The translations under genes were made by a program, and so were the position numbers. DNA of 64,000 nucleotides from an uncultured Actinomycetes bacterium (lineage in GTDB: Bacteria; Actinomycetota; UBA4738; HRBIN12): positions 145,877 to 209,876 of the forward strand of contig CAVYTE010000012.1 of the NCBI GenBank assembly GCA_963771385.1, written 5' to 3'. This document shows positions 1-64,000 of the stretch, one piece after another (the stretch's first letter is position 1; each line of letters opens with the position of its first letter). Under the pieces are notes generated by a model. It made no database searches, was not told the DNA's origin, and was given only the letters and a program-made list of their open reading frames with translations.

Positions 1-2
1 GC

Positions 3-332
3 CCTCCGAGGATGCTGAGGGTCTCTCCCGATGCCGACAACGCCAAGACCACGATCAACATCGTTGAGATGCCCAAGGTCCCGAGCGAGCGCGTCCATGC
101 CATCACCATGCACGACCTCCTTGCCGTCGAGGCGTTTCGCAACAACGCATCATGCCTCATCCTTTCGGGAGTGGATGAGAGGTCGCTCATCTATGAAGCG
201 TCCTCGTACGCAGAACGTGTGAGGTCGATCCGCGTTCTCCCTTGCGACAGAACCCGATGCTGCGTAGGTCGATTACGTCACTTGTCGCATTGTTCGCAGA
301 CCGGGCCCCTGACAACCTTCTCATCTGGGTAA
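3..332 (+). CDS. 3' end of an unidentified gene entering from upstream of the window (partial, function unknown)
   Basis: The frame is open from the window edge (ORF track 12..332). Third codon positions are strongly G/C for about the first 65 codons and then decay, so the real stop may be the TGA at 220-222 in a neighbouring frame. No family recognised from ..ITMHDLLAVEAFRNNASCLILSGVDERSLIYEASSYAER.. Confidence 0.3.
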   Translation, partial: PPRMLRVSPDADNAKTTINIVEMPKVPSERVHAITMHDLLAVEAFRNNASCLILSGVDERSLIYEASSYAERVRSIRVLPCDRTRCCVGRLRHLSHCSQTGPLTTFSSG

Positions 333-382
333 GCGAACAGCGCCCGGTCTGGTGCCGGGTGCGAGGCGGGGTCAGGGGGGAG

Positions 383-565
383 ATGCCCGCAGAGAAGCAA
401 GGGCTTCCCAGACGCGACTTCCTCAAGAGAGCGGCGGTCACCGGCGTCGGTGTCGCATGGGCAGCGCCGGTGATCCAGACGGTTGCGGCGACGAAGGCGT
501 ACGCCAACGGCATGGGGTCGCCGAAGTCCAAGAAGAAGAAGAAGCCGAAGAAGCCACCCGGCTAG
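383..565 (+). CDS. 60-aa pre-protein: twin-arginine (Tat) signal peptide followed by a short poly-lysine tail
   Basis: Internal ATG of ORF 242..565, preceded by a G-rich purine tract. LPRRDFLKRAAVTGVGVAWAAPVIQTVAA matches the S/T-R-R-x-F-L-K motif plus hydrophobic region plus AxA. The C-terminus GSPKSKKKKKPKKPPG is encoded by an AAG run. Confidence 0.5.
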   Translation: MPAEKQGLPRRDFLKRAAVTGVGVAWAAPVIQTVAATKAYANGMGSPKSKKKKKPKKPPG

Positions 566-663
566 GACTCGGCTTCAACGCACGAGCTCCTCGTCGCCGA
601 GGGCCACCACGCCGATCTCCGTAGTTGCCTATACGGCACGTGCAGAACCGAGGCCTCGCTTGG

Positions 664-1496
664 TCAGCTGACCGAGAGCAGCTCCCGCAACGCGTCGTCC
701 AGCGAGGGGAACGCCGGTACGCCGAGCTCACCCACGAACACGCTGACGAGCGCGCTGTTCTTCGGACGGCTCGCAACGAACCCGAGCTCCTCGGCTGTCT
801 GCTCCCGGACGGCTCCCCCGAACCCCCCGATCGACCTGGCTCGTGAGACCAGGTCGAACCACGTGGTCGGCTCCGGGCCGGCGAGGTGGTAGGTGCCGAA
901 GCGCTCGGTGAGGGCGAGCGGCAGGAGCCGCTCGGCCAGGTGCGCCACGTAGGTGGGGCTCCCGACCCGATCGGCGACCCCCCCGACGTCCCCTCCTCCC
1001 GCATCCGGCCGATCGCCTGGGAGAGGTGATCCGTCCCGCCGCCGAACACGTACGCCGTCCGTACGACCAGGTGCCGCGGCGTGATGCGACGGACGTGCTC
1101 TTCCCCCGCGAGCTTGCTGCGCCCGTAGACGTTCACGGGGTTCGGCATGTCGACCTCGTCGTACGGCGAGCCTTTCGTACCGTCGAACACGTAGTCGGTG
1201 GAGATGTGCACCAGGGTCGCGTCGCACGTTCGGGAAGCGAGCGCGAGGCTCTGCGGTCCGAGCGCGTTGTCGCGGAACGCACGCTCCGGGTCGCGCTCGC
1301 AGGCGTCGACGTTCGTGACCGCGGCCGCGTTCACGATGAGGTCGGGCGCGAGCGGCGCGATCGTCTGCATCACGGCGCCGTGATCGCCGATGTCGAGCTC
1401 TCGGTGCGTGAACGGGGCGACCTCGTGGTGCGAGGGGCAGGCCGCTAGGAACGCGCGGCCGAGGCCGCCGCCCGCGCCGGTGACCGCGATCCTCAC
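664..1496 (-). pseudogene. rmlD: dTDP-4-dehydrorhamnose reductase, interrupted by one frameshift as sequenced (probably an indel artefact)
   Basis: The N-terminal half (VRIAVTGAGGGLGRAF..STDYVFDG..YGRSKLAGE) lies in the frame of ORF 438..2138. The C-terminal half (GSPTYVAHLAERLL..FPSLDDALRELL) lies in ORF 664..1632. The break is near 1000, beside C/G homopolymers. The GTG start overlaps the rmlB stop (GTGA). Confidence 0.85.
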
Positions 1497-2491
1497 GCGG
1501 GCGCGCCGGCGAGGACCTCGCCGACCCAGTCCTGATGATCGCGGTACCACGCGAGCGTGGTCGCGAGACCGTCCGAGAACGGCGTCGCCGGCCGCCACCC
1601 GAGCCCCTCGAGGCGGCTCCACTCGAGCCCATAGGCGAGGTCGTGTCCGGGCCGGTCCGGCACGAACGTGATGAGCGACGGGTCGACGCCGAGCGTCGAA
1701 CAGATTCGCCGAGCGAGGTCGAGGTTCGAGAGCTCGGTCCCGCCGCCGATGTTGTAGACGCCGCCCGGATCTCCCCCGTCGAGCACGGCCGCGATCGCCC
1801 GAACGAAGTCCCGCACGTACAGCCACTCGCGGCGGTTCGAGCCGTCCCCGTACACGGGGACCGGACGGCCGTGCAGCGCAGCCGTCGCGAACGTGGGGAT
1901 CGCCTTCTCCGGGTGCTGCCTCGGCCCGAAGGCGTTCGTGCCTCGAACCGTCGTGGCGCGCAGCCCGTACGTCACCACGTACGCGTGCACGAGCAGGTCG
2001 GCGCCGGCCTTGCTCGCCGCGTACGGGTTGCGCGGGCGCATCGGATCCCCCTCGTCGAACGGATCGGCGTCGTCCTCCCGGGAGCCGTAGACCTCGTCCG
2101 TCGACACGTACACGAGCGGACGTTGGAGCTCCCGGCACGCCTCGAGCACCACCTGCGTGCCGAGCACGTTCGACAGCACGAAGGCGCGCGAGTCCTCGAT
2201 GCTCCGGTCGACGAACGACTCGGCCGCGGCATGGACCACGCGGTCGGCCTCCGCCACGAGGGGGGCGACGGCGGCGGCGTCCGACACGTCGCCGAGGACG
2301 AACCGGAACCGCGGATCCGGATCGTGGTGCGACAGGTTCAGCCGCGTGCCCGCGTAGGTGAGCCGGTCGAGCACCACCACCTCGATGCTCGGCCGCTCGA
2401 GGAGCAGGTCGACGAGGTGCGAACCGATGAACCCGGCGCCGCCCGTGACCAGGATGCGCTCGGCCCGCGACCCGTCGTCCCGTTCGGCCAT
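1493..2491 (-). CDS. rmlB: dTDP-glucose 4,6-dehydratase
   Basis: 332 codons from ATG 2491 within ORF 1493..3409. Motifs: ILVTGGAGFIGSH Rossmann motif, STDEVYG, YAASKAGADLL (YxxxK), and the C-terminal LAWYRDH region. Confidence 0.95.
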   Translation of the reverse strand: MAERDDGSRAERILVTGGAGFIGSHLVDLLLERPSIEVVVLDRLTYAGTRLNLSHHDPDPRFRFVLGDVSDAAAVAPLVAEADRVVHAAAESFVDRSIEDSRAFVLSNVLGTQVVLEACRELQRPLVYVSTDEVYGSREDDADPFDEGDPMRPRNPYAASKAGADLLVHAYVVTYGLRATTVRGTNAFGPRQHPEKAIPTFATAALHGRPVPVYGDGSNRREWLYVRDFVRAIAAVLDGGDPGGVYNIGGGTELSNLDLARRICSTLGVDPSLITFVPDRPGHDLAYGLEWSRLEGLGWRPATPFSDGLATTLAWYRDHQDWVGEVLAGAPA

Positions 2492-2502
2492 CGCGGCCGA
2501 GT

Positions 2503-3645
2503 CTACCGGCGGCTCGCGGCCCGGCAGGACGTCGGCGGTTCGGACCGCCGACCGCCCCCAGGTGAACGTGCGGACGCGATCGCGTCCCGCCGCGACCAGC
2601 CGCTCGCGAAGCGCGGCGTCGTCGAAGAGCGATCGAAGCCCGTCGCCGATCGCGGCCGTGTCGCCCGGGTCGACGAGCAGCGCCGCGTCACCGGCCACCT
2701 CGGGGAGCGAAGACGTGCTCGAGGTCAACACGGGTACGCCGGCCGAGAACCCCTCGAGCACCGGGAACCCGAACCCCTCGTAGCGCGACGGGTAGACGAG
2801 CGTGGTCGCCCCCGCGATCAGGGCCGCCTTCACGACGCCGCCGACGTACCCGGGGAGGACCACGCGACGGCGAACCGCCGCAGGAAGGCCCGCGACCTCG
2901 GCGCGCAGCGCCTCGGCCGCGTGCGGGATCCAGTTCGTCCGGCCGCCGGCGATCACCAGCCACGCGTCCACGTCACCGAGCGACGCGAACGCCTGCACGA
3001 GCGCGGACAGGTTCTTGCGTGGCTCGATCCCGCCGACGAACAACGCGTACGGTCCCTCGATCCCGAAGCTCGCTCGGACCTGCCCCACGTCGGCGGCGGG
3101 GGAGGCTCGAACGGCTCCGCGCCGTGCGGGATCACGTGGACCTCGCCCGCGACGTCGTGGCGCTCGAGGAGGTCTCGCCTCGTGCTGTCGGACGGCACGA
3201 TGACGGCGGCGGCGCGCCGGAGCCATCGGTCGAACCTCCTGCGCCACCGGGCGTCGTGGTGCGGCGCCGTGCCGGGCATCACCTCGTGCGCCAGGTCGTG
3301 CACGACGAGCACGACACCTCGGGACGACGTGGGCGGCGGCAGGAAGTTCGTCGCGAGCAGCGCATCGAAACGCAGGAGCCACTCGAGCCTCGGGACGTGG
3401 AGCCGCCACGACACCGGCTGGAACACGCGCGTCGGGAACCGGTCGGCGTGTTCGGTCAGGTTCCGGGCGCCGACGTCGTCGAAGAATCGTCGCCGCGACA
3501 GCAGGCCCTTCGGATCCAGGTACCAGGCGACGACCTCGTCGGCGGGTGCCGAGGCCGGCAGGTGCCCGACGATCTGGCGCGCGTAGTGGCCGACGCCGGT
3601 CCGCCGCGGATCGAGCGCCGGTCGCGCGTCGATCGCGAGCCGCAC
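2503..3645 (-). pseudogene. Family-4 (GT-B) glycosyltransferase, at least one frameshift and no in-frame stop as sequenced
   Basis: N-terminal domain in ORF 2953..3645 (MRLAIDARPAL..GVGHYA..VIPHGAEP). C-terminal domain in the rmlB frame (YALFVGGIEPRKN..PSRYEGFGFPVLEGFSAGVPVLTS). The break is near 3100 at a G run. The reading frame runs straight into the rmlB ATG, while a TAG at 2503-2505 sits in the adjacent frame. Confidence 0.8.
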
Positions 3646-3682
3646 GCGGCTAACCCGTCTCGGCGAGCCGCACGAGCGCCCG

Positions 3683-4733
3683 TCAGACCTCGACCTGGCC
3701 GTGGTCGCCGATCACGAGCCGGTGCACGTCGCCTTCGGCGTGGCGGATCTCGACGTCACGACCGATCACCGAGCCCCCGACGCCCCGAACCCGGAGATCT
3801 TCGAGCCCTCCATCACGATCGAGTCCGTGACGGTGCTTGCTGTCACCACGCAGCCGGCCGAGATCGCGACGTCCGGCCCGACGGTCGAGTCCTCCACGAG
3901 CGCGCTCTCTCCGACGATCACCGGCCCCATCACGGTCGAGCGGACGATCTTCGCGCCGGACTCGACCACGACCACCCCTTCGAGCGTCGAGTCCGCATCG
4001 ACCTCGCCGTCGACCCGTGGCTCGAGGGTGGCGAGGAGCATGCGGTTGGCATCGAGCAGGTCCTCGGGCCTGCCCGTGTCCTTCCACCAGCCCGAGAGCA
4101 TCTCGGCTCGCACGTTCCGCCCCCGGTCGACCAGCCACTGGATCGCCTCGGTGATCTCGTACTCCCCGCGCCACGAGGGCTCGAGCGATTCGCACGCCTC
4201 GATGATCTGGTCGTCGAACAGGTACACGCCGACGAGCGCGAGGTCCGAAACGTGCTCCTCGGCTTCTCGACGAGGCGGACCACACGATCGCCCTCGAGCA
4301 CGACGACGCCGAACCGCTCGGGCTCGGGCACCCGTGCCAGGAAGATCTGCGCGTCCGGCCGGTGGCGCTCGAAGCCCTCGACGAACCGCGCGATCCCCTC
4401 GAGCAGCACGTTGTCGCCGAGGTACATCACGAAGGGTTGGCCCTGCACGAAGTCCCGCGCCGTGAGCACCGCGTGGGCGAGGCCGAGCGGCGCCTCCTGC
4501 TCGAGGTAGGTGGCGCGAAGCCCGAACGCCGAACCGTCGCCGACCGCCGCCCGCACCTCGTCCCCGGTCGGCCCGACGACGATCCCGACCTCGGTGATCC
4601 CGGCCTCGCGGATCGAACGCAGGACGTGGAACAGGATCGGGGTGTTCGCGATCGGGATCAGCTGCTTCGAGTTCGTGTGGGTGAGCGGCCGGAGCCGCGA
4701 CCCCTCCCCGCCCGCGAGGACGAGCGCCCTCAC
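3683..4733 (-). pseudogene. rmlA: Glucose-1-phosphate thymidylyltransferase, long form with C-terminal left-handed beta-helix domain; two frameshifts as sequenced
   Basis: VRALVLAGGEGSRLRPLT..YLGDN (frame of ORF 3930..6119), then SDLALVGVYLF..EYEITEAIQWL (ORF 3766..4827), then GSVIGRDVEI..VIGDHGQVEV (ORF 3683..4285). Breaks near 4262 and 3795. Confidence 0.85.
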
Positions 4734-6119
4734 GAGGGGCACTCCACCGGCGCCTCGGTGCTCGGCGGGGGGATCTCGTAGTTCGCCGTGGCGACCACGG
4801 CCACGTCCACGCCGTCCGGGAGCGCACCCGCCGGCGCCGGCACGAGCGGCAGGTCCCGGAAGTACGTGCCGACCACCTTCGCCTCGGGCTCGAACCCCTC
4901 GCGGTACACGATCGCCGACCCCTTCACCGGTGAACGGACCTCGGCCCGGCCGACGACGCCGGGCGACGTGTTGAATCCGCCATCGGTGAGGACGCCGAGC
5001 ATGTCGGTCGCGACGATACCCGCGGCCTTGTCGACGACGGTGACGACGATGTTGGCGGGGCTCGGCGGGATCGACGCCAGCTGCCTGCCGAGATCGCCGA
5101 GCGGCTTGCCCTGCCTGATGCGTTCGAACAGCTGGGTCGCCTGCGGCTCGATCGACCGAACGATCGAAAGGTACTGGCCGTCCACGATGGTCCCGGCCGG
5201 GATCGAGGGCACCGAGCGGAAGTCCGCCGCTCCGGTGTTCACGCCGTCGAGGGTGCCCGCCAGGTACACGAGCTCGGCAGGGTTGCGCAGGCCCTCGTCG
5301 ACGACGAGGTTGTCGAGGAGCTCGGGCACGAGTGTCGGCAGCCGCAGCAGCTCGCCCGGCGACAGCAGCCGCGAGACCACCGCGCGCATGAACTGCTGCT
5401 GGCGTCCGATCCTCGCGAAGTCCGGGATCGCGTCGCAGGGCTGGTGCCGGGTCCGCACGTACGCGAGCGCCGTCGAGCCGTCGAACCGCTGGCACCCAGC
5501 GGGGATGTCCAGGCCGGTCAGCTCGTCCTGCATCGGGTACGGGACGCACACGTCCACACCGTCGAGCGCGTCGACGAGTCCCTGGAACCCGGCGAGGTCG
5601 ACGTACAGGACGTGGTGGATCCGCAGCCCGGTGAGCTGCTTCACGGTGCGCGCGACGCGCTGCGCGCCCCCGCCGTCGATACCGCCCTCGAACGCCGAGT
5701 TGATCCTCCCCGCGCCGACGCCCGGGATGTCGACCCACAGGTCGCGCGGGAACGACAGGAACGTCGCCTGCCGCTGGTCCGGCTCCGTGTGCACCAGGAT
5801 GATCGTGTCGGAGCGGTTCTCGCCGCCGATGTCCTCGTCCGTCCCGAACGCCACCTGCTCCTCCGGCGTGAGCCCCTCGCGCGAGTCGCTCCCGAGCAGC
5901 AGGTAGTTGCAGGCGCGCTCGTCGCACACGCCGGCGATATCGGGCTCGGCCGGCTCGGTCGCCTCGGTCTGGGGCGGGTCGGGGATCACGTTGATCTGGC
6001 CACGGGCCCAGAAGTACGTCCCCATGCTGAACGCCGCCACGCACCGCGACGAACGCGGAGACGCTGGCCGTCGCGGCCAGGAACGCGCGGCGCGCGTGCG
6101 GGTGGGAGTGGTCGACCAT
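4730..6119 (-). pseudogene. LytR-CpsA-Psr (LCP) family cell-wall glycopolymer transferase with LytR_C-type C-terminal domain; one frameshift near the N-terminal TM segment
   Basis: The 3' third of ORF 4730..8152 reads NYLLLGSDSRE..RSDTIILVH..FLSFPRDLWV..INSAFEGG. The N-terminus MVDHSHPHARRAFLAATASVSAFVAV is in ORF 3930..6119. The break is near 6047. Confidence 0.85.
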
Positions 6120-6172
6120 AGGCTGTCCGGGAAGCGTACCGGCACCGCCGGGGACGCGAGACGGAGGCCCCC

Positions 6173-8116
6173 GTGACGATCGTGTGGAAACCGAGCGACG
6201 AAGTGGTCGAGCGGGCGAACGTGACTCGGTTCATGCGTGCCAACGGGATCGCCTCCGAGGACGAGCTGGTCCGGCGCTCCACGCAGGATGTCGGCTGGTT
6301 CTGGGACGCCGTGGTTCGCGACCTCGGACTCGAGTTCTTCGAGCCGTACGAACGCGTCCTGGACACCTCCCGCGGGGTCGAGTGGGCGACGTGGTTCGGC
6401 GGCGGCAGCGTGAACCTCGCGCACAACTGCGTGGACCGATGGGCCGAACGCACGCCGAACGCGCTCGCCCTCGTCTGGGAGGGCGAGGAGGGCGAGGTCC
6501 GCACGTGACGTACCGCGAGCTGCGTGAGACCGCCGACCGGCTCGCGCACGGGCTGGTCTCGCTCGGCGTCGAGACCGGCGACGCGGTCGGGATCTTCCTC
6601 CCGATGACCCCGGATGCCGTCGCCTCGGTGTTCGCGTGCGCGAAGCTCGGCGCGATCTTCCTCCCGATCTTCTAGCGGGTTCGGGGCGGACGCCGTCGCG
6701 CAACGACTCGCCGACGCGCAGGCGAAGGTCCTCATCACGGCCGACGGGTTCCCTCGCCGCGGGAAGCATGTCGCGATGAAGGAGGTGGCCGACGAGGCCG
6801 TGGCGCTCGCGCCGAGCGTGGAACGCGTGATCGTGGTCGAGCGCGCCTTCCGCGCGGACACGCCCTGGGATCCGGCGCGCGACCTCCGTTGGGACGAGCT
6901 GCTGTGGCAGCAGCCCGAACGGTTCGAGACGAGGCATCTCGATCCGGAGCACCCGCTGTTCATCGCGTACACGAGCGGCACGACCGGCCGGCCCAAGGGC
7001 GCTGTCCACGTCCACGGCGGGTTCCTCGTGAAGATCGCCGAGGAGGTCGCGTACCAGACCGACGTGCAGCAAGGTGACGTCTTGTTCTGGTTCGCCGATC
7101 TCGGCTGGATCATGGGCCCGTGGGAGATCGTCGGCGCGACGGCGCTCGGTGCGACCGTGTTCCTGTACGACGGCGCCCCGAACCACCCCGGGCCCGATCG
7201 CCTGTGGTCGCTCGTCGAGCGCCACGAGGTCACGCACCTGGGCGTCTCCCCCACCCTGATCCGCGCGCTGATCCCCGCGGGCGAGCAAGCGGTCCGGTCG
7301 CACGACCTCTCCTCGCTCCGGATCCTCGCGTCCACCGGGGAGCCGTGGAACCCGGAGCCGTACCGGTGGTTCTTCGACGAGGTCGGCGGTGGGCGCCTGC
7401 CGGTCATCAACCTGTCCGGTGGGACCGAGATCGGCGCCTGCTTCCTCTCGCCGCACCCGATCAGCTCGCTGAAGTCCTGCACGCTGCGCGGTCCGTCGCT
7501 CGGCATGGACCTCGCGGTCTTCCGGCCCGACGGGACGGAGGCGGACCCGGGTGAGGTCGGCGAGCTCGTCTGTCGTCAGCCCTGGCCCTCGATGACGCGC
7601 GGCCTGCGCGGCGACCCCGAGCGATACCTCGAGACCTACTGGCGCCGGTTCCCCGGCGTCTGGTGCCACGGCGATTGGGCAAGCGTGGACGAGGACGGCT
7701 TCTGGTTCCTGCACGGTCGAAGCGACGACACGATGAACGTCGCCGGCAAGCGGCTCGGCCCGGCCGAGGTCGAGAGCATCCTGACCCTGCACCCGTCGGT
7801 TGCGGAATCGGCCGTGGTGGGTATCCCGGACGAGGTGAAGGGCGAGGCGATCTGGTGTTTCGTCGTGACGAAAGGGGAGACGGCATCCGGGATCGAGCGG
7901 GAGCTGGAGGGGCTGGTCGCCGATCACCTCGGCAAGGCCTTCGCACCGTCCCGTGTCGTGGTCGTGCCCGAACTGCCTCGCACCCGGTCGGCGAAGATCC
8001 TGCGCCGGGCGATCCGCGCGACCGTCACGGGCGACGAAGCCGGCGACCTCTCCAGCCTCGAGAACCCGGCGGCGCTCGACTCCATCCGCTCCGCGGTCGA
8101 TCGACCCGCTGGTTGA
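6173..8116 (+). pseudogene. AMP-forming acyl-CoA synthetase (acetyl/propionyl-CoA synthetase family), two frameshifts as sequenced
   Basis: Three consecutive ORFs (6173..6508, 6184..6675, 6614..8116) read through as one ~647-aa protein. Motifs: WFGGGSVNLAHNCVDRW, YTSGTTGRPKG, WIMGPW, TGEPWN, HGRSDDTMNVAGKRLGP, RTRSAKILRR. Breaks near 6505 and 6672. Confidence 0.85.
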
Positions 8117-8169
8117 ACCGGGCTGGTTCCCGCCCACGGTCCGGGCTGGCATTAGGCTTGCTCCTGCCC

Positions 8170-8991
8170 ATGACCCCAGGCGCGGAACGCGAGGTGGCCG
8201 TGCTGGCCGTCGGAGCCGATCCCGGCGACCCGCAGGGATGCACGGTCGAGCTGGCCGACGACCTGCTCGGCGCCCTCGCCCACCTGTCCGACGGCGGCAT
8301 CGACGTCGTGCTCACGGCGCTCGAGTTGCCCGACGCCTCGGGTCCGGACATCGTCCGTTCGCTCCGGGAGCGCGCGCCGGACGTTCCGGTGATCGCCGTG
8401 ACGACATCGGAAGCGAACATCCGGGAAGCGCTCGGGGCGGGCGCGCGCGATGCGTTGCCGGCGGACTCCGGCACCGATCTGCTCGGGCGGGTGTTGCGGT
8501 ACGCCGCCGAGCTCGCCCGCCTCGAGGGGGACCTCGAGCGGCATCAGCTGGTCGACGAGCCGACCGGGCTGGTCGCCACCGAGGGGTTCCGGCTGCTCGC
8601 GGCCCATCACCTCCGCCTGGCCGATCGCTCGAAGTCTCCGGTGGTGCTCGTGTTCATCCGGTTGGACGATCTCGGCGAACCGCGCGGTGGAGCCGCGATC
8701 ACCGAGGCCGCGTCGTTGCTGCGTGCGGCCGTCCGGGCCTCGGACGTGGTCGCGCGCACGGGCCCGGGGGTCTTCTCCGTGTTGCTCGCCGGGGCCGGTT
8801 CGGGAACCGAGTCCCTCGTCCTGACGCGGGTGGTCGAGGCGGTGGCCGACCACAACGCCCGGAACGGGCGCTCGCGGGGCCCCGCCCTGTCGGTCGGCGC
8901 CGCCGTGTACGACCCGGAGCACCCCGTCGGCCTCGACACGTTGATCGTGCAGGCCGACCGGCAGATGCGGCGGCCCTGGAGCGAGCCGTGA
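8170..8991 (+). CDS. Receiver (REC) plus GGDEF-like protein, both domains degenerate
   Basis: 3' part of ORF 7663..8991 from ATG 8170. The REC-like segment IDVVLTALELPDASG has Ala where the phospho-Asp is expected (by-eye alignment to DlvllDlxMPgmdG). The GGDEF fold is recognisable (DEPTGLV..RTGPGVFSVLL) but the GGDEF motif reads GPGVF. Confidence 0.75.
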   Translation: MTPGAEREVAVLAVGADPGDPQGCTVELADDLLGALAHLSDGGIDVVLTALELPDASGPDIVRSLRERAPDVPVIAVTTSEANIREALGAGARDALPADSGTDLLGRVLRYAAELARLEGDLERHQLVDEPTGLVATEGFRLLAAHHLRLADRSKSPVVLVFIRLDDLGEPRGGAAITEAASLLRAAVRASDVVARTGPGVFSVLLAGAGSGTESLVLTRVVEAVADHNARNGRSRGPALSVGAAVYDPEHPVGLDTLIVQADRQMRRPWSEP

Positions 8992-9114
8992 GTCGACGCC
9001 GCTCCGGCCCGCCGCGCCCGGTCCGGGACACGAGAACCGCCGACACATGAGAACCGACATGAGAAGTGCGACCCGCGAGCCCGGGTCGCCGATCCGGCGA
9101 ACTCGCCGCTGCGA

Positions 9115-9774
9115 ATGCCCGTCGAGGAACGGACTGAACGATCGGTCAGGGTCCCGCTCCTCGAGGCGCCCGGTGCCCGTGCGTCATGGGGATCGCCCGT
9201 GACGGCCGACCTCTCCGACGCCCGAGATCGCGACCTCGTCCAACGGATCGACCGTGGTGACGGCGAAGCCTTCCGAGTGCTCTTCGGACGGTACGCGCCG
9301 ACCGCCATGGCGATCGCACGCCGGGTGGTCCGGCAGCCCTTCCTCGCGGAGGAGATCGTGCAGGAGGCATTCCTTGCTGTGTGGCGGAACCCGGAGGGCT
9401 ACGACCAGTCCCGAGGGTCCGTTCGCGCCTGGTTGATGGGCACCGTCCATCACCGCGCGGTCGACGCCGTCCGCCGTGAGGAGTCCCAGCGCAGGCGCGC
9501 CGAGGAGTCGCAGCTCTCGGAGCCCACGACGGTCGCCGATCCCGCCGAGCAGGTGGTGGACGAGATCGGTCTGCCCGAGGAGCGGGAGGCGGTGCGCGGA
9601 GCGCTCGAGGAGCTCCCGCCGGAGCAGCGTCAGGTGATCGAGCTCATGTACTTCGACGGCCTCTCGCAGTCGAAGATCGCCGAGAAGCTCTCACTGCCCC
9701 TCGGGACCGTGAAGTCGCGGACCCTCCTGGGCATGCGGAGGTTGCGGACCGCGTTGGCAGGGATGGAACGATGA
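9115..9774 (+). CDS. ECF-type RNA polymerase sigma factor (SigK-like)
   Basis: Region 2 (FRVLFGRYAPTAMAIARRVV..AEEIVQEAFLAVWRN) and region 4 HTH (LPPEQRQVIELMYFDGLSQSKIAEKLSLPLGTVKSR). An alternative GTG start at 9199 is plausible. The stop overlaps the next gene (ATGA). Confidence 0.9.
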   Translation: MPVEERTERSVRVPLLEAPGARASWGSPVTADLSDARDRDLVQRIDRGDGEAFRVLFGRYAPTAMAIARRVVRQPFLAEEIVQEAFLAVWRNPEGYDQSRGSVRAWLMGTVHHRAVDAVRREESQRRRAEESQLSEPTTVADPAEQVVDEIGLPEEREAVRGALEELPPEQRQVIELMYFDGLSQSKIAEKLSLPLGTVKSRTLLGMRRLRTALAGMER

Positions 9775-10502
9775 GGAGCCACGAGCGCATCGAGGAGCTC
9801 ATCGCGATCCGCGCGATCGGTGGGCTGGATGCCGACGACGTCATCGAGCTCGAGACCGAGATGCACGAGCACGGCCCCGACTGCGCCGAGTGCCGCCGGC
9901 TCGAGAACGAGTACGGAGAGGTCGCCGGTCGCCTCGCGTTCGCGCTCGACCCCGTCGCCGTTCGGCACTCCTTCCAGGAGCAGACGATCGAGCTCGCGCT
10001 CGGCGAGCGGCCCGGGGCGCCGACGATGGAGCCGGAACGCGACCGGGAGCCCGCTCGAGCGCCGCGTCGACGCGGCGGGGTCCTGCGACCCCTGATCGGG
10101 ATCGCGGCGGCGTTCGCGTTGTTCGCCGGCGGCTGGCTGATCGGCGGCGCGGTGATGGAGGACGAACGCGTGCCGGCGGACGCGACGGTGGTTGCGCTCG
10201 AGGGTGAACCCGGCGCCGGGACGATCACGGCCGCATTCCGGCCCGGCGAGGAGGGCCTGTTCCTGGCCGGGTCCGGTCTGCCCGCGCTGCCGGAGGGTCA
10301 GGTCTACGAGCTGTGGCTGTTCACGGGCGAGACACCGGCATCAGCGCTCTGCGCGACACCGAACGATGACGGTTCCCTGTTCGAGTTCATCGACGAGTCG
10401 ATGGAGGGCATCGGTCTCTTGGCCGTGACGGTCGAACCGTCCTCGTGCCCCGAAGCGCCCACGACCGCCCCGATCTTCGCCGCCGAGGTCGCGACCGTCT
10501 AA
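9771..10502 (+). CDS. Anti-sigma factor with ZAS motif, single TM segment and RskA-type extracytoplasmic domain
   Basis: HGPDCAEC fits H-x3-C-x2-C. TM segment [22 protein letters not shown]-terminal [16 protein letters not shown] is typical of the anti-sigma-K family. Translationally coupled to the sigma gene. Confidence 0.8.
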
Positions 10503-10529
10503 CGACGCGCGGGCGACCCGAAGACCCAC

Positions 10530-13250
<2,721 letters not shown>

Positions 13251-13288
13251 CCTTCCATGCTCCCAGACACCGGATGCGATCCGACCCT

Positions 13289-13834
13289 TCAGTCGCGCCG
13301 GCGCTCCTGTTCGATCGCCGCGCGATGCGCCTTGCGCGTCTCCCGCCGGATCCGCGCCTCTCGCTGGCGGCGTTGCTCGTCGGCGCTCTCGGCCACGATC
13401 GGCGGCACCGGACGCGGCCGGCCGTCGTCATCCAGGGCCACGAACACGAGGTAGGCGCTCGAGGTGTGGATCCGGATGCCGGTCCGGATCTCCTCGGACT
13501 CGACCCGGACACCGACCTCGAGCGATGTGTTCCCCACGTCGTTCACGCTCGCCATCACCGTGATCGTGTCGCCGATGTGCGCCGGCGCGAGGAACGACAT
13601 CTCGTCCATCGACACCGTGACGCACATCCCGCCCGCGTGCTTGATCGCGGCGAGGCCGGCAGCCGTATCGACCAGCTTCATGATCACGCCCCCGTGGACG
13701 ATCCCACCGAGGTTCGTGTCCGTGACCTCCATGAGCTGCACCAAGGTGACCTGGCTCGTCGCGACGGTCTTCGCAGGTCCCACGACCGAATCGTATCCGG
13801 CGCACCGGGCCCACCGCCGGATCGTCCGTAGCAT
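13289..13834 (-). CDS. Hotdog-fold acyl-CoA thioesterase (YciA/4HBT type)
   Basis: Part of ORF 13289..14119: NLGGIVHGGVIMKLVDTAAGLAA..VTVSMDEMSFLAPAHIGD..SLEVGVRVESE. The start could instead be the GTG near 13783. Confidence 0.8.
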   Translation of the reverse strand: MLRTIRRWARCAGYDSVVGPAKTVATSQVTLVQLMEVTDTNLGGIVHGGVIMKLVDTAAGLAAIKHAGGMCVTVSMDEMSFLAPAHIGDTITVMASVNDVGNTSLEVGVRVESEEIRTGIRIHTSSAYLVFVALDDDGRPRPVPPIVAESADEQRRQREARIRRETRKAHRAAIEQERRRD

Positions 13835-13840
13835 GGGCCC

Positions 13841-14651
13841 GTGCGCCGCCCGCTCACCTCCGTCACCCTCATCGCGTTCGTCGCGATCGTCTCGCTCGCC
13901 GCGTGCACCTCGGACGACGAAGGGACGTCGGACCCGACGGCAAGCGGACCAACGGCGTCTGGATCGAACACCGGGAGCGCGCCACCCACCGGACCGTCGA
14001 CCGGGAGCGCCACACCGAGCGCGAGCGAGGAACCGGCGCCGGAACTCCAACTGCCGGCCGACGCACCCAGCTCGGTCGACGACTCCGCCGACGTCGCGCT
14101 GATCGAGGCCGGGGATCACTCGGTGCTCATCCCACCGGGGGCCGAGGACACGATCGCGATCCGTCAGACGACCCCCGACGATCCGATCGACCAGATCGCC
14201 GTGGCGTGGCGGCGCGGCTCCGACCCGTTCGCCCCCGAGGTCGGGTTCGTCGTGTGGCAGCGTTCCGATGCAGGACGACGACGCCGGCTGGCGAGCCGTC
14301 TACGCGTTCACCGACCGGCCGAGCGCGGGCGTCCTCGGCATCCGCGTCGTTCCCGCCGACCTCACCGGGGACGGCGTCGACGACCTGCTCACCGAGGAGC
14401 AGCGGGGCGGGAGCGGAGCCTGCGCCACCTGGCGGGTGATCGCCTCGGCCGCCGGGGGTGCGGCGGAGATCTACCGGCGCGAGGGCTGCGACACGGAGAT
14501 CTCGGCCGTGGACGGGGCGCTCGAGATCCGAGAGGCCGTCTTCGAGCCGGGCGACCCGCACTGCTGCCCGACCGCGTACCGGACCACCGTGCTCGAGTGG
14601 GACGGCCAGGCGTGGGCGGAGGTCTCCACCGAGGTCGAGCCCGCCCGCTAG
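13841..14651 (+). pseudogene. Lipoprotein of unknown function, one frameshift as sequenced
   Basis: MRRPLTSVTLIAFVAIVSLAAC (lipobox LAAC) followed by a Ser/Thr/Pro-rich linker. The C-terminal part (DLTGDGVDDLL, paired Cys) continues in ORF 14268..14651 after a break near 14265. It shares a frame with the next gene, which is why the ORF track shows one 1,934-aa ORF. Confidence 0.6.
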
Positions 14652-14770
14652 GCGGCGGGGACCGGGCCCCGGCCCGGCCGGACCGGTCGCCAACTCCGTG
14701 CGCCGAACGGCTTACGTCGCCCCACCCACACGCCGATACATCGAACGGTCCCAGCATCCGATCGTTCGAG

Positions 14771-17700
14771 ATGAAGGCGGGAAGTGGCTTGAGCGTTCCC
14801 CGCGGCGCCCAGCGCATGGCGCTCATCGTGCTCGCATTCGTGCTGGCCGCGGCGGCATTCGGCGCGTTCCAGCAGGCGGGCAAGGCGAGCCATGCCCTCG
14901 AGGCTGAGGCCACCGCCTCGGCCGAGCGCGCCGCGGCAGCGGTCGGAGATGCCCTCGTCCCCGAGGACCTCGCCGGGCCGGTGAGCGGCGAGCGCTACCA
15001 GTCGCTCTCGTCCGTCGTGAACGCGGGGCTCGTCGGTCCGGACGACTCCGTCACCGTCCTCAACAGCGAGGCCGTCGTCGTCTTCGCTCAGGACCGAGAG
15101 ACCATTGGACTGAAGGAGTCGCGGGCCAAGGTCGCCCGCGTCCTGTCGGCCGGGACGCAGACGGAGCTGGGCGCCGGGACGTTCAGCGTCTTCGTCCCCG
15201 TCACCGTCGACGGGCCGTCCGACATCGCGGTCGTCGACGTCGCCGGTCCGTCCGATGCGATCGAGGCCGCTCGAGGGCCATGGATCGTCGTCGCGATCGC
15301 CGCGGGCATCCTCGCGCTGCTCGTGCTCGTGTACGCGTTCGCCCAGAACGGATCGCGGGCCGCCGGGTTCGGCGACGCCATCAGTCCCTCGCGGGTGCTC
15401 GACATCGAACGCCGGCACGAGAAGGAGATGGCGGGTCTGGAGAAGACGATCGAGCGGGCGAAGGCCGATGAGGCCGGCGTCCGCAAGGAGCTCGAGAAGG
15501 TCGCCGAGGACCTGACCGCGCACAAGAAGGTATTGCGGGAGCTCGACGAGGCCGTCAACAAGACGGAGGCGCGTGCCGCCGAGGCGGAGGGGAAGCTCGC
15601 CGATACCACCGCACGCATCGCCGAATCGCAGACGCGCGCCGACCACGCCGAGAAGGGCGAGAGCGAGGCGCGAGCCAGGATCACGGCGGCCGAGTCGCGT
15701 GCTCGGGACGCGGAACGGCAGACCGCGGAGGCCAACGCGAGAGCGAGGCAGGCCGAGGAGTGGGCCGAGGATCTGGCCGCGCTCGGCGACGACCTCGAGC
15801 GGGCCGGGTCGGGCAAGGACGAGGAGTTCAAGCAGCTCCGCAACTCGCTGGTGGAGGCCAAACGCCAGGCCGCGGTCGCGCGGGACGCGAAGCGCGAGCT
15901 CGCGGACCGCGTCGCGACCCTCGAGACGACAAACCGGACGCTCGAGGCCGAACGGGAGACGCTCGCGGCGGAGCGCAGCGCGCTCGCCGGGGAACGGCAG
16001 GCGCTCGTCGCGGAACGCGAGTCGCTCGAGCAGGCGCGTGGCTCCGCCGAGGGGGAAGCCGCGGCCACACGTGAGGAGCTGCAGCACGCGCAGCAGCAGC
16101 TCGAACACGCGGTCGAGACCTCCAAGTCGCAACTGGCAACGGCACGGCGCGAGCTCGAGGAGGGTGGTGCCGAGCTCGCCGCGGCGCGGAGCGAGCTCGA
16201 GGACGCCCGCGCGCGAGAGGCGGAGATGAGCGTTCGCGTCGCGGAAGCCAAGGCCGAGGCGGAGCGGTCCAGGGGGGAGGTCGAGCGGGCCAGGGCGGAC
16301 GCCGATCGCGCCGCTACCGAGATCGCGGCGGCCAGGCTGGCCGAACAGGCGAAGAGCGCGCAACTCGCAGATGTGAGCGACCGATCCTCATCGCTCCAAC
16401 GCCAGGTCGACGAGGCCGCCGAACAGCTCCGTGAGCAGCAGGAGCGAGCCGGTGCGGCCGAGGCGAAGGTGGTCGATCTCTTCCGTCAGGTGCAGGCGCT
16501 CGAGCAGCGGCCGGACCTCAGCGCCGAGATGGAAGCGGCCATCTCCGAGACCGCCTCACTGCGGACCTCGCTCTCGGCCGCGAACGAGCGAGCGGAGGAG
16601 CTGGAGAGGGAGCTCGGGTCCACGCGCTCGGAGATGGAGGTGGCGCAGCTCGCCGGGGCCGAGGTCGCGGATCGACTGAACGAGCAACGCACCCGTGCGG
16701 ATCGAGCGGAAGCCGAGGTTGCCGAGCTCACGCAGGAGGCGGCGGAGCTCGCCGGCGTGATCGCCGAACTCGAGGCCCGGCCGGACCTGACGACGGACCT
16801 CGACACCGCGCGGGATGAGCGGAACGCGCTCGGGGCTCACCTGGAGACCGCGTCGTCCGAGCTGTCCGCGGCACGGGCGGAGCTCCTCGTCGCCCGACGA
16901 GATGCGGAAATCGTGAACACCGAGCTCGAGGCGGCCCGCGCCGAGGTCGAGGCGCGCGCGCGGCGGATCGAAGAGCTCGAGGCCCGGCCGGACCTGACGG
17001 CGGAGCTCGAGGCGGCCCGCGCCGAGGTCGGATCGGGCAGGCAGCGGATCGACGAGCTCGAGGCTCGCCCCGACCTCAGCGCGGACCTCGAGTCCGCGAA
17101 GGACGAACGACGGGCGCTCGCGGCTCGACTGGAGGCGGCCACGAGCGAGCTCGATGCTGCTCGGCGCGACATCGTTGCGGCGCAGGGAGAAGCCGAGACG
17201 TTCAAGACCGACCTCGAGGCGGCACGAGCCGAGATCGGATCGGGCAGGCAGCGGATCGACGAGCTCGAGGCCCGCCCCGACCTCAGCGCGGACCTCGAGT
17301 CCGCGAAGGACGAACGACGGGCGCTCGCGGCTCGACTGGAGGCGGCCACGAGCGAGCTCGATGCTGCTCGGCGCGACATCGTTGCGGCGCAGGGAGAAGC
17401 CGAGACGTTCAAGACCGACCTCGAGGTGGCACGAGCCGAGATCGATGCGGTGCAAGGGGATCTCGAGGCGACACGTGCGGAGGCCCAGGTCGCGCGGGCC
17501 GAGCTCGAGGCGACCCGAGCCGAAGCCGGGACGTTCGAGTCCGACCTCGAGGCGACGCGGGCTGAAGCCGAGGCAGCGAAGACCGAGCTCGAGGCGACAC
17601 GAGCCGACGCGGATGTCGTGAACCGGGATCTCGACGCAGCACGCGCCGAGATCGAGACGGTCAAAGCCGATCTCGAAGCGATGCGAGCCACCGTCGGCGA

Positions 17701-19645
17701 GACCGAAGCCAACGAGCGAGCGCTCCACGACAAGCTCCGGTCGGCGCGAGAGAAGGCCGAAGCGCGCCGGCAGAAGAACGAGGGTCTCGTGGCGGAGCTC
17801 GACGCTGTCAACGCCGCCCTGGCGAGCGACCGGGCGGAGCTCGAGGCTGCCAACGCCGCGCTCGCGAGCGACCGGGCGGAGCTCGAGCGTGTCGCGAGTG
17901 AGCTGGCGACCGCGTCGACCGAGCTCGAGCGGACGAAGGACGATCTCGAGAACACCCGTGCCCTGGCCGGAAGGACCGAGGCGGATCAGCGCACGCTGGC
18001 GGCGGAGCTACGAACCACGGCCGAGGAGGCGGAGGCACGTCGACGCGAGGACAAGAGACTTCGCGCCGAGCTCGAGTCGAGGAAGGTGGAGGAGGCGCGA
18101 CTCGCCGCCGAGCTCGAAGCGCGGGGGGTGGAGGAGGCACGACTCGCCGACGAGCTCGAAGCGCGAGGTCTCGAGGAAGCTCGACTCGCCGCCGAGCTCG
18201 AGTCGAGGAGGGTGGAGGAGGCGCGGCTCGCCGCCGAGCTCGAAGCGCGGGGGGTGGAGGAGGCACGACTCGCCGACGAGCTCGAGAGCGGGCGGGTCGA
18301 GGTGGAACGGCTCCGGGCCGAGCTCGACGCGCGCCGGGTCGAGGAAGAGCGTCTCGGCGCCGAGTTCGAGACGGGGCGCGGTGAGGTGGAACGGCTCCGG
18401 ACCGAGCTCGAGGCCGGACGCGGGGAGGTGGAGCGGCTCCGCGCCGAGCTCGACGCACGGCGTGTCGAGGAGGAACGACTCGGCAGCGAGTTCGAGGCCG
18501 GGCGCGGGGAGGCGGAGCGGCTCCGCGCCGATCACGAGGCCGGCCGCGTCGAGCTGGACAACCTGCGAGCGGAACTGGAGCTCCAGCGAGCGGAGGCGGA
18601 CGGGCTTCGCGTCGAGTCCGAGAGCGCGCGAACGAGCGTCGAACGCCTCCGAGCCGAGAGCCTCGAGCTGCTGCAGGAGAAGGATCGACTCATCGAGCAC
18701 CTGCAGAGCTCGGAGTGGGAAGCCGGATCGGAACGCGCTCGCGCGGAGGAGCTCGCCCGGCGACAGGACACGCTCCAGGCGCACGCGGACGACGTCGCTC
18801 GGAAGGCGGCGGAGGAGGCCATGGCGGCCCGCAGCCGGCTCCTCGAGACGCAGGAAACGTTGGCTCGCTTCCAGAGCGAGCTCGAACAGGTCGCGACGAA
18901 CTCGGTGTCGGCCGGGGACATGGGCCTGGACGCCGACGGCGTCCAGGGGGTCGTCGACGCCATGTCGACGGATGCGAAACGCTCGCTCTCGGCCATCTTC
19001 GGGCTCGCACGGATGATGTCTTCACAGGGAGCACCCGATGAGGGGCGGATGCTCCAACAGCTCATGTCGCAGGCTCGCCGGATGGAGCACGCCCTCACCG
19101 ACATCCTCGACGCCGACCGCCTCGCCCGAGGGGAGGTCGTCCTCAAGCGGCGCAGCACCGAGATCGACACGCTCATCCGCCGCGTCGTGCGGGAGTTCCC
19201 GGTGACGGAGGGGCGTCAGGTCGAGGTGATCGCCGAGACCGCGACGATCCAGATCGATCCGGCGCGGCTCGAACGGCTCGTGGACGACCTCCTGTCCTCC
19301 GCGATGACGCGGACGCAGCGCAACGATCGTGTCGTCCTCCGCGTGGAACGGACCGACGACGGCGTGATGCTCGCGGTCGAGGGAGGCGCGGTCTCGGGGG
19401 TCGAGGTCGGACCGGCGGCGAGCTTCCTCGCCAAGCTGCACGGCGGGTGGACGTCGGCGGAGGCGCTGCCGGGCGGGCGCGGGGTCGCGCGCGTCTTCCT
19501 CCCGAGCGTCTGGGCGCCGGGAGGCGGGCCCGAAGCAGGAACCGCCTCGGAGGGTACCGCCGACGGCTCCGATCCGGCGATCCCGGCCCCGCCGGAGCCG
19601 GACGGCGAGAGCGAGCCAGCGGATCGAGCCGAGGCGACCGCCTAG
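14771..19645 (+). CDS. 1,624-aa membrane-anchored giant coiled-coil protein with a C-terminal histidine-less, degenerate histidine-kinase-like domain
   Basis: Uninterrupted frame from ATG 14771 (alternative ATG 14816). Two hydrophobic segments (residues ~16-33 and ~171-191) bracket a ~135-aa domain. About 1,150-1,200 residues of E/A/R/L-rich sequence with nested repeats follow. From 18962 the sequence is HisKA/HATPase_c-like (STDAKRSLSAIFGL, LVDDLLSSA, FLAKLHGGW) but lacks the H-box His and N-box Asn. Confidence 0.8.
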   Translation: MKAGSGLSVPRGAQRMALIVLAFVLAAAAFGAFQQAGKASHALEAEATASAERAAAAVGDALVPEDLAGPVSGERYQSLSSVVNAGLVGPDDSVTVLNSEAVVVFAQDRETIGLKESRAKVARVLSAGTQTELGAGTFSVFVPVTVDGPSDIAVVDVAGPSDAIEAARGPWIVVAIAAGILALLVLVYAFAQNGSRAAGFGDAISPSRVLDIERRHEKEMAGLEKTIERAKADEAGVRKELEKVAEDLTAHKKVLRELDEAVNKTEARAAEAEGKLADTTARIAESQTRADHAEKGESEARARITAAESRARDAERQTAEANARARQAEEWAEDLAALGDDLERAGSGKDEEFKQLRNSLVEAKRQAAVARDAKRELADRVATLETTNRTLEAERETLAAERSALAGERQALVAERESLEQARGSAEGEAAATREELQHAQQQLEHAVETSKSQLATARRELEEGGAELAAARSELEDARAREAEMSVRVAEAKAEAERSRGEVERARADADRAATEIAAARLAEQAKSAQLADVSDRSSSLQRQVDEAAEQLREQQERAGAAEAKVVDLFRQVQALEQRPDLSAEMEAAISETASLRTSLSAANERAEELERELGSTRSEMEVAQLAGAEVADRLNEQRTRADRAEAEVAELTQEAAELAGVIAELEARPDLTTDLDTARDERNALGAHLETASSELSAARAELLVARRDAEIVNTELEAARAEVEARARRIEELEARPDLTAELEAARAEVGSGRQRIDELEARPDLSADLESAKDERRALAARLEAATSELDAARRDIVAAQGEAETFKTDLEAARAEIGSGRQRIDELEARPDLSADLESAKDERRALAARLEAATSELDAARRDIVAAQGEAETFKTDLEVARAEIDAVQGDLEATRAEAQVARAELEATRAEAGTFESDLEATRAEAEAAKTELEATRADADVVNRDLDAARAEIETVKADLEAMRATVGETEANERALHDKLRSAREKAEARRQKNEGLVAELDAVNAALASDRAELEAANAALASDRAELERVASELATASTELERTKDDLENTRALAGRTEADQRTLAAELRTTAEEAEARRREDKRLRAELESRKVEEARLAAELEARGVEEARLADELEARGLEEARLAAELESRRVEEARLAAELEARGVEEARLADELESGRVEVERLRAELDARRVEEERLGAEFETGRGEVERLRTELEAGRGEVERLRAELDARRVEEERLGSEFEAGRGEAERLRADHEAGRVELDNLRAELELQRAEADGLRVESESARTSVERLRAESLELLQEKDRLIEHLQSSEWEAGSERARAEELARRQDTLQAHADDVARKAAEEAMAARSRLLETQETLARFQSELEQVATNSVSAGDMGLDADGVQGVVDAMSTDAKRSLSAIFGLARMMSSQGAPDEGRMLQQLMSQARRMEHALTDILDADRLARGEVVLKRRSTEIDTLIRRVVREFPVTEGRQVEVIAETATIQIDPARLERLVDDLLSSAMTRTQRNDRVVLRVERTDDGVMLAVEGGAVSGVEVGPAASFLAKLHGGWTSAEALPGGRGVARVFLPSVWAPGGGPEAGTASEGTADGSDPAIPAPPEPDGESEPADRAEATA
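16493..17454 (+). repeat. In-frame long tandem repeats (69-aa / 207-bp unit) inside the giant gene
   Basis: The motif LE(A/Q)RPDL recurs with R codons at 16508, 16778, 16985, 17066 and 17273. Unit 17041-17247 is repeated at 17248-17444 with 2 mismatches in my base-by-base comparison. Confidence 0.85.
18068..18613 (+). repeat. 13 in-frame tandem copies of a 42-bp (14-aa) unit ELExRxVEEARLAx
   Basis: Units start at 18068, 18110, 18152 and so on up to 18572. Units 2 and 5 are identical, and units 1/4, 7/10 and 8/11 are near-identical, giving a 126-bp higher-order period. Confidence 0.85.
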
Positions 19646-21921
19646 ACCATCACGGCGGTGCTTCGGCGCCGTCCGGTCTTCTGCACGACGATCGACGCGG
19701 GGAACTGGTCCTTGATGCGCTCCGCGTGAGTGATCACGAACAACTGGTGGAACCGACCCGCCAACATCCCGAGCGCCCGGACCATCAGGTCCTTGCGCTC
19801 CTCGTCGAGCGAACCGAGCACCTCGTCGAGCACCATCAACCCGACGTCGGCACCGGAGACGCGCGACAGGTGCGTGGAGATGGCGACGCGGAGCGCGAGG
19901 TTCGCGAGGTCGATCTCCGAGCCCGAGAACCGATCGATCGGGAAGTACGCGTCACCGTCCGCGATCCGGATCTCGAGGCTCTCCTCGTCCACGCGCAGGT
20001 CGTCGTACGCGTGGTTCGTGAGCTCGCGGAACAACGCCTCGGCCTCCCGCGAGAGCTCGGGACCGACGCGCGCGACGAGATGATCGCGGAAGCCGTCCAG
20101 CAGCATCGCCACCCGTTCGACGTACCGGGCGTCGGAGCGGAGGTCATCGACGCGAGACGCGATCTCCTTGGCCTGTCCGAGCGCCCCGGCGAGCTCGCTC
20201 CGCTTGAGCTCCGCGCGTTGCAGCTCGACGCCCGCCGAGCGTTCGGCCTCGACGGCCTCCTCGACCGCCTGCTCGGCGCGTTGCAGGTCCTCGGTCGAGC
20301 GTGCGTGTTCGGCCGGGTCGAACGAGATCGCGCTCGCCTCGTCCGTCAGCTTCGCGAGCTCGTCCTCGAGCACCGCGATCCGAGCGTCCGCGGCGGACAG
20401 ATCCGTGCGGAGCTGCGCAGCGAAGCCCCGGTGCGCACCCAGCTCCGCGATCCGCTCCCCGAGGACCCGGGCCCGCTCGGCTCCTGCGCGGAGCTCGTTG
20501 ACGTCGGGCGGGACCCCCTCGAACGGCTGGGCGAGGGGCGCGAGCTCGGCGCGCATCGCGTCGAGCTGTTCCGTCAGCCGTGTGCGCTGCTCGCCGGCGC
20601 GCCGAGCGTCTTCGGCTGCCGAGATCGCCGCGTCGAGCGCCTTCACGACCTTCGCCAGCGCGGTCTGCGCACGTTCGGCGGAGGCCGACGCGTCGGCGGC
20701 CGTCCGTTTCGCGCTCGCGACCTCGGCCTTGCAATGCTTCACGTACGCGGCGAAGTCCTCGAGCGGCCGGCCGCACGTCGGACACGGTTGCGTCGGGTCG
20801 GCTTCGGCGGCCCGGTCCAGACGCGCCTGAGCCTCCTCGAGCGCCGAGACGCGTTGGTTGAGCTCGGCCTGCGCGCCCGCCGCCGCGGCCTGCGACTCCC
20901 CGTGCGCCGCCTGCGCCTGCCCGAGCGCGTCGAGGGCGGCCTCGGCTTCGACCTCGGGGAGCGAGATCAGCTGCAACTCCACCGCATGCGCCCGGTCGGT
21001 CGCCTCGACGAAACGCAGGCCGAGCCGCAGTCGCTCGTCCGCGTCGCCGAACCCGGCGAGCTCGGACTCGAGCTCCGGAAGTGCCTCGAGCTCGGCCGCG
21101 AGCCGCTCGAGCCGCTCCCCCAGCTCGTCGCGCTCGGTCAGCCGCTCGTCACGGCGCTCGACCTTCTCGGTCAGGAGCGCGCCGAGCCGCTCGATGCGTT
21201 CTCGCGCCCGGTCGATCCGCCGAAACGCCTCCGTGGCCGCCTTGGCCTGCTTCGTCGTCGCCTTCCGCGCCTCCTGCGCGTCCTTCGCGACGCGCTTCGC
21301 CTCGGCCGCCGCCTCCCCGGCGTCCTTCAGTTCCGCCTCGAGCGCGGCCAGATCCGGCACGGCCTCCTGGAGCTGGGCGGCGTTCTCCTTGGCCGCGCGG
21401 GCCTGCCGGCGGGCGGCGGTGCGCGCGTCGTCGACCGGCTTGATGCCGAGCAAGCGCAGCGCCATCTCGACGCGTTCGCCGCGCCGCAGGTCCGAGAACG
21501 CGTCGAGCTGCTTCTGCTCCGCGTACACGGAAGCTCGGAACACGCGCAGGTCCATGTGGAGGATCCTGGCGATCTCCTCGTTCACCTCGGTCGTCCCCGA
21601 CGCGAACGGGCGGGTCCCGACGAAGAGCTCGGCCTCCGGCGCATGGCCCCTCCCCTTGATGGCACGCCGGACCTCGAACTGCTGTCCGGCGTGCTCGAAC
21701 ACGAGACGCACCAGGCAGTCGGACAGGACGCCGTGGGTGCGGATCTCCTGTCGCTTGGTCCGCGCGGCCTCGGCCCCGTAGCAGGCGAACGCGATCGACT
21801 CCACGAGCGTGGACTTCCCGCTGCCGTTCTCGCCGAAGATCCCGATCACCCGAGCCGGCAGCTCGAGGTCGAGCTCCTCGAACACCCGGTAGTTGCGCAA
21901 CGACAGCTCGAGGACCCTCAC
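19642..21921 (-). CDS. sbcC: SbcC/Rad50-family DNA double-strand-break repair ATPase with zinc hook
   Basis: GTG 21921 within ORF 19642..22710. Walker A GENGSGKSTL, long coiled coil with central PCPTCGRPL hook, signature RFSGSE, Walker B LMVLDEVLGSLD, and ITH near the C-terminus. The start overlaps the sbcD stop. Confidence 0.9.
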   Translation of the reverse strand: MRVLELSLRNYRVFEELDLELPARVIGIFGENGSGKSTLVESIAFACYGAEAARTKRQEIRTHGVLSDCLVRLVFEHAGQQFEVRRAIKGRGHAPEAELFVGTRPFASGTTEVNEEIARILHMDLRVFRASVYAEQKQLDAFSDLRRGERVEMALRLLGIKPVDDARTAARRQARAAKENAAQLQEAVPDLAALEAELKDAGEAAAEAKRVAKDAQEARKATTKQAKAATEAFRRIDRARERIERLGALLTEKVERRDERLTERDELGERLERLAAELEALPELESELAGFGDADERLRLGLRFVEATDRAHAVELQLISLPEVEAEAALDALGQAQAAHGESQAAAAGAQAELNQRVSALEEAQARLDRAAEADPTQPCPTCGRPLEDFAAYVKHCKAEVASAKRTAADASASAERAQTALAKVVKALDAAISAAEDARRAGEQRTRLTEQLDAMRAELAPLAQPFEGVPPDVNELRAGAERARVLGERIAELGAHRGFAAQLRTDLSAADARIAVLEDELAKLTDEASAISFDPAEHARSTEDLQRAEQAVEEAVEAERSAGVELQRAELKRSELAGALGQAKEIASRVDDLRSDARYVERVAMLLDGFRDHLVARVGPELSREAEALFRELTNHAYDDLRVDEESLEIRIADGDAYFPIDRFSGSEIDLANLALRVAISTHLSRVSGADVGLMVLDEVLGSLDEERKDLMVRALGMLAGRFHQLFVITHAERIKDQFPASIVVQKTGRRRSTAVMV

Positions 21922-23050
21922 ACGGTCTCCCCGCGCGCGTCGGACAGGAACCCGGCGCCGATCGACACGACCCGCTCGCGTTCGAGCCCCGCCAGATCCT
22001 GCAGCTCGACGTACGACGTCCACTCCCGCTCGAGCGAACCGATCGTGGGACCGCCCTGAATCGCGAGCGCCTCGGCGCCGAAGTCCGGCTCGACCTGGAC
22101 CCAGATCGCGCTCGGGACGGCCTCGTGGAACTGCTCGCCCGCGATCTGTCGGAACGACGCCGGGTCCACCTCGTTCAGGTAGACCCGCACGATCGCGCGC
22201 TCGGGGATCCCGCGCGCCGCGCGCTCGACCGCGTCGACGAGCTCGCCGGCCGACAGCCCGGCGGCCGCGACGCTCACGGTGGCGAGCGGACGCTCGTGCG
22301 GGTTCTCCACGTGCTCGACCGTCCCCGCGTCGGTGTCGATCACGACGAGCCCCTTCGCGGCCTCGGGCGTGTCCGCGTACGAGAACGTGTCGGTCGAGCC
22401 CGCGTACCACGTGCGCTTCGAGACCTTCTGGTGCGCGTGGTAGTGGCCGAGCACGACGAGGTCGAACCCGCGTGTGGAACGCCGCCTCCTCGACCTCGAG
22501 CTCGTTGATGTCGGGATAGATCGCGAGCCGGCAGCGAGGTGAGCGCGACGTGCGCGAGCAGCAGGTTCGTGCGGTCGGGCCGGACCGCGGCGGCCGCGGC
22601 CGCGAGCTGCTCGCGAAGCTCCTCGACCGACAGCGTCTGCGGAACGGCGTGAACCGCGACCCCGGCCAGTTCGGTGGCCATCGCCTCCATGCGCCAGGCG
22701 AACGCGACACCGGGGAACACCCGCTCCAGCGCGTCGTACGGCGAGCCGGTTCCGCGGACGCGGGGCGTGTCGTGGTTGCCGCTGATCGCGGCGCCTCGCA
22801 GGCCGGCGTCGGTGAGACGTTGGAGCCCGCCGAGCACGTGCGCGAAGGTCCGATAGGTCGGCCTCGCGTGATCGAAGATGTCTCCGAGCCACAGGAAGCC
22901 GTCGGGTTCCTGCCGGATCGTCTCGTCCACCGCCCAGGCGAACGAGCGGAGGAAGTCCTCCTCGCGGAGGTTCCGGCCCTCGTCGTCCCGCAGGTGCGCG
23001 AGGTGCGTACGCCCGAGGTGGGCGTCCCCGAGCGCGACGAGCCTGCTCAT
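21918..23050 (-). pseudogene. sbcD: SbcD/Mre11-family nuclease, two frameshifts as sequenced
   Basis: Phosphoesterase motifs GDAHLG, WLGDIFDH and SGNHD (ORF 22340..23050), then IYPDINELEVEEAAF (third frame), then DLVVLGHYHAH (ORF 21918..22892). Breaks near 22525 and 22470. Confidence 0.85.
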
Positions 23051-23072
23051 CGGCGCGTGCGCGTGCCTCGCG

Positions 23073-24643
23073 TCACTCCGCGAACCCCTGCGCTCCGCCC
23101 GAGGGCCGCGGCGGCAACGGCGAGGGACCCTGTACCGACTTCAGGTACTCCTCGTAGAGGTAGACCATCGCCGGCAGGGCGAACGGCGAATCCAGGTTCG
23201 TCACGATCGCCTCGCCCGGCATGAGGGTCTGGATCTCGGGACCGAGGTCCGTGATGTCCTGCTTCGAGCTCCCGCGCAGGATCGTGCGGTCCTTCTCGTC
23301 GGCGAGCCCGAGGATGAAGAACGTGTTGAACTGCGACAGCAGCTCGTCGTCGATCAGCTTCGGCTGCTGGCTGACCGCGCACAGGCCCGACCTTGAACTT
23401 CCGCCCCTCCCGCGCCACCCGGGGGAAGACGTTCTCGTCCGAGCGCGTCGCGCGCGAGAGCACGCGCTGGGCCTCCTCCAGCGCGATCGAGCGTCGGTGG
23501 CAGGGCGGCGAACCGCTCGCGGTCGTCCAGGAAGACCGAGCCGTACGCGTCGAGCACGCGCCGGGTGATGACCGATGCGACGAGGATCTCCTCCATGGAC
23601 GACAGACCGCTCGTGTCGACGAGCACCGAGTAGCCGTCCATCAGCTCGTCGACGATGCGCTCGGACAGCGACGGCTGGGACGGATCGCGCGAGATGCACG
23701 GCATGTCCAAGATCCGCTGGGCGCGACGCTGGATCACCTGGAGGGTGCTCGTCGCGACGCCCGAGCTGCTCGGCGAGGTCGCTCACGTCCTGTTCCTCGC
23801 CCACGCGAACGATCCACTCCTCGTGGAAGAAGCGGATCAACCGGTAGATCGCGTCCTCCTGCGGGTGGCTCCAGTCGTATGCCGTCTGCAGGTCGCCCAG
23901 CGTGAGCTCGCCGAGCGAGAGGCGGAGCGCGGTGGCCCCGGCGCCGGCCGCTCGCGTCGCGTAGACGCGCAGGCGGTCGGCGGCCCATGGGTGTTCGCGC
24001 AGGCCGCGGCGGATCCCGCTCCCACCTTCGAGGTACTCGCCGTGCGGGTCGAACAACAGGCACGCGTACCGGCCCTGCGAGGACAGGATCTGGCCCGCGA
24101 GCACCTTCATGAGGTTCGACTTGCCCATCCCGGTCGTGGCGAAGACCCCGACGTGCGACGTGAGCGTCTCGCCCTTGATGCCGACCTCGAGGTCGATCGT
24201 GTCTTCGCCCGACCGGAGCAGCCCGACCCGCAGGTCGCCCATCCGCTCGTGGAGGAAGGCGAAGTCCTGCGGCGTCGGCGCCGTGACCCGGGCGAACTGC
24301 GCGGGCAGCGACTTCGGCTTGCGGAACTCCCCCGCCGGGTCGATGTAGCCCAGCGGCTGGCACGTCGCCACCTTGTAGAGGCGCTGCTCCGGGTCGTGCA
24401 GCGTGTACGGGGAACCGGCGGCGTCGCCGGCCATGTACGCGCCGGCCGTGCGCTCGGGCCATCCCGGGATCGGAGGACTCCGAGCCGTACGCCACCTGGA
24501 TCACGCGGAACAGGAACCGGCGCGCGCGTTCGGCGTCCTCGGCCGACCAGCAGCTCACCGAGGAACAGGTCCGTCCCGTAGAAGGAGCGGAAGGTCGCCT
24601 CCAGGACGCTGCGGCCGAAGATCCGGCCCTTGTACGCGCTCAC
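23073..24643 (-). pseudogene. herA: HerA-type hexameric DNA helicase/translocase ATPase, about five frameshifts as sequenced
   Basis: Walker A HVGVFATTGMGKSNLM; LLFDPHGEY; C-terminal VSQQPKLIDDELLSQFNTFFILGL and PGEAIV. The pieces lie in ORFs 24107..24880, 23734..24558, 23073..24434, 23354..23737 and 23047..23463. The GTG start overlaps the nurA stop (GTGA). Confidence 0.8.
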
Positions 24644-25743
24644 CGGTTCAGGACCTCGTGGAAGTCCTGGAACAGCACCTCGATGTCGTCTTCCGACATG
24701 CCCCGCCGTGAGAGCGCCTCGCGGAAGGAGCGGCGAACGTCCACCACGTCGTAGCCGGTGACCCTCGCCGCCTGGTGGGCCCGCGCGAGGGGGTAGGGGT
24801 AGCCGACGAACGCGGGATCGTCGGCGAGCCCGGCGAGCCGACCGAGCACCTCTCCGCGGGGGCGGGCCCGTGCGCGACATCGACGCGGAACGCGAACGGA
24901 GCGGTCGGTGCCAGGTGCGCGACGAAGATGTCCCCGACGTACAGCCGCGCGAACACCGGATCGGTCGAGATCCGGGCGCTCCATGCCGACGCTCCCCGTT
25001 CGCGGTCGCCGCGACGTTTCAGCAACGTGACGAGCGGAGCGTTGCGACCCCAGTAGAGCGTGGAGGCCTTCACGACACCGGCGAGCGACACGCCGCGTTC
25101 GACGGCCTCCGCGTGGACGCGCCGGACCACGACGGCGGGAACGAGCGGCCCGCCGTGCAGCGAACCGTCCACCAGGACCAGATCGCCAGAGGCCGCTTCG
25201 CGGACCGTCCGAGCGACCTCGGCCCACTCGCCCCACTCACGGAGCGCGTCGACGGGCCGCGGCATCTCGGGCAACCGCTCGGGCTCCGCTGCCGCACAGC
25301 TCGCGCAGGACGGAGCGAGCGAGCTCGGCCATCTCCTCGGGGGGAAGCGCGCGGACCGAGAGCGGCGGCGTCTCCACCCGTTCGGTCACGCCGGCCTCGA
25401 ACCGCACGCGCGCGGCCCGGTACGCCGCCACCTGGAACGAACGACCGTCGGCGACCACGCACGACCCGCCGTCGACCGCCCAGACGCGGCCGGGATCGGC
25501 GGGCTCCACCGGGACCAGCTCGAACGCGTCGGGGTGGCCCTGGACCACGAGCGCCTCGTCGAGGGAGGCCTGGCCCTCCATCACCCGGATGTCCGAGCCG
25601 GGGCGCTCGAGCAGGTTCACGACGAAGGACGCGGCCTCGTCGAGCTGCCCGCGCTCGACGATGTCGAGGTTGAGCACGCCTGGGTCCGCGCTTCCGAGCA
25701 CGGCCGAAGCGTAGCGGAGGCTTCGGACAGGGCCCGGAAGCAC
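24640..25743 (-). pseudogene. nurA: NurA-family 5'-3' nuclease, two frameshifts as sequenced
   Basis: VWAVDGGSCVV, DLVLVDGSLHG, SLAGVVKAS and GYPYPLARAHQAARV spread over ORFs 25237..25743, 24648..25274 and 24640..25236. Breaks near 25290 and 24865. The GTG start follows GAGGAGGAAGG. Confidence 0.75.
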
Positions 25744-25792
25744 GCCGCCTTCCTCCTCGGGGTGGGCGACACGGCCCCTCCGTGTGGCCGAG

Positions 25793-25808
25793 TAGTCATT
25801 CGTGACTA
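25793..25808. promoter_or_regulatory. AT-rich inverted repeat TAGTCA-TTCG-TGACTA in the divergent nurA / 25900 intergenic region (candidate operator overlapping a -10-like ACTAAT)
   Basis: Perfect 6+6 bp inverted repeat read directly from the sequence. It is the only AT-rich patch in the 156-bp divergent spacer. Confidence 0.35.
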
Positions 25809-25899
25809 ATCACCCCTTCGGGGGACTCCACGTAGGCCGCTGACCTGCCGATACGACCCCTGACGCGCCAAGCCCGCGGTGTCGTGAGAGAGGAACGAG

Positions 25900-27132
25900 A
25901 TGGTGGGCTCCCTAGCCAGACGGCATCGCCGACCCCTCTGGGGGGCCCTGGCCTTCCTGCTGGTCGTCGCGATCGCCGTCTCCATGTACAGCGCGTCGAC
26001 GGCGAAGGACGCCGCGATCGCCGAGGCGGAGATCGACGCGAAGCTCACCGCACAGACGGAGCTCGCGACGTTGCTCGAGCCCCGCGACCTGGAAACACCG
26101 ATCTTCAACGAACGCGCCGACGAGCTCACCGCCCTCATCGACACGCAGATCACCTCCGTCAGTCGGATCGACGAGGTCCGGATCTTCTCCGCGATCGGAC
26201 GGATCCTCTACGCGGACGACCCGACGATCGTCGGGACGCGACCGTCCTACCTTCGTGAGCTGACCTTCGAGGTCGCGAACGGCGAGGCGCAGACGCATGC
26301 GCGCGGCTCCCTGCTCCAGACGTTCGTCCCGATCTGGATCTCCCCCGACGGCACGGTGGCCGTCGCGGAGATGTCGCAGGCGCTCGCACCGATCACCTCG
26401 GCGGCGGCGGCGGGATGGAACACGATCGCGCTGATCTGCGCGGTGCTCCTGCTCGGAGCCATCGTGATGATCGTCGTGACGAGCCTCGCGCAGCCAACGC
26501 AGCCTTCCAACCTGCCGGTCCACGTGTACGCGCCCGTGTCCGTCCCGTCCGGGGCGGAGGGGACCCAGGCGCCGGCGGTCGTGGCGGTGGACGCTCCGCT
26601 GAACCAGCAGCCCGGGTTCCGCGAGATCGACGAGCTGCGACGGACGGCCGAGAGCCGCGCCCGGGCCAGCGAGCAGGACCTCCGGGGCGTGCGCACGCAG
26701 CTGAAGGATGCGCTCGCCCAGGTCGCGCTGCTCGAGGAGGAGCTCACGATCCAGGGCACCGGCCAACAGGATTGCGAGGCACTGCGCGACCAGTTCCGCG
26801 AGTCGAGCGAGCGGCTGAACCTGATCGAGATGGAGAACACGGCGCTGCGCGAGCGGCTGCACCTGCGTGAGCAGGAGCTCGAGGAGGTGCGGGCGCGCCT
26901 GCGATCCTCGCAGACCGCGCCGGCGGGGATGAGCGAGCTGCGACAGCGCCTCGAAGGCGCGGAGGAACGCGCCTCACAGATGGCGAGCGAGATGAAACGG
27001 ATCGAGACGGAGCTCGACGACACGACGACCCGCCTCCACATGTCGAGCCTGACGGAAGCGCTCCGGGAAGCCGGACACGTCGACCCCGAGATGGAGGACC
27101 AGGACTCGCCGCCGATCGTGGTGGATCGGTAG
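25900..27132 (+). CDS. Membrane protein: TM, sensor-like ectodomain, TM, then ~200-aa coiled coil; paralogue of the N-terminal part of the giant protein
   Basis: ATG after GAGAGAGGAA. TM segments LWGALAFLLVVAIAVSMY and WNTIALICAVLLLGAIVMIVV. The ectodomain aligns by eye with the giant protein (VRIFSAIGRILYADD / VTVLNSEAVVVFAQD; FVPIWISPDGTVAVAEM / FVPVTVDGPSDIAVVDV). Confidence 0.7.
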   Translation: MVGSLARRHRRPLWGALAFLLVVAIAVSMYSASTAKDAAIAEAEIDAKLTAQTELATLLEPRDLETPIFNERADELTALIDTQITSVSRIDEVRIFSAIGRILYADDPTIVGTRPSYLRELTFEVANGEAQTHARGSLLQTFVPIWISPDGTVAVAEMSQALAPITSAAAAGWNTIALICAVLLLGAIVMIVVTSLAQPTQPSNLPVHVYAPVSVPSGAEGTQAPAVVAVDAPLNQQPGFREIDELRRTAESRARASEQDLRGVRTQLKDALAQVALLEEELTIQGTGQQDCEALRDQFRESSERLNLIEMENTALRERLHLREQELEEVRARLRSSQTAPAGMSELRQRLEGAEERASQMASEMKRIETELDDTTTRLHMSSLTEALREAGHVDPEMEDQDSPPIVVDR

Positions 27133-27172
27133 CGGTCGATGAACGAACCCGAGGAAGCGTGGTGAGCAGGCG

Positions 27173-28726
27173 ATGGCCGACACGATCGCGATGATGCAGG
27201 GCCGCGAAGCGAGCGAACCGGGCGACCGGGCGACCGAGGACGGCGGCCTCATCAGCCGCGTCTCGGCCGCCGGGTACCAGGTCGCGCAGGCGGTCGACGG
27301 ACTCGAGCAGGCGGTTGGACTGCTCCGCGCCGCCGAGGAGCTGGCTCGAGACGCGGACGCACGCCGCGGCGTCGCAGAGCAGCGGCTCGCGGGCGCGCAG
27401 ACCGAGGTCGCCGAGCTCACCGACATGCTCACGATCGCCCGCGCCGCGCAGACCGACACGGACGAACGCGCACGCGCGGCAGAGCAGCGGCTCGCGACCT
27501 TGCAGGGCGAGATCGAACAGCTGACGGACATGGTCCGGGTCGCCCGCGCCGCCCAGGCAGACGCGGACGAACGCGCACGCGCCGCGGACCAGCGGTTCGC
27601 CGGCGTCCGCGGGGAGATCGAGGAGCTCACCGGGTTGGTCGCCGCGGCACGCGCCGCCCAGGCCGACGCGGACGAACGCGCACGCGCGGCCGACCAGCGG
27701 TTCGCCGGCGTCCGCGGGGAGATCGAGGAGCTCACCGGGTTGGTCACCGCGGCACGCGCCGCGCAGGCCGAGTCCGACGAGCGCGCCCGGCTGGCCGACG
27801 AGCAGGCGCGGCTCTCCGACGAGCGCGCCCGGCTGGCCGAGGACCGCTTCGAGCGGGTGTCCGACCGAACCACGGCGATGGAGCTCGCCCTCGGCGATCT
27901 CGAGGACCGCTGGCGCTCCGCCGAGACGACCCCGCAGGTCACGCTGGTGGGCGAACGTGACGAGCTGCAGGAGGCGGTCGCGGCGGAGATCCGCCGGCCG
28001 CTGACCTCGATCCTCGGGCTCACGCTCGCCCTGAAGCAGGCGGACGTGAAGGCGAACGACGGCAAGCACATGGTGCGCCAGCTGGGGACGAACGCGAAGC
28101 GCCTGGAGCGGCTCGTCGAGCAGATGCTCGACCTCGACAAGATCGCGAACGGCACGTACGAGCCCAAGCGACGCCGCTCCGACCTGGCGGCGCTCGTCGG
28201 TCGCGTCGCCGAGGAGACGCCCGACATCGCGAACCGCGACCTGAAGATCGCCGGCGAGCACGTGGCGATCGAGGTCGACCCCGGCCTCACCGAGCAGATG
28301 GTCGAGACGCTGCTGTCCAACGCCGGTCGCCGGACCGCGCCGGGAGGGAAGATCTGGATCACGGTCGTCCCCGAAGCGGACGGGGCGGTCATCGCGGTCG
28401 ACGACGCCAGCGCCGATGCGCTGCCGGCGATGCCGAGCGACAGGGAAGCGGCCGGCGCTCGGTCGCAGCGGGCGCGGGCCTCCGGCCTCCCGCTCCTCTC
28501 CCGTCTGGCCGAGCTGCACGGCGGCCGGGCGTGGGTCGAGGAGCGCGAGGGGGGCGGTGCGTCGTTCCGGGTCTTCCTTCCCGGCGGGTCCTCGAGCGAG
28601 TCGGAGGTCACCGCGGTCGACCTGATCGAAGACGTCGACGAGCTGCCGTTCGAAGCCGATCGGGTCGAGGGGGCGCTCCGCGAGCTGTCGAGCTTCGACG
28701 ACCTGTCCGGCGGGGTCGCGATCTAG
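27173..28726 (+). CDS. Cytoplasmic coiled-coil protein with a histidine-less histidine-kinase-like C-terminal domain; paralogue of the C-terminal part of the giant protein
   Basis: 35-aa repeats are followed by AAEIRRPLTSILGLTLAL, an H-box with Ala at the His position. Then LLSNAGRRTAPGGKIWI, a degenerate G1 box (DDASAD), and SGLPLLSRLAELHGGRAWVEE..FRVFLP. Confidence 0.75.
   Translation: MADTIAMMQGREASEPGDRATEDGGLISRVSAAGYQVAQAVDGLEQAVGLLRAAEELARDADARRGVAEQRLAGAQTEVAELTDMLTIARAAQTDTDERARAAEQRLATLQGEIEQLTDMVRVARAAQADADERARAADQRFAGVRGEIEELTGLVAAARAAQADADERARAADQRFAGVRGEIEELTGLVTAARAAQAESDERARLADEQARLSDERARLAEDRFERVSDRTTAMELALGDLEDRWRSAETTPQVTLVGERDELQEAVAAEIRRPLTSILGLTLALKQADVKANDGKHMVRQLGTNAKRLERLVEQMLDLDKIANGTYEPKRRRSDLAALVGRVAEETPDIANRDLKIAGEHVAIEVDPGLTEQMVETLLSNAGRRTAPGGKIWITVVPEADGAVIAVDDASADALPAMPSDREAAGARSQRARASGLPLLSRLAELHGGRAWVEEREGGGASFRVFLPGGSSSESEVTAVDLIEDVDELPFEADRVEGALRELSSFDDLSGGVAI
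27350..27769 (+). repeat. Four in-frame tandem copies of a 105-bp (35-aa, five-heptad) unit
   Basis: Units start at 27350, 27455, 27560 and 27665 (D[AT]DERARAA[ED]QR[LF]A..EI[E]ELT..ARAAQA). The last two units differ at only a few bases. Confidence 0.8.
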
Positions 28727-28818
28727 GAGCGCGGACCCGGTTCGGAGCGCGATGCCCGTGGCGCTCCGAGCCTCTCCTCCGGGTTGCGTCGCGCCGTCGA
28801 CGTGGCGAAGATGAGCTC

Positions 28819-29010
28819 GTGCCGAAGGTCTGGGGCCTCTCGAAGCAGCAGGCGAACTACCGGACCGCGCCGAAGCCCGCCGTCCGGTGCTCGGCCTGCA
28901 CGTACATGTTCCCGCGCCTGTCGATCGGCGGGTGCCGCCTCGTCCGCGGCGTGATCAGCGGCTCGGCCACGTGCAACGAGTTCTCGCCCCGCTCGAAGCC
29001 GGGCACGTAG
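28819..29010 (+). CDS. 63-aa four-cysteine protein with HiPIP-like Cys spacing
   Basis: GTG within ORF 28531..29010. RCSACTYMFPRLSIGGCRLVRGVISGSATCNEF gives C-x2-C-x11-C-x12-C, resembling the high-potential iron-sulfur protein pattern. No signal peptide seen. Confidence 0.4.
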   Translation: MPKVWGLSKQQANYRTAPKPAVRCSACTYMFPRLSIGGCRLVRGVISGSATCNEFSPRSKPGT

Positions 29011-29028
29011 CCCGTCCACGCGGCCGGA

Positions 29029-30190
29029 CTACCCGAGCGTTCGCAAAAGCTCCCGGGCGATCACCACGCGCTGGATCTGGTTCGTGCCCTCGTAGATCTG
29101 CGTGATCTTCGCGTCGCGCATGAACCGCTCGACCGGGTACTCCCGCATGTAGCCGTACCCCCCCAACACCTGCACCGCGTCGGTCGTGATCCGCATCGCG
29201 GCGTCGGAGGCGAAACATTTCGCGATGCTCGAGAAGTACGTCATTCGGGGATCGCCGGCGTCGCAGAGCGCGAGCGCCTTGTACACGAGGAGGCGGGCGG
29301 CCTCGAGCTGCGACGCCATGTCGGCGAGCATGAACGACACGCCCTGGAACTCCACGACCGGCTTCGCCGAACTGCTGCCGCTCGCTCGCGTAGCGGGCCG
29401 CGACGTCGAGCGCACCCTGCGCGATCCCGAGCGCCTGCGCCGCGATCGCCGGCCGCGAGAAGTCGAGCGTCCGCATCGCGTAGCCGAACCCCTTGCCCTC
29501 CTCGCCGATCAGCCGGTCGGCCGGCAGACGGACGCCCTCGAGGATCACCTCGCGCGTGGGCGAGCCGCGGATCCCCATCTTGTCCTCCTTGCGCCCGAAC
29601 TCGACGCCCGGGTCGTCCCGCATCACGAGGAACGCCGAGACCCCGTTCGTCCGCAGCGACGGGTCCGTCGTCGCGAACACCACGTACGCATGGGAGACGC
29701 CGGCCCCGGTGATGAACCGTTTCGTCCCGCTCAGCACCCAGCCGTCCGCGTCGCGCTCGTAGCGGGTCGTCATCGCCGCCGGATCCGAGCCCGCGCCGGC
29801 CTCGGTCAGCGCGTACGACATGAGGAGCTCACCGCGGGCGATGCCCCCGGTCATGCGGGCGGCCTTGTCCGCGTCTCCGGCCACGACGAGCGGGATCACG
29901 CCGAGCTTGGACACGAGCGGGGTGAGCGAGACCCCGGCCGAGACCCGGGACAGCTCCTCGATGAACACGCCGAACGCGAGGGAGCCACCCCCCGAACCGC
30001 CGTGCTCCTCCGGATACCCCACGCCCATGAGGTCGTTCTCGACGAGGATCTTGTAGACGTCCTCCGGCCACTCGTCGGTCTCGTCGATCTCGGCCGCCCG
30101 GGGTTCGATGCGTTCCTCGGCGATCCGGCGAACGAGCCTGCGGAAGTCCTCGAGCTCCTCGGGCAGCTCGAAACGCTCGAGATCTCCCAT
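29029..30190 (-). pseudogene. Acyl-CoA dehydrogenase, one frameshift as sequenced
   Basis: ORF 28955..30190 (YALTEAGAGSDPAAM, GWVLSGTKRFITG) continues in ORF 29029..29415 ([44 protein letters not shown]). Break near 29370. Confidence 0.9.
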
Positions 30191-30196
30191 CCGAGG

Positions 30197-31378
30197 TCAG
30201 ACGCGGCGAACGATCAGGGCCTCGCCCTGTCCGCCCCCGCCACAGATGCAGGCGCCCCCGAGCCCGGCGCCCCGGCGACGCATCTCGTGCGCGAGCGAGA
30301 GCACGATCCGGGCCCCGCTCGCACCGATCGGGTGCCCGAGCGCGACCGCCCCACCGTTCACGTTGACGAGCTCCTCGTCGAACCCCAGCAGGCGGGTCAC
30401 GTGGAGCGCGACCGCCGCGAACGCCTCGTTCACCTCGAGCAGCTCGAGGTCGTGGACGTCGAGCTCCGCCTTCTTCAGCGCGTGCTGGAGGGCGATCGCG
30501 GGGACCGTGTGCAGGTACGGGAAGCGCTCGGCGCTCATCCCGTGCGCCACGATCTCCACGAGGGGCTCCAGGCCGAGCTGCTCCGCCTTCTCGGCGCTCG
30601 TGATCACCACCGCGGCGGCGCCGTCGCTGATCTGCGACGCGTTGCCCGCGGTGATCGTGCCGTCGTCGTGGAAGGCCGGCGGCAGCCCGGCGAGCGTCTC
30701 GGGGCTCGAGTCCGGGCGGATGCCTTCGTCGCGTCCGACGATGACCGCCTCGCCGCGACGCTGCGGGACCTCCACCGGCACGACCTCCTCGGCGAGCGCT
30801 CCGGAATCCCACCCCGCGGCCGCCCGCCGATGCGAACGAGCGGCCCACGCGTCCTGGTCCGCACGCGAGATCCCGAGCTCCGCGTTCACCGCGTCGGACG
30901 ACTCCCCCATGTGCTGCTCCGTGAACGTGGACCACAGACCGTCGTGGATCATCGTGTCGATCATCTGCGAGTGCCCCAGGCGCGAGCCGGCGCGAGCCTC
31001 CGGGAGCACGTACGGAGCGTTCGTCATCGACTCCATCCCGCCGGCCACCACGATCTCCACCTCGCCCGCCCGGATCATCTGGTCGGCGAGCGCGATCGCG
31101 GTCGTCCCCGACAGGCAGACCTTGTCGACGTTGAGCGCGGGGACCTCCTTGGGGATCCCGGCGGCGATCGCCGCCTGGCGCGCGGTGATCTGACCGGTGC
31201 CGGCCCGGAGCACCTGCCCCATGACGACGTAGTCGACCTGGTCGGTTCCGACGTGCGCGCGGTCGAGGGCCTCCCGGATCGCCACGGCGCCGAGATCGAT
31301 GCCCTGCAGGTCCGCGAACGCGCCCCGGAACTTCCCGATCGGCGTCCGGGCGCCGGCGACGATGACCGAACGGCTCAC
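30197..31378 (-). CDS. Acetyl-CoA C-acetyltransferase (thiolase II)
   Basis: Intact 393 aa. Nucleophile motif VDKVCLSGTTAI; NEAFAAV; GGAVALGHPIGASGAR; CIGGGQG-type C-terminus (CGGGGQGEAL). Confidence 0.95.
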   Translation of the reverse strand: MSRSVIVAGARTPIGKFRGAFADLQGIDLGAVAIREALDRAHVGTDQVDYVVMGQVLRAGTGQITARQAAIAAGIPKEVPALNVDKVCLSGTTAIALADQMIRAGEVEIVVAGGMESMTNAPYVLPEARAGSRLGHSQMIDTMIHDGLWSTFTEQHMGESSDAVNAELGISRADQDAWAARSHRRAAAGWDSGALAEEVVPVEVPQRRGEAVIVGRDEGIRPDSSPETLAGLPPAFHDDGTITAGNASQISDGAAAVVITSAEKAEQLGLEPLVEIVAHGMSAERFPYLHTVPAIALQHALKKAELDVHDLELLEVNEAFAAVALHVTRLLGFDEELVNVNGGAVALGHPIGASGARIVLSLAHEMRRRGAGLGGACICGGGGQGEALIVRRV

Positions 31379-31881
31379 GGACCGAGTCTACCGCCGCGCC
31401 ATCGCTCGAAGACCTCGAGCCCGTCGGGACAGAACCGTTCGCGGCCGATCATCGCGTCGAGCGCGTCGGCCCGCACGTACGCGCCCCAGGCGACCTCCGC
31501 CGGCTGCCAGCGGATCGGTCCGTCCCACACGACGTCGAACGCCGCGCCCCACACCCGGCCGCCGGGACCCTCGTAGCGGTGGAGGAACCGGAACGCCGGA
31601 TCGGCGTCCACGCCGAGCTCCTCCTCCAGCTCGCGCCGCGCGCAGTCCGGATAGGACTCGCCCGCCGCGTTCACCCCGCCGGCGCACAGGTCGTAGTAGC
31701 CCGGGTACACGTCCTTCGTATCGGTGCGCCGATGCACGTAGAGCTCCCCGGCGGCGTTGCGGACGAAGACGTACGTGCACCGGTGCCAGAGGTTGTCCGC
31801 GCGCACCTCGCGCCGCGTGGCCACCCGGACGACGGAGTTCCGCTCGTCGACGACGTCGACGAACTCGTCCGCGGGGTCCAC
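31375..31881 (-). CDS. NUDIX hydrolase
   Basis: Nudix box GGVNAAGESYPDCARRELEEELGV. The stop overlaps the thiolase start. Confidence 0.85.
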   Translation of the reverse strand: MDPADEFVDVVDERNSVVRVATRREVRADNLWHRCTYVFVRNAAGELYVHRRTDTKDVYPGYYDLCAGGVNAAGESYPDCARRELEEELGVDADPAFRFLHRYEGPGGRVWGAAFDVVWDGPIRWQPAEVAWGAYVRADALDAMIGRERFCPDGLEVFERWRGGRLGP

Positions 31882-31892
31882 CGCGCGAGCGG

Positions 31893-33600
31893 TCAGGATC
31901 GAACGTCGAGCGCGAGCTCGATCTGCCGGATGATCTCATCGCCGACGAGCTCGTCGCGGGCGATCAGCGCGTCCCGCAAGGCGACGACGACGTCCCGGTT
32001 CTCCTCCGAGGAGCTTCGTCACGCGGTCCTTCTGCTCGGTGAGGATCTCCTCGACGCGGGCCTTGCCCTCCGGATCGGCGAGCACCTTGCCCACGAGGTT
32101 CTTCGAGCCGATCGGACCTTCCGCGATCGCGTCGAACGAGAGCAGGGAGCCAGCCATGCCGAACGACCCCACCATCTGCGCCGCGAGCGTGGTCGCCTGT
32201 TGCAGGTCCGACGCGGGGCCGGTGCCGCTCTCCCCGAAGAAGATCTCCTCGGCGACGAGCCCCCCGAGCGCGATCGCCACGTTCGCCTCGATCTCGGTCC
32301 GGGTGCGCGTGAATCGCTCCTGCTCGTCACCGTGCGCGAGCAGGCCGAGCGCCTGCCGGCGCTTGATGATCGACAGCACCTCGAGCCGCCGACCCTTGCC
32401 CACCAGGTAGGCGACGGTGGCGTGGCCGGCCTCGTGGGTCGCCACCGACACGCGGTCCGACTCCGCGTAGTTGACCGGCTGCTTGAAGCCGAGCTCCTCG
32501 GTGAGCTTGGCCTCGTGGATGTCCTGGCTGCTCATCGCCGTGCGGCCCTCGCGGAGCGCGACGAGCAACGCCTCGTCGAACAGGTGCTCGATCATCACCG
32601 GCGTGTAGCCGAAGGCGTCGTGGGCAAGGCGATCGCGCGTGTGGTCGTCGTCGAGCTGCTCGTGGTGCGTCTTCCGGTCGAGGAAGAAGTCGATCAGCTC
32701 GCGGCGCCCGGACTTGGTCGGGAGGTCGAAGAACAGCCTGCGGTCGAACCGTCCGGGTCGTAGGAGCGCCGGGTCGAGGTTGTCGGCGCGGTTCGTCGCC
32801 GCGATCAGCAGGATGTTGTTGTACGTGGGCTTCGCCGTGGGCATGCGCTTCGGTCGCCGGCAGGTACCCGTTCACCCACTCCTTCATGCGCGCCTTCACG
32901 CGCGCCCCCCACGGCGGCTGATCGAACGACTGCATCTGGATCAGCAGCTCGTTCACCATGCCCGAACCCGCGGCGCCCACGATGCGCGAGGAGACGCGTC
33001 CGAGACCGGTCGGGTCCGGGCTCGCGTTCATCCCGCCGCGCTCGCCGCCGATCGCGTCGATCTCCTCGATGAAGCCGATCGCGCCACCCTTCCTTCCGCG
33101 CCAGCTTGCGCAGCCGCCGGAAGAAGGAGCGGATCTTCGCGTTCGTCATCCCGAACCACATCGACTGGAACGCCGGCGCCGCGCTGAATAGGAACGGCAC
33201 CCCGGCCTGCTTCGCCATCGCCTTCGCGAGGTAGGTCTTGCCCGTGCCGGGCGAACCCTCGAACAGGATGCCTCGACGCGGGTTGCCGCCGAGCTGATCG
33301 CGGAAGGTCGCGTACCCGAGGAACACGTCGAGCGTGCGGCTCACCTCGTCGACCTGGTTGTCCAGCCCTCGGACCTCGTCGAGGCCGACCTCGATCTCCT
33401 CCGGGCGAACGACCGCGTGCGGCGAGCGGCCGCTGAACAGCGGCATCAGCATCATCAGCACGATCGCGAAGACCAGGATGATCACCGGGGCGAAGATCGA
33501 TCGCGTCGGGGCCGAGGGTCGGGAGCTGGAACGGGTTGTGCGTGAGGTAGCGGTACCAGAGGTATCCGTCGATCAGCGCGAGGATCAGCACGAGCCGCAC
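31893..33600 (-). pseudogene. FtsH-like membrane AAA+ zinc metalloprotease paralogue, about four frameshifts as sequenced
   Basis: TM segments; Walker A GSPGTGKTYLAKAMA; Walker B GGAIGFIEEIDAIG; LLIAATNRADNLDPALLRPGRFDR; HEAGHA zinc site; C-terminal tail ..DEIIRQIELALDVRS ending at TGA 31893. Breaks near 33490, 33095, 32850 and 32008. Confidence 0.8.
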
Positions 33601-33859
33601 GACCCGCCTCCGGCGCGTCCGCTCGCGGACGCGGGAGACGTCCGCCCTGCCCCGGGAACGGCGTCGGAACCGTAGGAGCGCGGTGGCGGTGGACCGACTG
33701 GCCTGCTCTCACGGGCACCTCGGCTCGGCGTAGGTCGACCAGGGCATCGTAGTGAAGGGCGGGTGGTCGCATGCATCAGACCTTTGCACTAGAGACCACC
33801 GGAGCGGGACGGCGCCGGGACCATGCCGCGGTGAGGGCGAACGACTATCGTGCGGACCC

Positions 33860-34252
33860 ATGGCGAGGAAGAAACTGACGCCTGTGACCAGGGAGGACGC
33901 TCGCACGATCGGCGGCGCTCCTCCGTGGCCTCCGCGAGCTCCCGGGCTACCGGGCCGTGCAGGAGGCCGCATCGGCGAACGGCTTCCCGGCGGCCCGCCA
34001 GACGATCTACGCGTACGAACGCGGTGGCCTCACGCCCTCGCTCAAGCAGTTCCTCGAGCTCGTCGAGTTCTACGCCGTCCACCCGATCGCGGGGGACGGG
34101 GCGAAGCCGGAGGCGACCTGCGTGCGCAGGCGGTGGCCGCGGTCGGCCGGGCGCTGACGCTCCCCGCGTACCACGTGAAGGAGGCACAGGAGTTGATGGA
34201 GCGCCTCCAGCCGTCGCTCCACGAGGGCCGTCGCCGCGGCGCGAAGACGTGA
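33860..34252 (+). pseudogene. Small XRE-type helix-turn-helix protein, two frameshifts as sequenced
   Basis: MARKKLTPVTREDARTIGGA (ORF 33752..34252), then LRELPGYRAVQEAASANGFPAARQTIYAYERGGLTPSL (ORF 33957..34157), then back to the first frame for the C-terminus. Confidence 0.5.
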
Positions 34253-34658
34253 AGCTCACACAGATCGATCACGTGGGGATCGCGGTCCCCGAACTCGACG
34301 CCGCGGTCGAGCGCTACGCGCGCGCTGTTCGGCCTGCAGCCGGTGCATCGGGAGCGCGTCGGGGACCAGGGGGTCGAGGAGGTCCTGTTCGCCGTGGGCG
34401 AGTCGTTCATCCAGCTGCTCGGTGCGCTCGGGCCGGACACGCCGGTCGGCCGGTTCCTCGAACGACGCGGCCCCGGGGTGCACCACGTCGGCTACCGGGT
34501 ACCGGACGTCGCCCTCGCGCTCCAGGACCTGCGGGCCGAAGGCGTCACGCTGATCGACGAGCATCCGCGGCTCGGATCGCGAGGGACGACGATCGCGTTC
34601 GTCCACCCGAAGGACGTGGGCGGGGTGCTCGTCGAGCTCGTGCAGGAGACGCGGCTAA
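34249..34658 (+). pseudogene. Methylmalonyl-CoA (ethylmalonyl-CoA) epimerase, VOC family; at least one frameshift, 3' end uncertain
   Basis: VKLTQIDHVGIAVPELDAAVERYAR, then (break near 34320 in a GC-dinucleotide run) LFGLQPVHRERVGDQGVEEVLF..GPGVHHVGYRV..AFVHPKDVGGVLVELVQ. The uninterrupted frame runs on to 34798, but the family normally ends just after LVELVQ. Confidence 0.7.
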
Positions 34659-35939
34659 GCCGGACAGGCTCGCGAGGCCCCCGGGCCGGCGCGTTGATGA
34701 GGACCGAGACGTTGCCCTCCGGGAGCGCCCCGTCGCCCATCAGCTGGTGTGCGACCCCGGCATCCGATAGTCGTACGTCTGGCCGAGCGTCGTGGTGACC
34801 TTCGCCTCGCGCACGAGGTCGTTGAAGGCCGCGGCCTGCTCGTCGTTGAACAGGTGCGATCCCTGGTATCGCTTCTGCGGGTACCAGAGGTACCGCACGT
34901 CCACCATCGTGTCGTAGCCGCTCGTGCCCGCGCAGATCACGACCATCCCGCCGCGCTCGCACACGAAGATGGACGTCGGGATCGTGTCCTGGCCGGGATG
35001 GTCGAACACGATGTTCGGGTTCCGTCGCTCGCCGAGCACGTCCCAGACGGCCTTCCCGAACGCCTTGGCGCCCTCGAACCACGACCGCCACTCGGGGCTG
35101 TTCCACGCCGGCGGAACCCCCCAGTGGTCGAAGCTCGTGCGGTCGATCCATCCCACCGCCCCGAGCTCCTTCGCGTACTCGCCCCGTTCGGCCGACGAGA
35201 CGACCGCCACGGCCTTCGCGCCGGCGAGCGTCACGAGCTGGACCGCGAGCGACCCGAGGCCCCCCGAGCGCCCCACACGAGGACCACGTCGCCCCGCTCT
35301 CACGGTGTTGGGCGGCCAGCCGTGGAGCATCCGGTACGCCGTGGCGCCGGTGAGCGTCGGTGCCGCGGCCTCCTCCCATGTGAGCCGATCGGCCTTCGGC
35401 AGGCACTGATGAGCCTGGACCTTCGTGAACTGCGCGAACGACCCCCAGCAGGTGTCGTAGCCCCACACCCGGAACGAGGCGGCGAGACCGGGGTCGTTGC
35501 CCTCGACCACCCAGGGATCGTCGAGGTCCCACTGCCCGGCATGCACGACGACGTGGTCGCCGACCTGCACGTTCGTGACCTCGTCCCCGATCGCGGCGAC
35601 GACGCCGGACGCGTCGGAGCCCACGATGTGGAACTCGGTGGGCTCACCCCAGCGGGCCTGGGTCTTCGTCACGTCCACGGGCACCCCGCGAGCGGCCCAC
35701 ACGTTGTTGAAGTTGACCCCGGCGGCCATCACCATCACGAGCGCCTCGTGCGCGCCGATCGCCGGGACGTCGATCACCTCGTCGACGATCGCGTCCTTCG
35801 GCTCGCCGTAGCGTTCGGGGCGCACGAGCTGCGCGTGCATCCGCCTCGGGACCTCGCCGAGCGGCGGGATCTCGCCGATCTCGTACAGGTCCTTGCCCAC
35901 GCCTGCTCCCAGCGTCCGGCGGTCCGGTCGGCGCGCCAC
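34655..35939 (-). pseudogene. ccr: Crotonyl-CoA carboxylase/reductase, at least three frameshifts, 3' end uncertain
   Basis: ORF 34740..35939: EALVMVMAAGVNFNNVWAARG..GSDASGVV..WGYDTCWGSFAQF. An insertion/deletion pair near 35270-35300 turns the expected DVVLVWGASGGLGS into RRGPRVGRSGGLGS. The conserved C-terminus AHQLMGDGALPEGNVSVLINAP lies in the frame of ORF 34492..35532. Confidence 0.8.
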
Positions 35940-35957
35940 CCTAGCAGGACGTGCGCG

Positions 35958-36893
35958 TCAGACGGAGGGCTGCAGGGCGGCGCTCGACGGACATGTCGTC
36001 GCGCGGGGACACCAGGTGCAGTAGGGACCCGGCCGCAGCTCGGGGCGCCGGCCCGCGTCGATGACCGCGACCGCGCGGATCGCCTCGACCACCCGATCGG
36101 CCGCCCGCTCGAGGACGCGCTCCTCGACGTCCTCGGCCTGCCATTCCCCCGAGTCGAGGTAGAGCGTGGCCACCCGGTAGGGCGGAACGCCGAACCGCAG
36201 CGCGAGCAACAGCGCGTAGAAACGCATGTCCTCGGCGTGCTCGGGCCAGGCGCGGCCGGTCTTCAGGTCGATCGCCAGCCGGGTCGCCCGAACGGGCTCC
36301 GCCGCAACGCTTCCGCCGAGGACCAGGTCGAGCTGTCCGGACAACACCAGCGCTCCCCCGAGCAGCTCCGCGCGCACATGCCACTCGGTCGACGGCGCGA
36401 GCTCGCGCCGCAACAGCCGGAGCGGGGGCATCGTGGAGCGGAAGAGCTCGAGCGTCTTCGCGGCGTCCATGAGCGTCTCGTCGCGATGGAGCCCGTCGAG
36501 TGCGTCCCAGTAGGCGCGGAAGGCGGCATCCTCCTGCAGCCGCTCCGCCGAGCGCTCGACGAGATCGAAGGGGTCGCGCTCGTCTCGCCCCGCGACCTCG
36601 AGCTCCACGGCCTTGTGCGCGAGCCTGCCCGCCGCCGATCGTGCCGAGAACGCGAACGGGCCGCGCTCGCCGGCGCGCACGGACTCGAACAGCCCCGGGC
36701 ACCTGGCGAGGTCGTTCAGCGCGGACTTGCCGAGCCAGAGCGGCTCGGGGCGCTCGAACGCCCGGGCGGTCTCCTCGATCCGGTCGCGCACGCGCTGGAC
36801 GATGCCGGCCGCGAAGACCGGTCGCTCGCCCGTCCCGATGAGCCCCTCGAGCGTCCGCCGCTGCGCGGTCGTGAGCTCCACGGTCGCCTCCAT
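35958..36893 (-). CDS. PD-(D/E)XK nuclease of the Cas4/RecB-like type with a four-Cys cluster
   Basis: ATG 36893 in ORF 35958..37328. One N-terminal Cys (LARCPG); GQLDLV and IDLKTG (D..D/E-x-K); C-terminal YCTWCPRATTC (C-x2-C-x5-C). Confidence 0.65.
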   Translation of the reverse strand: MEATVELTTAQRRTLEGLIGTGERPVFAAGIVQRVRDRIEETARAFERPEPLWLGKSALNDLARCPGLFESVRAGERGPFAFSARSAAGRLAHKAVELEVAGRDERDPFDLVERSAERLQEDAAFRAYWDALDGLHRDETLMDAAKTLELFRSTMPPLRLLRRELAPSTEWHVRAELLGGALVLSGQLDLVLGGSVAAEPVRATRLAIDLKTGRAWPEHAEDMRFYALLLALRFGVPPYRVATLYLDSGEWQAEDVEERVLERAADRVVEAIRAVAVIDAGRRPELRPGPYCTWCPRATTCPSSAALQPSV

Positions 36894-36921
36894 GGCCGGG
36901 ATGGTAGGTGTACCCGCCGAC

Positions 36922-37473
36922 ATGCCCGAGACCCCCAACGACATCCTCCGGGCCCTCGCCGACCCGGAGCGGCTCGCCGTCGCCGGTCGCCTCTCGCGCG
37001 CCGACGCGACGGCCGGCGACCTCGCCGAGGACCTTGGCCTCCCCATGACCCGCGTGCAGAAGCACCTGAAACGTTTGCTGGGCGCCGGCGTCGCCCGGTT
37101 GGACGAGGACCGCCGAACGTACCGCCTGGACACCGAGACGCTCCGGTGGGCCGCCGAGCAGGTCGGCCCGCCCCGGGGGTCGGGACTCGCTCTCGGGGCC
37201 GCGAACGAGGACGAGGAGTCGGTACTGCGCGCCTTCTTCCGAGACGGCAGGCTGGTCGAGGTTCCGGCGAAGGCTTCGAAGCGACGCATCGTCCTCGAGC
37301 GCATCGCGCTCGAGTTCGAGCCCGGCATCCGGTACGACGAGCGGACCGTGAACGCGATCGTCGGCAGGTTCCATCAAGACCACGCAGCCCTCCGTCGATA
37401 CCTCGTCGATGAGGGATTCCTCGACCGCGATCACGGCGCGTACTGGAGGAGCGGCGGACGGGTCGAGACGTGA
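36922..37473 (+). CDS. ArsR-type winged-HTH regulator fused to a DUF2087 domain
   Basis: ILRALADPERLAVAGRL..AGDLAEDLGLPMTRVQKHLKRL, then RIALEFEPGIRYDERTVNAIVGRFHQDHAALRRYLVDEGFLDR. Divergent from the nuclease gene. Confidence 0.75.
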   Translation: MPETPNDILRALADPERLAVAGRLSRADATAGDLAEDLGLPMTRVQKHLKRLLGAGVARLDEDRRTYRLDTETLRWAAEQVGPPRGSGLALGAANEDEESVLRAFFRDGRLVEVPAKASKRRIVLERIALEFEPGIRYDERTVNAIVGRFHQDHAALRRYLVDEGFLDRDHGAYWRSGGRVET

Positions 37474-37542
37474 CGTCGCGCCGCTGCGCGCGAGCGCAAC
37501 CCGGTTCGACGCCCCGCCGAGCCGCTGCTAGGTTCGCGCGTC

Positions 37543-38007
37543 GTGCGCGCCTCCACGCGGGCGATCCTCCCCGCGCTCGTCCTGCTCCTGCTGCTCCCGC
37601 CGGCGACCGCGCGCGCGCATCACCGGCCGGGGCCGTGCGACGTGCACCGGGGACCCGACGAGTCGGTCGTGTCACACATGAAGCGACTGATCACGTGCGC
37701 AACCCTCGAGTGGGAGGTCCGCGGCAACGCGGAGCGAGCGATCTGCGTCGCCGACGCCGAGAGCCACCTGAACCCCCGCGCGGGGGAAGCGGAGGGGAAG
37801 TTCCTCGGGCTGTTCCAGCACAGCGCCGTGTACTGGCCGGACCGATACGAGACCTGGACGCGCCCCGGATGGGAGCTGCCGGAGAGCGCGCTCTCGGGCC
37901 GAACGAACAGCGTCGTCACGATCCGGATGGTGCACGAGAACGGGTGGGGACCGTGGCAGGGCGCCGGCGACTGCTTCGAACGGCGTGCGCGGGGGGCGCT
38001 CCGCTAG
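37543..38007 (+). CDS. Secreted lytic-transglycosylase-like (SLT/lysozyme-like) protein
   Basis: GTG start, signal peptide RAILPALVLLLLLPPATARA, and the SLT-like ADAESHLNPRA..GLFQHS. Confidence 0.6.
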   Translation: MRASTRAILPALVLLLLLPPATARAHHRPGPCDVHRGPDESVVSHMKRLITCATLEWEVRGNAERAICVADAESHLNPRAGEAEGKFLGLFQHSAVYWPDRYETWTRPGWELPESALSGRTNSVVTIRMVHENGWGPWQGAGDCFERRARGALR

Positions 38008-38019
38008 ACTCCCGGGCAC

Positions 38020-39606
38020 ATGGCGAAGACCGAGGACCTTCCCCAACCTTCGGTCCGAACGGTCGAGGACCGGATCGCGGAGCTCCGCAAACGCCGGACC
38101 GCGCTCCTGGATACCTCCCGTCGCGACGCGGTCCGCAAGCAGCACGAGAAGGGCAAGCTGACCGCGCGCGAGCGCGTGGAGCTCCTGCTGGATCGCGACT
38201 CGTTCCAGGAGACCGATCCGTTCGCCGTGCACCGCGCGCACGAGTTCGGCATCGAACGCAACCGACCCGCGGGCGACGGCGTGATCACCGGCTACGGGAC
38301 CGCCGACGGCCGCCGGGTCTTCGTCGCGTCCCAGGACTTCACGGTGTTCGGCGGCTCGCTCGGCGAGGTGCACGCACAGAAGATCTGCAAGGTCCAGGAC
38401 CTCGCGATGTCCACCGGCGCGCCCTTCATCCAGATCAACGACTCGGGCGGGGCGAGGATCCAGGAGGGCGCCGCCAGCCTCGCCGGCTACGGCTACGTGT
38501 TCGAACGGAACGTGCGCTCCTCGGGCGTGATCCCGCAGATCAGTGTGATCATGGGGCCGTGCGCCGGCGGCGCCGTGTACTCCCCCGCGATCACCGACTT
38601 CACGTTCATGGTCCGCGAGACCTCGCACATGTTCATCACCGGTCCGGACGTGATCAAGGCGGTGACCGGCGAGGAGGTCACGTTCGAAGAGCTCGGCGGC
38701 GCGATGACGCACGCGAGCCGCTCGGGGGTGGCCTCGTTCGTCAGCCAGGACGAGGAGGAGTGCCTGGCGATGGTCCGCCACCTCCTGTCGTACCTCCCGT
38801 CGAACAACCTCGAGGACCCGCCGTCGTTCGCGACCGCGGACGACCCGGCGCGGATCGACGAGGGGCTCACGCACCTGATCCCCGATTCGGCGCGCGAGCC
38901 GTACGACATGCACGAGGTGATCCGCCGCGTCGTCGACGACGGGGACTTCTTCGAGGTCTTCCCGTTCTGGGCGATGAACGTCGTGATCGGATTCGCGCGC
39001 CTGGACGGCCGCGCCGTCGGCATCGTGGCGAACCAGCCGAAGGTGCAGGCCGGCACGCTGGACATCGACTCGTCGGAGAAGGCGTCACGGTTCGTCCGGA
39101 CATGCGACGCGTTCAACGTGCCGATCGTGACGTTCGTCGACGTGCCCGGGTTCCTGCCCGGGACGGAACAGGAGTACCACGGCATCATCCGCCACGGCGC
39201 CAAGCTCCTGTACGCGTTCGCCGAGGCGACGGTCCCGCGACTGACCGTGATCACCCGCAAGGCGTACGGGGGCGCGTACCTCGTCATGAACTCCAAGCAC
39301 CTGCGCGCCGACGTCTCGTTCGCGTGGCCGACGGCCGAGATCGCGGTGATGGGGCCCGAGGGCGCGGTCAACGTGGTGTTCCGCAAGCAGATCGAGAAGG
39401 CCGAGGATCCGACGGCCGCACGCGCCGAGCTCATCGCGCAGTACCAGGAGCGGTTCGCGACGCCGTACGTCGCGGCCGAACGCGGGTTCATCGACGACGT
39501 GATCGAGCCGTCCGAGACGCGGCCCCGGCTCATCAACGCGCTCCGGATGCTGGCGACCAAGCGCGAGGCCGTCCCCGCCCGCAAGCACGGGAACATCCCG
39601 CTGTGA
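38020..39606 (+). CDS. pccB: Propionyl-/acyl-CoA carboxylase carboxyltransferase (beta) subunit
   Basis: Intact 528 aa: [80 protein letters not shown]. Confidence 0.95.
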
Positions 39607-39863
39607 GCAACGGGCGCCGCTTCGAGCTCCCCGAGGACCTCACCCCCGACGAGGAGCGAGCGATCATCCGTGCGCTCGAACGGTACTTCGCGCAGGAGCA
39701 TCCGCACCCGCGTCCCTGGGTGCTGGCCGGACGGGTCGACGCGACCGGGTGGGGCGCGCTCCAGTCGCGCCACCACACCGAGACGCCGTGGGCCGCGACC
39801 GGCAGGGTGACCTTCGTCCGCCGTGGTGTGCCGCCGCTCGCCGGCCGAGGCGACGCGGGGTAG
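39603..39863 (+). CDS. Putative acyl-CoA carboxylase epsilon subunit
   Basis: 86-aa ORF (tail of ORF 37470..39863) whose GTG overlaps the pccB stop (GTGA). Position and size, the [16 protein letters not shown] segment and the Trp-containing C-terminus fit actinobacterial epsilon subunits. Confidence 0.55.
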
Positions 39864-40160
39864 ATGACCGCGTCGAAGGTACCGAGGGCGATCGCGGATC
39901 GGCGGGAGGCTTCGGCCGCGTTCGAGGCCGAGGGGTGTTCGACGCCCCGACCGTGGGGGAACGGGCCCGGCGACACCTACGGACGCCATTCGCACGGCTA
40001 CCACAAGGTGCTGTTCTGCCTCGAGGGCTCGATCACGTTCCACCTGGACGAGGGCGACGTCGAGCTGCGGGCGGGCGACCGGCTCGACCTCGGATCCGGG
40101 ACGGTGCACGCTGCGACCGTTGGGCCGCAAGGCTGTTCGTGCGTGGAGGCGTCGAGGTGA
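39864..40160 (+). CDS. Small cupin-domain protein
   Basis: HSHGYHKVLFCLEGSITF..GDRLDLGSGTVHAA, the two cupin motifs. Confidence 0.7.
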   Translation: MTASKVPRAIADRREASAAFEAEGCSTPRPWGNGPGDTYGRHSHGYHKVLFCLEGSITFHLDEGDVELRAGDRLDLGSGTVHAATVGPQGCSCVEASR

Positions 40161-41284
40161 AGGTGGCGGTTCACGTCGACCAGCTCTTCGCTCCCGTCCC
40201 GGGCGGCATCGGCACGTACGTCCGGAACCTCGTGCCCTCGATGGCCACCCACGACCCCTCGCTCGAGCTCGTCCTGTTCCACTCGCGCTTCGCCTCGCCC
40301 GAGCCGCCCGAACGCTGGATGCGGGAGTTCTGGGTGGAGGAGCTCCCCGCATCCGCCCGGTCCCTGTACCCGCGCTGGACCGCGCTCGGGCGCCCGACGC
40401 TGCCGCCCTCCCTGGCCGCCGCCGACGTCGTCCACGCGACGAACCCGGCCGCCATCCCCCCGGTCGCGGACGGGCAGCGGCTGGTCGTGACGATCCACGA
40501 CCTCGCGTTCGTGCACTACCCGAGCGCGTTCCCGCAGAAGTGGCGTGCGATCTACCGTTTCGGGGTGCGAGCCGCGGTCCGGCGGGCGGACGCGATCGTG
40601 ACGCCGTCGAGGAACACCGCGGAGGACGTGCTCTCGCGCACGAAGGTCGACCCCCGGAAGCTCCACGTCGTGCCCCTGGCCGCGCCCCCCCCGGCGGAGG
40701 ACGTCGTCGACGTCGCGGAGGTGATCGGCCGGCTGAAGGTACGGCCGCCGTACGTGCTGTTCGTCGGGACGATCGAGCCGAGGAAGAATCTCGTCCGGCT
40801 CGTGCGCGCCTACCGGCGGGTCGCCGCGACCGGCGTGCCGCACTCGCTGGTGCTTGCCGGCCCGCTCGGTTGGCACCACGAGGCGCTGATGCGCGAGCTC
40901 GCGCTGGAGGGTCCCGGCGACATCGCCATGACCGGAGCGCTCACACCGCAGGAGCTCGACGCCGTCTACCGTGCTGCGGACGTGTTCGCCTACCCGTCGC
41001 TGTACGAGGGCTTTGGCCTCCCGGTCCTCGAGGCGATGTCGCGGGGGATCCCGACCGTCGCATCGAGCACCTCCTCGGTGCCCGAGGTCACCGGCGACGC
41101 GGCGCTCGCCGTGAACCCGCGTTCGGTCCGCGAGATCGCGAAGGCGATCGAATCCGTCTGTAGGGACGTCGGTCTCGCCGAGCGTCTCGCGGCGCGAGGG
41201 CGGGCCCAGTCCGAGCGCTTCAGCTGGGACGAGACCGCGCGCAGGACGATCGAGGTGTACGAGCGGGCGCGGGGATCCAAATGA
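40157..41284 (+). CDS. Family-4 (GT-B) glycosyltransferase
   Basis: GTG 40157 in ORF 39749..41284: GGIGTYVRNL, LFVGTIEPRKN, YPSLYEGFGLPVLEAMSRGIPTVAS. Confidence 0.9.
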   Translation: MKVAVHVDQLFAPVPGGIGTYVRNLVPSMATHDPSLELVLFHSRFASPEPPERWMREFWVEELPASARSLYPRWTALGRPTLPPSLAAADVVHATNPAAIPPVADGQRLVVTIHDLAFVHYPSAFPQKWRAIYRFGVRAAVRRADAIVTPSRNTAEDVLSRTKVDPRKLHVVPLAAPPPAEDVVDVAEVIGRLKVRPPYVLFVGTIEPRKNLVRLVRAYRRVAATGVPHSLVLAGPLGWHHEALMRELALEGPGDIAMTGALTPQELDAVYRAADVFAYPSLYEGFGLPVLEAMSRGIPTVASSTSSVPEVTGDAALAVNPRSVREIAKAIESVCRDVGLAERLAARGRAQSERFSWDETARRTIEVYERARGSK

Positions 41285-42238
41285 AGGTCACGCTGATCAC
41301 CACGGTGCTGAACGCGTCGGACCGCGTCGGCGCGTTCCTCGAGTCGGTCGCGTGGCAGACGCGGTCGCCCGATGAGGTCGTCGTCGTCGACGGCGGCTCG
41401 ACCGACGGCACGCTCGAGATCGTACGGGGATCCGCGGACGTCTCCCTGGTCGAGCAGCCGGGCGCGAACATCGCCCGCGGCCGGAACCTCGCGATCGCGT
41501 CGGCCACGCACGACGTGATCGCGGTGTCCGACGCGGACTGCGTGCTCGAACGCGACTGGCTCGAGCGGCTGCTCGAGCCGCTCGAGGCGGGGGCGGACGT
41601 GGCGATGGGGTTCTACCGGCCGCTCGCCGACTCGTTCCTCCAGCGCGCGATGTCGTGCGTGAACCTCCCCGACGCGGACGAGCTCGACGAGGCCACGTTC
41701 ATGCCGAGCGGCCGGTCGGTGGCATTCACGAAGGAGGCGATCGAGCGCGGCCGGCGGGTATCCGGAGTGGCTCGACATCGGCGAGGACATGTTCGTCGAT
41801 CACCGGTTCCGCGAGCTCGGGCTCGACATGCGGCTCGTCCCCCGCGCGGTCGTGAACTGGCCGCTCCGGGCGTCGCTCGCGGAGACCTGGCGTCAGTACT
41901 TCCGCTACGCGCGCGGGGACGCGGAGGCGGGGATGTTCCCCGAACGCCACGCGCTGCGGTTCGGCGTCTACTCGGCCGGCCTGTACGCGTGGTCGACGCG
42001 CGGGCTGCTCCGCAAGGCGGCCACGCTCGCCGGCGCGGGCGCGTACGCGTTCACGCCGCTCCGGCGTGCGCGCGACCGTTTCGACGATCCCGCGGAACGC
42101 GCGCGGGCGATGCTCGCGGTGCCGGGGCTGATGGCGTTCATCGACAGCGCGAAGATGGCCGGCTGGCTGGCCGGTGCGCGTCGCCGTGCCGAGCGCCCGG
42201 AGCGCCCGTCGGGAACCGTTGTCGGAAGGCACGCGTAG
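41281..42238 (+). pseudogene. Family-2 (GT-A) glycosyltransferase, one frameshift as sequenced
   Basis: MKVTLITTVLNASDR..VVVVDGGSTDGT..AVSDADC, then (break near 41745) GYPEWLDIGEDMFVDHRF..WRQYFRYARGDAEAG in ORF 41789..42238. ATGA overlap with the previous gene. Confidence 0.8.
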
Positions 42239-42273
42239 AATCCAGATGCACCCCAGGAAGAGAGACCTCGCGC

Positions 42274-42858
42274 ATGCGTGAAGGACCACGGATCCGCGGC
42301 CTCCCGGTCTTCGGCTTCGCCGTGGCCGGGCTCCTGCTCGGGCATGCCTTGTCCTACGCGATCGCGATCCCCGACCCGTACCACCGAGACCTGGTCCTGG
42401 ACCGGACGGGCCACGGGTACCTGCCCCTGTTCGCGGAGGCTGCCCTGATCCTCCTGTTCGCCGGGGTCGCCGCCGCGGTCACTCGGGCGCTGGCCGGTCG
42501 ACGCTCCGAACGCACCGATCGCTTCGCGGCTCTCGCCGGGCTCCTCGTCTGCGTCCAGGTGTCGGCGTTCGTCGGCCAGGAGGTGCTCGAGCGCGTGGTC
42601 GCGGGCGTGCCGCTCGGGGACCTGGCCCACGACCACCTGCTGAGCATCGGGTTGGTCGTGCAGGTGGTCGTCGCGATCGGCGCCGCGGGGTTGCTGCGAC
42701 TGCTCGCGCGAACATCGTCGCGGCTCGCGGACGTCGTCCGCTCGCGGGTGGAGCATCCTCGCCCCGAACACGTCACGGTGGTGCCCGTCACCTCGAGACG
42801 GCCGGTCCGGCTCCTGCTCGTCTCGGCCGCGAACGTTCGCGGACCTCCCCCCGCCTGA
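42274..42858 (+). CDS. Integral membrane protein, unknown function (about four TM segments)
   Basis: ATG after GGAAGAGAG in the frame of ORF 41281..42858. Hydrophobic segments LPVFGFAVAGLLLGHALSYAIA, LPLFAEAALILLFAGVAAAV, LAGLLVCVQVSAFV, LLSIGLVVQVVVAIGAAGLL. Confidence 0.55.
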   Translation: MREGPRIRGLPVFGFAVAGLLLGHALSYAIAIPDPYHRDLVLDRTGHGYLPLFAEAALILLFAGVAAAVTRALAGRRSERTDRFAALAGLLVCVQVSAFVGQEVLERVVAGVPLGDLAHDHLLSIGLVVQVVVAIGAAGLLRLLARTSSRLADVVRSRVEHPRPEHVTVVPVTSRRPVRLLLVSAANVRGPPPA

Positions 42859-42928
42859 CGGAACCCCCCCTCATCACTTCCGATCCGCGCGGCCAACCGG
42901 TCGTGCCCAGACACGGTGGAGGTTCGTC

Positions 42929-43606
42929 ATGTCGATCCGATCGAAGCGGCAGCTGTCGGCCGCGATGGTGCTCACGACGCTGCTGCTCCTACCGACCGCG
43001 CCCGCCCTCGCACACGAGGGGCGGAGGCTCGGCGACCTGGAGCTGGTGGTCGGGTTCGGGACCGAGCCCGCGTACGCCGGGGAGGTGAACAGCGTGCAGC
43101 TCATCGTCGAGCACGCGGGAGACCCGGTCCTCGACGTCGCCGACACGCTCGAGGTCGAGGTCTCGTTCGGGGACGGATCGGTCCAGCTCCCGCTCGAACC
43201 GGCCTTCGACTCGCCGGGCGAGTACCGCGCGTGGTTCATCCCGACCGCGGCGGGACAGTACGCGTTCCACTTCACCGGCACGATCGACGACGAGGACGTC
43301 GACGAGACGTTCACGTCCGGCCCCGACACGTTCTCGGACATCGAGGATCCGGCGACCATCGCCTTCCCGGCGGTCGACGCGCCGACCACGACGGAGCTCG
43401 CCGAGCTGATCGGCCGTGTCGAGCCGAGGCTCTCGGGTGAGATCGAGGACGCCCGAGCGGCGGCGATCGCTCGCGCCGACGAGGTCGCGGACGACGCCTC
43501 CAGCGCGCAGACGTTCGGCCTGATCGGCCTGATCGTCGGCGCCCTGGGGTTGGTGGTCGCCGTCGTCGCGCTCGTCGCGTCGAGGAAGCGGCCGGCGGCG
43601 GCCTGA
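42929..43606 (+). CDS. Secreted, C-terminally membrane-anchored protein with predicted N-terminal His after signal cleavage (possible metal-binding partner of CopC/CopD)
   Basis: Strong GGAGG upstream. Signal peptide ..LLLLPTAPALA followed by HEG. The beta-rich domain contains GEYRAWFIPTAAGQYAFHFTG. C-terminal TM segment GLIGLIVGALGLVVAVVALVA. Sits in a copper-locus context. Confidence 0.6.
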   Translation: MSIRSKRQLSAAMVLTTLLLLPTAPALAHEGRRLGDLELVVGFGTEPAYAGEVNSVQLIVEHAGDPVLDVADTLEVEVSFGDGSVQLPLEPAFDSPGEYRAWFIPTAAGQYAFHFTGTIDDEDVDETFTSGPDTFSDIEDPATIAFPAVDAPTTTELAELIGRVEPRLSGEIEDARAAAIARADEVADDASSAQTFGLIGLIVGALGLVVAVVALVASRKRPAAA

Positions 43607-43611
43607 GGACG

Positions 43612-44154
43612 ATGCTCGCGCACGCGGGCGGTGCGCCCGAGTTCGCGTCGTCGGCGCTCGTCGCCGCCGGCCTGGTGGTCGGCTGGGTCGGCCTCAGCCG
43701 GATCCGCGGCCGCGGGTTCTCGAGGTTGCCCGGCTGGGGCGCGTGGACGTTGATCGGCCTCGCGCCGGTCGTGCTCGTCGCGTCGATCGTCGTGCCGTCG
43801 GTGCTCTGGCCGCAGCCGAGCGGGACCCGGCCGGCCTCCAGCGCCACGATCGCCTTCATGGAACCGGCTCCCGGGCAGGTCGTGCGCGGGGACGACCTCG
43901 AGGTCCTCGTGCAAGTGGACGACGCTTCGATCGTCGAGGGGTCGTCGACCGACATCGCGCCGGATACCGGGCACCTCCACCTGTTCGTCGACGGCGCGAT
44001 CGTCTCGATGACCAGCGGCGAGGCCCAGAAGGTCCCGGTGGAGGACCTCGATCCCGGCGTGCACCGGCTCGAGGCCGAGTTCGTCGCGGCGGACCACGCA
44101 CCCTTCGATCCGCGCGTGGTGATCACGACGACGTTCGTGACGGAGGGGTCGTGA
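43612..44154 (+). CDS. Membrane protein with DUF4399-like extracytoplasmic domain
   Basis: Two N-terminal TM segments, then TDIAPDTGHLHLFVDG..VHRLEAEFVAADHAPFDPRV. Paralogous to the 46141 gene. Confidence 0.65.
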   Translation: MLAHAGGAPEFASSALVAAGLVVGWVGLSRIRGRGFSRLPGWGAWTLIGLAPVVLVASIVVPSVLWPQPSGTRPASSATIAFMEPAPGQVVRGDDLEVLVQVDDASIVEGSSTDIAPDTGHLHLFVDGAIVSMTSGEAQKVPVEDLDPGVHRLEAEFVAADHAPFDPRVVITTTFVTEGS

Positions 44155-46103
44155 GGCGGCTCGCGCTCGCCGGGTTCGTCGCCGCCACGAGTGTCGTCCT
44201 GCTGTCGGCGCTCGCCCCCCCTGCCGGCGCGCACGCCGCGGTCACGGCGACCGATCCCGCGAACGGCGCCATCCTCGACACCGCCCCCGAGGAGATCGGG
44301 ATCTCGTTCACCGAACCGCCCGACCTCTCCCTGACGGTCGTCGACATCGTCGACCGGACGGGCGCCTCCGTGCCGACCGGGCCGGTCGAGCGCGTCCCGG
44401 GAGACGAGCTCTCGATCCGGGTCGCACCCGACCCGCTCCCCAACGGGGTGTACACGGTCACGTGGCGGACGGTCTCGACGACCGACGGCCACGTCACCTC
44501 GGGGGCGTTCTCGTTCGGGGTCGGCGTCTCCGAGGGAGACGTCACGGCGATCCCCGCCGGCGACACGGAACAGACGGAACCTCCGAGCCCGATGGCCGTC
44601 GCCGGCAGGTGGTGCCTGTACGCCGGACTCGTCGTGCTGTTCGGCGCCGGGGTGGCGGGTCTGTTCGCGCTCGGGCCCGGCGTCACGACCCGGCCGTGGA
44701 TCCTGGGGATCGCGTGGGCACTCGCGGCGATCGGCGTCGTGCTCATGACGGTGGCGGAGCGGTCGGCGGTCGGCGTGCCGCTCGGAACGCTCCTGTCGTC
44801 GGATGCCGGCGGCAAGTTCGTCGTGCTCGCCGTCACCGTGACCGTCGCCGGCATCGTGGCGCTCGCCGCGGCGATCAAGCCCGGGAGGGTGACGCTCGCG
44901 CTCCTGGCGCTCGGGGCCGCCGGTGCGATGCTCGCGCGCGCCGCCGGCGGCCACGCCGCGGGGTCGCCCACCGCCGTCCTGGTCCAGTGGGTGCACGTCG
45001 TCGGCGTCGGGACGTGGATCGGGGGACTCGTCTGGCTCCTCGTCGGCCTCGCGAAGGGCCTGGGACCCGCCGAGGTCCGGCGATCGTCGCGCCTCGCGTT
45101 GATCGGTCTCGTGATCGTCGTGATCTCGGGCGTGCTCCGCGCGTCCAACGAGCTCGGCGGCTTCGGATGGTGGCTCCACGCGTTCGACACGAGCTACGGC
45201 ACGACGCTGGTGGTCAAGCTCGCCGTCGTCGCCACGATCGTCACACTCGGCGCGGTGAACCGGTTCCGCAACGTCGCACGGTTCGAACAGCTCGGTTCGC
45301 GCCCGCTCCTGCGGACCGCCGGAGGCGAGGTCGCGCTCGCGGCCGTCGCCTTCGGGATCACCGGCCTGCTCACCGGGCTCCCCCCGCAGCCGACCGAGCC
45401 GGAGCCACCGGAGGCCGCGCACCTCGTGGTGACCGGCTCGGACTTCGCCACGACGACGAGAGCACGGCTCACGATCACGCCCGGCACCGTCGGGCCGAAC
45501 ACGTTCCTCGTCGTGCTGACGGACTACGACACGGGCGAACCGGTCGAGGCTCGTCGGGTGGTGCTCACGTTCGACCTCCCGGAGCAGCCGGAGGTCGGCT
45601 CGGAGCTCGAACTCGAACGCGTCGAGGACGGCGGGTGGCAGGCCGCGTCCACCGCCCTCGCGCTCGACGGCACGTGGACGATCACCGTCCGGGCGGAGCA
45701 AGCCGACGGCTCGCTCGAGATCCCGCTCGAGGTGACGCCGGAGGTCCCAGAGCCGCAACTCGACGTCTCCGAGGTGCCGGGGCAGCCGACGCTCTACACG
45801 TTCACGCTCGCCGGAGGGATCCAGATCCAGGCCTACGTCGATCCCGGCGAGGCCGGGCGGACGAACCAGGTGCACATCACCGCCTTCGACGCGGAGGGCT
45901 CGGAGCTGCCGCTCCATCACGGGATCGTGCTCGCGACACCGGACGGCGGCGCCCCGATCTCGCCGCTGCCCCAACGGCTCTCGAAAGGCCACTTCGTCGC
46001 GAACCTCGACCTCGAGCAACCCGGCACGTGGACGTTCGACCTCGACGTGCTGACCCGCAGTGGGCAGACGTTCCTCCTGTCGTTCGACCAGACGTTCCCG
46101 TGA
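44151..46103 (+). CDS. CopC-CopD fusion copper-resistance/transport protein with C-terminal Ig-like domains
   Basis: GTG 44151 (GTGA overlap) in ORF 43743..46103. Signal peptide, then HAAVTATDPANGAILD..YTVTWRTVSTTDGHVTSGAFSFGV (CopC), about eight TM segments (CopD), then two beta-rich repeats. Confidence 0.85.
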   Translation: MRRLALAGFVAATSVVLLSALAPPAGAHAAVTATDPANGAILDTAPEEIGISFTEPPDLSLTVVDIVDRTGASVPTGPVERVPGDELSIRVAPDPLPNGVYTVTWRTVSTTDGHVTSGAFSFGVGVSEGDVTAIPAGDTEQTEPPSPMAVAGRWCLYAGLVVLFGAGVAGLFALGPGVTTRPWILGIAWALAAIGVVLMTVAERSAVGVPLGTLLSSDAGGKFVVLAVTVTVAGIVALAAAIKPGRVTLALLALGAAGAMLARAAGGHAAGSPTAVLVQWVHVVGVGTWIGGLVWLLVGLAKGLGPAEVRRSSRLALIGLVIVVISGVLRASNELGGFGWWLHAFDTSYGTTLVVKLAVVATIVTLGAVNRFRNVARFEQLGSRPLLRTAGGEVALAAVAFGITGLLTGLPPQPTEPEPPEAAHLVVTGSDFATTTRARLTITPGTVGPNTFLVVLTDYDTGEPVEARRVVLTFDLPEQPEVGSELELERVEDGGWQAASTALALDGTWTITVRAEQADGSLEIPLEVTPEVPEPQLDVSEVPGQPTLYTFTLAGGIQIQAYVDPGEAGRTNQVHITAFDAEGSELPLHHGIVLATPDGGAPISPLPQRLSKGHFVANLDLEQPGTWTFDLDVLTRSGQTFLLSFDQTFP

Positions 46104-46140
46104 CCCGCCCGTCGTGAGCGTCGTGTATGAACGGGGTGAG

Positions 46141-46586
46141 ATGCACCGGAGGATCGTGGGCCTCCTCTTCGTGACGCTCGTGCTCGCCGCCTGTGGCTCG
46201 GGTGGCGAGACCGGCGGCGCCACGGCGTCGCCGTCCACGTCGCCCTCGTCGCCGAGCACCGCGACGCGGCCGAGCAGCACCGCCGACCTCGCGATCGTGC
46301 AGCCGAAGACCGGCAGGGTGCGTCGAGGGTTCGATCGTCCTGCTGCAGGTCTCGCTCGAGGGTGCGAAGCTCGTCCCGCAGACGACGACCGACATCGCTC
46401 CGGACGAAGGACACCTGCACGTGCTGCTCGACGACCAGCTGATCTCGATGACCGAGGGGCTCGAGCAGGCAGATCGCCGACGTCGCGCCCGGCACCCACC
46501 GGATCACGGTCGAGTTCGTGGCCAGCGATCACGTCCCGTTCGACCCGCGCGTGGTCTCGGTCGTCGCCTTCGAGGTGCGACCGTGA
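46141..46586 (+). pseudogene. Lipoprotein with DUF4399-like domain, two frameshifts as sequenced
   Basis: MHRRIVGLLFVTLVLAACGSGG lipobox, then TDIAPDEGHLHVLLDD, then THRITVEFVASDHVPFDPRVVSVVAFEVRP. The pieces pass through three frames, with breaks near 46320 and 46470. Confidence 0.65.
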
Positions 46587-47153
46587 GCGCGCTCGATCCC
46601 CGCGTCGAACGATCGGACCCGACGCTCCCGGCGATCGTCGTCGTCGTCGCCGGCACCGTCGCGCTGCTCGCGAGGCCCTTCGTGGTCGCCGGCCCGAACG
46701 CACGCATCGGCCTGCTCGCCACGGCCTACGTCGCGATCGCCCTCGCCTGCATCGCCGTCCCGGTCGAGCGGGGTCGAGCACTGATCCCCTTCTCCGCCGT
46801 GGCGCTGATCGGGCTCGGCGCCGTGGCGGCCGCCGTGGTCCTGGCCGGCCCGGCCGTCCCGGTTCCCTGGGGCTCGGCGGCACTGCCGCTCTCGGTGCTC
46901 GCGGCCGTCGCCGAAGAGGCGCTGTTCCGACGCGTCGCGTACGCGCGGTTCGAGCGGTTCGGGCCCGCGCCGGCGATCGTCGTCACGCGCCTGTCTGTTC
47001 GCGCTCGTCCACGTGCCCGCGTACGGCCCCGCCGCGCTGCCCGTGGACCTCGGCGCGGGCCTGCTCTTCGGGTGGCAGCGCTGGGCGAGCGGGACCTGGA
47101 TCGCGCCCGCCACGACCCACGCGGCGGCGAACGCGTGGGTGGTGCTCGGATGA
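46583..47153 (+). pseudogene. CPBP-family (CAAX-type) intramembrane glutamic protease, one frameshift as sequenced
   Basis: GTG overlapping the previous stop. Multiple TM segments; EEALFRR motif; after the break near 46985, LFALVHVP..THAAANAW. Confidence 0.7.
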
Positions 47154-48402
47154 GGCGCGCGCTCTCTGCCGCGCTCGTCGGCGCGCTCGTGGTCCTGAGC
47201 GCCTGCACCGGGGCCCCGCAGGAGGAGCCGATCCGGATCGGCGCCGTCTATCCGCTCTCCGGCACCCAGGGACCGGGCGGGGTCGACGAGTTCCACGGCG
47301 TCCAGGTCGCGGTCCAGCTCGCGAACGCGGACGGCGGGGTGCGCGGGCGGCCGATCGAGCTCGTCCCGGTCGACGTCCCTGCCGCCGATGCCGCGCCCGG
47401 GGCGATCGAGCACCTCGAGGACCTCGGCGTGCGGCTGCTCCTCGGGAGCTACGGGAGCACGATCTCGGCCCCGGCGGCCGAGGCCGCCGCGAGGCGTGGA
47501 CTGCTGTTCTGGGAGACCGGCGCGGTCGGCGAGATGACGCGGTGCCGGCGCGGGCGAGCTCGTGTTCCGCGTCGCGCCGTCGGGCGCGGTCCTCGGTCGC
47601 AACGCGATCGGGTTCGTTGCGGACGAGTACGCCCCGGTGCTCGGAACCGATCCCGCGGCGTTGCGGTACGCGGTCACCCTCGTCGACGACGCCTACGGAC
47701 GCGCGGTCGCCGAGGGTGGCATCGACGAGATCCGGGCTCGCGGATTCACGCTCGCGGGCACATTCGCGTACGACCCGCGGACCGTGGACATGCGGGCGTT
47801 CGTGCGGGACCTCGCATCCAGCCGGCCGGACGTCGTGTTCGTGTCCGCGTACCTGCAGGACGCGATCGACATGCGTCGCGAGATGGTTCGGCAGGGTCTG
47901 GACGTCCTGGTCGGCATCGGGACCTCGTCGAGCTACTGCATGCCGGCGTTCGGCGCCGAGCTCGGGCGACGAGGCGGTCGGCCTGTTCGCCTCGGACAAG
48001 CCGGACTCGGACGCGCTGAACGTGGAGGGCCTCACGCGCTCGGGACGCCTCCTGCTCGAACGCGCGGAGACGGCGTTCGGGGACCGGTTCGGCGAGCCGA
48101 TGAGCGCCGCCGCGCTCGCCGGCTTCTCGGGAGCGTGGGCGCTGCTGCACGAGGTGCTGCCCGAGGCCACGGGCCTCGCACCGATCGAGGTCGCATCGGC
48201 CGCGAACGCCACGAGGCTGCCCTCGGGATCCCTCCCGAACGGCGGCGGGCTGCGCTTCGGAGAGCCGGGAACGGTCACCGCCGGCGCCAACCTGCTCGCG
48301 TCGAGCGTGATCTGGCAGTGGCAGGCGCCCGGCTCGTACGCGGTCGTCTCCCCCGACCGATACGCGACGAGCGAGACCCTGCTGCTCGATCCCCTCCCGT
48401 GA
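47150..48402 (+). pseudogene. ABC transporter substrate-binding lipoprotein (Leu/Ile/Val-binding protein family), two frameshifts as sequenced
   Basis: MRRALSAALVGALVVLSAC lipobox, IRIGAVYPLSGTQGPGG, LLLGSYGSTIS, then ORF 47562 frame (VFRVAPSGAVLG..DVVFVSAYLQDA), then ORF 46060 frame to the stop at 48402. Breaks near 47540 and 47965. Confidence 0.8.
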
Positions 48403-49175
48403 GCGTCGCTCGCCGACGAGCGCTCGCCGCCGGGCTGGTCGCGCTCGCGTTGTACGCGTCCGGGGCGGCGCTCTCCGGTCATCTGAGCCCGCTCGCCGGG
48501 CGGCCCCTCCTCGACGGCCTCGCGCCCCCGACCCCCTACCGATGGGTCGAGCCGCCGATCGAGCTCGTCACGAGCAACGAGCCACCCTCGTCCGGGAGGT
48601 TCAAGATCCGCGTCGGACCGGAGGGGAGCCGCACCTCGGTCATGACCACCGACGACGCGCAGGTGACGTGGATCGCGCCGAAGGGATCGTTCGCCTTCGC
48701 CGAGGGGCAGCGCGCGGTCGAGATCACGATCGAGCCGCTCGCGCCTTCGGCTGCTGCGGAGCCCGAACCGCCGCTCGAGATCGCGGGGAACGTGTACCTG
48801 CTCGAGGCCGCCTACCGGCCCTCGGGCGATCCCGCACCGCTCGCCATGGACTCGACGATCGTCCTCGTGTACCCGCTGCTGTCGAACGACCACGGCGGCC
48901 ACACGGTCCTCGCTTCGGAGACCGGGACCGAGTGGACGGCGCTGCAGACGAGCGACCTCCCGAGCATCCAACAGGCCGACGCGGAGCTCGACGTCGTGGG
49001 CTACGTCGCCGTCGCTCGAACCGGCTCCCCGAGCCCGTCACCGTCCGCGAGCGGCGGCGGTACCTCGGTCGGGACGATCCTCGTCTCGTCGGCGATCGCC
49101 GTGCTCACGTTCGTCGCGGTGTACCTGATCTTCGGGGCGAGGCGACCGTCGAAACGGCCCGGGCGTCGCGCCTAG
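48399..49175 (+). CDS. Bitopic membrane protein, unknown function
   Basis: GTG (GTGA overlap) in ORF 47562..49175. N-terminal TM segment LAAGLVALALYASGAAL, a beta-rich middle, an SPSPSPS linker, and a C-terminal TM segment ILVSSAIAVLTFVAVYLIF. Confidence 0.55.
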   Translation: MSVARRRALAAGLVALALYASGAALSGHLSPLAGRPLLDGLAPPTPYRWVEPPIELVTSNEPPSSGRFKIRVGPEGSRTSVMTTDDAQVTWIAPKGSFAFAEGQRAVEITIEPLAPSAAAEPEPPLEIAGNVYLLEAAYRPSGDPAPLAMDSTIVLVYPLLSNDHGGHTVLASETGTEWTALQTSDLPSIQQADAELDVVGYVAVARTGSPSPSPSASGGGTSVGTILVSSAIAVLTFVAVYLIFGARRPSKRPGRRA

Positions 49176-50329
49176 CAGACCTGGGCGAGGAGCGGGAAGG
49201 GGTTCACGGCGGTCCCGATGACCGAGTAGCCGTACGGGCTCGCCGGCCAGTCGGTCGGGATCACCTTCGGGTGCCACTCGAAGTGGTTGTGCGGCGTGCT
49301 CGCGTTCCCGGTCGTCCCGACGTAGCCGATGATCTCCCCGGCGGTCACGGACCCGGTCACGCCCGGCTGCATGAGGTGGGCGTTGTACGTGTACCCGAGG
49401 TCCCCGTACACGTAGACCGCGTAGCCCCCCAGGGAGTTGATCGACGTCTGCGCCACGCCGTCGAAGGTCGCGCGGATCGGCGTGCCGTGCGGCGCGATGA
49501 TGTCGTTGCCGGCGTGGGGGTGGTAACCGCCGCCATAACGCGGCGCGCCGAACCCGTCGTACACGGCCCGGGGTTGGTCGACCGGGCAGTACCTGAACAC
49601 GCCGTCGTGCGCCTGGATCCCGTACAGCGCGGCGAGCTCGCGTTGGTACCGCTTCTCGAGCTGCTCCACGAGCTCCTCCGCGCGCGCCTTCTTCGTGTTC
49701 AGGTCGGCGAGGACGCCCTCGGCCTCGTCGAGCTTGGCCTTCAGCGCCGCCTCCTCGGTCTCGACCGCCCGCAGCGCCTTCGCGGCCCTGGACTGGAGCC
49801 GCTCCTGGTCCTGCTTCTCCGCCGACAGGGTGTTCCGCAGGTTCTGCACCTCCGAGGCGAGATCCACGTCCTCCTCGCTCAGCGCGTTCATGTACTCGAC
49901 GCGCGCCGACAGATCGGCGATCGAGGTCGCCCCGAGCAGGAACTCGAGGCCGCTCCCCGGGCCGACGATGTACGCCTCGCGCGCCCGGGCCTCGAGCACG
50001 TCCTGGAGCCGCTGGTACTCGTCCTGGGCGTCGCCGAGCTGCGCCCGGGTCTCGCGGAGCTCGACGGTGATCTGCTGCCAGCGCCCGTAGGCGACCTCTC
50101 GTCGCTCGGCGATCACGGCGGCCTCGAGCAGGAGGCCGCTGAGGACGCGCTGCTGGGCCGCGATCTCGCCCTTCAGCTGCTCGAACTCGGCCTTGGCGGC
50201 CTGGAGCTTCTCCTTCGTGCTGGGCTCGGCCCGCGCGACCTGCACGAAGGAGGTCGCGAGCAGGAGTGCGGTCACCGCGCCGAGGGCGCGGCGAAGCACG
50301 CGGCGGGAGCCGAGGAGCGTATGGGCCAT
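49172..50329 (-). CDS. Secreted M23-family metallopeptidase with N-terminal coiled coil
   Basis: Signal peptide, about 200 aa of coiled coil, then HAGNDIIAPHGTPI (HxxxD) and PHNHFEWH (HxH). Confidence 0.9.
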   Translation of the reverse strand: MAHTLLGSRRVLRRALGAVTALLLATSFVQVARAEPSTKEKLQAAKAEFEQLKGEIAAQQRVLSGLLLEAAVIAERREVAYGRWQQITVELRETRAQLGDAQDEYQRLQDVLEARAREAYIVGPGSGLEFLLGATSIADLSARVEYMNALSEEDVDLASEVQNLRNTLSAEKQDQERLQSRAAKALRAVETEEAALKAKLDEAEGVLADLNTKKARAEELVEQLEKRYQRELAALYGIQAHDGVFRYCPVDQPRAVYDGFGAPRYGGGYHPHAGNDIIAPHGTPIRATFDGVAQTSINSLGGYAVYVYGDLGYTYNAHLMQPGVTGSVTAGEIIGYVGTTGNASTPHNHFEWHPKVIPTDWPASPYGYSVIGTAVNPFPLLAQVC

Positions 50330-50439
50330 GGGGAAGGGCCTTTCCTACCGAACGCCCTGATGGGATGTCAACCGTGCCCGCTCGTGAAGCCCGTTGCAAT
50401 CACCCTCGGCCACGCACGGACCAGCCTTGAGCGAGCGGG

Positions 50440-51597
50440 CTAGAGCTCCGTGCCCGGCAGGCCGAGCGAGCGGGCGATCAGCACCCGCTGGATCTCGCTC
50501 GTGCCCTCGCCGATCTCGAGCACCTTCGCGTCGCGGTAGAAGCGCGCCACCGCCGACTCCTCCACGAAGCCGTACCCGCCGTGGATCTGGACCGCATCCA
50601 GCGCCGCCGAGACGGCCACCTCGCTCGCGTGGAGCTTGGCGATCGACGCCTCGGTCGCGAACGGCCGCCCGTGATCGCGGAGCCAGGCCGCTCGCTGGTA
50701 CGCGAGCCTCGCCGTCTCGACCCCCATGCGCATGTCGGCCGCCTTGAACTGGAGGGCCTCGAACGCGCCGATCGGCCGTCCGAACGCCTCACGCTCGCCC
50801 ATGTACCGCACGCTCTCCTCCATGCATCCCCGCGCGAGGCCGACCGAGAGCGCCGCGATCGCGATCCGGCCGTCGGCGAGCGTCTCGAGGAACTCCGCGT
50901 ACCCGCGACCGCGCGCGCCGAGGAGATGATCGGCGGGGACCCGGCATCCCTCGAACACGACCTCGTGCGTATCGCTCGCGCGCCACCCGACCTTGCGGTA
51001 CCCCCGCCCGACGGTGAGCCCGGGCGTTCCCGCCGGAACGACGATCGTCGAGATCGCGCCGTCGCCGGCCTCTTCGTCGCGCGCCGCGACCAGGATCACC
51101 GAGGTGATCGGTGTGCCCGAGTTCGTGATGAACGCCTTCGAGCCGTCGAGCACCCACTCGTCGTTCTCGAGCCGCGCCGTCGTGCGGATCGCCCTCGCGT
51201 CGGAGCCACCCCCCGGCTCCGTGAGCGCGAACGCGCCGATCGCCTCGCCCTGCGCCATCGGAACGAGCCAGCGTTCCTGCTGCTCATTCGTTCCGAACCG
51301 GAAGACGGGGTTGGCGGCCAGGCCGACCGCCGCCTCGAGCGTGATCGCGACGGACGAGTCGTATCGAGCGATCTCCTCGAGGCAGAGACAGAAGGACAAC
51401 AGGTCGCCCCCCTGCCCGCCGACCTCCACCGGGAACGGGATGCCGAACAACCCGATCTCGGCCATCCGCTTCACGGTCTCGAGCGGGAACTCCTCGCGCT
51501 CGTCCGCTTCGGCCGCCGCCGGGGCGACGACCTCCTCGGCGAACGCACGCACCGCCGCCCGGAGATCCTCCTGCTCCTGCGTCAGGTCGAAGTCCAT
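50440..51597 (-). CDS. Acyl-CoA dehydrogenase
   Basis: Intact 385 aa: FALTEPGGGSDA, WVLDGSKAFITN, IHGGYGFVEESAVARFYRDAKVLEIGEGTSEIQR. Confidence 0.95.
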   Translation of the reverse strand: MDFDLTQEQEDLRAAVRAFAEEVVAPAAAEADEREEFPLETVKRMAEIGLFGIPFPVEVGGQGGDLLSFCLCLEEIARYDSSVAITLEAAVGLAANPVFRFGTNEQQERWLVPMAQGEAIGAFALTEPGGGSDARAIRTTARLENDEWVLDGSKAFITNSGTPITSVILVAARDEEAGDGAISTIVVPAGTPGLTVGRGYRKVGWRASDTHEVVFEGCRVPADHLLGARGRGYAEFLETLADGRIAIAALSVGLARGCMEESVRYMGEREAFGRPIGAFEALQFKAADMRMGVETARLAYQRAAWLRDHGRPFATEASIAKLHASEVAVSAALDAVQIHGGYGFVEESAVARFYRDAKVLEIGEGTSEIQRVLIARSLGLPGTEL

Positions 51598-51646
51598 CGC
51601 CGCTCAGCCTAGCCGCCACGGTGAGCGGATCCTCGGTCGGCTGGGC

Positions 51647-54600
51647 CTAGCCGGCGGTCTCGACCGGCACGCCGCTCCGGAGCGCGAGCTCCGGCGCCCG
51701 GAGGGATTGCGACGCGTGCAGGCGCTCGAGCAGCTCGCGGGCCCGCTCGACCTCCTCCGCTCCACCGGCGGCCTCGACCCCGAACACCTCCGAGATCCAC
51801 CACACGCGCGCGGCGACGTCCTTCTCGGACGCCTGCCCTCGGTCGCGACGCAGCAGCTCGAGCGACTTCTCGAGCGCGGCATCCCGCTCGCCCTCCACGA
51901 GCAGGACCTCCGCTTCGATCTCGTCCAACCACTCGGCCGTCTCCGCGTTGGCCAGGTGCAGCGTGTCCGCGACGATACGCCGCGCGGCGCTCGGATCGCC
52001 CAGGTCCATGAACGCCCGGGCCAGCATGCTCGCCGTCCACGTGACGATGCTGCGCTCCTTGAGCTCGATGCAGATCCGGTGGGCCTCCTTGAGATCGCGC
52101 GCGGCCTCCTCGGCCCGGCCCCCCAGCCGCCGGACGATCCCGCGCGAGGTGAGCGCGCTCGCGAGCTCCCATCGGGCGCCGAGCTCCCGGAACCCGTCGA
52201 TCGCCGCGGTGAGATGCACCTCGGCCTCCTCCACGCGCATCATCCGGCGGAGCGTTCCGCCGACGGACTCCCGCGCGACGGCGATCGAGAAGCGATCCCT
52301 CGCCGCCTCGGCGATCGCGAGCGCCTCCGAGGCGACGCCGAACGCGACCTCCTCGTCGCCGGTCTCGCTCTCGAGCATCGCGAGCGCGACGAGCGCCCGG
52401 GACTCGGCCCAGGGATCGCGCGTTGGGTTCGCGCGGGCGATGTCGAGGGCCTCCGCGAACATCGAGCGGGCGCGCTCCTGGTCGCCGCGCCAGTACGGGC
52501 CCCAGCCGGCGACCAGCAGCGTCCGCGCGAGCGTCCACGGGTCGCCGAGGTCGCGGGCCGCGGCCAACGCGTCCTCGAGCAGCGCGCCGGCTCGCTCCGC
52601 GTCGCCCCGGACGGAGAGCTCGATGTCGCCGAGGAAGCGAGCGGCCTGGGCCCTGGTCGCCGCGTCGCCGTCGCCGAGCGTGAGGGCGTGCTCCAGCACC
52701 GGGATCGCCCGCTCGAACTCGCCCAGCCAGTAGCGCGCCTCGCCCAAGCCCGCCATGATCCTGGCCTCGCGGAGGCCCCATCCACGTTCGGACCCGGCGA
52801 GGTCCAGCGCCCGGTGGTACGTGTCCTCGGCCGCGCGGATGTCGGGACCCTCGAGCGCCACGTTCCCCGCGTGGGCCAGCGCCTCCACCGCACGCTCCGC
52901 CAGTTCGCGGTCGCCCGGGTTCAGGTCGAGCGCGGCGCGCGCGGCCCGCTCGAGGTGCGATGCGATCCGGCGCGGATACCGTGCCGCCCGCTTCGGATCG
53001 CTGGAGAGCCCCTCGGCGACCGTGAGGTGCAGGCGCCGGCGCTCCCGCTTGGGCAGGCTCTCGTACGCGACGTCGCGGACGAGGCGGTGTTGGAAGCGCC
53101 ACACGTCGGGCCGGTCCAGGTCGCGCTCCAGGACCTCCTCGTCCTCGAGCTCCTCGAGCACCTCGTCGGTCGGGCCCGCGATCAGCCGGAGCTCGTCCAT
53201 GCTGAAGCTCGATCGCGCGAAGACCGACGCCCTGCGGACGAGGTCGCGGGCGTCGGGAGCGAGGTGGTCGATGCGGGCGGCGACGACGGCCTGCACCGTC
53301 GGCGGGAGCAGGCCCTCGGGCAGCGGGCCCGTGTCGGCGGAGATCCCCTCGCCGGTGTGCAACAGCATCCCGGTGGTCTCGACGATGAAGAACGGGTTGC
53401 CACCCGCGTGGCGAGCGATCCGCTCGGCGGTCGCCTCGTCCAGCCCGTCACCCGCCTCCCGGGCGAGCTGGGTCGCGTCCTCGATCGACATCGGATCCAG
53501 GTACAGGTTCAACGTGTTGCCCCTGCCGCTCCCCCAGCCGGGCCGTTCATCGAGCAGGTCGTAGCGAGCCACGCACAGGACGAGGACCGGGATGTCCTTG
53601 GCCTCGGGCACCACGTGCTCGACGAGGTCGAGCATCGCCGGCTGGGCGGCGTGCAGGTCCTCGAGCACCAGGACGACGGGGCCAAGGTGCCCCAGCCCTT
53701 CGAGCAGGGCGAGCAGGCCGGACCGGATGTCGGCGACCTGGAACCGCCGCGTCTCGTCGTGGGGCTCATCGCCGTTCCCGAGCCCGAGGGCGAGGCCGAG
53801 CCGCGCCGCCACCTGCGGCGTCTCGTCGGCCGGGCAGCAGTCGGCGACGAGCTCCTCGAGGCGAGCCTGGATCCGCTCCGGCTCCGCATCGGCTCGCTCC
53901 CCGATCTCGTGCAGGAGGATCTGCGCGAGCGGCGCGAACGTCGAGTCCTCCTCGAAGGGGCTCGCGCGGCCGAAGAGCACCTTCGCGTCTTCGGACAGGC
54001 CCGACATGAACTCCTCGGCGAGCCGGCTCTTGCCGATGCCGATCTCCCCGAGCAGCGTGACGAGGTGGCCATGTCGGTTCTCGCGGGCGCCCTCGAACGC
54101 GTCCTGGAGCAACCGGAGCTCGTGCTTGCGGTCGACGAACGGGATCGTCCGGCGGCTCGTGCCGGGTTGGAGGGCCACGACCGGCCACGCCGCCGCCTCC
54201 TCCTCGAACCCCTTCGCCTCGACCTCTCGCATCGGCCCGTACTCGACCTCCGACTGCGACAGGAGGTACCCCGTGTCGGACACGAGCACGGTCCCGGGAT
54301 CGGCCGCCTGTTGCAGCCGCGCCGCGAGGTTCACCGTCGCGCCGAAGATCAGTCCCTGGTCGGACGCCTCCGAGCCGATGGCGACCGGTCCGGTGTGGAT
54401 CCCGACGCGAACCTGGAGCGGTACCGGCAGCCCGATCTCCTGGCCGAGGCGGCCGATCCGCTCGACCAGCGCGAGGCCGGCGCGGACGGCGCGGAGCGCG
54501 TCGTCGTCGTGCGTGTGCTGCAGGCCGAAGACCCCGACCACGGCGTCGCCGGCGAAGTTGTAGGCGCGCCCGCGGAGCGACTCGAGCTCGTCCGAGACCA

Positions 54601-54808
54601 TGCGGTAGTAGCGCGTGAGGACCTCCCGGTATCGCTCGGGATCGACCTGCGCGGAGATCTTCGTCGATCCGACGAGGTCGACGAAGATGACGGTGACGAC
54701 CTTGCGCTCCTCCGCGAGCGGCGCGCCGACCGGGTACCCGCAGTTCGGGCAGAAACGCGCCTCGTCGGGCAACGGGAGACCGCATCGTTCACAGGAAAGG
54801 CTGGCCAT
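51647..54808 (-). CDS. Zinc-ribbon, class III adenylate/guanylate cyclase, AAA/STAND-type P-loop NTPase, TPR multidomain regulator
   Basis: CERCGLPLPDEARFCPNCG; VTVIFVDLVGST..FAGDAVVGVFG..GIHTGPV cyclase motifs; LLGEIGIGKSRL P-loop; about 450 aa of TPR-like repeats. No C-terminal HTH seen. ATG 54808, or the ORF start at 54841. Confidence 0.9.
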   Translation of the reverse strand: MASLSCERCGLPLPDEARFCPNCGYPVGAPLAEERKVVTVIFVDLVGSTKISAQVDPERYREVLTRYYRMVSDELESLRGRAYNFAGDAVVGVFGLQHTHDDDALRAVRAGLALVERIGRLGQEIGLPVPLQVRVGIHTGPVAIGSEASDQGLIFGATVNLAARLQQAADPGTVLVSDTGYLLSQSEVEYGPMREVEAKGFEEEAAAWPVVALQPGTSRRTIPFVDRKHELRLLQDAFEGARENRHGHLVTLLGEIGIGKSRLAEEFMSGLSEDAKVLFGRASPFEEDSTFAPLAQILLHEIGERADAEPERIQARLEELVADCCPADETPQVAARLGLALGLGNGDEPHDETRRFQVADIRSGLLALLEGLGHLGPVVLVLEDLHAAQPAMLDLVEHVVPEAKDIPVLVLCVARYDLLDERPGWGSGRGNTLNLYLDPMSIEDATQLAREAGDGLDEATAERIARHAGGNPFFIVETTGMLLHTGEGISADTGPLPEGLLPPTVQAVVAARIDHLAPDARDLVRRASVFARSSFSMDELRLIAGPTDEVLEELEDEEVLERDLDRPDVWRFQHRLVRDVAYESLPKRERRRLHLTVAEGLSSDPKRAARYPRRIASHLERAARAALDLNPGDRELAERAVEALAHAGNVALEGPDIRAAEDTYHRALDLAGSERGWGLREARIMAGLGEARYWLGEFERAIPVLEHALTLGDGDAATRAQAARFLGDIELSVRGDAERAGALLEDALAAARDLGDPWTLARTLLVAGWGPYWRGDQERARSMFAEALDIARANPTRDPWAESRALVALAMLESETGDEEVAFGVASEALAIAEAARDRFSIAVARESVGGTLRRMMRVEEAEVHLTAAIDGFRELGARWELASALTSRGIVRRLGGRAEEAARDLKEAHRICIELKERSIVTWTASMLARAFMDLGDPSAARRIVADTLHLANAETAEWLDEIEAEVLLVEGERDAALEKSLELLRRDRGQASEKDVAARVWWISEVFGVEAAGGAEEVERARELLERLHASQSLRAPELALRSGVPVETAG

Positions 54809-54869
54809 GTCCGAAGGATACGGGCGGCGCGCGACATCCACGCACGCGTCCGCGGGTCAGGCGCTCGGG

Positions 54870-55502
54870 CTATCGGGCCGGTGCCCCAGCTCCGCTCGAG
54901 CTCGAGAGGCTCGTCAACAGGTGGCTCGCGGCGGCTTCGAAGCGAGCCACGTCGCCGTAGGGTCGGGTGACGAGCATCGCGCCTTCCAGACCCACGACGA
55001 TCGTCCGGGCCACCTCGCTCGCCGACCCCGCGAACACGAGCGTTCCGTCCCTCCGGCCCTGCTCCAGGACGTGCGTCAACCACTCCTCGTTCTCGTCGAA
55101 GAACCGGATCACCTTCTGCCGCATCGGCTTGGGGAGCGTCTGGTACTCGGCGGCCAGCATCCCGCACAGGCACATCCGCTTCCCGCGCAACACGTCGGCG
55201 TACAGGCCCGCGTACGCCTCGAGCTTCGCCCGCGCCTCTGCCGGGCGCGCCTCGATCTCCGCGAGGGCCTCGGCGAACCGGTCCGCGTAGCGGGCGATGA
55301 GCGCCTCGCCGAGCTCCGCCTTGCCGGGGAAGTGATAGTGCAGGCTCGCCTTGGTGATCTTGAGCTCCGCGGCGACATCCGCGTAGCTGGATCCGTTGAA
55401 CCCGCGGGTCTGCACGAGCCGCTCGGCGACGTCGAGGATCCTCGTCCGCGTGTCGTTGGCGCTTCGTCGTCGTGTCTCCGCCATGGGAGCATCCTCCCTC
55501 AT
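54870..55502 (-). CDS. TetR-family transcriptional regulator
   Basis: TRTRILDVAERLVQTRGFNGSSYADVAAELKITKASLHYHFPGK. Divergent from the cupin gene. Confidence 0.9.
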   Translation of the reverse strand: MREDAPMAETRRRSANDTRTRILDVAERLVQTRGFNGSSYADVAAELKITKASLHYHFPGKAELGEALIARYADRFAEALAEIEARPAEARAKLEAYAGLYADVLRGKRMCLCGMLAAEYQTLPKPMRQKVIRFFDENEEWLTHVLEQGRRDGTLVFAGSASEVARTIVVGLEGAMLVTRPYGDVARFEAAASHLLTSLSSSSGAGAPAR

Positions 55503-55542
55503 CTCGGCCGGGTCCCGGCAGCCCCCAGAACTTGACTATCAA

Positions 55543-55554
55543 CCTACTAGTAGG
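55543..55554. promoter_or_regulatory. Perfect 12-bp palindrome CCTACTAGTAGG in the TetR/cupin divergent spacer (candidate TetR operator)
   Basis: Read directly from the sequence. Extends to 7/8 + 7/8 (AACCTACT/AGTAGGTC). A TTGACT hexamer lies at 55532-55537. Confidence 0.5.
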
Positions 55555-55602
55555 TCAGGATACCCGCATCGAGGGGTGATCTGCCCCGGGAAGGGAGGAA
55601 CG

Positions 55603-55968
55603 ATGCAGGAGACCGCGCACAAGAGGTTCGAGGTGCCCGAGGAGACGCGGCCGTTCCCGCACGGCCGAGCCGAGATCGTCACCGTGGGCGGTGCCGAGGT
55701 GGGGCGGTTGGTCTTCGAGCCCGGATTCCGGTGGTCGAACGACGTGCGGCCGATCGCGAACACCGCCAGCTGCGAGGCTCCGCACTTCCAGTACCACGTG
55801 AGCGGGCAGCTGGCGATCCGGATGGACGACGGCACCGAGTTCGTCGCCGGGCCCGGAGACGTCACATCGCTCCCGAGTGGCCACGACGCCTGGGTGGTCG
55901 GCGACGAGCCCGTCGTCGTCGTCGATTGGTTCGGCGCGAGCAACTACGCGAAGGGCAGCGACGGCTGA
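55603..55968 (+). CDS. Cupin-domain protein
   Basis: ATG after GGGAAGGGAGGAA within ORF 55396..55968: HFQYHVSGQLAIRMDDG..GDVTSLPSGHDAWV. Confidence 0.75.
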   Translation: MQETAHKRFEVPEETRPFPHGRAEIVTVGGAEVGRLVFEPGFRWSNDVRPIANTASCEAPHFQYHVSGQLAIRMDDGTEFVAGPGDVTSLPSGHDAWVVGDEPVVVVDWFGASNYAKGSDG

Positions 55969-56013
55969 CCACCGGAACCACGCGAGCCGGCCGGCACCGC
56001 GGGCAGCCGGTCC

Positions 56014-56487
56014 TCAGTCGAGTACGACCCGGAAGCCCTCGATGTCGAGGATCGAGCCGATGCGTTCGGCCTGTGGCCGGAGCACGGCCTCGATACGCCT
56101 GCCGACCTCGAGCGGTTCGTCGCCATGATCGAGCACACGATGCAGGAGGACCGCGTCGGAACCGTCCGGTCGAACGAGCGCGAGGGTCTCGGGGCGATCG
56201 AGCGGCTCGCCGTCCACGCCCTCGAACACGATCGTGAACGAGACGAGCGCGCCGCCCGGACCGACCTCCGTGTCCGCCCGCAGCTCCGCGAAGCACCGCT
56301 CGCAGAACATGCGAGCGGGCACGTACGTGTACGCGCACGACGAGCATCTCGAGCCGAGGAGCACGCCTCGGTCGCGGAGCGCCGTGAAGAACGCCTCGCC
56401 GGCTACACCCGGCGTGTACCGGTGCCCGACCGGGAAGTCACCCGCCCATCGTCTGACCGCATCGGGGCCGGAGATCTTCTCGAGCAC
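56014..56487 (-). CDS. DUF35 zinc-ribbon/OB-fold protein
   Basis: FFTALRDRGVLLGSRCSSCAYTYVPARMFCERCF (C-x2-C..C-x2-C rubredoxin-like knuckle) followed by an OB-fold-like C-terminus. Confidence 0.8.
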   Translation of the reverse strand: MLEKISGPDAVRRWAGDFPVGHRYTPGVAGEAFFTALRDRGVLLGSRCSSCAYTYVPARMFCERCFAELRADTEVGPGGALVSFTIVFEGVDGEPLDRPETLALVRPDGSDAVLLHRVLDHGDEPLEVGRRIEAVLRPQAERIGSILDIEGFRVVLD

Positions 56488-56489
56488 GA

Positions 56490-58190
56490 TCAGTCACCCC
56501 TCCTGGGGCGGAAGTACGCGATGTCGAGGATCGAGCCCGTGCGCTCCCCGACCGGCTTCCACACGGCCTCGACCGCCATGTCGATCGTCACGTCGTCGGG
56601 GGCGACCTCGCCGAGCATGTGCAGGAAGCCGCCGTCCGAGCCGTCGATCGAGATCACCGCGGGGATCTCGGGCTCGGTGAGCCGCTCCATGTCCCAGCGC
56701 ACGTAACAGATCGAGTACGTCTGCACGGTCCCCGTGTCCTCGACCCGCCTCCACGCGTCGGTCGCTCGGAAGCAACGCTCGCAGAACATCCTGGGCGGCA
56801 CGAGCACCCGCTCGCATCCGCGACATTCGCGGCCGAGGATCGTGCCCGCCTGCAGTCCATCGAGGAACCGCCCGACCGCGACGCCGGCATCCCAGGCGTA
56901 GCTCGCGTCGATCGCGTCGTCGACCGCGCCCGTCGCCGAGCGGAACTCGGCGTCCGAGAGCGACGTGGCCGCGGTGGTCGAGGGCGGCGTGGCCGGCGGC
57001 TCGGTCGCCGTCGTCGGCGGACCGCCGTCCGAGCCCATCACGACCACGGTCCCGACCTGCATCAGGTCACCCCAGGCCTGCGCGACACCGCGCTCGGGCG
57101 TCCCGGGGACCTGGCGCGCCCCCGCCTCGCCGCGGAGCTGCCAGTACAGCTCGGCGATCTTCATGAGGCCCGCGGCCGCGATCGGGTTCCCGACGCCGAG
57201 GAGTCCACCGCTCGGGCACGACGGCAGGTCGCCGTCGCGGTCCAGGACGCCGTCGCGGGACGCCTCCGGCGCCTTGCCCTTGTCGAACAGCAACAGCCCC
57301 TCGAGGTGGTGCAGCTCCTTGTAGTCGAATGGGTCGTACGGCTCGGCGACGTGGATCTGCTTGCGAGGCTCGGTCACGCCGGCCATCGCGTACGCGGCTC
57401 GCGCGGCGTTCGCCACGTACTCGGGGAATACGAGGTCGCGGTTCGTCCAGTACGCGGTGTCGAGGTTCCATCCGACGCCCTGGATCCACACGGGCCGGCC
57501 CGTGATCTTCGCCACGGCCTCTTCGCTCGCGACGACGATCGCGACGGCCCCGTCGCTGATCGGCGAGACGTCCAGGCGCTGCACCGGCCACGCGAGCGTC
57601 TCGGACGCGAGCACGTCCTCGATCGTGAGGTCCGTCGTCCCGAGGAGCGCGGCCGGATGATCCGCCGCGTTCCGTTTGTTCTTCACCGCGACGGCCGCGA
57701 TGTCTCGCTTGTCCAGCCCGTAGGCGTGCATGTACCGGTTCATCTCGAGCGCGAAGATCCACAGCAGGTTCGGCCCGAGCGGCCGCTCGAGGATGTTGTC
57801 GAAGATCGTCAGGAACGCCCCCTGCGGGTGCGGCTGCGTCGAGGACATCTTCTCCTCGGCCACCGCGAGGACGACGTCCGCCATCCCACTCGCGACGGTG
57901 TAGTACGCCTGGATCGCGGTGAACACGCCGCTGCCGCCGCCGACGTACGTCCGGATGTAGGGCTTGCCGAACGCGCCGGCGCCGTCGGACAGGTACTCGC
58001 CCTTCATGTGGACCCCGTCGAACGCGTCCGGCGCGCTCGTCAGGCAGACGGCGTCGACGTCCTCGAGCGAGAGCTCGCACGACGCGAGGGCCTCGCGCGA
58101 GGCCTCCCATGAGAGCTCCTTGCCGGTCTCCTGCGCGCGGCGAACGAACTTCGTCATCCCCGCGCCGACGACGGCCACGCGCCGGGCCAT
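56490..58190 (-). CDS. Thiolase-fold (SCP-x/Ltp2-like) protein lacking the nucleophilic Cys, fused through a Pro/Thr linker to a DUF35 domain
   Basis: Intact 566 aa. The canonical NNCATGSTAL position reads GGGSGVFTAI (by-eye alignment). Linker GGPPTTATEPPATPPSTTAAT; C-terminal GRECRGCERVLVPPRMFCERCF. Confidence 0.8.
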   Translation of the reverse strand: MARRVAVVGAGMTKFVRRAQETGKELSWEASREALASCELSLEDVDAVCLTSAPDAFDGVHMKGEYLSDGAGAFGKPYIRTYVGGGSGVFTAIQAYYTVASGMADVVLAVAEEKMSSTQPHPQGAFLTIFDNILERPLGPNLLWIFALEMNRYMHAYGLDKRDIAAVAVKNKRNAADHPAALLGTTDLTIEDVLASETLAWPVQRLDVSPISDGAVAIVVASEEAVAKITGRPVWIQGVGWNLDTAYWTNRDLVFPEYVANAARAAYAMAGVTEPRKQIHVAEPYDPFDYKELHHLEGLLLFDKGKAPEASRDGVLDRDGDLPSCPSGGLLGVGNPIAAAGLMKIAELYWQLRGEAGARQVPGTPERGVAQAWGDLMQVGTVVVMGSDGGPPTTATEPPATPPSTTAATSLSDAEFRSATGAVDDAIDASYAWDAGVAVGRFLDGLQAGTILGRECRGCERVLVPPRMFCERCFRATDAWRRVEDTGTVQTYSICYVRWDMERLTEPEIPAVISIDGSDGGFLHMLGEVAPDDVTIDMAVEAVWKPVGERTGSILDIAYFRPRRGD

Positions 58191-58556
58191 CTATTGGTCC
58201 TCTGAGACGTACTCGATCAGCTGCATCGAGTTCCCGTCCGGATCCGTGAACGAGGCGTACCTGGCGATCCCGGGAACCTCGCCGAGGTGGTCCTCGAACG
58301 GGACGCCCCGCTGCTCGAGCGCCGCCTTCGCGACATCGAGGTCGTCGACACGGAACACGGCGGTACCGCCGTGCGCCGCGGGCCTGCCCTCGCCGGCGCC
58401 GTGGAGCCCGAGGCGGATCGGACCGGCGTCGAGCTCGGCCCATTCGTTGCCATGACGGCTCACCACGTCGAGACCCACGGCATCGCGATAGAAGGTAACG
58501 GCCCGATCCATGTCGCTCACCCAGAACCACACGTGGTCCACGCCCGCGAGGTTCAT
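58191..58556 (-). CDS. VOC/glyoxalase-family protein
   Basis: MNLAGVDHVWFWVSDMDRAVTFYRD..FTDPDGNSMQLIEY. The start at 58556 overlaps the upstream stop. Confidence 0.8.
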   Translation of the reverse strand: MNLAGVDHVWFWVSDMDRAVTFYRDAVGLDVVSRHGNEWAELDAGPIRLGLHGAGEGRPAAHGGTAVFRVDDLDVAKAALEQRGVPFEDHLGEVPGIARYASFTDPDGNSMQLIEYVSEDQ

Positions 58557-59723
58557 CCGCCTGCTCCCTCGTCGTTCGCGAGGACGACGACCGCGCCCGA
58601 GGTCGACGGGACCGCGCGCGTCGACTGCGCGACCGCGACGTAGGTCTCGTCGACCTGGCGCTCGCCGGCCTCGCCGCGAAGCTGTTCGACGCACTCGAGG
58701 AGCCGGACGAGGCCGTTGGCCTCGAACAGGTTGCCCTGCCCGAGCGAGCCGCCGGACACGTTCACGGGGAGGTCGCCGCCCGGATCGAGCTCACCCTCTT
58801 CGAGCATCCCGGCCAGATCGCTCGCCGACGCGAGCCCGAGGGCCTCGACGTGCTGCAGCTCACGGTACGCGTACACGTCGTCCACCTCGACGAGGTCGAT
58901 CTCCTCCTGCGGATCGGCGATGTCGGCCTGCCGGTAGGCGGCGGCCGCGGCCGTCGTCACGAAGTCGGCCTCCCCCCACGCGCGGCTCTCCAGGGTCGGA
59001 CTGCCCGAGGCCCACCCGGCGCCCAGCAGCCACACCGGCCCCTCGGTGAGCTCGCGCACCCGGCCCTCGGCAGCCAGCACCACGACCACGCACCCGTCCG
59101 CGCGCCCCGCGACCTCGAGCTCCCGCAGGGGCCATGCGACCGGGGCCGAATCCTCGACGTCCTCGACCGCGAGCGTCGCCGGATACGCGGCCCGTGGGTT
59201 GTCGAGCGCGTTCGAGCGGTTCTTCGCGGCGACCATCGCCGTGTGCTCCTCGGACAGGCCGGTGCGCTCGAGGAACGCGAGCATGTCGAGCCCGGCGAGC
59301 GCCGTGCGTCGGGAACCGGAGCGGACGGTTCAGCACCGGGTCGAGCGCGAACGCCTCGATCCGTCCGAGCGTGCGGACGTCCGAGACCTTGCTGTGCGCC
59401 TCGACCGCGACGACCGACGCGAGCCCCGAACGGATCAGCATGAGTCCCGTCGCGACGCCGAAGAGCCCGTCGGCGGTCACGGTGTGCACCGGCCGCTGCA
59501 TCGCGCCGATCTGGTCGGGCACGTACTCGTCGAAGATCGACGTGCCCTCGAGCAGGTCTTCCGAACAGCACACGAACGAGTCGACGTCCTCGCGCGGGTC
59601 GACCCCGGCGTCGTGGTACGCGCGCTGGGCCGCCTCGAACATCAACTCCTTGTAGGAGACGCCGGCGGTGATCGGGGCGAACCCCGCGTGACCGACCCCC
59701 ACGACCGCGACCCTCGGCTCCAC
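58553..59723 (-). pseudogene. Second thiolase-fold protein lacking the nucleophilic Cys, one frameshift as sequenced
   Basis: ORF 58860..59723 (MEPRVAVVGVGHAGF..HTVTADGLFGVATGLMLIRSG) continues in ORF 58553..59284 (AAKNRSNALDNPRA..NVSGGSLGQGN). Break near 59300. Confidence 0.8.
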
Positions 59724-59768
59724 GGGGCCTATCCTCCCATCGGCCCCGTCTCCGTCGCCAACGCGGGA

Positions 59769-60929
59769 CTACGGAGCCGCCGGGGTGGCCGGGGCGGCGA
59801 TCCGGTCGACCACCCTGGCGGCCAGCGGGCCGGCGATCGCGAGGAGCAGCACGTAGGTGGCGGCGATCGGTCCGAGCTCCGGCTCGACGCCCTCGGCGAC
59901 GGCGAGCCCTGCGATCACGATCGAGAACTCTCCCCGTGGGATCAACGCCGTCCCGGCGCGCATCCGCCCGCGCCGCCCGAGCCCGGCCCGTCTCGCGCCG
60001 ATCCAGCCCGTCGCGTACTTCGTCGCCGCGCCGATGACGGCGAGCACGGTGGCCGGTCCCAACGACGATGGGATGGAGGCGGGGTCGACCTGGAAGCCGA
60101 AGAACACGAAGAACACGGCCGCGAAGACGGCGCGGAGCGGGCCGAGGAGCGCCCGACCGCGATCGGCCGAGGGGCCCGAGATCGCGATGCCCGCCAGGAA
60201 CGCCCCGACCGCGGCCGAGACGTTCAGGGCCTGGGTGCCTCCGGCCGTGAGCAACACGATCGCGAGGATGCCGAGCAGCAACGCCTCGTCCGAGTGGCTG
60301 AACACGGCACGGCTGATCGTGGGGCCGAAGCGACCCGCGATCCACAGCACCCCCACGACGACGAGCACGGCGATCGCGACCGACAAGCCCACCGACGCGG
60401 CACCGCCACCCACCAGCAGGACGGTGGCGAGGGGCAGGAACCCCGCCATCACCAGGTCCTCGATGACCAGCACCGCCAACACGAGCGGCGTCTCACGGTT
60501 GCCCAGCCACCCCAGGTCGTCGAGCGTTCGGGCGGCCACGCCCGACGAGGAGATGTACGTGACCCCACCCAGGAAGAACGACGGCACCGGGTCCCATCCG
60601 AGGAGCAGACCCCCGACGAACCCCGGCGTGAAGTTCAGCACGAGATCCACCACGCCGAGCACGGCGGTGGAACGCATCGAGTCGACGAGCTCGCGCGCCG
60701 AGTACTCGAGGCCGAGCGAGAACAGGAGCAGGATCAGTCCGATCTCCGCCCCGGCCTCGATGAACCGGTCGGCGGTCACGAGCGGGATCACACCACCGCT
60801 CCCGAACGCGAGGCCGGCAAGGAGGTAGAGCGGGATCGGCGAGAAGCCGAAGCGCGTGGCGAGGCGCGCGAGGACGGCAAGCAGCAGCACGACGCCGCCG
60901 AGCTCGAGCAGGAACAGCGAGTCCTCCAC
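59769..60929 (-). CDS. CPA2-family cation:proton antiporter (Kef/KhtU-like membrane subunit)
   Basis: Intact 386 aa and highly hydrophobic: LLLAVLARLATRFGFSPIPLYLLAGLAFG..LLLFSLGLEYS. Confidence 0.9.
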   Translation of the reverse strand: MEDSLFLLELGGVVLLLAVLARLATRFGFSPIPLYLLAGLAFGSGGVIPLVTADRFIEAGAEIGLILLLFSLGLEYSARELVDSMRSTAVLGVVDLVLNFTPGFVGGLLLGWDPVPSFFLGGVTYISSSGVAARTLDDLGWLGNRETPLVLAVLVIEDLVMAGFLPLATVLLVGGGAASVGLSVAIAVLVVVGVLWIAGRFGPTISRAVFSHSDEALLLGILAIVLLTAGGTQALNVSAAVGAFLAGIAISGPSADRGRALLGPLRAVFAAVFFVFFGFQVDPASIPSSLGPATVLAVIGAATKYATGWIGARRAGLGRRGRMRAGTALIPRGEFSIVIAGLAVAEGVEPELGPIAATYVLLLAIAGPLAARVVDRIAAPATPAAP

Positions 60930-60932
60930 CGC

Positions 60933-61418
60933 TCAGCCCGAGCGGAGCAGGATCGCGAGCTCTTCGATGCCGCGCGGGGTGCCGACCACGACGACGACGT
61001 CGCCGCCGTGGAGCTCGAACGCGGGGCCGGGCGCCGGATGCGCGCTCCCCTGCCGGATGACGGCGACGATCGACACGCCGGTTCGGGTCCGGGCGCCGGT
61101 GTCGCCGATCGTGCCGCCGTCGAACGGCGATCCGGCGTCGATCGGGAGCCGGTCCACGGCCAGCCCCTCGACGTCCCGCTCGAGCTCGGCGAGCTCCTTC
61201 GCGACCTGGGAGACGCCGAGGAGCTCCGCGAGCGTGCGCGCGTCCTCGGATCGGAGTCGGATCAGGTCGTGCGCCGTGTCCGGGTCGTCGGGCTCGTACA
61301 GGACGAGCTCTCGGACGCCGGTCCGGTGATGGATCACGCCGAGCCGGATGCCCTCCTGCGTGTCGAACTCGTATCGGACGCCGATACCGGGCAGCGGCGT
61401 CTCGTTGACGATCGCCAT
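60933..61418 (-). CDS. TrkA-C/RCK_C regulatory subunit of the antiporter (KhtT-like)
   Basis: ETPLPGIGVRYEF..GVIHHRTG N-terminal domain plus the C-terminal TrkA-C-like TGVSIVAVIRQG..GDVVVVVGT. Lies immediately upstream of the antiporter gene. Confidence 0.8.
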   Translation of the reverse strand: MAIVNETPLPGIGVRYEFDTQEGIRLGVIHHRTGVRELVLYEPDDPDTAHDLIRLRSEDARTLAELLGVSQVAKELAELERDVEGLAVDRLPIDAGSPFDGGTIGDTGARTRTGVSIVAVIRQGSAHPAPGPAFELHGGDVVVVVGTPRGIEELAILLRSG

Positions 61419-61475
61419 CGGCTCATCCTTCCACGCCGATCCTCGGCGAGCCCATCGCTCTTCGGACGCTCTGGC

Positions 61476-61718
61476 TCAGAGGTCCTCGAGCTGCCGCAGG
61501 AACGCCTCCTCGTCCAGCTCCGGCTCGGCGCTCCGACCGAACATCATCGGGGCGCCCACCATGACCAGCACGAAACCGAGTCCGACGTTGAACAGACCTC
61601 CGATCTCGATGACGCCGAGCGCGATCAGGACGAAGCCGATCGCGATCAACCCGTACCCGACGAGCTCCACCGCTCGGAGGCGTCTCGTCCGCGACTCGGA
61701 ACGATCCGAGGTGATCAC
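61476..61718 (-). CDS. 80-aa two-TM membrane protein, unknown function
   Basis: GTG 61718 at the 3' end of ORF 61476..62243: VELVGYGLIAIGFVLIALGVIEIGGLFNVGLGFVLVMVGAPMMF, then an acidic tail. Confidence 0.45.
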   Translation of the reverse strand: MITSDRSESRTRRLRAVELVGYGLIAIGFVLIALGVIEIGGLFNVGLGFVLVMVGAPMMFGRSAEPELDEEAFLRQLEDL

Positions 61719-61720
61719 GG

Positions 61721-61948
61721 CTAGGCCGGGAGACGCTCGAGCAGGCGATCGAGGAGCTCGATCGCTCGGACGGCATCGGTTCGATCCGGATCGCTGTCGA
61801 GTCCATCGGAGACCTGCCGGCGCGCGATCACCGCCGCCACGCGGCGTCCCCCGCTCGCGGTCTCGAGCTCTCGGATCGCCTCGTCCTCGTCGGACCCGGT
61901 TCGAGCGAGGATGAGCGCCTGCTCCCGGACGACATCTGCAGTGGTCAT
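61721..61948 (-). CDS. 75-aa hypothetical protein
   Basis: ATG 61948 preceded by GAAGGGAGAGG, in the 3' end of ORF 61721..62344. G/C-rich third positions. Confidence 0.45.
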   Translation of the reverse strand: MTTADVVREQALILARTGSDEDEAIRELETASGGRRVAAVIARRQVSDGLDSDPDRTDAVRAIELLDRLLERLPA

Positions 61949-62070
61949 GACCTCTCCCTTCGATGGCGCACGCCGGATCGACGGACCTGCGCGCCGATCC
62001 GACCCATGCGGCGGTCGGGTTGCGTGGGCGGACGAACGGCCTCGGGGACCGGTCGACGGGTGCCCGCGCC

Positions 62071-62430
62071 TCAGGCGCCAGGGATCGGCGGGCCTCGTTC
62101 GGCCAGGTCGTTGGCGAGGACATCCGTCGAACCGGCCGAGGCCGGACGCGGGATCTCGCCGGTGAACCATCGGGGCGGGTCGATGCCGGTTCCCGCCTCG
62201 GGCACCGCGTGCAACCCTCGGACCGTGTCGGTGCGCTTGCCACCCGGCCACACCTTCGGTCGATCCGGCGTCACGACCATCGGGGTCGTGAGCGAACCGA
62301 TCGAATCCGACGACGGATGGACGGAGGGCGTCGGGGAACGCCACCAGTCCGACGGCGAGGCAGCGATCCAGGGAAGGATGGCGATCGCGAGGAGGAAGAC
62401 CGCCGCACGCGGGACCGCGGTTCGGGTCAC
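62071..62430 (-). CDS. Secreted hypothetical protein
   Basis: Signal-peptide-like MTRTAVPRAAVFLLAIAILPWIAASPS. Third codon positions are almost all G/C. Confidence 0.5.
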   Translation of the reverse strand: MTRTAVPRAAVFLLAIAILPWIAASPSDWWRSPTPSVHPSSDSIGSLTTPMVVTPDRPKVWPGGKRTDTVRGLHAVPEAGTGIDPPRWFTGEIPRPASAGSTDVLANDLAERGPPIPGA

Positions 62431-62469
62431 GACACAGAGCCTAGGTGTGACGGCGACGAGCTCGCAACA

Positions 62470-63132
62470 TCAGCGGTCGCCCAGGACCCTCTTCTTCTGG
62501 TTCTGGAACTCGGCCTCGGTGAGGACGCCCCGGTCGCGGAGCTCCGCGAGCCGCTCGAGCTCGCCGGTGGTCGAGGCGGCGGCGGGTGTCGAGACGGGCG
62601 ATGCGGCCGCCTCGGCGGCGCGTCCTCCGCCGAACATGCGCTCCTTGTTCAGCTCGCCCTGGTGGTAGATCGTCTTCTGGACGTCCTCCGGGTTGCGGAT
62701 GTCGCCGAAGACCTGGCGCCCGAACTCGCTCGCCGACGAGATGATCAGGTCGCCCGCACCGATCATCCGCTCGAACACGCCCTGGTGGAACCGCACGTCG
62801 TTGATCGCCTCGAGCGGGATCTCCATCGAGCGCTTGGCGATCCACCCCTCTCGGTGGATCACGCGATCCGACGTGACCACGAAGTGCGACGTCGCCCAGG
62901 AGATGATGCCGCGGACCGAGTACATGATCAGGAGCACGACGGCCACGGCGGTCGCCCCCCACACGACGACGCTGCGTCCCGCCCCGTCGTCCGGCGCGTA
63001 GACGAGCGCGGCGATCAAGCCCCCGAGGACCAGCACCGCGACCACGACCGGGACGACGAGGGCGATCCAGTGCGGACGGAGCTCGAGGACGAGATCCTCG
63101 CCGTCGATCAATACCCTGCGCGGGAACGCCAC
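62470..63132 (-). CDS. Membrane bacterial-PH (YdbT/DUF304-like) domain protein with C-terminal SHOCT domain
   Basis: GTG 63132 in ORF 62470..63702. Two TM segments, then VVTSDRVIHREGWIAKRSMEIPLEAINDVRF, and C-terminal LERLAELRDRGVLTEAEFQNQKKRVL. Confidence 0.75.
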   Translation of the reverse strand: MAFPRRVLIDGEDLVLELRPHWIALVVPVVVAVLVLGGLIAALVYAPDDGAGRSVVVWGATAVAVVLLIMYSVRGIISWATSHFVVTSDRVIHREGWIAKRSMEIPLEAINDVRFHQGVFERMIGAGDLIISSASEFGRQVFGDIRNPEDVQKTIYHQGELNKERMFGGGRAAEAAASPVSTPAAASTTGELERLAELRDRGVLTEAEFQNQKKRVLGDR

Positions 63133-63164
63133 GGCCGAAATCCTACTCCAGCCTGCGCACCCGG

Positions 63165-63920
63165 CTATTCGAGGTGTCGCACCTCGCCGAAGCGCACGAC
63201 CCGCAGGCCGTCGTCGGTGCTGACGACCAGTCCGCCGAGCTCGTCGACGCCGACCGCTTCGCCGGCGACGACCGCACCGTCGGACGTCGTCGCATGGACG
63301 CGCATGCCGAGCGTCGCGCACACCTCCCGGTAGGCCGTGATGACCGCACCCGCGAACGCCGGATGCCCCGGCTCGTAGCCACGCGCGAACGCCGAGAGGA
63401 ACGCCTCGAGCAGCTCGTCCGCCTCGGCGTCGACCGCCCCGGCCTCCGGCACCTCCGGCGGCGGCTCGCGCAGGTTCACGCCGACCCCGATCACGACGTA
63501 CTCGAACCGCCCCTGCGCAACCCGCGACTCGGCCAGGATCCCGCCCGCCTTGCGACCGGCGACCAGGAGGTCGTTCGGCCACTTGCAGGCGGCCCGCTGG
63601 TCGGCGAGCTCGCGAGCGGCGTGCGCGAGGGCCGTCCCGGCGAGCAGGGTGAGCAGGCCTCCGGCTTCCGGCTCGAGCGACGGCCGCAGGACGAACGAGC
63701 ACATGAGCGCGCCGCCGGGCTCATCGCGCCACGGCCGGCCGAGGCGACCGCGGCCGGCCGTCTGATGTCCGGCGGCCACGAGCGACCATTCCGGCGCGCC
63801 CTCGGCCGCCAGCTCCAGGGCCGTCGCCTGGGTCGAGCCGGTAACCTCCTCGAACCGCACGGGGGCGCGCTGACCCGCTCGTTCGAGGGCTCGGACCAGG
63901 GCATCTTCGGAAAGCACCAA
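63165..63920 (-). CDS. birA: Biotin--[acetyl-CoA-carboxylase] ligase (group I, no HTH)
   Basis: HQTAGRGRLGRPW, KWPNDLL..GRKAGGILAE, and a C-terminal SH3-like tail. The start codon is TTG or GTG at 63920/63917. Confidence 0.9.
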   Translation of the reverse strand: MVLSEDALVRALERAGQRAPVRFEEVTGSTQATALELAAEGAPEWSLVAAGHQTAGRGRLGRPWRDEPGGALMCSFVLRPSLEPEAGGLLTLLAGTALAHAARELADQRAACKWPNDLLVAGRKAGGILAESRVAQGRFEYVVIGVGVNLREPPPEVPEAGAVDAEADELLEAFLSAFARGYEPGHPAFAGAVITAYREVCATLGMRVHATTSDGAVVAGEAVGVDELGGLVVSTDDGLRVVRFGEVRHLE

Positions 63921-64000
63921 CGGTTGACTCCCGTTCAGGGGTACCCGATTATCGGCTGCCGGAGCGCACCCCGAAAAACCGCCGGAGGCATGTGGCCAAA

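Follow-up and report, generated by a model that had tools for sequence, protein, structure and literature searches.

Pseudogene-rich, decaying genomes are known from Mycobacterium leprae and from recently host-restricted symbionts. Programmed frameshifts (e.g. the +1 site of prfB and the -1 site of dnaX) involve a conserved slippery sequence and are themselves kept across relatives. For metagenome-assembled genomes (MAGs) built from long reads, indels in the consensus have been shown to cause frameshifts and to lower completeness, the more so at low coverage (PMC9262707, PMC8103633). Such residual indels are measured by IDEEL, and the remedies include proovframe, MEGAN-LR correction and short-read polishing (PMC9262707, PMC8103633, bioRxiv 10.1101/2021.08.23.457338). 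The published residual errors of Nanopore sequencing are mainly errors in homopolymer length (PMC9262707).

Here we analysed a stretch of 64,000 nt (hereafter, the window) from the assembly of an uncultured Actinomycetes bacterium (3.42 Mb, 24 contigs, 70% GC, completeness 74.65%). A first-pass annotation had noticed numerous reading-frame breaks in this stretch and had ascribed them to indel errors rather than to pseudogenisation. This attribution is supported by our analysis, in which the breaks were private to this assembly, were accompanied by neither extra substitutions nor a relaxed codon-position bias, were biased toward insertions and extended genome-wide. Judging from the comparison of sequences, the frame breaks are very probably consensus errors of the assembly and not mutations in the organism.

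The alignment (blastn) of the window with a syntenic region of a sister genome (G002:C7:205001-280000, 95-96% identity) revealed 170 indel events, 127 of them of 1 bp. A 1-bp indel was located within 16 nt of each of the 35 explicit break positions proposed by the first-pass annotation (e.g. at 997 for 1000, 3101 for 3100, 4260 for 4262 and 59306 for 59300, and exactly at 22470, 32008 and 46470). A proposed pair of an insertion and a deletion at 35270-35300 was likewise recovered as a deletion/insertion at 35267/35291, 23 nt apart. Two of the earlier claims stood only in part: the aconitase block (10.9-12.8 kb) is indeed rich in breaks but holds 22 events rather than the estimated 15-17, and the break near 1000 is present but the comparison with G002 indicates a run of GG rather than G4 (this event was left unpolarised, having no outgroup).

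A codon-usage HMM, which detects frame switches independently of any relatives, yielded 30 switches coinciding with break places in the window, where the frame breaks total roughly 55. The protein is family-like on both sides of the breaks, as had been claimed: Pfam matches on consecutive fragments continue in profile coordinates (e.g. NTP_transferase 2-163 and then 168-242 around 4262, Aconitase 14-97 and then 98-207 around 12779), and no in-frame stop was found in 70 coding fragments. Chaining of tblastn matches to the ORFs of relatives, which was tried first, gave too much noise, since high-GC DNA has shadow ORFs on the other strand that align as well; it was superseded by polarisation at the DNA level and the codon HMM. 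The genes that had been called break-free (sbcC, copCD and others, see the table) showed no break by the HMM, and the conserved thiolase at 30212-31369, rpoB, rpoC and gyrA are also without breaks. The long repetitive gene differs from its G002 counterpart only in length; the gaps, short ones densely mixed with longer ones, fall within its repeats (17.09-17.2 and 17.9-18.24 kb).

Table. Broken and unbroken features of the window (private, indel seen in this assembly only)
Feature	Coordinates	Strand	Remarks
Hot block 1	670..8101	mixed	One-base breaks at 997, 3101, 3793, 4260, 6042, 6503, 6673
rmlD-like	670-1490	-	Broken, hot block 1
GT4 glycosyltransferase/dehydratase	1502-3645	-	Broken, hot block 1
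rmlA	3844-4736	-	Broken, hot block 1
LCP gene	4742-6040	-	Affected at upstream edge, hot block 1
AMP-binding acyl-CoA synthetase	6125-8101	+	Broken, hot block 1
Aconitase	10533..13250	-	22 indels (10885-12775) leave the gene in 10 or more frame pieces
Isolated +1 break at 14270	14255..14275	+	Coding stretch directly upstream of the giant repetitive gene
Repetitive coiled-coil-like gene, 4.8 kb	14804..19615	+	Unbroken control
sbcC	19645-21915	-	Intact
Hot block 3	21921..25719	-	sbcD (Metallophos), HerA-like ATPase (DUF87), neighbouring genes; breaks at 22470, 22523, 23384, 23489, 23763, 24466, 24541, 24855, 25289
Acyl-CoA dehydrogenase	29050..30190	-	Single isolated 1-bp insertion at 29365
ftsH (AAA + Peptidase_M41)	31905..33708	-	Private indels at 32008, 32852, 33090, 33498, 33657, 33674 (six-genome alignment); also Pfam, HMM
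Glyoxalase-family (methylmalonyl-CoA-epimerase-like) gene and upstream coding stretch	33909..34651	+	Private indels at 33914, 34113
Ccr-like enoyl reductase (ADH_N + ADH_zinc_N)	34690..35903	-	Deletion at 34767 and compensating deletion/insertion at 35267/35291, all private
pccB (Carboxyl_trans)	38050..39603	+	Unbroken control
GT2 glycosyltransferase	41266..42172	+	Isolated 1-bp insertion at 41749
copCD	44160-46097	+	Intact
Hot block 5, Peripla_BP_6 periplasmic-binding-protein gene	46206..48396	+	Five 1-bp insertions at 46321, 46470, 46987, 47538, 47964
Cyclase/AAA_16/TPR gene	51650-54766	-	Intact
Thiolase-like (Thiolase_C_1) gene	58568..59723	-	Isolated 1-bp insertion at 59306

The polarity of the breaks is given here by block. 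In hot block 1, three events (3101, 6042 and 6673) are window-derived relative to the outgroups, those at 997, 3793 and 4260 being without an outgroup; the HMM switches frame at 961, 3101 and 4262, and the Pfam pieces adjoin in profile coordinates. The aconitase block is the densest (about 1.1% of bases) and its indels are mostly 1-bp insertions. An aconitase of 910-911 aa occupies one frame-constant stretch in four relatives (G002, G003, G007 and G012) but not in the window, where the Aconitase and Aconitase_C pieces fall in successive frames, and a search of the rest of the assembly for second copies (haplotigs) of this DNA found none. All nine breaks of hot block 3, eight of them 1-bp insertions, are window-derived, with G002, G003 and G007 mutually concordant and with support from both the HMM and Pfam. 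The same holds for the five insertions of hot block 5 (window-derived versus G002 and three outgroups; HMM and Pfam support) and for the isolated insertion at 29365 (window-derived versus four outgroups; HMM switch at 29368; Pfam support). The event at 14270 is a G inserted relative to G002, with an HMM switch from state 2 to state 3 at 14261; the outgroups align poorly here, leaving its polarisation ambiguous. In ftsH, the sister genome has private insertions of its own at other places (32232, 33015, 33032, 33295 and 33314).

Genome-wide, the HMM detected at least 1,260 frame breaks in 3.42 Mb, on 23 out of 24 contigs, which amounts to at least 0.37 per kb. Since the HMM caught only 30 of the ~55 breaks of the window, the genome-wide total is probably nearer 2,000. 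Indispensable genes are among those found in adjoining pieces (secA in 4, alaS in 3, dnaE in at least 6 and, within the window, also ftsH and aconitase). As compared with 0.37-0.47 HMM breaks per kb here, those relatives assembled in few contigs (G002, G003 and G007, no more than 10 each) had 0.04-0.12 per kb, and the two short-read assemblies in this small sample of relatives, G009 (SMAG_U1677, MEGAHIT) and G012 (MFD04307_ilm_asm), had 1 per 94 kb. Net +1 changes exceeded net -1 changes by 876 to 384 among all genome-wide breaks and by 465 to 131 (about 3.5:1, p = 9e-45) among those precisely placed. Neither a contig-end effect nor a strand bias of the breaks was found genome-wide.

The sequence context of the breaks departs from what had been proposed. 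An association with G/C homopolymers was not borne out, as only about 14 of 45 polarised window events lengthen or shorten a run. Genome-wide, the mean longest run was 2.21 at insertion sites versus 2.40 at control sites; CCCC/GGGG was rarer near break sites than at controls (3.4% versus 10.8%), GCGA/TCGC lay near 43% of break sites versus 31%, and ATCG near 26% versus 19%. These data rule out the homopolymer subtype of consensus error and leave consensus error as such unaffected. No dominant k-mer or motif was found at break sites genome-wide. The idea of a methylation motif was tried and dropped, the k-mer shifts being weak and none of the motifs dominant. The context also bears on programmed recoding, by which ribosomal frameshifting or transcriptional slippage at the breaks would let the genes be expressed normally. 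Although the family-like protein on both sides of every break is what such recoding would leave, the sites share neither a slippery motif nor a homopolymer, reach 22 in a single gene and occur neither in the sister (95-96% identity) nor in four outgroups; this non-conservation contradicts the explanation, to which we assign a negligible probability. No system is known in which sites of both signs are recoded by the thousand.

The comparison of six genomes (36 kb of the window aligned with G002, G003, G007, G009 and G012) showed to what extent the indels are private. The window had 43 private frameshifting indels of 1-2 bp (31 insertions and 12 deletions), as compared with 6 in G002 (binomial p = 6e-8), 7 in G003, none in G007 and 2 each in G009 and G012; 45 events could be polarised to the window lineage against the sister and outgroups. 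Substitutions, on the other hand, were commoner on the sister branch (12.6-14.1 per kb) than on the window branch (8.4-9.3 per kb). Hot blocks had 8.4 window-derived substitutions per kb and clean DNA had 9.3, with third-codon-position shares of 60.5% and 60.4%, respectively (odds ratio 1.00). Relaxed purifying selection was thus not seen in the broken genes, whose rate and codon-position spectrum are those of intact DNA, and no excess of substitution errors was found in the hot blocks.

These observations weigh heavily against real and very recent genome decay, which would imply about 2,000 true frameshifts and fresh pseudogenes in most of the affected genes. Breaks do cluster in particular genes, some with many events as in old pseudogenes, and one break is common to the sister genome. 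However, substitution rate and third-position share are alike in broken and intact DNA, and the aconitase, despite its 22 indels, carries only about 25 window-lineage substitutions, matched by about 28 in the sister. Bacterial pseudogenes show a deletional bias, opposite to the 3.5:1 excess of insertions, and there are neither in-frame stops nor large deletions. Moreover, decay would have killed secA, alaS, dnaE and ftsH, the clustering follows physical blocks across adjacent genes on both strands rather than functional sets, and a sister of 95-96% identity has sevenfold fewer private indels. We therefore regard decay as exceedingly improbable. The common break, a +1 at about 34327 within a ACGCGCGCGCT run, sets the window and G002 apart from four outgroups. 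Either the change is real and ancestral or both assemblies contain one systematic error in common; this +1 in the epimerase-like gene may be a genuine ancestral frameshift.

The clustering in blocks noticed earlier is statistically robust (variance/mean of 5.6 in 2-kb bins for 44 polarised events, permutation p about 1e-4) and is seen also with the HMM calls of the window (2.1 in 2-kb bins, p = 3e-4). Genome-wide, the variance/mean ratio is 2.4-5.5, and 24.5% of 10-kb bins are without breaks where a Poisson distribution predicts 2.6%; break-rich stretches are about 1-17 kb long (median 3.3 kb). Across the range of local GC, break density climbs about 12-fold (0.14 to 1.72 per 2 kb), a gradient that may in part come from a higher sensitivity of the HMM in GC-rich coding DNA. 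This pattern suggests a long-read MAG whose consensus would never have been brought to finished quality. Single spurious bases would remain from the consensus caller, with insertions about three times as numerous as deletions, mostly outside homopolymers and more commonly in GC-rich DNA. The errors would gather in stretches comparable in size to long reads; at these places the pile-up of usable reads may have been thin or mixed, through either locally low depth or reads from co-occurring relatives. Gene callers would then cut the affected genes into adjoining pieces, lowering the completeness estimate. G003 and G007 are Microflora Danica MAGs made from Nanopore reads only with Flye and Medaka (PMC12313526), and by analogy with these named sister-genus MAGs the platform was probably the same (Nanopore-only Flye plus Medaka).

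A narrower version of the consensus-error reading attributes the blocks not to low depth but to reads of co-occurring close relatives or strains piled on conserved genes, with the polisher adding bases in response to the mixed signal. Many hot blocks do lie in well-conserved genes (aconitase, ftsH, rml genes, secA, dnaE), the most outgroup-conserved sites fall in the 22-25 kb bins, and the private insertions of G002 cluster in the same region of ftsH as those of the window, an overlap that chance alone would give about one time in four. Many MAGs of the same genus come from one Danish soil survey, and co-occurrence is therefore plausible. On the other hand, equally conserved genes (pccB, the thiolase at 30212-31369, rpoB, rpoC and gyrA) are clean, whereas breaks of hot block 1 occur in poorly conserved DNA without an outgroup match. 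Chimeric substitutions would also be expected and are not in excess, and the divergence of hot blocks from G002 is neither consistently high nor consistently low, showing no consistent trend as a predictor. This version is possible, if somewhat doubtful. Far less probable, indeed quite unlikely, is that the hot blocks reflect some physical property of the organism's DNA, such as kilobase-scale patches of base modification or lesions in GC-rich tracts, at which the basecaller or polisher inserts extra bases; if so, the error map would indirectly reveal where the modified patches lie. The GC dependence, homopolymer avoidance, insertion bias and the error cluster of G002 in the ftsH region are compatible with such patches.

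An assembly artefact is ordinary from a biological point of view and is useful as a data-quality warning. On the consensus-error reading, the organism should be credited with intact genes for aconitase, FtsH, RmlA/D, the LCP protein and the Ccr-like reductase, and with intact SbcCD/HerA repair genes. In a collection holding one genome per species, this assembly represents its species. Its probable spurious frameshifts, about 2,000, would put fragmented proteins into databases and depress completeness, and may yield false pseudogenes, false gene fusions (e.g. ORF 1493-3409) and false "novel small genes". As checks focused on homopolymers would miss this kind of error, it deserves to be known, and the rest of the genome should be read with insertion-biased, non-homopolymer, GC-dependent and block-wise errors in mind.

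Overall, the frame changes of this locus resemble the programmed frameshifts of prfB and dnaX only in being single-base changes inside functional genes; unlike these, they have no conserved slippery sequence and are not conserved in relatives. As in decay of the M. leprae type, many conserved genes are frameshifted with their similarity still recognisable; in contrast to it, there is no relaxed constraint or substitution excess, the bias is toward insertion rather than deletion, stop codons and large deletions are lacking, indispensable genes are affected and the sister species, 95-96% identical, remains largely intact. The similarity to indels of long-read (Nanopore or PacBio) MAGs is much broader: one-base indels cut conserved genes into adjoining pieces throughout a 3.4-Mb, 24-contig assembly of lowered marker-gene completeness (74.65%), hardly occur in relatives assembled from short reads and are far fewer in other few-contig relatives. 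From the published Nanopore errors they differ in avoiding homopolymers, in the predominance of insertions over deletions (about 3.5:1), in a steep rise with local GC and in a grouping into blocks of about 3 kb.

Aligned by blastn, the window (G000:C12:145877-209876) and the corresponding segment of G002, its collinear sister genome, differ by 170 indel events, 127 of them of 1 bp (77 extra and 50 missing bases in the window relative to G002). G002, an assembly of 9 contigs from the same genus with 83% completeness, is the nearest relative, among the searchable genomes, of G000, the assembly under study (3.42 Mb, 24 contigs, ~70% GC, 74.65% complete, 2.13% contaminated), and the whole window is collinear with it at 95-96% nucleotide identity, apart from a 7.9-kb G002 island that G000 lacks. 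All 35 break positions stated explicitly in the first-pass annotation, which had been made from the sequence alone, lie no more than 16 nt from such an event; its estimate of 15-17 breaks for the aconitase block (10.9-12.8 kb) was too low, as this block holds 22. A seven-state codon-usage HMM, trained on 607 long ORFs of G000 with no relatives used and filtered to drop natural gene ends, called 30 frame switches in the window, every one of them at a position already listed. Pfam matches continue across breaks with nearly contiguous profile coordinates, gene names proposed earlier are borne out gene by gene, and the genes described as clean are indeed unbroken (see table). The clustering of breaks is significant in 2-kb bins, both for events polarised via outgroups (variance/mean 5.6, p ~1e-4) and for the HMM calls (variance/mean 2.1, p = 3e-4). 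Hot blocks include 10.9-12.8, 22.4-25.3, 32.0-35.3 and 46.3-48.0 kb; clean ones include 14.8-21.9, 36-41 and 48.4-54.8 kb.

Features of the window and of G000 discussed in the text (window coordinates unless a contig is given)
Feature	Coordinates	Strand	Observation
rmlD, rmlA			Pfam RmlD_sub_bind, NTP_transferase
LCP			Pfam LytR_cpsA_psr
Aconitase			Pfam Aconitase, Aconitase_C
sbcC, sbcD			Pfam AAA_23/SMC_N, Metallophos
HerA-like ATPase			Pfam DUF87
ftsH			Pfam AAA + Peptidase_M41
Ccr-like reductase			Pfam ADH_N + ADH_zinc_N
pccB			Pfam Carboxyl_trans
copCD			Pfam CopC, CopD
Cyclase			Pfam Guanylate_cyc, AAA_16, TPR
Break in NTP_transferase match	4262		profile 2-163, then 168-242
Break in Aconitase match	12779		profile 14-97, then 98-207; more pieces downstream
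Glycosyltransferase-dehydratase frame	1493-3409	-	single open frame
Repetitive protein gene	14804-19615	+	1,604 aa; no frame break in window
G002-only island	10511-10529 (G002:C7:260372-268226)		absent from G000; exactly upstream of aconitase gene
Private 1-bp indels of G002, ftsH region	32232-33940 (orthologous)		8 insertions + 1 deletion
Window/G002 indel pair, ftsH region	33498/33505		7 nt apart
Break shared with G002	~34327		within ACGCGCGCGCT, a (CG)n run
dnaE-like loci	G000:C2:301647-304817; C2:338404-341504		each fragmented
Largest error cluster of G000	C2:320383-337395		31 HMM breaks in 17 kb; between the two dnaE-like loci

The G002-only segment looks like a real strain-specific island; judged by eye, its ORFs resemble a zinc alcohol dehydrogenase, a multicopper oxidase, a flavodoxin-like protein, a CBS-domain protein and a GAF sensor kinase with a LuxR-type response regulator. 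In the open frame near the start of the window, the C-terminal half of a GT4 glycosyltransferase is continuous with a complete RmlB-like 4,6-dehydratase/epimerase. This apparent fusion may have been created by an indel error, since the glycosyltransferase ORF of the outgroup G007 ends at about window position 2492 and a 1-bp difference between the window and G002 lies at 2524. The large repetitive protein is coiled-coil-like in look, with Pfam matches that are all sub-threshold; its repeat region is variable between two species of 95% identity, with repeat-internal length differences (dense short and longer gaps) at 17.09-17.2 and 17.9-18.24 kb.

The indels were assigned to lineages using four same-genus outgroups of ~75-85% identity (G003, G007, G009, G012). 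Event by event, 45 proved to be derived in the window, with G002 and two to four outgroups in agreement, and 11 in G002; the remaining events are close pairs or had no outgroup available. A stricter count, taken from multi-genome alignments in steps of 1.5 kb and limited to private gaps of 1, 2, 4 or 5 bp with clean flanks, is given in the table for the shared aligned territory. Between two sister lineages such as the window and G002, real mutations should be divided about evenly, and the observed split of 43 to 6 in favour of the window is highly significant (binomial p = 6e-8). Substitutions are more numerous on the branch of G002 than on that of the window.

Private indels and HMM frame-switch calls, by genome
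Genome	Assembly	Private indels	Aligned (kb)	HMM calls	Scanned (kb)
Window (G000)		43 (31 insertions, 12 deletions)	36	30	
G002		6	36	9	75
G003	MFD02159.bin.1.20, Microflora Danica long-read MAG	7	36	7	60
G007	MFD10007.bin.2.144, Microflora Danica long-read MAG	0		3	84
G009	MEGAHIT soil MAG SMAG_U1677	2	22.5	1 (with G012)	94 (with G012)
G012	Illumina assembly MFD04307_ilm_asm_bin8	2	21	1 (with G009)	94 (with G009)

The broken genes do not look dead. Counted at sites with two or more outgroups in agreement, substitutions derived in the window amount to 8.4 per kb in the five break-dense blocks versus 9.3 per kb elsewhere, and the share of third codon positions among them is practically identical (60.5% versus 60.4%, odds ratio 1.00). 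The aconitase gene, with its 22 indels, shows 13 and 12 lineage-specific substitutions in two 1-kb bins, compared with 17 and 11 in the intact G002 orthologue, and in-frame stops are absent from all 70 coding fragments that are 80 codons or longer. Recent genome decay producing real pseudogenes is thus extremely improbable: drift lasting long enough for 20 indels should bring relaxed constraint, stops and deletions, and the prevalence of insertions here runs against the deletional bias of bacterial pseudogenes. Nor is it credible that secA, alaS, dnaE and ftsH would all be frameshifted in one cell.

Only one listed break could be genuine. Near 34327 the window and G002 are both one base longer than the four outgroups, and alignments of three outgroup proteins of this gene (glyoxalase family, epimerase-like) show an identical +1 switch in the two genomes, reflecting either a genuine ancestral change or an identical systematic error in two assemblies.

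The phenomenon extends over the whole assembly. The HMM called 1,260 frame breaks in G000 (0.37 per kb, versus 0.47 per kb in the window) on 23 of its 24 contigs; its recovery in the window, 30 of ~55 breaks, puts the real number for G000 probably close to 2,000. Applied to segments of the relatives, the same HMM gave results in line with assembly type, with a single call in the two short-read genomes G009 and G012 together and more in G002, G003 and G007 (see table). In G000, 876 changes are net +1 and 384 net -1 (465 to 131 among the 596 precisely placed breaks), with no strand bias (631 versus 629) and no contig-end effect found. Break counts are overdispersed (variance/mean 2.4 in 2-kb and 5.5 in 10-kb bins); 24.5% of the 10-kb bins are free of breaks versus 2.6% expected, and 76 clusters of at least five events (median span 3.3 kb, range 0.9-17 kb) take in 58% of events. 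Density varies by contig, from 0 on C1 (6.9 kb) and 0.15 per kb on C22 to 1.16 per kb on C10. It also rises ~12-fold with local GC (Spearman rho 0.21, p = 3e-18): per 2 kb, 0.14 breaks were called where GC is under 64% and 1.72 where it exceeds 73%, a gradient part of which may reflect detector sensitivity. Profile searches recovered abutting pieces of secA (4), alaS (3) and dnaE (at least 6), and intact rpoB, rpoC and gyrA. Both dnaE-like loci of G000 are fragmented.

Taken together, the private indels, the unchanged constraint and the genome-wide spread support the original reading of indel errors rather than pseudogenisation: judging from these sequence comparisons, the breaks are almost certainly consensus errors, an assembly artefact. 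The long-read consensus step would have left spurious single bases, mostly insertions, and the block structure, at read-length scale, suggests that the effective read pile-up was thin or mixed in the error blocks. Either low depth or cross-mapping of reads from related populations could be the cause. In favour of cross-mapping, conserved genes house many of the hot blocks, and private insertions of G002 occur in the ftsH region too; against it, pccB, thiolase and rpoB/C are equally conserved yet clean, some breaks fall in poorly conserved DNA, and chimeric substitutions are not in excess. We consider cross-mapping plausible, if less likely than not. The ftsH-region indels of the window and of G002 occupy different positions, and their shared clustering could be due to chance (~1 in 4) or to a locus-dependent error process.

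The suggested association of breaks with homopolymers did not hold. Within ±6 nt of insertion-like sites the longest run averages 2.21, versus 2.40 around controls placed 150-400 nt away, and CCCC/GGGG is rarer near G000 breaks (3.4% versus 10.8% of controls). No k-mer dominates at these sites, GCGA/TCGC reaching merely 43% versus 31% of controls.

The finding is of low biological interest; its practical value is as a warning on the G000 assembly. The Microflora Danica long-read MAGs were built from Nanopore reads with metaFlye and one Medaka round, short reads serving for binning only (PMC12313526). G000 is probably a product of this kind, platform included, to judge from its number of contigs (24), its low completeness and its pattern of errors. 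In long-read MAGs, residual indels are known to split genes and cut completeness, the more so at low coverage (PMC9262707; PMC8103633). These two studies stress homopolymer errors, whereas the breaks of G000 lie outside homopolymers.

Follow-up and report, generated by a model that had tools for sequence, protein, structure and literature searches.

Clustering of herA, mre11, rad50 and nurA has been described in archaea, where a herA-mre11-rad50-nurA resection cluster (in Sulfolobus and Pyrococcus) unites the same four families that are clustered at the locus described here; the present locus differs in that its host is bacterial (Actinomycetota), that its gene order is nurA-herA-mre11-rad50, and that it is known here from sequence alone. 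In bacteria, the NurA-HerA pair of Deinococcus radiodurans (PDB 7F6D and 7WRW; PMC9960219) is matched by cassettes of sister lineages, termed type 2, whereas the HerA encoded in the window is of another, archaeal-like type. NurA-HerA is followed by SbcD-SbcC in Oceanithermus, as it is in the type-2 cassettes, and the nurA-herA genes of Thermus occupy a conserved context that the authors of that study called unrelated to DNA metabolism (PMC5448004). A kinase-like neighbour of NurA-HerA is not mentioned in the literature searched.

The genes found on either side of the present cassette encode proteins that resemble PDC sensor kinases (CitA, DcuS, WalK and KinD) in their succession of TM - PDC - TM, helical stalk and DHp/CA domains, but that differ from those kinases in lacking both the phospho-acceptor His and a cognate regulator, in possessing a coiled coil that is 10-50 times longer, and (in one subfamily, termed S) in encoding the sensor and kinase-like halves as separate genes. 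Among PDB entries, the S head is matched best by DivL of Caulobacter crescentus (4Q20, E=7.6e-12), in which the DHp/CA fold and the N-box are likewise kept while the phospho-acceptor His is replaced, and which works through protein binding rather than phosphotransfer (PMC4211667). DivL, however, displays Tyr at the His position, carries cytoplasmic PAS domains and binds DivK~P, whereas the family described here displays Ala, Thr, Ser, Gly or Val at that site, combines an extracytoplasmic PDC domain with a very long coiled coil, and has no response regulator linked to it; judged by sequence comparison, orthology of the S head to DivL is not supported, and the similarity is of a generic, HK-level kind. 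A further His-less, HK-like protein from an actinobacterium, the polarisome component PsmA of Streptomyces venezuelae, is proposed to serve a protein assembly as its scaffold or as a partner (PMC12963549). It differs in being a cytoplasmic PAS-PAS-HK-IDR-REC protein of 1350 aa that is confined to Streptomycetaceae and binds DivIVA, and has no TM/PDC module, long coiled coil or link to a repair cassette. The present family was not found in the literature searched; as a new small family of His-less, membrane-anchored, coiled-coil derivatives of sensor kinases, it enlarges the short list of histidine pseudokinases known from bacteria.

Gene layout and the repair cassette

The window (that is, the whole stretch of 64,000 nucleotides that was analysed) has as its closest relative the MAG MFD00962.bin.2.293, at approximately 96% DNA identity; an exact counterpart of its 517-aa protein was sought and is not on record. 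The features of the locus are as follows, with protein lengths for the cassette taken from the intact relative, L001.

13841..14651, plus strand: lipoprotein gene, with a signal/lipobox-like N-terminus and a C-terminal ...GDPHCCPT... domain; frame broken at about 14200-14270 in the window
14732..14738, plus strand: GCCGATA motif, 33 nt 5' of the ATG of the giant gene
14771..19645, plus strand: F-type 'giant' protein, 1624 aa; TM - PDC-like - TM - coiled coil - degenerate DHp/CA head
19642..21921, minus strand: Rad50/SbcC-like ABC ATPase, 759 aa in L001; CPTC zinc-hook motif
21918..23050, minus strand: Mre11/SbcD-like phosphoesterase, 376 aa in L001; frame broken in the window
23073..24643, minus strand: HerA of archaeal-like type 1, 521 aa in L001; frame broken in the window
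24640..25743, minus strand: NurA nuclease, 367 aa in L001; frame broken in the window
25793..25853, plus strand: conserved spacer element of three blocks, ending in GCCGATA
25900..27132, plus strand: S-type N-half, 410 aa; TM - extracytoplasmic PDC/Cache-like domain - TM - coiled coil
27173..28726, plus strand: S-type C-half, 517 aa; coiled coil - DHp - CA domain - acidic tail

The gene order given in the sequence-only reading, in which a lipoprotein gene and a giant coiled-coil gene converge upon rad50/sbcC, mre11/sbcD, herA and nurA, was obtained again when it was re-derived, as were the overlap of the convergent stops in CTAG (the plus-strand frame ending at 19645 and the minus-strand frame at 19642) and the 156-bp spacer between the GTG of nurA at 25743 and the next ATG at 25900. 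Beyond nurA, the right-hand end of the locus consists of the divergent TM-sensor gene, with its stop at 27132, followed by the kinase-like gene, with its start at 27173. Translations indicated that the lipoprotein and giant genes are two separate genes whose common frame is accidental, and that the true start of the latter is the ATG at 14771. The lipoproteins of the window and of L006 gave no match to PF14041 (LppP/LprE, Lipoprotein_21) at E<0.01, and the single Pfam signal for this protein was a 'faint' precomputed Lipoprotein_21 match in the orthologue from L164.

All four cassette genes run in one direction on the minus strand (19642-25743), and the set is intact in L001. The SbcC protein matches Pfam AAA_23 (1.4e-18) as well as SMC_N and SbcC_Walker_B, is 93% identical to its counterpart in L001, and carries the CxxC zinc hook of Rad50 as QPCPTCGRPL; SbcD matches Metallophos, with the motifs GDAHLG, GDIFD, GNHD and GHYH seen in translation. 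HerA matches DUF87 (1.4e-18), displays the Walker A motif TTGMGKSN, and aligns with Sulfolobus HerA 4D2I at E=1e-21; none of its best 120 database clusters falls below 80% identity. NurA of L001 matches the Pfam NurA family (PF09376) at 1.4e-9, with 38 bits against a cut-off of 21, while the window's own NurA fragments, because of their frame breaks, gave no Pfam match; by tblastn, the two are 96% identical. Pfam supports the cassette in these respects. For the genes labelled 'sbcCD' earlier, and for HerA, the best NCBIfam scores went to archaeal Rad50 families, Mre11_Sulfo and archaeal HerA, all of them below cut-off. Because these scores lie far under the equivalog cut-offs, the cassette is, as judged from them, a distinct bacterial branch and not a recent archaeal import.

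While the order of the proposed four-gene operon stood, its reading frames did not: nine single-base indels relative to L001, between 22470 and 25289, break mre11 (two insertions, at 22470 and 22523), herA (five insertions) and nurA (a deletion plus an insertion) in the window. L001 itself carries an indel, which lies in the pHK gene. The values of dN/dS against L001 are 0.064 for mre11, 0.051 for herA and 0.115 for nurA, as well as 0.23 for Rad50/SbcC, 0.145 for the S N-half, 0.19 for the S C-half and 0.17 for the C-terminal part of the giant gene. Values of 0.05-0.12 against an intact, 96%-identical relative point to assembly errors as the source of the frameshifts in mre11, herA and nurA, and on these grounds their pseudogenisation was rejected; by the same measure, both S halves and the giant gene are under purifying selection. 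As predicted from its protein families and this constraint, the cassette is an intact, strongly constrained, archaeal-like NurA-HerA-Mre11-Rad50 DNA-end processor.

The flanking pseudo-kinase family

That both neighbours of the cassette belong to one family, as had been proposed, was demonstrated by BLASTP for the N-terminal and C-terminal modules alike: the N-terminal module of the giant protein is 26% identical to the 410-aa protein (E=8e-8), and its C-terminal module is 30% identical to the 517-aa protein (E=3e-22). Old paralogues of one another, the flanking genes belong to a small family that lacks annotation and descends from membrane-bound sensor histidine kinases, with the layout TM - PDC sensor - TM - long coiled coil - DHp/CA head - acidic tail. 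Neighbour-joining trees, which carry no bootstrap or other support values, separate a split subfamily S (410 + 517 aa) from a fused subfamily F (1624 aa in the window), and place the giant with fused proteins of approximately 1000 aa; its coiled coil, of approximately 1170 aa, has grown by recent tandem duplications. One further protein, P0098, is a natural fusion of both S halves. The S N-half is represented by 206 clusters among 1.84 billion proteins.

The description of these proteins as 'pseudo-kinases' was confirmed by alignments and an H-box census, in which the canonical His is replaced in all family members. In the 517-aa protein, which matches Pfam HisKA (4.1e-8) and HATPase_c (7e-11), the H-box reads AAEIRRPLTSI, and its Ala is aligned with the Tyr of DivL and with the His position of HK853; all S members display A, T, S, G or V at that position, and F members possess an H-box of LDAKKSLS or TDAKRSLS. 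The giant's H-box is TDAKRSLSAIFGL, and its N-box Asn is lost (LLSSAMTRT). Its kinase-like domain was undetected by Pfam, and we infer its DHp/CA fold from the BLASTP match (at 30% identity) to the 517-aa protein. In the census, cassette-linked members are all His-less, and those relatives that carry SH[DE]LRTPL and are not linked to a cassette are ordinary kinases.

The S proteins keep an invariant N-box Asn, G1 Asp and part of G2 (N383, D411 and G438), with the glycines partly lost (DDASAD in the window and DDTGPE in relatives). In F-type heads the N-box Asn is usually gone and the lid is shortened, both of which apply to the giant. An AF2 model of the S C-half consists of a hairpin (residues 262-326) and an alpha/beta domain, with an ATP lid that is disordered and poorly conserved, and the protein ends in a conserved acidic tail, LRELSSFDDLS in the window. 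No Response_reg gene lies beside the module in L001, L002, L161 or L162. The 410-aa protein (AF2 pLDDT 82) is modelled as a long N-terminal helix and a PAS-like alpha/beta sheet between the TMs, which in Foldseek matches the sensor domains of CitA (TM-score ~0.6), TlpQ, DcuS, WalK and KinD at E values of approximately 1e-4 to 1e-3; no Pfam or NCBIfam family matches this S N-half, nor any Pfam model its PDC/Cache-like domain.

Conservation of the neighbourhood and of the spacer element

The suggestion that this neighbourhood might be conserved was borne out in MAG contigs, where 42 distinct His-less family loci adjoin a NurA-HerA-SbcD-SbcC cassette, of approximately 44 that could be assessed; the exceptions are L020, with no cassette, and L163, with a truncated remnant. 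Approximately 31 ordinary, His-containing kinase loci from the same scan displayed neither NurA nor HerA. These counts were re-derived by tblastn and H-box signatures, since HMMs built from stop-to-stop ORFs cross-contaminated neighbouring genes. The linked cassettes occur in an archaeal-like form and two Deinococcus-like subtypes, and in two orientations. Type-1 and type-2 HerA display no significant BLASTP similarity to one another, and the latter matches Deinococcus HerA (PDB) at E=1.5e-139. An in-situ swap from type 1 to type 2a has its boundaries exactly at the cassette edges.

Aconitase, lipoprotein and thiolase genes flank every A- and B-type locus, and the syntenic frame, found in an uncultured clade of Actinomycetota, reads aconitase - (thioesterase) - lipoprotein - [cassette] - module - (ACAD) - thiolase. 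Within it, ACAD, NUDIX and thioesterase genes vary while cassette and module remain together. Cassettes lacking the module are common among both types (the module is present at only 2 of 80 type-2 cassette loci), and where either partner lies in another genomic context, the other is absent: the cassettes of L166 and L167 lie elsewhere without a module, and the family member of L020, representing a subclade found in that setting, sits beside bactofilin, RDD and MshEN genes. In L164, which nests within the module-bearing clade, frame and cassette are kept and the module is absent; in L165 the TM half is the only part of the module kept. The lipoprotein, which by tblastn adjoins the cassette in 21 loci of both architectures, is present in L164 and L165 and so tracks the frame rather than the module; its persistence in module-less L164 rules it out as a module component.

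The spacer between nurA and the S gene contains, as the sequence-only reading had noted, an inverted repeat, in the form of a perfect palindrome (TAGTCA-ttcg-TGACTA, 25793-25808), but only its first arm is conserved across loci, and the palindrome was accordingly rejected as a conserved feature. What is conserved is an element of approximately 62 nt in three blocks, TAGTCATTC ... C-GGGGGACT ... (19-20 nt) ... GCCGATA, present once per divergent-type locus in fixed orientation. Cassette swaps leave it in place beside the module gene, with the swap boundary falling exactly at TAGTCA. A regex census found GGACT-N19-20-GCCGATA 5' of nearly all family genes and specific to them, and it is common to both flanking paralogues. 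An RNA element was set aside in favour of a DNA site, given that the spacer had no Rfam match at E<=1 and that the element displayed no covariation (its sole predicted fold being a 5-bp hairpin). No sigma-70 promoter or intrinsic terminator was found in the spacer, and neither a LexA SOS box nor a PafBC RecA-NDp motif was seen when it was read by eye. The possibility that TAGTCAT marks the nurA start codon holds, by ORF calling, in the type-2a loci L006 and L025, and was rejected as a general rule because, in the majority of type-1 loci, the sequence is out of frame or a stop codon intervenes. Where cassette and module diverge, no more than about 50 nt separate the conserved element of the module from nurA, so that the promoters of the two may be shared; in the co-directional architecture, the fused gene lies approximately 100-200 bp behind sbcC.

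Explanations for the adjacency

The explanation that we favour overall, tentatively and at a little less than an even chance, is that an archaeal-like cassette sits in a fixed frame together with pseudo-kinase paralogues, and that their adjacency has been kept by descent. The family proteins would be dimeric, membrane-anchored pseudo-kinases in which the PDC domain senses an extracytoplasmic cue, the coiled-coil stalk relays the signal, and the head, being unable to phosphorylate a His, acts by protein-protein contact as DivL and PsmA do; both paralogues would be expressed from the same dedicated promoter/operator, GGACT-N19-20-GCCGATA. Since every co-occurrence lies in one syntenic frame, the linkage traces to one ancestral juxtaposition, which would have been retained through descent, and the mirror image would reflect the retention of both paralogues, one on each side of the cassette slot. 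A direct functional link to the repair machine may exist, though the data do not call for one. Strong conservation of the neighbourhood coexists with block-wide synteny, so that adjacency alone overstates the case for such a link. Recent segmental duplication or a chance arrangement, which would make the mirror image meaningless, had been raised in the sequence-only reading and is scarcely credible: local duplication is the simplest route to close paralogues, and the flanks are indeed paralogous, but they are only 26-30% identical, differ in their H-box and N-box signatures, fall into two subfamilies as separate clades (in the unbootstrapped tree) that each occur singly beside cassettes in other lineages, and are, like all the genes, under purifying selection, while the F-cassette-S arrangement recurs in nine other loci (L001, L002, L008, L009, L015, L016, L024, L161 and L162).

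A plausible but unproven alternative, to which we give somewhat less credence than to descent, is that F and S proteins serve the Mre11-Rad50/HerA-NurA machine as accessory subunits or regulators, with the coiled-coil stalk tethering or positioning the complex at the membrane, or activating it on an envelope cue (desiccation, wall damage, or incoming or outgoing DNA), and with contact made by the pseudo-kinase head and acidic C-terminal tail without a transcriptional step. The contrast between the 42 of ~44 family loci and the 0 of ~31 ordinary kinase loci argues for such coupling, as do the survival of adjacency through a pair of essentially unrelated HerA types, through both orientations and through precise swaps in situ, the location of both old paralogues at the cassette, the spacer shared by diverging genes in one architecture and the short gap between co-directional genes in the other, and the acidic-hydrophobic tail, resembling a docking peptide, with which many S proteins end. 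ATPases of the HerA superfamily are in many cases DNA translocases coupled to the membrane. Defects in transjugation were reported in Thermus for a hepA mutant and for a mutant in a second NurA homologue, although HepA there is a soluble protein (PMC5448004). Against coupling, all co-occurrences lie in a frame that also contains clearly unrelated metabolic genes; the pair was never seen to have moved together to a new context, and each partner also occurs alone; cassette proteins are of equal length with and without the module; and neither the S tail nor the S tree follows cassette type, with L006 grouping with L005 and L031. If coupling were true, it would be the first case in bacteria of an envelope sensor linked directly to a machine that resects double-strand breaks, and would bear on the old idea that HerA-type motors work at the membrane. 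A more specific proposal, which we regard as unlikely, is that F and S are signal-controlled membrane tethers for Mre11-Rad50/HerA-NurA, in which the dead kinase would read an envelope cue via its PDC domain and a stalk of up to ~170 nm would position or activate the DNA-end motor at the membrane, without phosphorylation or transcription. Break repair would then be coupled to desiccation or wall damage, or envelope-crossing DNA would be processed, and the in-situ exchange of cassettes would imply that the tether recognises a process or shared feature rather than one particular protein.

That the S head is instead a non-canonical active kinase, binding ATP, phosphorylating an alternative residue (the conserved ALKHAD His, which follows ~17 residues downstream, or else a Ser/Thr belonging to the tail or to a partner, in PDK/RsbW-like fashion) and signalling to an unlinked regulator of the cassette or of other genes, is improbable: the invariant N-box Asn, G1 Asp and part of G2, the conservation of that His in A(L/M)(K/R)H(A/T)D and the conserved Ser residues of the tail would accord with activity, but the locus has no response regulator, the G1 box of the window lacks its Gly, the ATP lid is disordered and poorly conserved, and F-type heads are usually without the N-box Asn and have a shortened lid. 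It is more improbable still that the locus is an anti-phage or anti-plasmid island, in which linear DNA entering the cell would be attacked by an SMC-like/HerA/nuclease effector set off by a membrane sensor. Defence systems do repeatedly include HerA, SMC-like ATPases and nucleases, weak generic (ATPase or coiled-coil) PADLOC matches to LmuB, HerA and JetC models were obtained, and an AbiEii-like gene and a reverse transcriptase lie near cassettes in two loci; yet there was no system-specific PADLOC-DB match (NurA, Mre11 and the TM half included), the locus lies in a core syntenic frame with housekeeping neighbours and without flanking mobile-element hallmarks, and the high identity of HerA across its best 120 clusters and the dN/dS of 0.05-0.12 are the opposite of what fast-evolving defence genes display.

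Among uncultured Actinomycetota of soil, the archaeal-like NurA-HerA-Mre11-Rad50 cassette is both abundant and highly conserved, and archaeal-like and Deinococcus-type cassettes replace each other precisely at one slot, in what amounts to the displacement of one machine by a non-orthologous, analogous one. The persistence of linkage through three cassette forms, a cassette inversion and a precise swap also fits selection for adjacency.

Locus layout and integrity of the repair cassette

The window contains the gene layout proposed by the sequence-only reading, in which a four-gene DNA-end-processing cassette is flanked on both sides by members of one otherwise unassigned family. Raw open reading frame lists were noisy because the G+C content of the window is approximately 71%, and genes were called using third-position GC and homology.

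Genes of the locus (window coordinates)
start 13841, + strand: lipoprotein gene
end 19645, + strand: giant coiled-coil gene
end 19642, - strand: rad50/sbcC-like gene
beyond rad50/sbcC, in this order, - strand: mre11/sbcD, herA and nurA
start 25743 (GTG), - strand: nurA
start 25900, + strand: 410-aa gene
start 27173, 40 nt past the stop of the 410-aa gene, + strand: 517-aa gene

Two finer details of that reading were also recovered: the stop codons of the giant gene (19645) and the rad50/sbcC-like gene (19642) overlap in CTAG, and the 156-bp spacer between nurA and the 410-aa gene harbors the palindrome TAGTCA-ttcg-TGACTA. No tRNA, rRNA or Rfam family reached threshold across the 64-kb window.

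Domain searches and comparison with the nearest relative established what the cassette encodes and that it is intact. In Pfam, sbcC matched AAA_23, SMC_N and SbcC_Walker_B, sbcD matched Metallophos, and herA matched DUF87. The mre11, herA, nurA, lipoprotein and downstream acyl-CoA dehydrogenase genes are each split between frames in the window; in the nearest relative (L001, MAG MFD00962.bin.2.293, 95.7% DNA identity) the cassette genes are whole (759, 376, 521 and 367 aa), and nine single-base indels, located between 22470 and 25289 within mre11, herA and nurA, distinguish the window from it. An indel specific to L001 lies within its kinase-like gene (L001 position 11173). Once the indels were taken out, the window-L001 comparison gave dN/dS values of 0.064 (Mre11), 0.051 (HerA), 0.115 (NurA), 0.23 (Rad50), 0.145 (410-aa gene), 0.19 (517-aa gene) and 0.17 (C-terminal part of the giant); purifying selection acts on all of these genes. 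Long-read assembly error, not decay, is the best reading of the frame breaks, and the indels, which cluster in mre11, herA and nurA, may arise from a modified motif that is systematically miscalled. Further single-base indels are found at 14200-14270 and at 29365; most of the window's indels correspond to a G inserted after C, and two follow GATC.

A split and a fused form of one pseudo-kinase family

The claim that both flanks belong to the same family held: the N-terminal module of the giant matches the 410-aa protein (26% identity, E=8e-8) and the C-terminal one the 517-aa protein (30% identity, E=3e-22), and the giant and the 410/517-aa genes are therefore paralogous. The 410-aa protein matched no Pfam or NCBIfam family; its AF2 model (pLDDT 82) displays an alpha/beta domain between two TM helices, and Foldseek matched it to extracytoplasmic PDC sensor domains, namely those of CitA, TlpQ, DcuS, WalK and KinD. 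The 517-aa protein carries the HisKA and HATPase_c domains of Pfam, and in its AF2 model a long helix, a DHp hairpin and a CA domain are accompanied by a short tail helix, which is conserved. The solved structure that it matches best is that of the Caulobacter pseudo-kinase DivL, from which it differs at the H-box (AAEIRRPLT versus SYELRTPLT), with alanine at the phospho-acceptor position. The N-box Asn and G1 Asp are retained, the G1 glycines are gone in the window copy (DDASAD), and an H-box without histidine is common to its homologues. Since a natural fusion of both halves exists (protein P0098), the 410-aa and 517-aa pair corresponds to a split sensor-kinase-like protein, referred to here as the S form.

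Many homologues of the 517-aa protein have an acidic-hydrophobic C-terminal tail (LRELSSFDDLSDELAI, for example). In the window copy (27173-28726), residues ~495-517 form the tail LRELSSFDDLSD(E)LAI, a predicted short helix, and many other S members in the family alignment A1, though not all of them, share a related end such as SDEVVL or DETVAI. The S tail resembles a docking peptide.

In other lineages the two halves occur as fused proteins of ~1000 aa (the F form), which display a degenerate H-box of another kind (LDAKKSLSRILGL), an N-box often without Asn, and a short lid; the giant is of the same kind, with TDAKRSLSAIFGL and LLSSAMTRT. A neighbor-joining tree of the C-terminal domains, constructed without support values and with His-containing kinases as the outgroup, placed the giants and fused proteins in one clade (F) and the 517-aa type in another (S), and the flanks are therefore old paralogues. 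A recent duplication was not borne out by this unsupported tree, in which the flanks fall into the separate clades F and S, and nor was the coincidental segmental duplication that the sequence-only reading had entertained. The coiled coil of the giant, ~1170 aa in length, bears recent tandem duplications (17006-17444 and 18062-18558), with a 207-bp unit in 2.1 copies (97% identity) alongside 42-, 84- and 126-bp arrays, and its length is evolving quickly.

Searched exhaustively with the sensor half (E≤0.001), 1.84 billion representative proteins gave 206 matches, of ~350-450 or 830-1270 aa; the family is small. These analyses establish its architecture, pseudo-kinase status, age and selective constraint, and the pseudo-kinase family is new.

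Linkage, cassette exchange and competing readings

The family alignment was used to fetch 78 loci from one-genome-per-species contigs, to which metagenome loci and look-ups were added, and flanks were annotated by tblastn, profile searches and Pfam. All true relatives derive from uncultured Actinomycetota MAGs. The co-occurrence raised by the sequence-only reading was found repeatedly: 42 distinct His-less family loci adjoin a NurA-HerA-SbcD-SbcC cassette, and NurA or HerA was found near none of ~31 control loci of ordinary His-containing kinases. The sole assessable His-less family locus without a cassette, L020 (6800-12080), represents one subclade found elsewhere, encoding a long S-type protein (~1400-1700 aa, depending on the start) beside a bactofilin, an RDD membrane protein, an MshEN-domain protein and a trypsin-like protease. 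At L163 (9135-9770) the cassette has been deleted, and what survives is an N-terminal NurA remnant (69% identity) and the spacer element, still intact; ~4 kb downstream are fragments of a DDE transposase. Further candidates for cassette-less members (L032-L039, L055 and L057) were rejected as ordinary kinases with a canonical SH[D/E]LRTPL.

The cassette itself exists in three forms. The HerA of the window is archaeal-like (type 1), matching Sulfolobus 4D2I at E=1e-21, and its best NCBIfam families are archaeal, below cut-off. In L006 and other loci the same slot holds a Deinococcus-type cassette (type 2a; HerA versus 7F6D, E=1.5e-139), and BLASTP detected no significant similarity between the archaeal-like and Deinococcus-type HerA proteins. 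The third form (type 2b), ~46% identical to 2a, occupies the slot in other lineages but is inverted there, its genes running in the same direction as a fused F gene that lies just 3' of sbcC. At 74-82% DNA identity, the type 1 locus L005 and the type 2a locus L006 are collinear as far as the lipoprotein stop, and collinearity resumes exactly at the TAGTCA block, so that the four-gene cassette alone differs. The adjacency is thus conserved across cassette swaps. In the comparison of L010 with L018, too, a Deinococcus-type cassette has taken the place of the archaeal-like one, precisely and in situ, between collinear flanks.

A reverse search from the cassette called for caution. More than 580 relatives of type-2 HerA were found in metagenomes, and the sensor/pseudo-kinase module is present at only 2 of the best 80 loci, the two closest. 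Type-1 HerA returned more than 2000 matches, the best 120 all at least 80% identical, and four contexts were sampled: L164 has the complete syntenic neighbourhood and cassette without the module, L165 has its TM half only, and at L166 and L167 the cassette lies in other contexts, again with no module. In HerA and Mre11 trees L164 nests inside the module-bearing clade, which suggests that its loss of the module is secondary; from L165 it follows that the halves can be lost separately. The half retained there (7668-8627) is a 319-aa TM-PDC-coiled-coil protein (E=4e-27), and the kinase-like half is missing. Where either cassette or module occupied a different context, among those examined, the other partner had not been brought along. 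The outer neighbours are syntenic in both architectures (aconitase upstream, thiolase downstream and, in most, ACAD), all co-occurrences therefore tracing to one ancestral juxtaposition; the lipoprotein tracks this neighbourhood and not the module.

The locus, which combines a new pseudo-kinase family with a striking pattern of cassette exchange, is real and conserved, and neighbourhood evidence alone does not establish it as a new system. By analogy with DivL (PMC4211667) and PsmA (PMC12963549), members of the family probably act as a non-phosphorylating sensor or scaffold. An inherited adjacency with coupling unproven is the reading that we favor, at a little under even chances. Genuine functional coupling, in which the family would tether the repair machine to the membrane or serve it as a membrane sensor, is a serious if less probable reading. 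In the literature found, no paper ties NurA-HerA to a kinase-like partner. Thermus HepA is soluble, its genomic context is conserved and, according to its authors, bears no apparent relation to DNA metabolism, and its mutants affect transjugation (PMC5448004).

Non-canonical kinase signalling through these His-less proteins appears unlikely. A defence system is more doubtful again, as PADLOC returned nothing specific and the genes are core and slow-evolving, and recent duplication or chance, set beside old paralogues and a conserved locus, is scarcely credible.

The spacer element and other neighbouring genes

The spacer of divergent loci contains an element of three invariant blocks (TAGTCAT, C-GGGGGACT and GCCGATA), present once per locus in fixed orientation. 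It remains with the module gene upon cassette swap, and where a locus has no module or is co-directional, nurA is not preceded by it. It matched no Rfam family, displayed no covariation and did not fit a sigma-70 promoter; use of TAGTCAT as the nurA start codon was rejected for type-1 loci. GCCGATA recurs 33 nt before the giant ATG and upstream of fused genes in co-directional loci. It is not enriched in the window overall (5 copies versus 3.75 expected), and two of the five copies precede the two paralogues. Strict matches to the extended motif GGACT-N19-20-GCCGATA number ~36 in the 2.4 Mb of loci fetched, and with one or two exceptions they lie 20-60 nt before the start of a family gene. The motif is common to both paralogues, and its position upstream of each therefore indicates one common putative regulatory signal.

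Several other genes were noted. An AbiEii-like gene (L165, 16570-16854; weak match) and a reverse-transcriptase gene (L166, 19003-19887) are each found no more than a few kb from a module-less type-1 cassette. A PD-(D/E)XK-superfamily nuclease gene (window 35958-37373, - strand) lies ~7 kb from the module, and it and an HTH_20/DUF2087 gene are syntenic in L001, L002 and L165. Farther along the window, also on the - strand, are genes for an M23 peptidase with a PcsB-like coiled coil (49172-50344) and for a 1069-aa protein comprising zinc-ribbon, adenylate/guanylate cyclase, AAA_16 and TPR regions (51647-54856).

Follow-up and report, generated by a model that had tools for sequence, protein, structure and literature searches.

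Only a handful of histidine-kinase pseudokinases have, to our knowledge, been studied (DivL, RetS and PsmA), and each of them revealed non-catalytic wiring of bacterial signalling or cell organisation. RetS, from Pseudomonas aeruginosa, is a sensor pseudokinase that blocks GacS by forming a DHp-DHp heterodimer, which makes it a precedent for action by binding. In Spo0B and ChpT, a dimeric DHp four-helix bundle is followed by a CA-like alpha/beta domain devoid of an ATP lid. Long coiled-coil proteins with landmark or scaffold roles are known as well: TipN and EzrA have an N-terminal membrane anchor, and the coiled coil of Scy exceeds 1,000 residues. DivL is a dead kinase that integrates signals allosterically and acts by binding (PMC4211667). 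PsmA, a histidine pseudokinase of the polarisome of Streptomyces venezuelae, acts together with coiled-coil proteins, as their scaffold or interaction partner (PMC12963549).

The 64-kb stretch of DNA analysed here (the window) encodes a giant protein that combines such elements: a sensor-like domain between two transmembrane segments, a very long coiled-coil stalk, and a C-terminal head resembling a kinase core (Table 1). Each of these ingredients has precedents when taken alone, and we found no characterised homologue or curated family for the protein. It probably descends from a PDC-sensor HisKA histidine kinase, has lost catalysis and now acts by binding, as a scaffold or a tether.

Table 1. 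Features of the giant gene and of its neighbours (positions in the window; residues are those of the giant protein).
Feature	Position	Strand	Basis or remark
Putative membrane-anchored coiled-coil pseudo-histidine-kinase, complete CDS	14771..19645	+	1,624 aa plus stop; translation, GC3, dN/dS, orthologues
TM1, residues 16-33	14816..14869	+	Hydropathy; AlphaFold helix 11-61
Predicted extracytoplasmic PDC/Cache-like sensor domain, residues 34-170	14870..15280	+	AlphaFold pLDDT 88.9; Foldseek
TM2, residues 171-191	15281..15343	+	Hydropathy; AlphaFold helix 162-191
Cytoplasmic coiled-coil stalk, residues about 205-1376	15383..18898	+	Heptad register scan
Central hinge zone with P581, P671, P740, P767, P836	16511..17278	+	Heptad register scan
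207-nt (69-aa) tandem duplication, 2.1 copies	17006..17444	+	TRF, 97% matches; L001 alignment
42/84/126-nt (14/28/42-aa) heptad-multiple repeat array, RVEEARLAAELEAR type	18062..18558	+	TRF
Short linker, predicted non-helical, residues 1377-1387 (NSVSAGDMGLDA spans 1377-1388)	18899..18931	+	AlphaFold, pLDDT below 50
DHp helical hairpin, residues 1388-1452	18932..19126	+	Alignments, PDB profile search, AlphaFold
H-box remnant STDAKRSL	18965-18988	+	Thr1400 (18968-18970) at phospho-acceptor position
Degenerate CA (HATPase_c-like) domain, residues 1461-1578	19151..19504	+	Alignments, AlphaFold, Foldseek
Ser1510 at N-box Asn position	19298-19300	+	Alignment with canonical kinases
C-terminal tail, predicted disordered, Pro/Gly/Asp/Glu/Ala-rich, residues 1585-1624	19523..19642	+	pLDDT 31-39
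Upstream lipoprotein gene	13841..14651	+	Syntenic in all orthologous loci
nurA-herA-sbcD-sbcC cluster, convergent with giant gene	19642..25743	-	sbcD, herA, nurA frameshifted
sbcC	about 19657-21921	-	
sbcD	21921-23050	-	Frameshifted in window
herA	23076-24643	-	Frameshifted in window
nurA	24643-25743	-	Frameshifted in window
Paralogue part 1 (410 aa): TM, PDC domain, TM, coiled coil	25900..27132	+	
Paralogue part 2 (517 aa): coiled coil plus HK-like head	27173..28726	+	

A preliminary description of this DNA had noticed a HisKA/HATPase_c-like pattern at the C terminus, and this relationship is recovered by several types of search. Pfam gives only sub-threshold matches for the head (HisKA, E 4e-4; HATPase_c, E 0.15), full-length NCBIfam kinase models match the giant protein at E 1e-10, and a profile of the family matches HK853 (1.8e-12), DivL (2e-10) and RetS in the PDB. 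We modelled the two termini as monomers with AlphaFold. The C-terminal model, of moderate confidence (pLDDT 74.7), is predicted to contain the DHp hairpin and the CA alpha/beta fold of a histidine kinase, and it matches DivL (4q20, the best) and HK853 (Foldseek, E 4e-14), with RetS also among the matches.

The catalytic elements of this fold have been lost, largely as the preliminary description had read them by eye. The canonical SHDLRTPL aligns with STDAKRSL, which places Thr1400 where the phospho-acceptor His should be, Ser1510 occupies the position of the N-box Asn, and the G1 (DxGxG) and G2 (GxGxG) boxes are absent, with VEGGAVS standing for VEDxGxG. About 24 residues are deleted between the G1 position and the LHGGW strand (a distance of 20 residues versus 44-45 in canonical kinases), so that the ATP lid is gone; its site in the model is a seven-residue loop. 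The phosphatase motif E/DxxT/N (as described in PMC12963549) is missing from the H-box, where T-D-A-K-R has Arg at +4. We therefore rejected a functional HisKA-type sensor kinase, which fails on the His, the N box, G1, G2, the lid and the phosphatase motif alike. As these elements are lost, the head should be unable to autophosphorylate, transfer phosphate or dephosphorylate a regulator, i.e., it would be incapable of the kinase, phosphotransfer and phosphatase steps. The window encodes no other kinase beyond the giant gene and its paralogue, and searches of its 64 kb for receiver domains (tblastn with the CheY, OmpR and NarL receivers, E <= 0.01) returned none, which is weak evidence given that orphan kinases exist. 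The dead head is nevertheless under purifying selection and is not a decaying remnant: it is the best conserved part of the giant protein (60-74% identity among orthologues), and its DHp plus CA region has a dN/dS of 0.32 (0.11 for the segment just ahead) relative to the close relative L001.

The same losses extend across the family, whose hosts are uncultured soil Actinomycetota and in which orthologues of the giant gene occupy at least 17 genome loci. All 25 genome loci and 78 metagenome loci of the family are lid-less, with a stub of 20-24 residues in place of the canonical G1-lid-G2 segment of 44-45, and a remnant of the CA domain is present in every member. At the His position, nearly all loci have T, L, V, M, I, K, N or A; the orthologues of the window protein carry T, L, V or M, i.e., a variable and mostly hydrophobic residue. 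Canonical H, N and G boxes in orthologues, which would have spoken for a working kinase, were thus not encountered. The His is kept only in a few distant members (P0167, P0185 and L069), themselves lid-less, and these leave room for a phosphotransfer role in part of the family. With His, Asn and ATP lid gone, the family as a whole, at over 100 loci, has wholly lost catalysis, yet it has kept the outside sensor domain. A retained fold, lost catalytic residues and conservation of the loss in orthologues together mark the protein, at the level of sequence, as a putative kinase-derived pseudokinase.

Hydropathy places the two hydrophobic segments of the N-terminal part where they had first been noticed, and three basic residues ahead of TM1 indicate an N-in topology. 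The segment of about 135 residues between them, initially called sensor-like, is predicted to adopt a PDC/Cache-type fold in which a long N-terminal helix precedes a PAS-like five-stranded sheet, flanked by the two TM helices. Foldseek matches it with probability 1.0 to the ligand-binding domains of CitA, DcuS, WalK, KinD and chemoreceptors (target-normalised TM-scores of 0.55-0.69 for CitA, DcuS, WalK and KinD). It has no sequence match in Pfam, Cache models included, or in the PDB, and its identity among orthologues is 35-46%. A protein sharing this sensor domain (P0255, E 1.9e-9) has kept SHELRTPL, the N-box Asn and a 44-residue lid. Canonical PDC-sensor HisKA kinases of this kind (the CitA, DcuS and WalK type, and P0255) resemble the giant protein in their TM-PDC-TM topology and in their DHp and CA folds, but their catalytic motifs are intact and the connector between TM2 and DHp, 35 residues in P0255, replaces a stalk of up to 1,200.

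This stalk makes up about 1,170 residues, or 72% of the giant protein. TM2 leads straight into it, and a Pfam search found no HAMP or S-helix module. The heptad register is constant over residues 214-325, 442-581, 585-664, 674-737, 768-836 and 837-1343. Within the last of these stretches, Leu makes up 44% of the a positions, basic residues 55% of the e positions and acidic residues 81% of the g positions; this charge pattern, together with the precedent of kinases, fits a parallel in-register homodimer. The composition had been described as almost exclusively E/A/R/L/D/T; these residues are indeed enriched (about 74% combined), but the wording was somewhat overstated (A 21%, E 18%, R 13%, L 10.5%, D 6%, S 5% and T 5% over residues 200-1400). 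Among the heptad-compatible repeat periods proposed at the time, those of 14 and 69 residues are found by TRF and that of 35 is not, and 69 is not an exact multiple of the heptad. The DNA has tandem repeats with periods of 21, 42, 84 and 126 nt, which encode 7, 14, 28 and 42 residues, and two further periods: 81 nt for 27 residues and 207 nt for 69. Each of these last two units falls one residue short of a heptad multiple (28 and 70, respectively), at an ARPDL motif. The prolines of the hinge zone are the only five in the stalk; each lies in an ARPDL-type motif and shifts the register by +1. The linker that joins the stalk to DHp helix 1, about 11 residues long, varies among orthologues. Because of the five register shifts and this linker, predicted to be non-helical, the stalk is not a single continuous rod.

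The stalk is under selection (dN/dS 0.10-0.21 relative to L001), and its length is highly variable: from 299 to 1,200 residues in the family and from 624 to 1,200 among same-locus orthologues, the window stalk being the longest seen. It changes by gain or loss of heptad-multiple repeats across the family, and repeats are gained or lost even between genomes that are 94% identical; L001 differs from the window in the number of units at the 69-aa duplication. With such drift in length, the role of ruler that had been entertained in the preliminary description is not supported. We also discarded an SMC, Rad50 or MukB-type protein, suggested by NCBIfam and PADLOC matches. The SMC match (E 3.6e-31, 108 bits against a cut-off of 567) is confined to coiled-coil residues 694-1013, the JetC and LmuB matches of PADLOC fall inside the stalk and are generic to coiled coils, and the e/g charges favour parallel pairing over an antiparallel coil with a hinge or hook. 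The giant protein lacks the ABC-type ATPase head halves (Walker A/B); its termini are instead a PDC sensor and a kinase fold.

Compared with the described pseudokinases, the giant protein is closest to DivL in being HisKA-derived, membrane-anchored and without the phospho-acceptor His; DivL acts by binding DivK~P and not by catalysis. In the alphaproteobacterial DivL (Caulobacter crescentus), by contrast, Tyr replaces the His, several PAS domains are present, the CA is full-length, and an extracytoplasmic PDC sensor and a long coiled coil are both lacking; sequence identity is only about 22%. RetS likewise combines a periplasmic sensor domain with a kinase core that is non-functional and acts by means of DHp contacts, and a comparable DHp partner could here be the neighbouring His-less paralogue. 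As a hybrid kinase, in contrast, RetS has receiver domains, together with a 7TM region, a DISMED2 sensor and a lid-bearing CA, and it has no long stalk. PsmA is, like the giant protein, actinobacterial and kinase-derived, with a variable residue at the His position among orthologues, an ATP-lid region incompatible with ATP binding, and a lost phosphatase motif (PMC12963549). It differs by its receiver domain (it is hybrid kinase-like), its restriction to Streptomycetaceae and the lack of both a TM-PDC-TM sensor and an intrinsic giant coiled coil, and we do not expect the two to be orthologous.

Under the favoured reading, that of a dead kinase turned scaffold or tether, the head would be retained because a partner docks on its dimeric surface. 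Candidates are a receiver-like protein, another kinase-like DHp (e.g., that of the neighbouring paralogue) or one of the proteins encoded by the nurA-herA-sbcD-sbcC cluster. The first part of the paralogue is 24-27% identical to the giant's N-terminal domain and belongs to a family of proteins of about 420 aa; the second has the H-box AAEIRRPL (His replaced by Ala), has kept the N-box Asn and the length of the lid (39 residues), and has degenerate G1 and G2. When extended, the stalk would span up to about 170 nm between membrane and head, and less if it bends at the proline hinges. Since hinges, a floppy linker and a four-fold variation in stalk length make helix-borne signalling from sensor to head unlikely, the sensor domain would more probably set where or when the protein is engaged at the envelope. 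The profile and fold searches, the box-less orthologues and the intact reading frame all agree with the original proposal that this is no working two-component kinase but a pseudo-kinase or docking module at a long distance from a membrane sensor-like domain.

Across the family, the giant gene usually, but not always, adjoins a nurA-herA-sbcD-sbcC cluster. This raises the possibility, which we regard as rather unlikely, that the protein is a dedicated membrane-anchored accessory of DNA-end processing by NurA-HerA-SbcD-SbcC (Mre11/Rad50-type). It would then tie this machinery or the chromosome to the envelope, or couple the machinery to an envelope cue, its dead head docking on a protein of the cluster. 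The adjacency comes in three different arrangements: convergent with sbcC in the clade of the window (17 genome loci and 15 metagenome loci), co-directional and 100-200 bp downstream of sbcC (L022, L025, L029, L030, L032 and about 22 metagenome loci), and divergent from nurA (L024, L026, L033, L051-53, L064 and L081). It involves two types of cluster that are mutually undetectable by tblastn, and it concerns 42 of the 78 metagenome loci in total. The canonical relative P0255 lies in an unrelated context, away from such clusters. However, all the loci share one chromosomal neighbourhood (aconitase-4HBT ... thiolase/acyl-CoA dehydrogenase-FtsH), and the adjacency may thus be synteny inherited within one lineage. 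Furthermore, a subgroup with the H-box M[SA]MDAQKTI occupies the same locus with no cluster within 5-7 kb upstream (L056, L088, L095, L101 and L112; in L101 the gene lies directly between 4HBT and thiolase), and the PADLOC matches of the giant protein are generic to coiled coils. That the whole family would be the membrane-anchored partner of such a machine, with the head docking on the machinery or the chromosome, a stalk of up to about 170 nm and an envelope-exposed sensor at its foot, appears unlikely.

The sensor could alternatively relay ligand binding by the PDC domain down the coil and alter the binding of the head to its partner, as in a 'reversed' or allosteric pseudokinase. There is a precedent in DivL, a dead kinase that is an allosteric signal integrator (PMC4211667), and the sensor domain is conserved and well folded, TM2 runs into the coil as in signalling kinases, and the head is conserved. 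Yet transmission would have to pass through a stalk of 299-1,200 residues that gains and loses repeats between close genomes, five register shifts in mid-stalk, and a variable non-helical linker where signalling kinases have a continuous helix, all without a HAMP or S-helix. We judge this reading quite unlikely. Similarly low is the probability that the protein is cytoskeletal or forms a lattice, in the style of Scy, FilP, crescentin, TipN or EzrA, with the stalk as its functional part and the head as a C-terminal dimerisation cap. The extent of the stalk and its low dN/dS would suit such a protein, membrane-anchored long coiled coils are landmarks elsewhere (TipN and EzrA), and in Streptomyces a pseudokinase, PsmA, cooperates with coiled-coil proteins of the polarisome. 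But the most conserved region is the head, and a CA remnant in all members exceeds the needs of a dimerisation cap. We also found no sequence relationship with TipN, EzrA or Scy/FilP, none of which has an extracytoplasmic sensor or a kinase-like head, and Scy has a 51-residue repeat where the giant protein has plain heptads.

A DHp followed by a lid-less CA-like domain is also the architecture of Spo0B and ChpT, and the giant protein might be a cryptic phosphotransfer protein of this type, still able to pass phosphate on, or might accept phosphate at a different residue, as the few His-bearing members of the family could suggest. Spo0B and ChpT have kept the His and shuttle phosphate, and are small, soluble and without sensor or stalk, whereas the position is occupied by Thr in the window protein and by T, L, V or M in its orthologues, and no receiver genes lie nearby in the window; we find this reading highly improbable.

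The long reading frame itself appears genuine. It is an uninterrupted frame of 1,624 codons (ATG 14771 to TAG 19645), as had been proposed, once the upstream lipoprotein gene that shares its frame is set aside (a read-through at 13841-14770 that lies outside the giant gene). It is stop-free on translation and has a coding-type codon bias, with a third-position GC of 0.80-0.91 and a second-position GC of about 0.48 along its whole length. Shorter genes of the window are indeed broken, as had been remarked: those for aconitase, the lipoprotein (frameshifted near 14271-14275, with its true end at 14651), sbcD, herA (about four times) and nurA (twice). In L001 the same neighbours are intact and the giant gene is broken instead, and the broken genes of both are best read as assembly indels. 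Despite these frameshifts and the near-identical tandem repeats within the stalk, it is hardly credible that collapse or expansion of repeats created the frame as an artefact, or that the gene is a pseudogene decaying in an assembly rich in errors: unrelated samples, assembled independently from Illumina or long reads, contain intact same-locus orthologues of similar length (1,146-1,657 codons), dN/dS is 0.10-0.33 in every region (relative to L001, which is 94-95% identical), and GC3 is of coding type from end to end. Purifying selection acts on all parts of the gene. The number of copies that the assembly gives for the 69-aa and 14-aa units may still be wrong by one.

In this family, the 35-residue connector of the canonical relative has been stretched into a coiled coil of 300-1,200 residues. 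The family is thus a natural test case for the use that is made of a kinase fold once its chemistry is gone, for the maximal separation of sensor and output, and for the uses that bacteria make of very long membrane-anchored coiled coils. The frequent adjacency with NurA-HerA-SbcCD provides a concrete and testable lead. If the partnership with NurA-HerA were true, a widespread lineage of uncultured soil Actinomycetota would possess a physical connection from its envelope to the processing of double-strand breaks or the handling of chromosomes.

We show that the giant gene encodes an intact, selected, kinase-derived membrane protein. Translation of its frame confirms the uninterrupted run of 1,624 codons noted in the preliminary description, and the frame keeps a third-position GC of 0.80-0.91 and a second-position GC of about 0.48 along its entire length, which is the coding signature of a genome of 72% GC. 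It remains open upstream to 13841 because the lipoprotein gene begins there in the same frame; the start initially assigned (14771) agrees with the N-termini of the orthologues. The gene is convergent with sbcC and their stop codons overlap by 4 bp (19642-19645), so that an intergenic terminator has no space there. L001, the locus of a close relative, shows this overlap too (11515-11518).

This relative (L001/L003), from the MAG of an uncultured Actinomycetes bacterium, is a contig of 2.77 Mb that shares 94-95% DNA identity with the window. Many shorter genes of the window had been described as broken, and comparison with the intact copies of L001 locates frameshifts at 10533-14651 and 21921-25743, in the genes for aconitase and the lipoprotein and in sbcD, herA (about four) and nurA (two); no frameshift affects the giant gene, sbcC or the paralogue genes. 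In L001, the giant gene is itself frameshifted into pieces of 1,021 and 505 codons and the 483-aa paralogue is also broken at its C-terminus, with the neighbouring genes intact. Because the two assemblies break opposite genes, these lesions are best read as assembly indels and not as biology; pseudogenes fit the pattern less well than clustered indels of long-read assembly. Judging from the substitutions between the window and L001, purifying selection acts on every part of the giant protein: dN/dS is 0.25 in the sensor region, 0.10-0.21 in four stalk segments, 0.11 in the segment immediately before the DHp hairpin, and 0.32 in the DHp and CA domains. Orthologues do exist, at a locus of the same order (aconitase, 4HBT, lipoprotein, gene, sbcC), where independent assemblies, Illumina included, contain stop-to-stop frames of 1,146-1,657 codons.

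Coordinates of the giant gene, its neighbours and the heptad runs of its stalk (genes in nucleotides of the window, runs in residues of the giant protein)
Feature	Position	Strand	Description
Lipoprotein gene	13841-14651	+	frameshift near 14271-14275 relative to intact orthologue
Giant gene	14771-19645	+	ATG to TAG
Paralogue gene 1	25900-27132	+	410 aa; TM, PDC, TM, coiled coil
Paralogue gene 2	27173-28726	+	517 aa; coiled coil and kinase-like head
Constant heptad register	214-325		
Constant heptad register	442-581		
Constant heptad register	585-664		
Constant heptad register	674-737		
Constant heptad register	768-836		
Constant heptad register	837-1343		longest, 507 residues

The proposed relationship of the C-terminus to HisKA/HATPase_c is supported by several profile and structure comparisons. 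Both domains fell below threshold in Pfam; full-length kinase models of NCBIfam match the head (E 1e-10), and a family profile retrieved HK853 (1.8e-12), DivL (2e-10) and RetS (4e-9) from the PDB. The AlphaFold model of the head (pLDDT 74.7) is a helical hairpin with an alpha/beta domain, for which Foldseek gave DivL and HK853 as best matches (E 4e-14 to 1e-12). Alignment with canonical kinases upholds the Thr in the H-box, the Ser in the N-box and the missing G boxes: SHDLRTPL has become STDAKRSL (His to Thr1400), with Arg at the +4 phosphatase position, NLLxNA has become DLLSSA (Asn to Ser1510), and the G1 motif VEDxGxG reads VEGGAVS. The distance from G1 to the LHGGW strand is 20 residues, against 44-45 in canonical kinases, and residues 182-218 of HK853 correspond to only 11 residues in the profile alignment. 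The head has neither an acceptor His nor a phosphatase motif and, from its sequence, is predicted to be unable to bind ATP. It is the most conserved part of the protein, with 60-74% identity among orthologues versus 35-46% for the sensor. The linker that joins the stalk to DHp helix 1, NSVSAGDMGLDA, comprises 11-12 residues, is non-helical with low confidence in AlphaFold and varies among orthologues; disorder is predicted for the C-terminal 40 residues.

At the other end of the protein, the hydrophobic segments originally placed at about 16-33 and 171-191 are found at these positions, with three basic residues ahead of the first. Neither Pfam nor NCBIfam matched any family in the N-terminal 210 aa, and a PDB sequence search with the N-terminal profile returned chance matches to TM helices only. 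Since sequence libraries did not recognise the segment between the TM helices, its fold was obtained with AlphaFold and Foldseek. The model, built from an alignment of 48 homologues and confident (pLDDT 88.9), has a PAS-like sheet of five strands between a long helix and an exit helix, and matches CitA, DcuS, WalK, KinD and the ligand-binding domains of chemoreceptors with probability 1.0 and target-normalised TM-scores of 0.55-0.69. From its similarity to these extracytoplasmic PDC/Cache sensors, the modelled segment is predicted to be a genuine sensor-type domain lying outside the membrane, in line with the sensor-like domain first suspected there.

Between these two domains lies the stalk (about residues 205-1376), in which A, E, R and L account for 21%, 18%, 13% and 10.5% of the residues. 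It has only five prolines before residue 1377 (581, 671, 740, 767 and 836), each within an ARPDL-type motif and at a +1 shift of the heptad register. The DNA repeats with four periods that encode whole heptads (21, 42, 84 and 126 nt) and with two others, 81 and 207 nt, whose units of 27 and 69 aa are one residue below a heptad multiple because each holds one ARPDL break. Of the periods of 14, 35 and 69 aa reported earlier, the first and last are thus recovered (42 and 207 nt) and that of 35 aa was not found. Whole units of 27 and 69 aa already distinguish the stalks of the window and L001. At the established rise of about 0.15 nm per residue, the full stalk would measure about 170 nm if straight, and its longest unbroken rod about 75 nm. 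Within this longest run, position a is Leu in 44% of cases, e is basic in 55% and g is acidic in 81%, a pattern that lets g and e' form salt bridges when two chains run parallel and in register. The clustering of the prolines in mid-stalk led us to consider an antiparallel fold-back; the unequal lengths of the arms speak against it, as does the same e/g pattern, which in an antiparallel homodimer would bring like charges to face each other. Pfam found no HAMP domain in the giant protein, and the matches of this protein to SMC, Rad50, JetC and LmuB were rejected as reflecting coiled-coil composition only.

When all 1.84 billion representatives were scanned with HMMER, the sensor profile found 447 proteins, many of them of 713-1,274 residues with the same order of sensor, stalk and head. 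Family matches all come from uncultured Actinomycetota, under uninformative names, with one contig labelled Thermoleophilaceae. We surveyed the motifs in the database proteins and at the family loci, 25 from genomes and 78 from metagenomes. The ATP lid is reduced to a stub of 19-24 residues wherever the region is complete, and the His position is occupied by T, L, V, M, I, K, N or A, so that the loss of the His is conserved nearly family-wide. Only one small cluster keeps it (proteins P0167 and P0185 and locus L069, 2-2830), in the motif LSHDAR[KR]SL; these proteins are also lid-less, resemble Spo0B and ChpT in this combination and could have residual phosphotransfer capacity. The stalk varies four-fold, with 299-1,200 residues from TM2 to DHp, and is longest in the protein of the window. 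The same sensor domain also occurs in P0255, a canonical kinase of 491 residues with SHELRTPL, the N-box Asn, a lid of 44 residues and 35 connector residues, which points to descent of the family from an ordinary PDC-sensor kinase.

A split relative of this architecture, the paralogue pair, is encoded downstream of nurA. The 410-aa protein is 24-27% identical to the giant N-terminus and represents a robust family, with members of about 420 aa, which dominated the profile search with the N-terminal domain (a single-sequence search gave one match). The 517-aa protein has AAEIRRPL in its head (His to Ala), retains the N-box Asn, and has degenerate G1 and G2 motifs and a lid of near-normal length. 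Fused single-gene versions occur elsewhere (P0179 and P0180), and the pair is missing from several orthologous loci. At the locus of P0180 (L033), a 199-aa HEAT-repeat protein (2630-3229, minus strand) and a 367-aa protein, for which Pfam has no recorded match, are inserted in the nuclease/ATPase cluster.

In the window, the giant gene adjoins, convergently, an sbcC-sbcD-herA-nurA cluster. In other loci the family gene follows sbcC on the same strand at a distance of 100-200 bp (L022, L025, L029, L030 and L032) or is divergent from nurA (L024, L026 and L033); one of these adjacencies is present in 42 of the 78 metagenome loci. The clusters are of two types that tblastn cannot link. The second, very divergent type (NurA-like, HerA-like, SbcD and SbcC; L029 3292-9800, L032 2531-8893 and L025 1253-7600) occupies in related genomes the same chromosomal locus as the cluster of the window; its NurA reaches only E 0.0017 in Pfam, and its 578-aa ATPase has no Pfam match and weak HerA matches in PADLOC. 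For the giant protein and both clusters, the PADLOC matches were generic ones to HerA and ABC-ATPases only, and pointed to no specific defence system. The idea that the gene is always next to a nuclease cluster was downgraded to a rival reading, given a metagenome subgroup at the same locus (L056, L088, L095, L101 and L112) where 4HBT and thiolase flank it and the 5-7 kb upstream contain no cluster. As the cluster-adjoining loci also all share one chromosomal neighbourhood, we treat the association as a lead and not as a demonstrated functional link.

In the window clade, the lipoprotein gene is syntenic beside 4HBT, immediately upstream of the giant gene; it holds the orthologous position in L004-L019 and L025. 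Its 268-aa product has a linker rich in Ser, Thr, Pro and Gly and a weak FG-GAP match; as in the LpqB-MtrB and YycH/I-WalK pairs, it might partner the PDC domain outside the membrane. Neither receiver domains nor a second kinase were detected in the 64-kb window, and Rfam (at the gathering threshold) and tRNA scans of it returned nothing.

The original observation is therefore confirmed, and the loss of the His, Asn, G boxes and lid, conserved in the family (nearly throughout for the His), supports its reading as a pseudo-kinase rather than a working two-component sensor. The molecular ruler also suggested is rejected as stated, since a stalk whose length varies four-fold is unlikely to be a fixed ruler. 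Helix-borne signalling from sensor to head is likewise unlikely, given this variation, the hinges and the floppy linker. RetS acts by binding. We infer that the giant protein would also act by binding and not by catalysis, like DivL (PMC4211667) and PsmA (PMC12963549). It is probably a dimeric scaffold or tether, presenting a docking head at the tip of a long, hinged stalk. The head could dock on the paralogue head, on an unlinked receiver protein or on the adjacent DNA-end-processing proteins. Literature searches on coiled-coil histidine pseudokinases, and on HerA/NurA with histidine kinases in Actinobacteria, found nothing concerning this family. Histidine-kinase pseudokinases are already known; what is new is the extreme, evolutionarily plastic coiled-coil insertion in an uncharacterised family.

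Follow-up and report, generated by a model that had tools for sequence, protein, structure and literature searches.

Adjacent genes of an uncultured actinobacterium appear to encode the separated halves of a membrane sensor with a catalytically dead kinase-like domain

Results

Two neighbouring genes in the window (the whole stretch of 64,000 nucleotides that was analysed) appear, from comparison of their sequences, to be the separated halves of a protein that relatives make from a single gene: gene A would supply the membrane sensor and gene B a catalytically dead kinase-like domain (Table 1). The host of the pair is an uncultured soil actinobacterium. We hold it quite probable, all points taken jointly, that A and B form a genuine operon that arose by ancient fission, that the halves re-associate, that the kinase-like module is no phosphodonor, and that a giant protein encoded in the same window is a second paralogue. 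Because the split is real and evidently old, the halves very probably still cooperate, though not through the usual phosphate transfer. The family to which A, B and the giant belong is undescribed, and its function is one that we infer.

Table 1. Features of the A/B locus and its surroundings, with positions counted from the first letter of the window
Feature	Position	Strand	Evidence
Giant paralogue, 1,624 aa	14771..19645	+	Profile, alignment, motif, repeat and hydropathy/heptad evidence
Rad50/SbcC, Mre11/SbcD, HerA, NurA operon	19642..25809	-	Pfam; synteny in L001-L014
Gene A, 410 aa, putative membrane sensor/anchor half	25900..27132	+	ORF with GC3 0.91
TM1 of A, ~residues 13-33 (hydrophobic segment ~11-35)	25936..25998	+	Kyte-Doolittle windows >1.8; AF2 helix 8-58
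PDC/sCache-like extracytoplasmic domain of A, ~residues 34-166	25999..26397	+	AF2 pLDDT ~90; Foldseek
TM2 of A, ~residues 167-200	26398..26499	+	Hydropathy; AF2 helix 162-196
Cytoplasmic coiled coil of A, ~residues 235-377	26602..27030	+	Heptad periodicity
Split-specific C-terminal tail of A, candidate B docking site	27031..27129	+	Motif conservation
A-B spacer, 40 nt, with Shine-Dalgarno-like purine runs GAGGAAG / GGTGAG	27133..27172	+	Direct sequence reading
Gene B, 517 aa, putative soluble coiled coil + His-less DHp/CA (pseudo-histidine-kinase) half	27173..28726	+	Pfam
Split-specific N-terminal head of B, candidate A docking site	27242..27322	+	Motif conservation
Tandem 105-nt (35-aa, five-heptad) repeats building the B coiled coil	27350..27803	+	TRF, 4.2 copies, 80-84% matches
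DHp-like helical hairpin of B, residues 261-325	27953..28147	+	AF2 helices 261-289, 295-325
CA-like (HATPase_c) domain of B, residues 334-470	28172..28582	+	HATPase_c 43 bits; AF2; Foldseek; motif alignment
C-terminal short helix + acidic motif RELSSFDDLSGGVAI of B	28658..28723	+	AF2 helix 496-505; conservation

Domain architecture of A and B

The sequence-only reading had given A the order TM, ectodomain, TM, coiled coil, and this layout was borne out by hydropathy, heptad periodicity and AF2 prediction. A has more than 120 homologues, all of ~400-445 aa, and matched no Pfam or NCBIfam family above cut-off. The AF2 model of residues 1-215 (pLDDT 86, pTM 0.72) consists of a TM helix, an alpha/beta domain and a second TM helix, and it has the long N-terminal helix and the alpha/beta PAS-like fold between two TM helices that define the PDC, or single-Cache, fold. 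Foldseek matched the ectodomain to CitA (1p0z, 2j80), DcuS (3by8) and WalK (4ywz), with TM scores normalised to the target of 0.58-0.65 and E-values of 2e-4 to 7e-3. No Pfam sCache, dCache or PDC family and no NCBIfam family matched this region in A or the giant; the sole trace of a curated family is a weak precomputed sCache_3_2 match on a fused relative, P0192. The ectodomain is the best-conserved part of A, with the near-invariant blocks GRILYA.DP.IVGTRPSYLR, LLQTYVPIW and GTVVVAEMSQ. Further on, residues 235-395 showed heptad periodicity at z=5.5 against shuffles, and the coiled coil gave weak profile matches to SMC, EzrA and other coiled-coil families. The EzrA and SMC matches were far under their cut-offs and were rejected as compositional. 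The non-coiled acidic tail described earlier is present, as an acidic linker within the conserved C-terminal tail.

Gene B had been read as a repeat-built coiled coil followed by a kinase-like domain, and both were found, by TRF and Pfam respectively. Hydropathy indicated no TM segment in B. AF2 predicted one continuous helix for residues 25-250 and a confident CA domain (pLDDT ~90, lid residues 420-435 excepted), and the HisKA (33.6 bits, cut-off 26.9) and HATPase_c (43 bits) profiles both scored above cut-off. Foldseek matches of the B core included Thermotoga HK853 and DivL (4q20) (E 2e-15, TM 0.67-0.68). The median length of B homologues is 419 aa (best 120 listed). Length varies among the relatives, from 517 aa in the window to 488 aa in L005, and the 483-aa ORF of L006 is not comparable because a frameshift shortens it. 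The C-terminal acidic motif RELSSFDDLSGGVAI is conserved in L005, L007, L009 and L012, and a similar motif occurs in the fused proteins P0187 and P0183.

Loss of the phospho-acceptor histidine is a family trait

The H-box of B reads AAEIRRPLTSILGL, and Ala271 (27983-27985) falls in the alignment where canonical relatives have the His of SHELRTPL. The N-box Asn383 is kept (LLSNA), and G1 (DDASADA) and G2 (RASGL) are eroded; motif alignment thereby confirmed the Ala, LLSNA and DDASAD picked out by the sequence-only reading. That reading had also argued from the repeated loss of the histidine for a conserved role other than phosphotransfer, and the loss is indeed a conserved trait: the acceptor position was A, S or T, and never H, in 119/119 B-family clusters. 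Of the features of a functional HisKA sensor kinase, B has the DHp domain and lacks the phospho-acceptor His and an intact N/G1/G2 set. With the kinase fold kept and a histidine loss that is conserved rather than sporadic, B has the features of a histidine pseudokinase. No response-regulator gene was found at the locus, either in the window or in L001-L014. The motif losses point to a role independent of phosphotransfer, presumably in binding or scaffolding.

The ATP-binding motifs were less uniform. The N-box Asn is present in 115 of the 119 clusters, and an alignment of 35 B sequences shows no variation at the G1 Asp or the G2 Gly-Leu, so that nucleotide binding, and even catalysis on another residue, may persist at the family level. 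In a rival reading, A and B together remain an active kinase whose acceptor has moved, and the CA domain of B would bind ATP and phosphorylate in trans, in the manner of CheA3/CheA4, either the 'K-H' His at the DHp hairpin (115/119 clusters) or His380 in the tail of A (present in 97 of the 110 members of its family); kinases are known in which the His sits on another polypeptide (PMC3591291). Against this, the lineage of the window has Gln instead of the K-H His and shows further erosion of G1 and G2, the glycines of G1 differ between family members (TC, AS and MC variants), and in most fused relatives the ATP lid is missing altogether. Moreover, the hairpin tip is remote from the CA phosphate-delivery site in known histidine kinase structures. 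We therefore regard a relocated acceptor as unlikely and favour the pseudokinase reading.

A and B are adjacent at every locus examined and carry candidate docking motifs

A and B lie in different frames, with the B start 40 nt past the A stop, and the purine-rich pre-start region claimed for B corresponds to the two runs in the spacer. The spacing is likewise 40 nt in L005 and L006, and 5-7 nt in L001, L002 and L016. B directly follows A in 11/11 further loci that cover the B start (10 assemblies), and this holds as far as L016, the most deeply placed split member that was checked; the arrangement of A stop, spacer and B start recurs in L001, L002, L005, L006, L007, L009, L010, L012, L013 and L016. 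No A without B was seen at loci where the contig continues.

The two ends that face each other across the spacer are conserved. The A tail motif, (F/L)HMxKLSEALRE, then an acidic linker and (H)P(V/I)(V/I), which reads PPIVV in the window, was seen in split members, the deep P0136 among them; neither the giant nor any fused member of the 150 representative clusters tested has it. The B head motif, GLxSRVSAAGYQVAQAVDGL... (elsewhere written GLxxRISVAGLQVSQA...), is conserved in the B proteins of L001, L002, L005, L007, L010, L012 and L016, and was undetectable in the 150 clusters, fused ones included, and in the giant. Conserved motifs at the A C-terminus and the B N-terminus without counterpart in the fused forms tested are likely to constitute a docking interface.

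The halves might instead have diverged after fission, A into an independent membrane coiled-coil protein and B into an independent soluble pseudokinase, with adjacency a mere legacy of gene order. The A-B interaction is itself deduced from sequence, and since the neighbourhood is generally conserved core genome, adjacency alone is weak evidence for it. Yet the genes stay 5-40 nt apart at every locus examined, as far down as L016, A does not occur without B where the contig runs on, the conservation of both new termini arose with the split, and B has no membrane anchor of its own. Independent careers for the two proteins are improbable on this evidence, and continued cooperation of A and B is preferred.

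Between the giant and A lies the Rad50-Mre11-HerA-NurA operon, divergent from A, so that in the window's lineage two systems of the family flank a break-repair operon. We treat it as context rather than as an established functional part of the A/B system.

Fused relatives point to fission of an ancestral gene

In more distant relatives, the syntenic slot of A and B is occupied by fused proteins of 818-1,274 aa. A aligns with residues 1 to ~340 and B with the last 200-320 residues of these proteins (P0192, P0186, P0149, P0187 and P0183), colinearly and at E-values of 1e-9 to 1e-69, and in the loci concerned (L017-L021) both domains lie in a single uninterrupted ORF. Immediately downstream of each of the five genes comes the same acyl-CoA dehydrogenase and/or thiolase (>600 bits), with the thiolase only in L019 and the contig of L021 ending inside the dehydrogenase gene. 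FtsH, glyoxalase and ADH genes are next along in L017-L020, and where the contig covers it, in L018 and L021, an SbcCD-type operon lies upstream of the fused gene. The kinase-like domains of the five are 37-47% identical to B, compared with 30% for the giant.

The sequence-only reading had presented the giant and the A/B pair as a fused and a split version of one protein, and hence as Rosetta-stone evidence for coupling. The first part stands insofar as both halves are homologous to the giant and the split is genuine, but A+B is apparently not a split copy of the giant. The pair does have fused counterparts, with non-overlapping parts in the same order and flanking genes that mark the composite as the orthologue, but the better Rosetta stones are the five slot proteins and not the giant. 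In a rough tree (unbootstrapped neighbour-joining, 200-column domain) the split forms make up one clade nested among fused clades; fused forms account for 35 of the 150 best representative clusters, and fused and short counts are approximate because many metagenomic proteins are truncated. Since the same-slot fused proteins are closer to A/B than the giant is, and since the split clade is nested among fused ones, A+B appears to represent an ancient fission of a fused ancestor. In P0192 and P0186 a B-like kinase domain is combined with an N-domain that falls outside the A group, and recombination or uneven rates may therefore also figure in this history.

The giant is a separate and more degenerate paralogue

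The giant consists of an N-domain (residues 1-195), a heptad-repeat coiled coil of ~1,190 aa and a DHp/CA-like region (residues 1386-1590). Thr1400 occupies the His position, the N-box Asn is lost and ~28 aa of the ATP lid are deleted. Its HisKA score, 15.1 bits, is below cut-off, and the region still aligns to B (B residues 267-471 against giant 1396-1579, 30% identity, E 1e-22). For A, the pairwise match is marginal (E 0.003) and a profile was needed: one built from 110 A-family N-domains scored 58 bits against the giant (E 1.4e-16; profile 9-191, giant 13-189), whereas the best unrelated ORF among 2,667 reached 7.4 bits. Homology beyond chance thus extends to both halves, and the ectodomain blocks that had been aligned by eye occupy columns identical to those of the profile alignment.

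The giant was seen in the window, L004-L009 and L014, with continuous ORFs of at least 1,240 aa carrying the C-domain at its position in L007, L008 and L009. It was missing from its slot in L001 and L002/L003, and the 10-kb flanks of L001/L011, L010 and L013 showed no sign of it. Since it is confined to this sub-lineage, the giant should be younger at the locus than A+B, as would be expected had it formed recently by fusion of duplicated A and B genes. Such an origin is nevertheless very unlikely: the giant N-domain groups with those of fused P0260 and P0227, outside the split clade; the lid deletion of ~28 aa and the N-box loss are common to the giant and fused P0149, P0187, P0183 and P0166, while B keeps its lid; the giant has neither the A tail nor the B head motif; and at 24-30% identity to A/B it falls below the fused slot orthologues. 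The giant therefore seems to be a separate, more degenerate, lineage-specific paralogue. A coil of ~1,190 aa (~170 nm fully extended) fits better with a spacer, tether or scaffold than with an allosteric wire.

The split is not an assembly artefact

One-nucleotide indels relative to a same-species assembly abound in the window, where they break the Rad50/Mre11, HerA, NurA, acyl-CoA dehydrogenase and FtsH genes, and A/B could in principle be one gene broken in this way, as the sequence-only reading had allowed; but this idea is refuted by the comparative data and is barely credible, because none of 48 indels falls within 25773-28345 against an independent, 96%-identical second assembly (L006), the stop/spacer/start layout is repeated at ten other loci from L001 to L016, over 100 homologues of A stop at 400-445 aa and share a conserved tail, and B carries its own conserved N-terminal head. 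The split of A and B is thus genuine.

Discussion

Proposed mechanism

We propose that an ancestral gene encoding a TM, a PDC/sCache sensor, a second TM, a long coiled coil and a His-less DHp/CA module was later cut inside the coiled-coil linker. A would serve as the membrane anchor and would read an extracytoplasmic cue through its strongly conserved ectodomain. B, presumably produced in step with A from the closely spaced downstream gene, would re-join it non-covalently through the A tail (FHMxKLSEALRE...PPIVV) and the B head, and/or through a mixed coiled coil. The DHp/CA module would then act as a dimeric binding platform rather than a phosphodonor, as in DivL and PsmA, and might hold in place or control a partner, for instance a response regulator, a second kinase or a structural protein.

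The wider family comprises ~1,100 clusters at 50% identity, found so far in metagenomes and MAGs only, and all sources that name an organism are Actinomycetota. Most members examined join a PDC-type surface sensor by a coiled coil to a catalytically dead kinase module. A bolder joint reading, in which the repeat-set coil is a ruler or tether and the A-B interface a docking site, perhaps with a relocated acceptor, is speculative and unlikely. If it were true, tandem heptad repeats would set coil length between ~20 and 170 nm and so fix how far a binding platform stands from the membrane, perhaps at the nucleoid; the docking interface may have created a relocated acceptor, either A His380 or the B K-H His; and the whole would amount to a two-subunit transmembrane signalling device of a novel type.

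Comparison with known systems

Read together, A and B have the domain order of classical HisKA sensor kinases, as do the fused relatives; the ectodomain fold matches CitA, DcuS and WalK, and the B core matches HK853. True kinases occur in the wider family (P0230, P0245 and P0215); they carry SHELRTPL, and their N, G1, F and G2 boxes are intact. Unlike classical kinases, the proteins described here lack the acceptor His (Ala271 in B, Thr1400 in the giant), have ATP motifs that are eroded in B and deleted in the giant, use linkers of 150 to >1,100 aa of tandem heptad repeats, have no adjacent response regulator and, in A/B, are spread over two genes.

In CheA3/CheA4 of Rhodobacter sphaeroides, two polypeptides share the domains of one kinase and have to come together (PMC3591291), and Hik36-Hik43 of Synechocystis is reported as another split histidine kinase (PMC7656254). 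These known cases separate the His-bearing from the catalytic domain and keep phosphotransfer. A/B was rejected as a split kinase of the CheA3/CheA4 type, since the cut lies in the coiled-coil linker and DHp and CA stay together on B. The long heptad-repeat coiled coils recall EzrA, Scy and FilP, in keeping with the weak EzrA and SMC profile matches, but all of them lack a PDC ectodomain as well as a DHp/CA module.

DivL of Caulobacter crescentus contains PAS domains and has Tyr in place of the His. It is a membrane-anchored, His-less histidine kinase-like protein whose DHp/CA is reported to serve as a binding and sensing platform (PMC4211667, PMC5361649). In the structural search with B, the DivL C-terminal structure 4q20 ranked near the top. 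DivL is nevertheless a single polypeptide of Alphaproteobacteria, with neither a long coiled coil nor a PDC ectodomain, and no specific sequence relationship of A/B to DivL was found. Orthology of A, B or the giant to DivL or PsmA was rejected, there being no PAS or REC match in any of the three.

In the Streptomyces polarisome protein PsmA (SCO4009) the H-box His is missing and the ATP motifs are not conserved; the protein has no autokinase activity, and orthologues are reported from Streptomycetaceae only (PMC12963549). PsmA contains a REC domain, PAS domains and a long stretch of disorder, and the sections cited mention neither a membrane segment nor an ectodomain (PMC12963549); the present family, from uncultured Actinomycetota, has instead TM, PDC, TM and coiled coil, and no REC. 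PsmA is described there as working via protein-protein interaction with DivIVA, beside the coiled-coil proteins Scy and FilP (PMC12963549). What it shares with the present family is that both are actinobacterial histidine kinase-like proteins built without the H-box His.

Genes A and B are separate genes

The sequence-only reading had taken A, the membrane sensor half, and B, the His-less kinase-like half, as two genes, which would be mistaken if an indel in the assembly had broken a single ORF. The window, which has a G+C content of 71% and matches long-read MAGs of the MFD soil series labelled "uncultured Actinomycetes bacterium", was compared over 18.4 kb with L006, a second assembly of the same species (96% identity). 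This revealed 48 indels, 47 of them single-base. In the window assembly, the genes for an acyl-CoA dehydrogenase, FtsH, HerA, NurA and Rad50/Mre11 are frame-broken, and the indels, most of which add a G or C, resemble homopolymer errors of long reads more than signs of pseudogenes. A spurious 1,934-aa ORF was also seen, in which a frame-shifted lipoprotein gene reads into the ORF of the giant, the 1,624-aa paralogue encoded in the window.

None of the 48 indels lies within 25773-28345, and the two assemblies therefore agree over gene A, the junction and most of B. The sole indel within B, at 28345, was assigned to an error in L006 because B of the window aligns full-length to its family. The two reading frames differ, with a gap of 40 nt, and the split recurs in relatives. 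More than 100 homologues of A, with identity down to 38%, are 400-445 aa long, and for the 120 best homologues of B listed the median is 419 aa. B directly follows A in all 11 further loci that cover the start of B (10 assemblies). Spacing across loci is 5-40 nt, and in the deep member L016 B begins 5 nt past the stop of A. Thus, the A/B split is not a sequencing error, and the two genes stand as separate.

Features discussed in the text, with positions in the window unless another locus is named
Feature	Location	Strand	Size	Remarks
Gene A	25900-27132		410 aa	High-GC3 clean ORF (GC3 0.91)
Gene B	27173-28726		517 aa	High-GC3 clean ORF (GC3 0.92)
B residue 289	28037-28039			Site of the family L-K-H His; Gln in the window's lineage
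B C-terminal end	28658-28723		~20 residues	Short helix with acidic motif
Giant	14771-19645		1,624 aa	Paralogue of A+B
Giant repeat arrays	17006-17444 and 18062-18558			207-nt repeat and arrays of 42-, 84- and 126-nt units
NurA-HerA-Mre11-Rad50 operon	19642-25809	-		Indel-broken
Other indel-broken regions	13841-14650, 28955-30190, 31939-32844
PcsB-like/M23 gene	49172-50344	-
Signalling protein gene	51647-54856	-	1,069 aa
LuxR-type regulator	L015, 2399-3118			Response_reg + GerE
Fused P0187			1,210 aa	In the A+B slot of another genome
Fused P0149			886 aa	In the A+B slot of another genome
Fused P0183			1,274 aa	In the A+B slot of another genome
Fused P0192			818 aa	In the A+B slot of another genome
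Fused P0186			951 aa	In the A+B slot of another genome

A resembles a membrane sensor and B a histidine-kinase module

The product of gene A has two hydrophobic segments (residues ~11-35 and ~167-200) and, in its cytoplasmic part, a strong heptad periodicity (z=5.5 vs shuffles). An AlphaFold2 model of the N-domain, made from an alignment of 21 N-domains (pLDDT 86, pTM 0.72), predicts a long helix that comprises TM segment and stalk, then an alpha/beta domain of five strands and a further TM helix. By Foldseek, the ectodomain resembles the PDC/extracytoplasmic-PAS sensor domains of CitA, DcuS and WalK (TM 0.58-0.65 on target, E 2e-4 to 7e-3); neither Pfam nor NCBIfam yielded a model covering it. 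The ectodomain is highly conserved, with a mean column identity of 62% in the 21-sequence alignment, and may bind a conserved envelope or external cue. The tail of A carries the motif (F/L)HMxKLSEALRE, followed by an acidic linker and (H)P(V/I)(V/I), and its His380 is kept in 97 of 110 family members.

Hydropathy revealed no membrane segment in B. Its head carries the motif GLxxR(I/V)S(V/A)AG(L/Y)QV(S/A)QAxDxL, and residues 25-250 form a long helix built in part from a 105-nt (35-aa) repeat present in 4.2 copies. The C-terminal half passes the Pfam cut-offs for both HisKA and HATPase_c, and its fold resembles HK853 and DivL (E 2e-15, TM 0.67-0.68). Ala271 aligns to the phospho-acceptor His of canonical SHELRTPL relatives; the N-box Asn is retained (LLSNAGRRT), and G1 (DDASADA) and G2 (RASGL) are eroded. 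The acidic motif at the end of B, RELSSFDDLSGGVAI, is shared by several orthologues, and the fused proteins P0187 and P0183 end in a similar motif; it is a possible short linear docking motif.

Loss of the acceptor histidine is a family trait

We then looked at the kinase module across the wider family. True kinases occur in it: P0230, P0245 and P0215 have SHELRTPL, and their N, G1, F and G2 boxes are all complete. In the other members the canonical H-box is gone and nearly all are without the His; P0177 and P0183 keep a His inside an otherwise altered box (SHDARKSL). At the acceptor position of the B family we found Ala in 88 clusters, Ser in 16, Thr in 15 and His in none, which supports the earlier proposal that loss of the His is conserved and not an accident. 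B-type domains, also the ones in the fused P0192 and P0186, retain the lid, a remnant of DxG and the N-box Asn, the last in 115 of 119 clusters of the B family. The lid is deleted in the giant and in many fused members. Another His belongs to an LKH motif at the DHp hairpin, ~17 residues past the missing canonical one. Of the 119 B clusters 115 keep it, as do most fused members; the window's lineage has Gln there, and the giant lacks this His.

The giant is a sister paralogue

Both halves had been said to resemble the giant, and the pairwise check gave a divided answer. B residues 267-471 match giant residues 1396-1579 at 30% identity (E 1e-22), but A matched the giant only marginally by pairwise BLAST (E 0.003), so that a family profile was required to establish homology. 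Against a profile of 110 A-family N-domains, residues 13-189 of the giant scored 58 bits (E 4e-20 with a single target). When this profile was run on 2,667 six-frame ORFs from the window and related loci, it found the giant at E 1.4e-16, with the best unrelated ORF at 7.4 bits. The resemblance therefore holds for both halves, and the two ectodomain blocks that the sequence-only reading had matched by eye coincide exactly with columns of the profile alignment.

The giant shares the two TM segments, followed by a coiled coil of ~1,190 aa (z=17), in which every repeat period is a multiple of 21 nt, i.e. whole heptads. One repeat of 207 nt is recent, because its 2.1 copies are 97% identical. At 0.15 nm per residue the coil is calculated to reach ~170 nm, a length that would favour a spacer or tether over allosteric transmission. 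In the kinase-like domain, Thr1400 occupies the His position, the N-box Asn is missing, and a deletion of ~28 aa takes out the ATP lid.

The giant's slot lies on the far side of the Rad50-Mre11-HerA-NurA operon. In L007-L009 it holds ORFs that run without a break for at least 1,240 aa, and in L004-L006 the copies are broken; the giant is absent from its slot in L001 and L002/L003, and it was undetected within the 10-kb flanks of L010, L011 and L013. Since it is present in the slot of only some loci, the giant is a lineage-specific sister paralogue and neither the parent nor the template of the A/B split.

The repeat region of the giant is rearranged or frame-broken in L004, L005 and L006. As these loci show at least two ORF pieces, we considered whether the fused giant of the window might be an artefact. 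This was rejected: the frame breaks differ in place within the repeats, the downstream pieces carry coding frame far upstream of the kinase-like domain, and the ORFs of L007, L008 and L009 are unbroken over at least 1,240 aa.

A+B occupies the slot of fused genes

When the N-terminal 230 aa of the giant were searched against a word-indexed protein database, a single match, P0121, was returned; an exhaustive profile search with the N-domain then revealed the family, with 1,119 representative clusters at E <=1e-3 and 290 at E <=1e-10. Among the best 150 clusters, 35 are fused proteins of 620-1,285 aa, with the N-domain at 1-~205 and the kinase-like domain C-terminal, and 55 are short (300-550 aa) and without a kinase-like domain; the remainder are fragments or truncated. 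In a rough neighbour-joining tree of N-domains, A-like short forms group in a single clade, and a few short representatives are dispersed over other parts of the tree. A fused clade next to that of the A-like forms contains the giant with its orthologues P0260 and P0227.

In other genomes, the chromosomal slot of A+B holds the fused proteins P0187, P0149, P0183, P0192 and P0186. Directly downstream of these five genes lies the same convergent acyl-CoA dehydrogenase and/or thiolase (>600 bits; thiolase only in L019, while the L021 contig stops inside the dehydrogenase gene), and FtsH, glyoxalase and ADH genes come next in L017-L020. The fused genes are divergent from an SbcCD-type operon wherever the contig reaches. 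A matches the N-termini of the five fused proteins at E 1e-9 to 6e-18, and B matches their C-termini with 37-47% identity (E 1e-28 to 1e-69), in both cases better than they match the giant. Furthermore, A and B sum to 927 aa in the window and ~840 aa in typical relatives, matching the fused forms of 818-951 aa. Given fused genes in the same slot, better matches and a matching total length, A+B is, judged from gene order and sequence, the product of fission of the ancestral gene of this slot, with gene order weighing most. The earlier description of A+B as a split paralogue of the giant was thus right about homology and wrong about parentage, the event being a fission and not a fusion. Positional orthology was here a stronger Rosetta-stone argument than the paralogue in the same genome.

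A and B are probably rejoined at the membrane

That the two halves are functionally coupled, as had been proposed from the giant, is supported by the fused slot orthologues, the tight operon and the conserved split, which is stronger evidence than that first offered. The two termini made by the fission, the tail of A and the head of B, bear conserved motifs that neither the fused members tested nor the giant possess. Both were sought inside fused proteins to place the fission point and neither was found; on sequence grounds they therefore look like acquisitions made after the fission. B may rejoin membrane-anchored A through these tail and head motifs and/or a mixed coiled coil, and the DHp/CA module would then offer a dimeric platform for docking instead of donating phosphate. 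The fission predicts a non-covalent interface between the A tail and the B head, which is directly testable. It also amounts to a natural experiment, in which a transmembrane signalling protein was cut in its helical linker and the cut was kept across a large clade, and it bears on how signals or positions pass along coiled coils.

Genomic surroundings

An archaeal-type NurA-HerA-Mre11-Rad50 operon for double-strand-break resection, in its bacterial version, lies exactly between the two pseudokinase paralogues. Every A+B locus examined keeps this arrangement; deeper relatives have no more than a recognisable SbcCD-type operon at this place. Beyond the A+B lineage a NurA-HerA link is unsupported, as neither HerA nor NurA was recognised ahead of the fused genes of L018 and L021, where the one match was a weak one to SbcD.

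No response regulator was found among the window neighbours scanned or the called genes of L001-L005 and L017-L021. The only one seen near any family member is a LuxR-type regulator in L015, ~3 kb from the deep short member P0161, on a contig that ends just past the A-like gene. An Rfam scan of the window gave no match. Elsewhere in the window, a signalling protein combines a zinc ribbon, an adenylate/guanylate cyclase domain, an AAA_16 ATPase domain and TPR repeats, and another gene product has a PcsB-like coiled-coil domain and an M23 peptidase domain, which suggests a cell-wall hydrolase.

Comparison with known systems

We found no description of the A/B family in the literature, and its members carry generic or misleading labels in their source records ("KdpD", "signal transduction histidine kinase", "ATP-binding protein", "chromosome segregation ATPase"). 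The analysis thus defines a large unnamed family of His-less histidine-kinase-like proteins with extreme, fast-evolving coiled coils from uncultured soil Actinomycetota. In architecture, A+B is a PDC-type transmembrane HisKA kinase, but it departs from a working kinase in two defining features, the acceptor His and an intact ATP site, and it probably belongs to the functional class of histidine pseudokinases. In DivL (PMC4211667) and Streptomyces PsmA (PMC12963549), the pseudokinase module works as a docking platform, and orthologues of PsmA are confined to Streptomycetaceae (PMC12963549). Unlike these proteins, A+B has no PAS or REC domains and is therefore not an orthologue of either. A split kinase is known from CheA3/CheA4, where the His domain stands apart from the catalytic domain (PMC3591291); in A+B, the cut falls in the linker instead.
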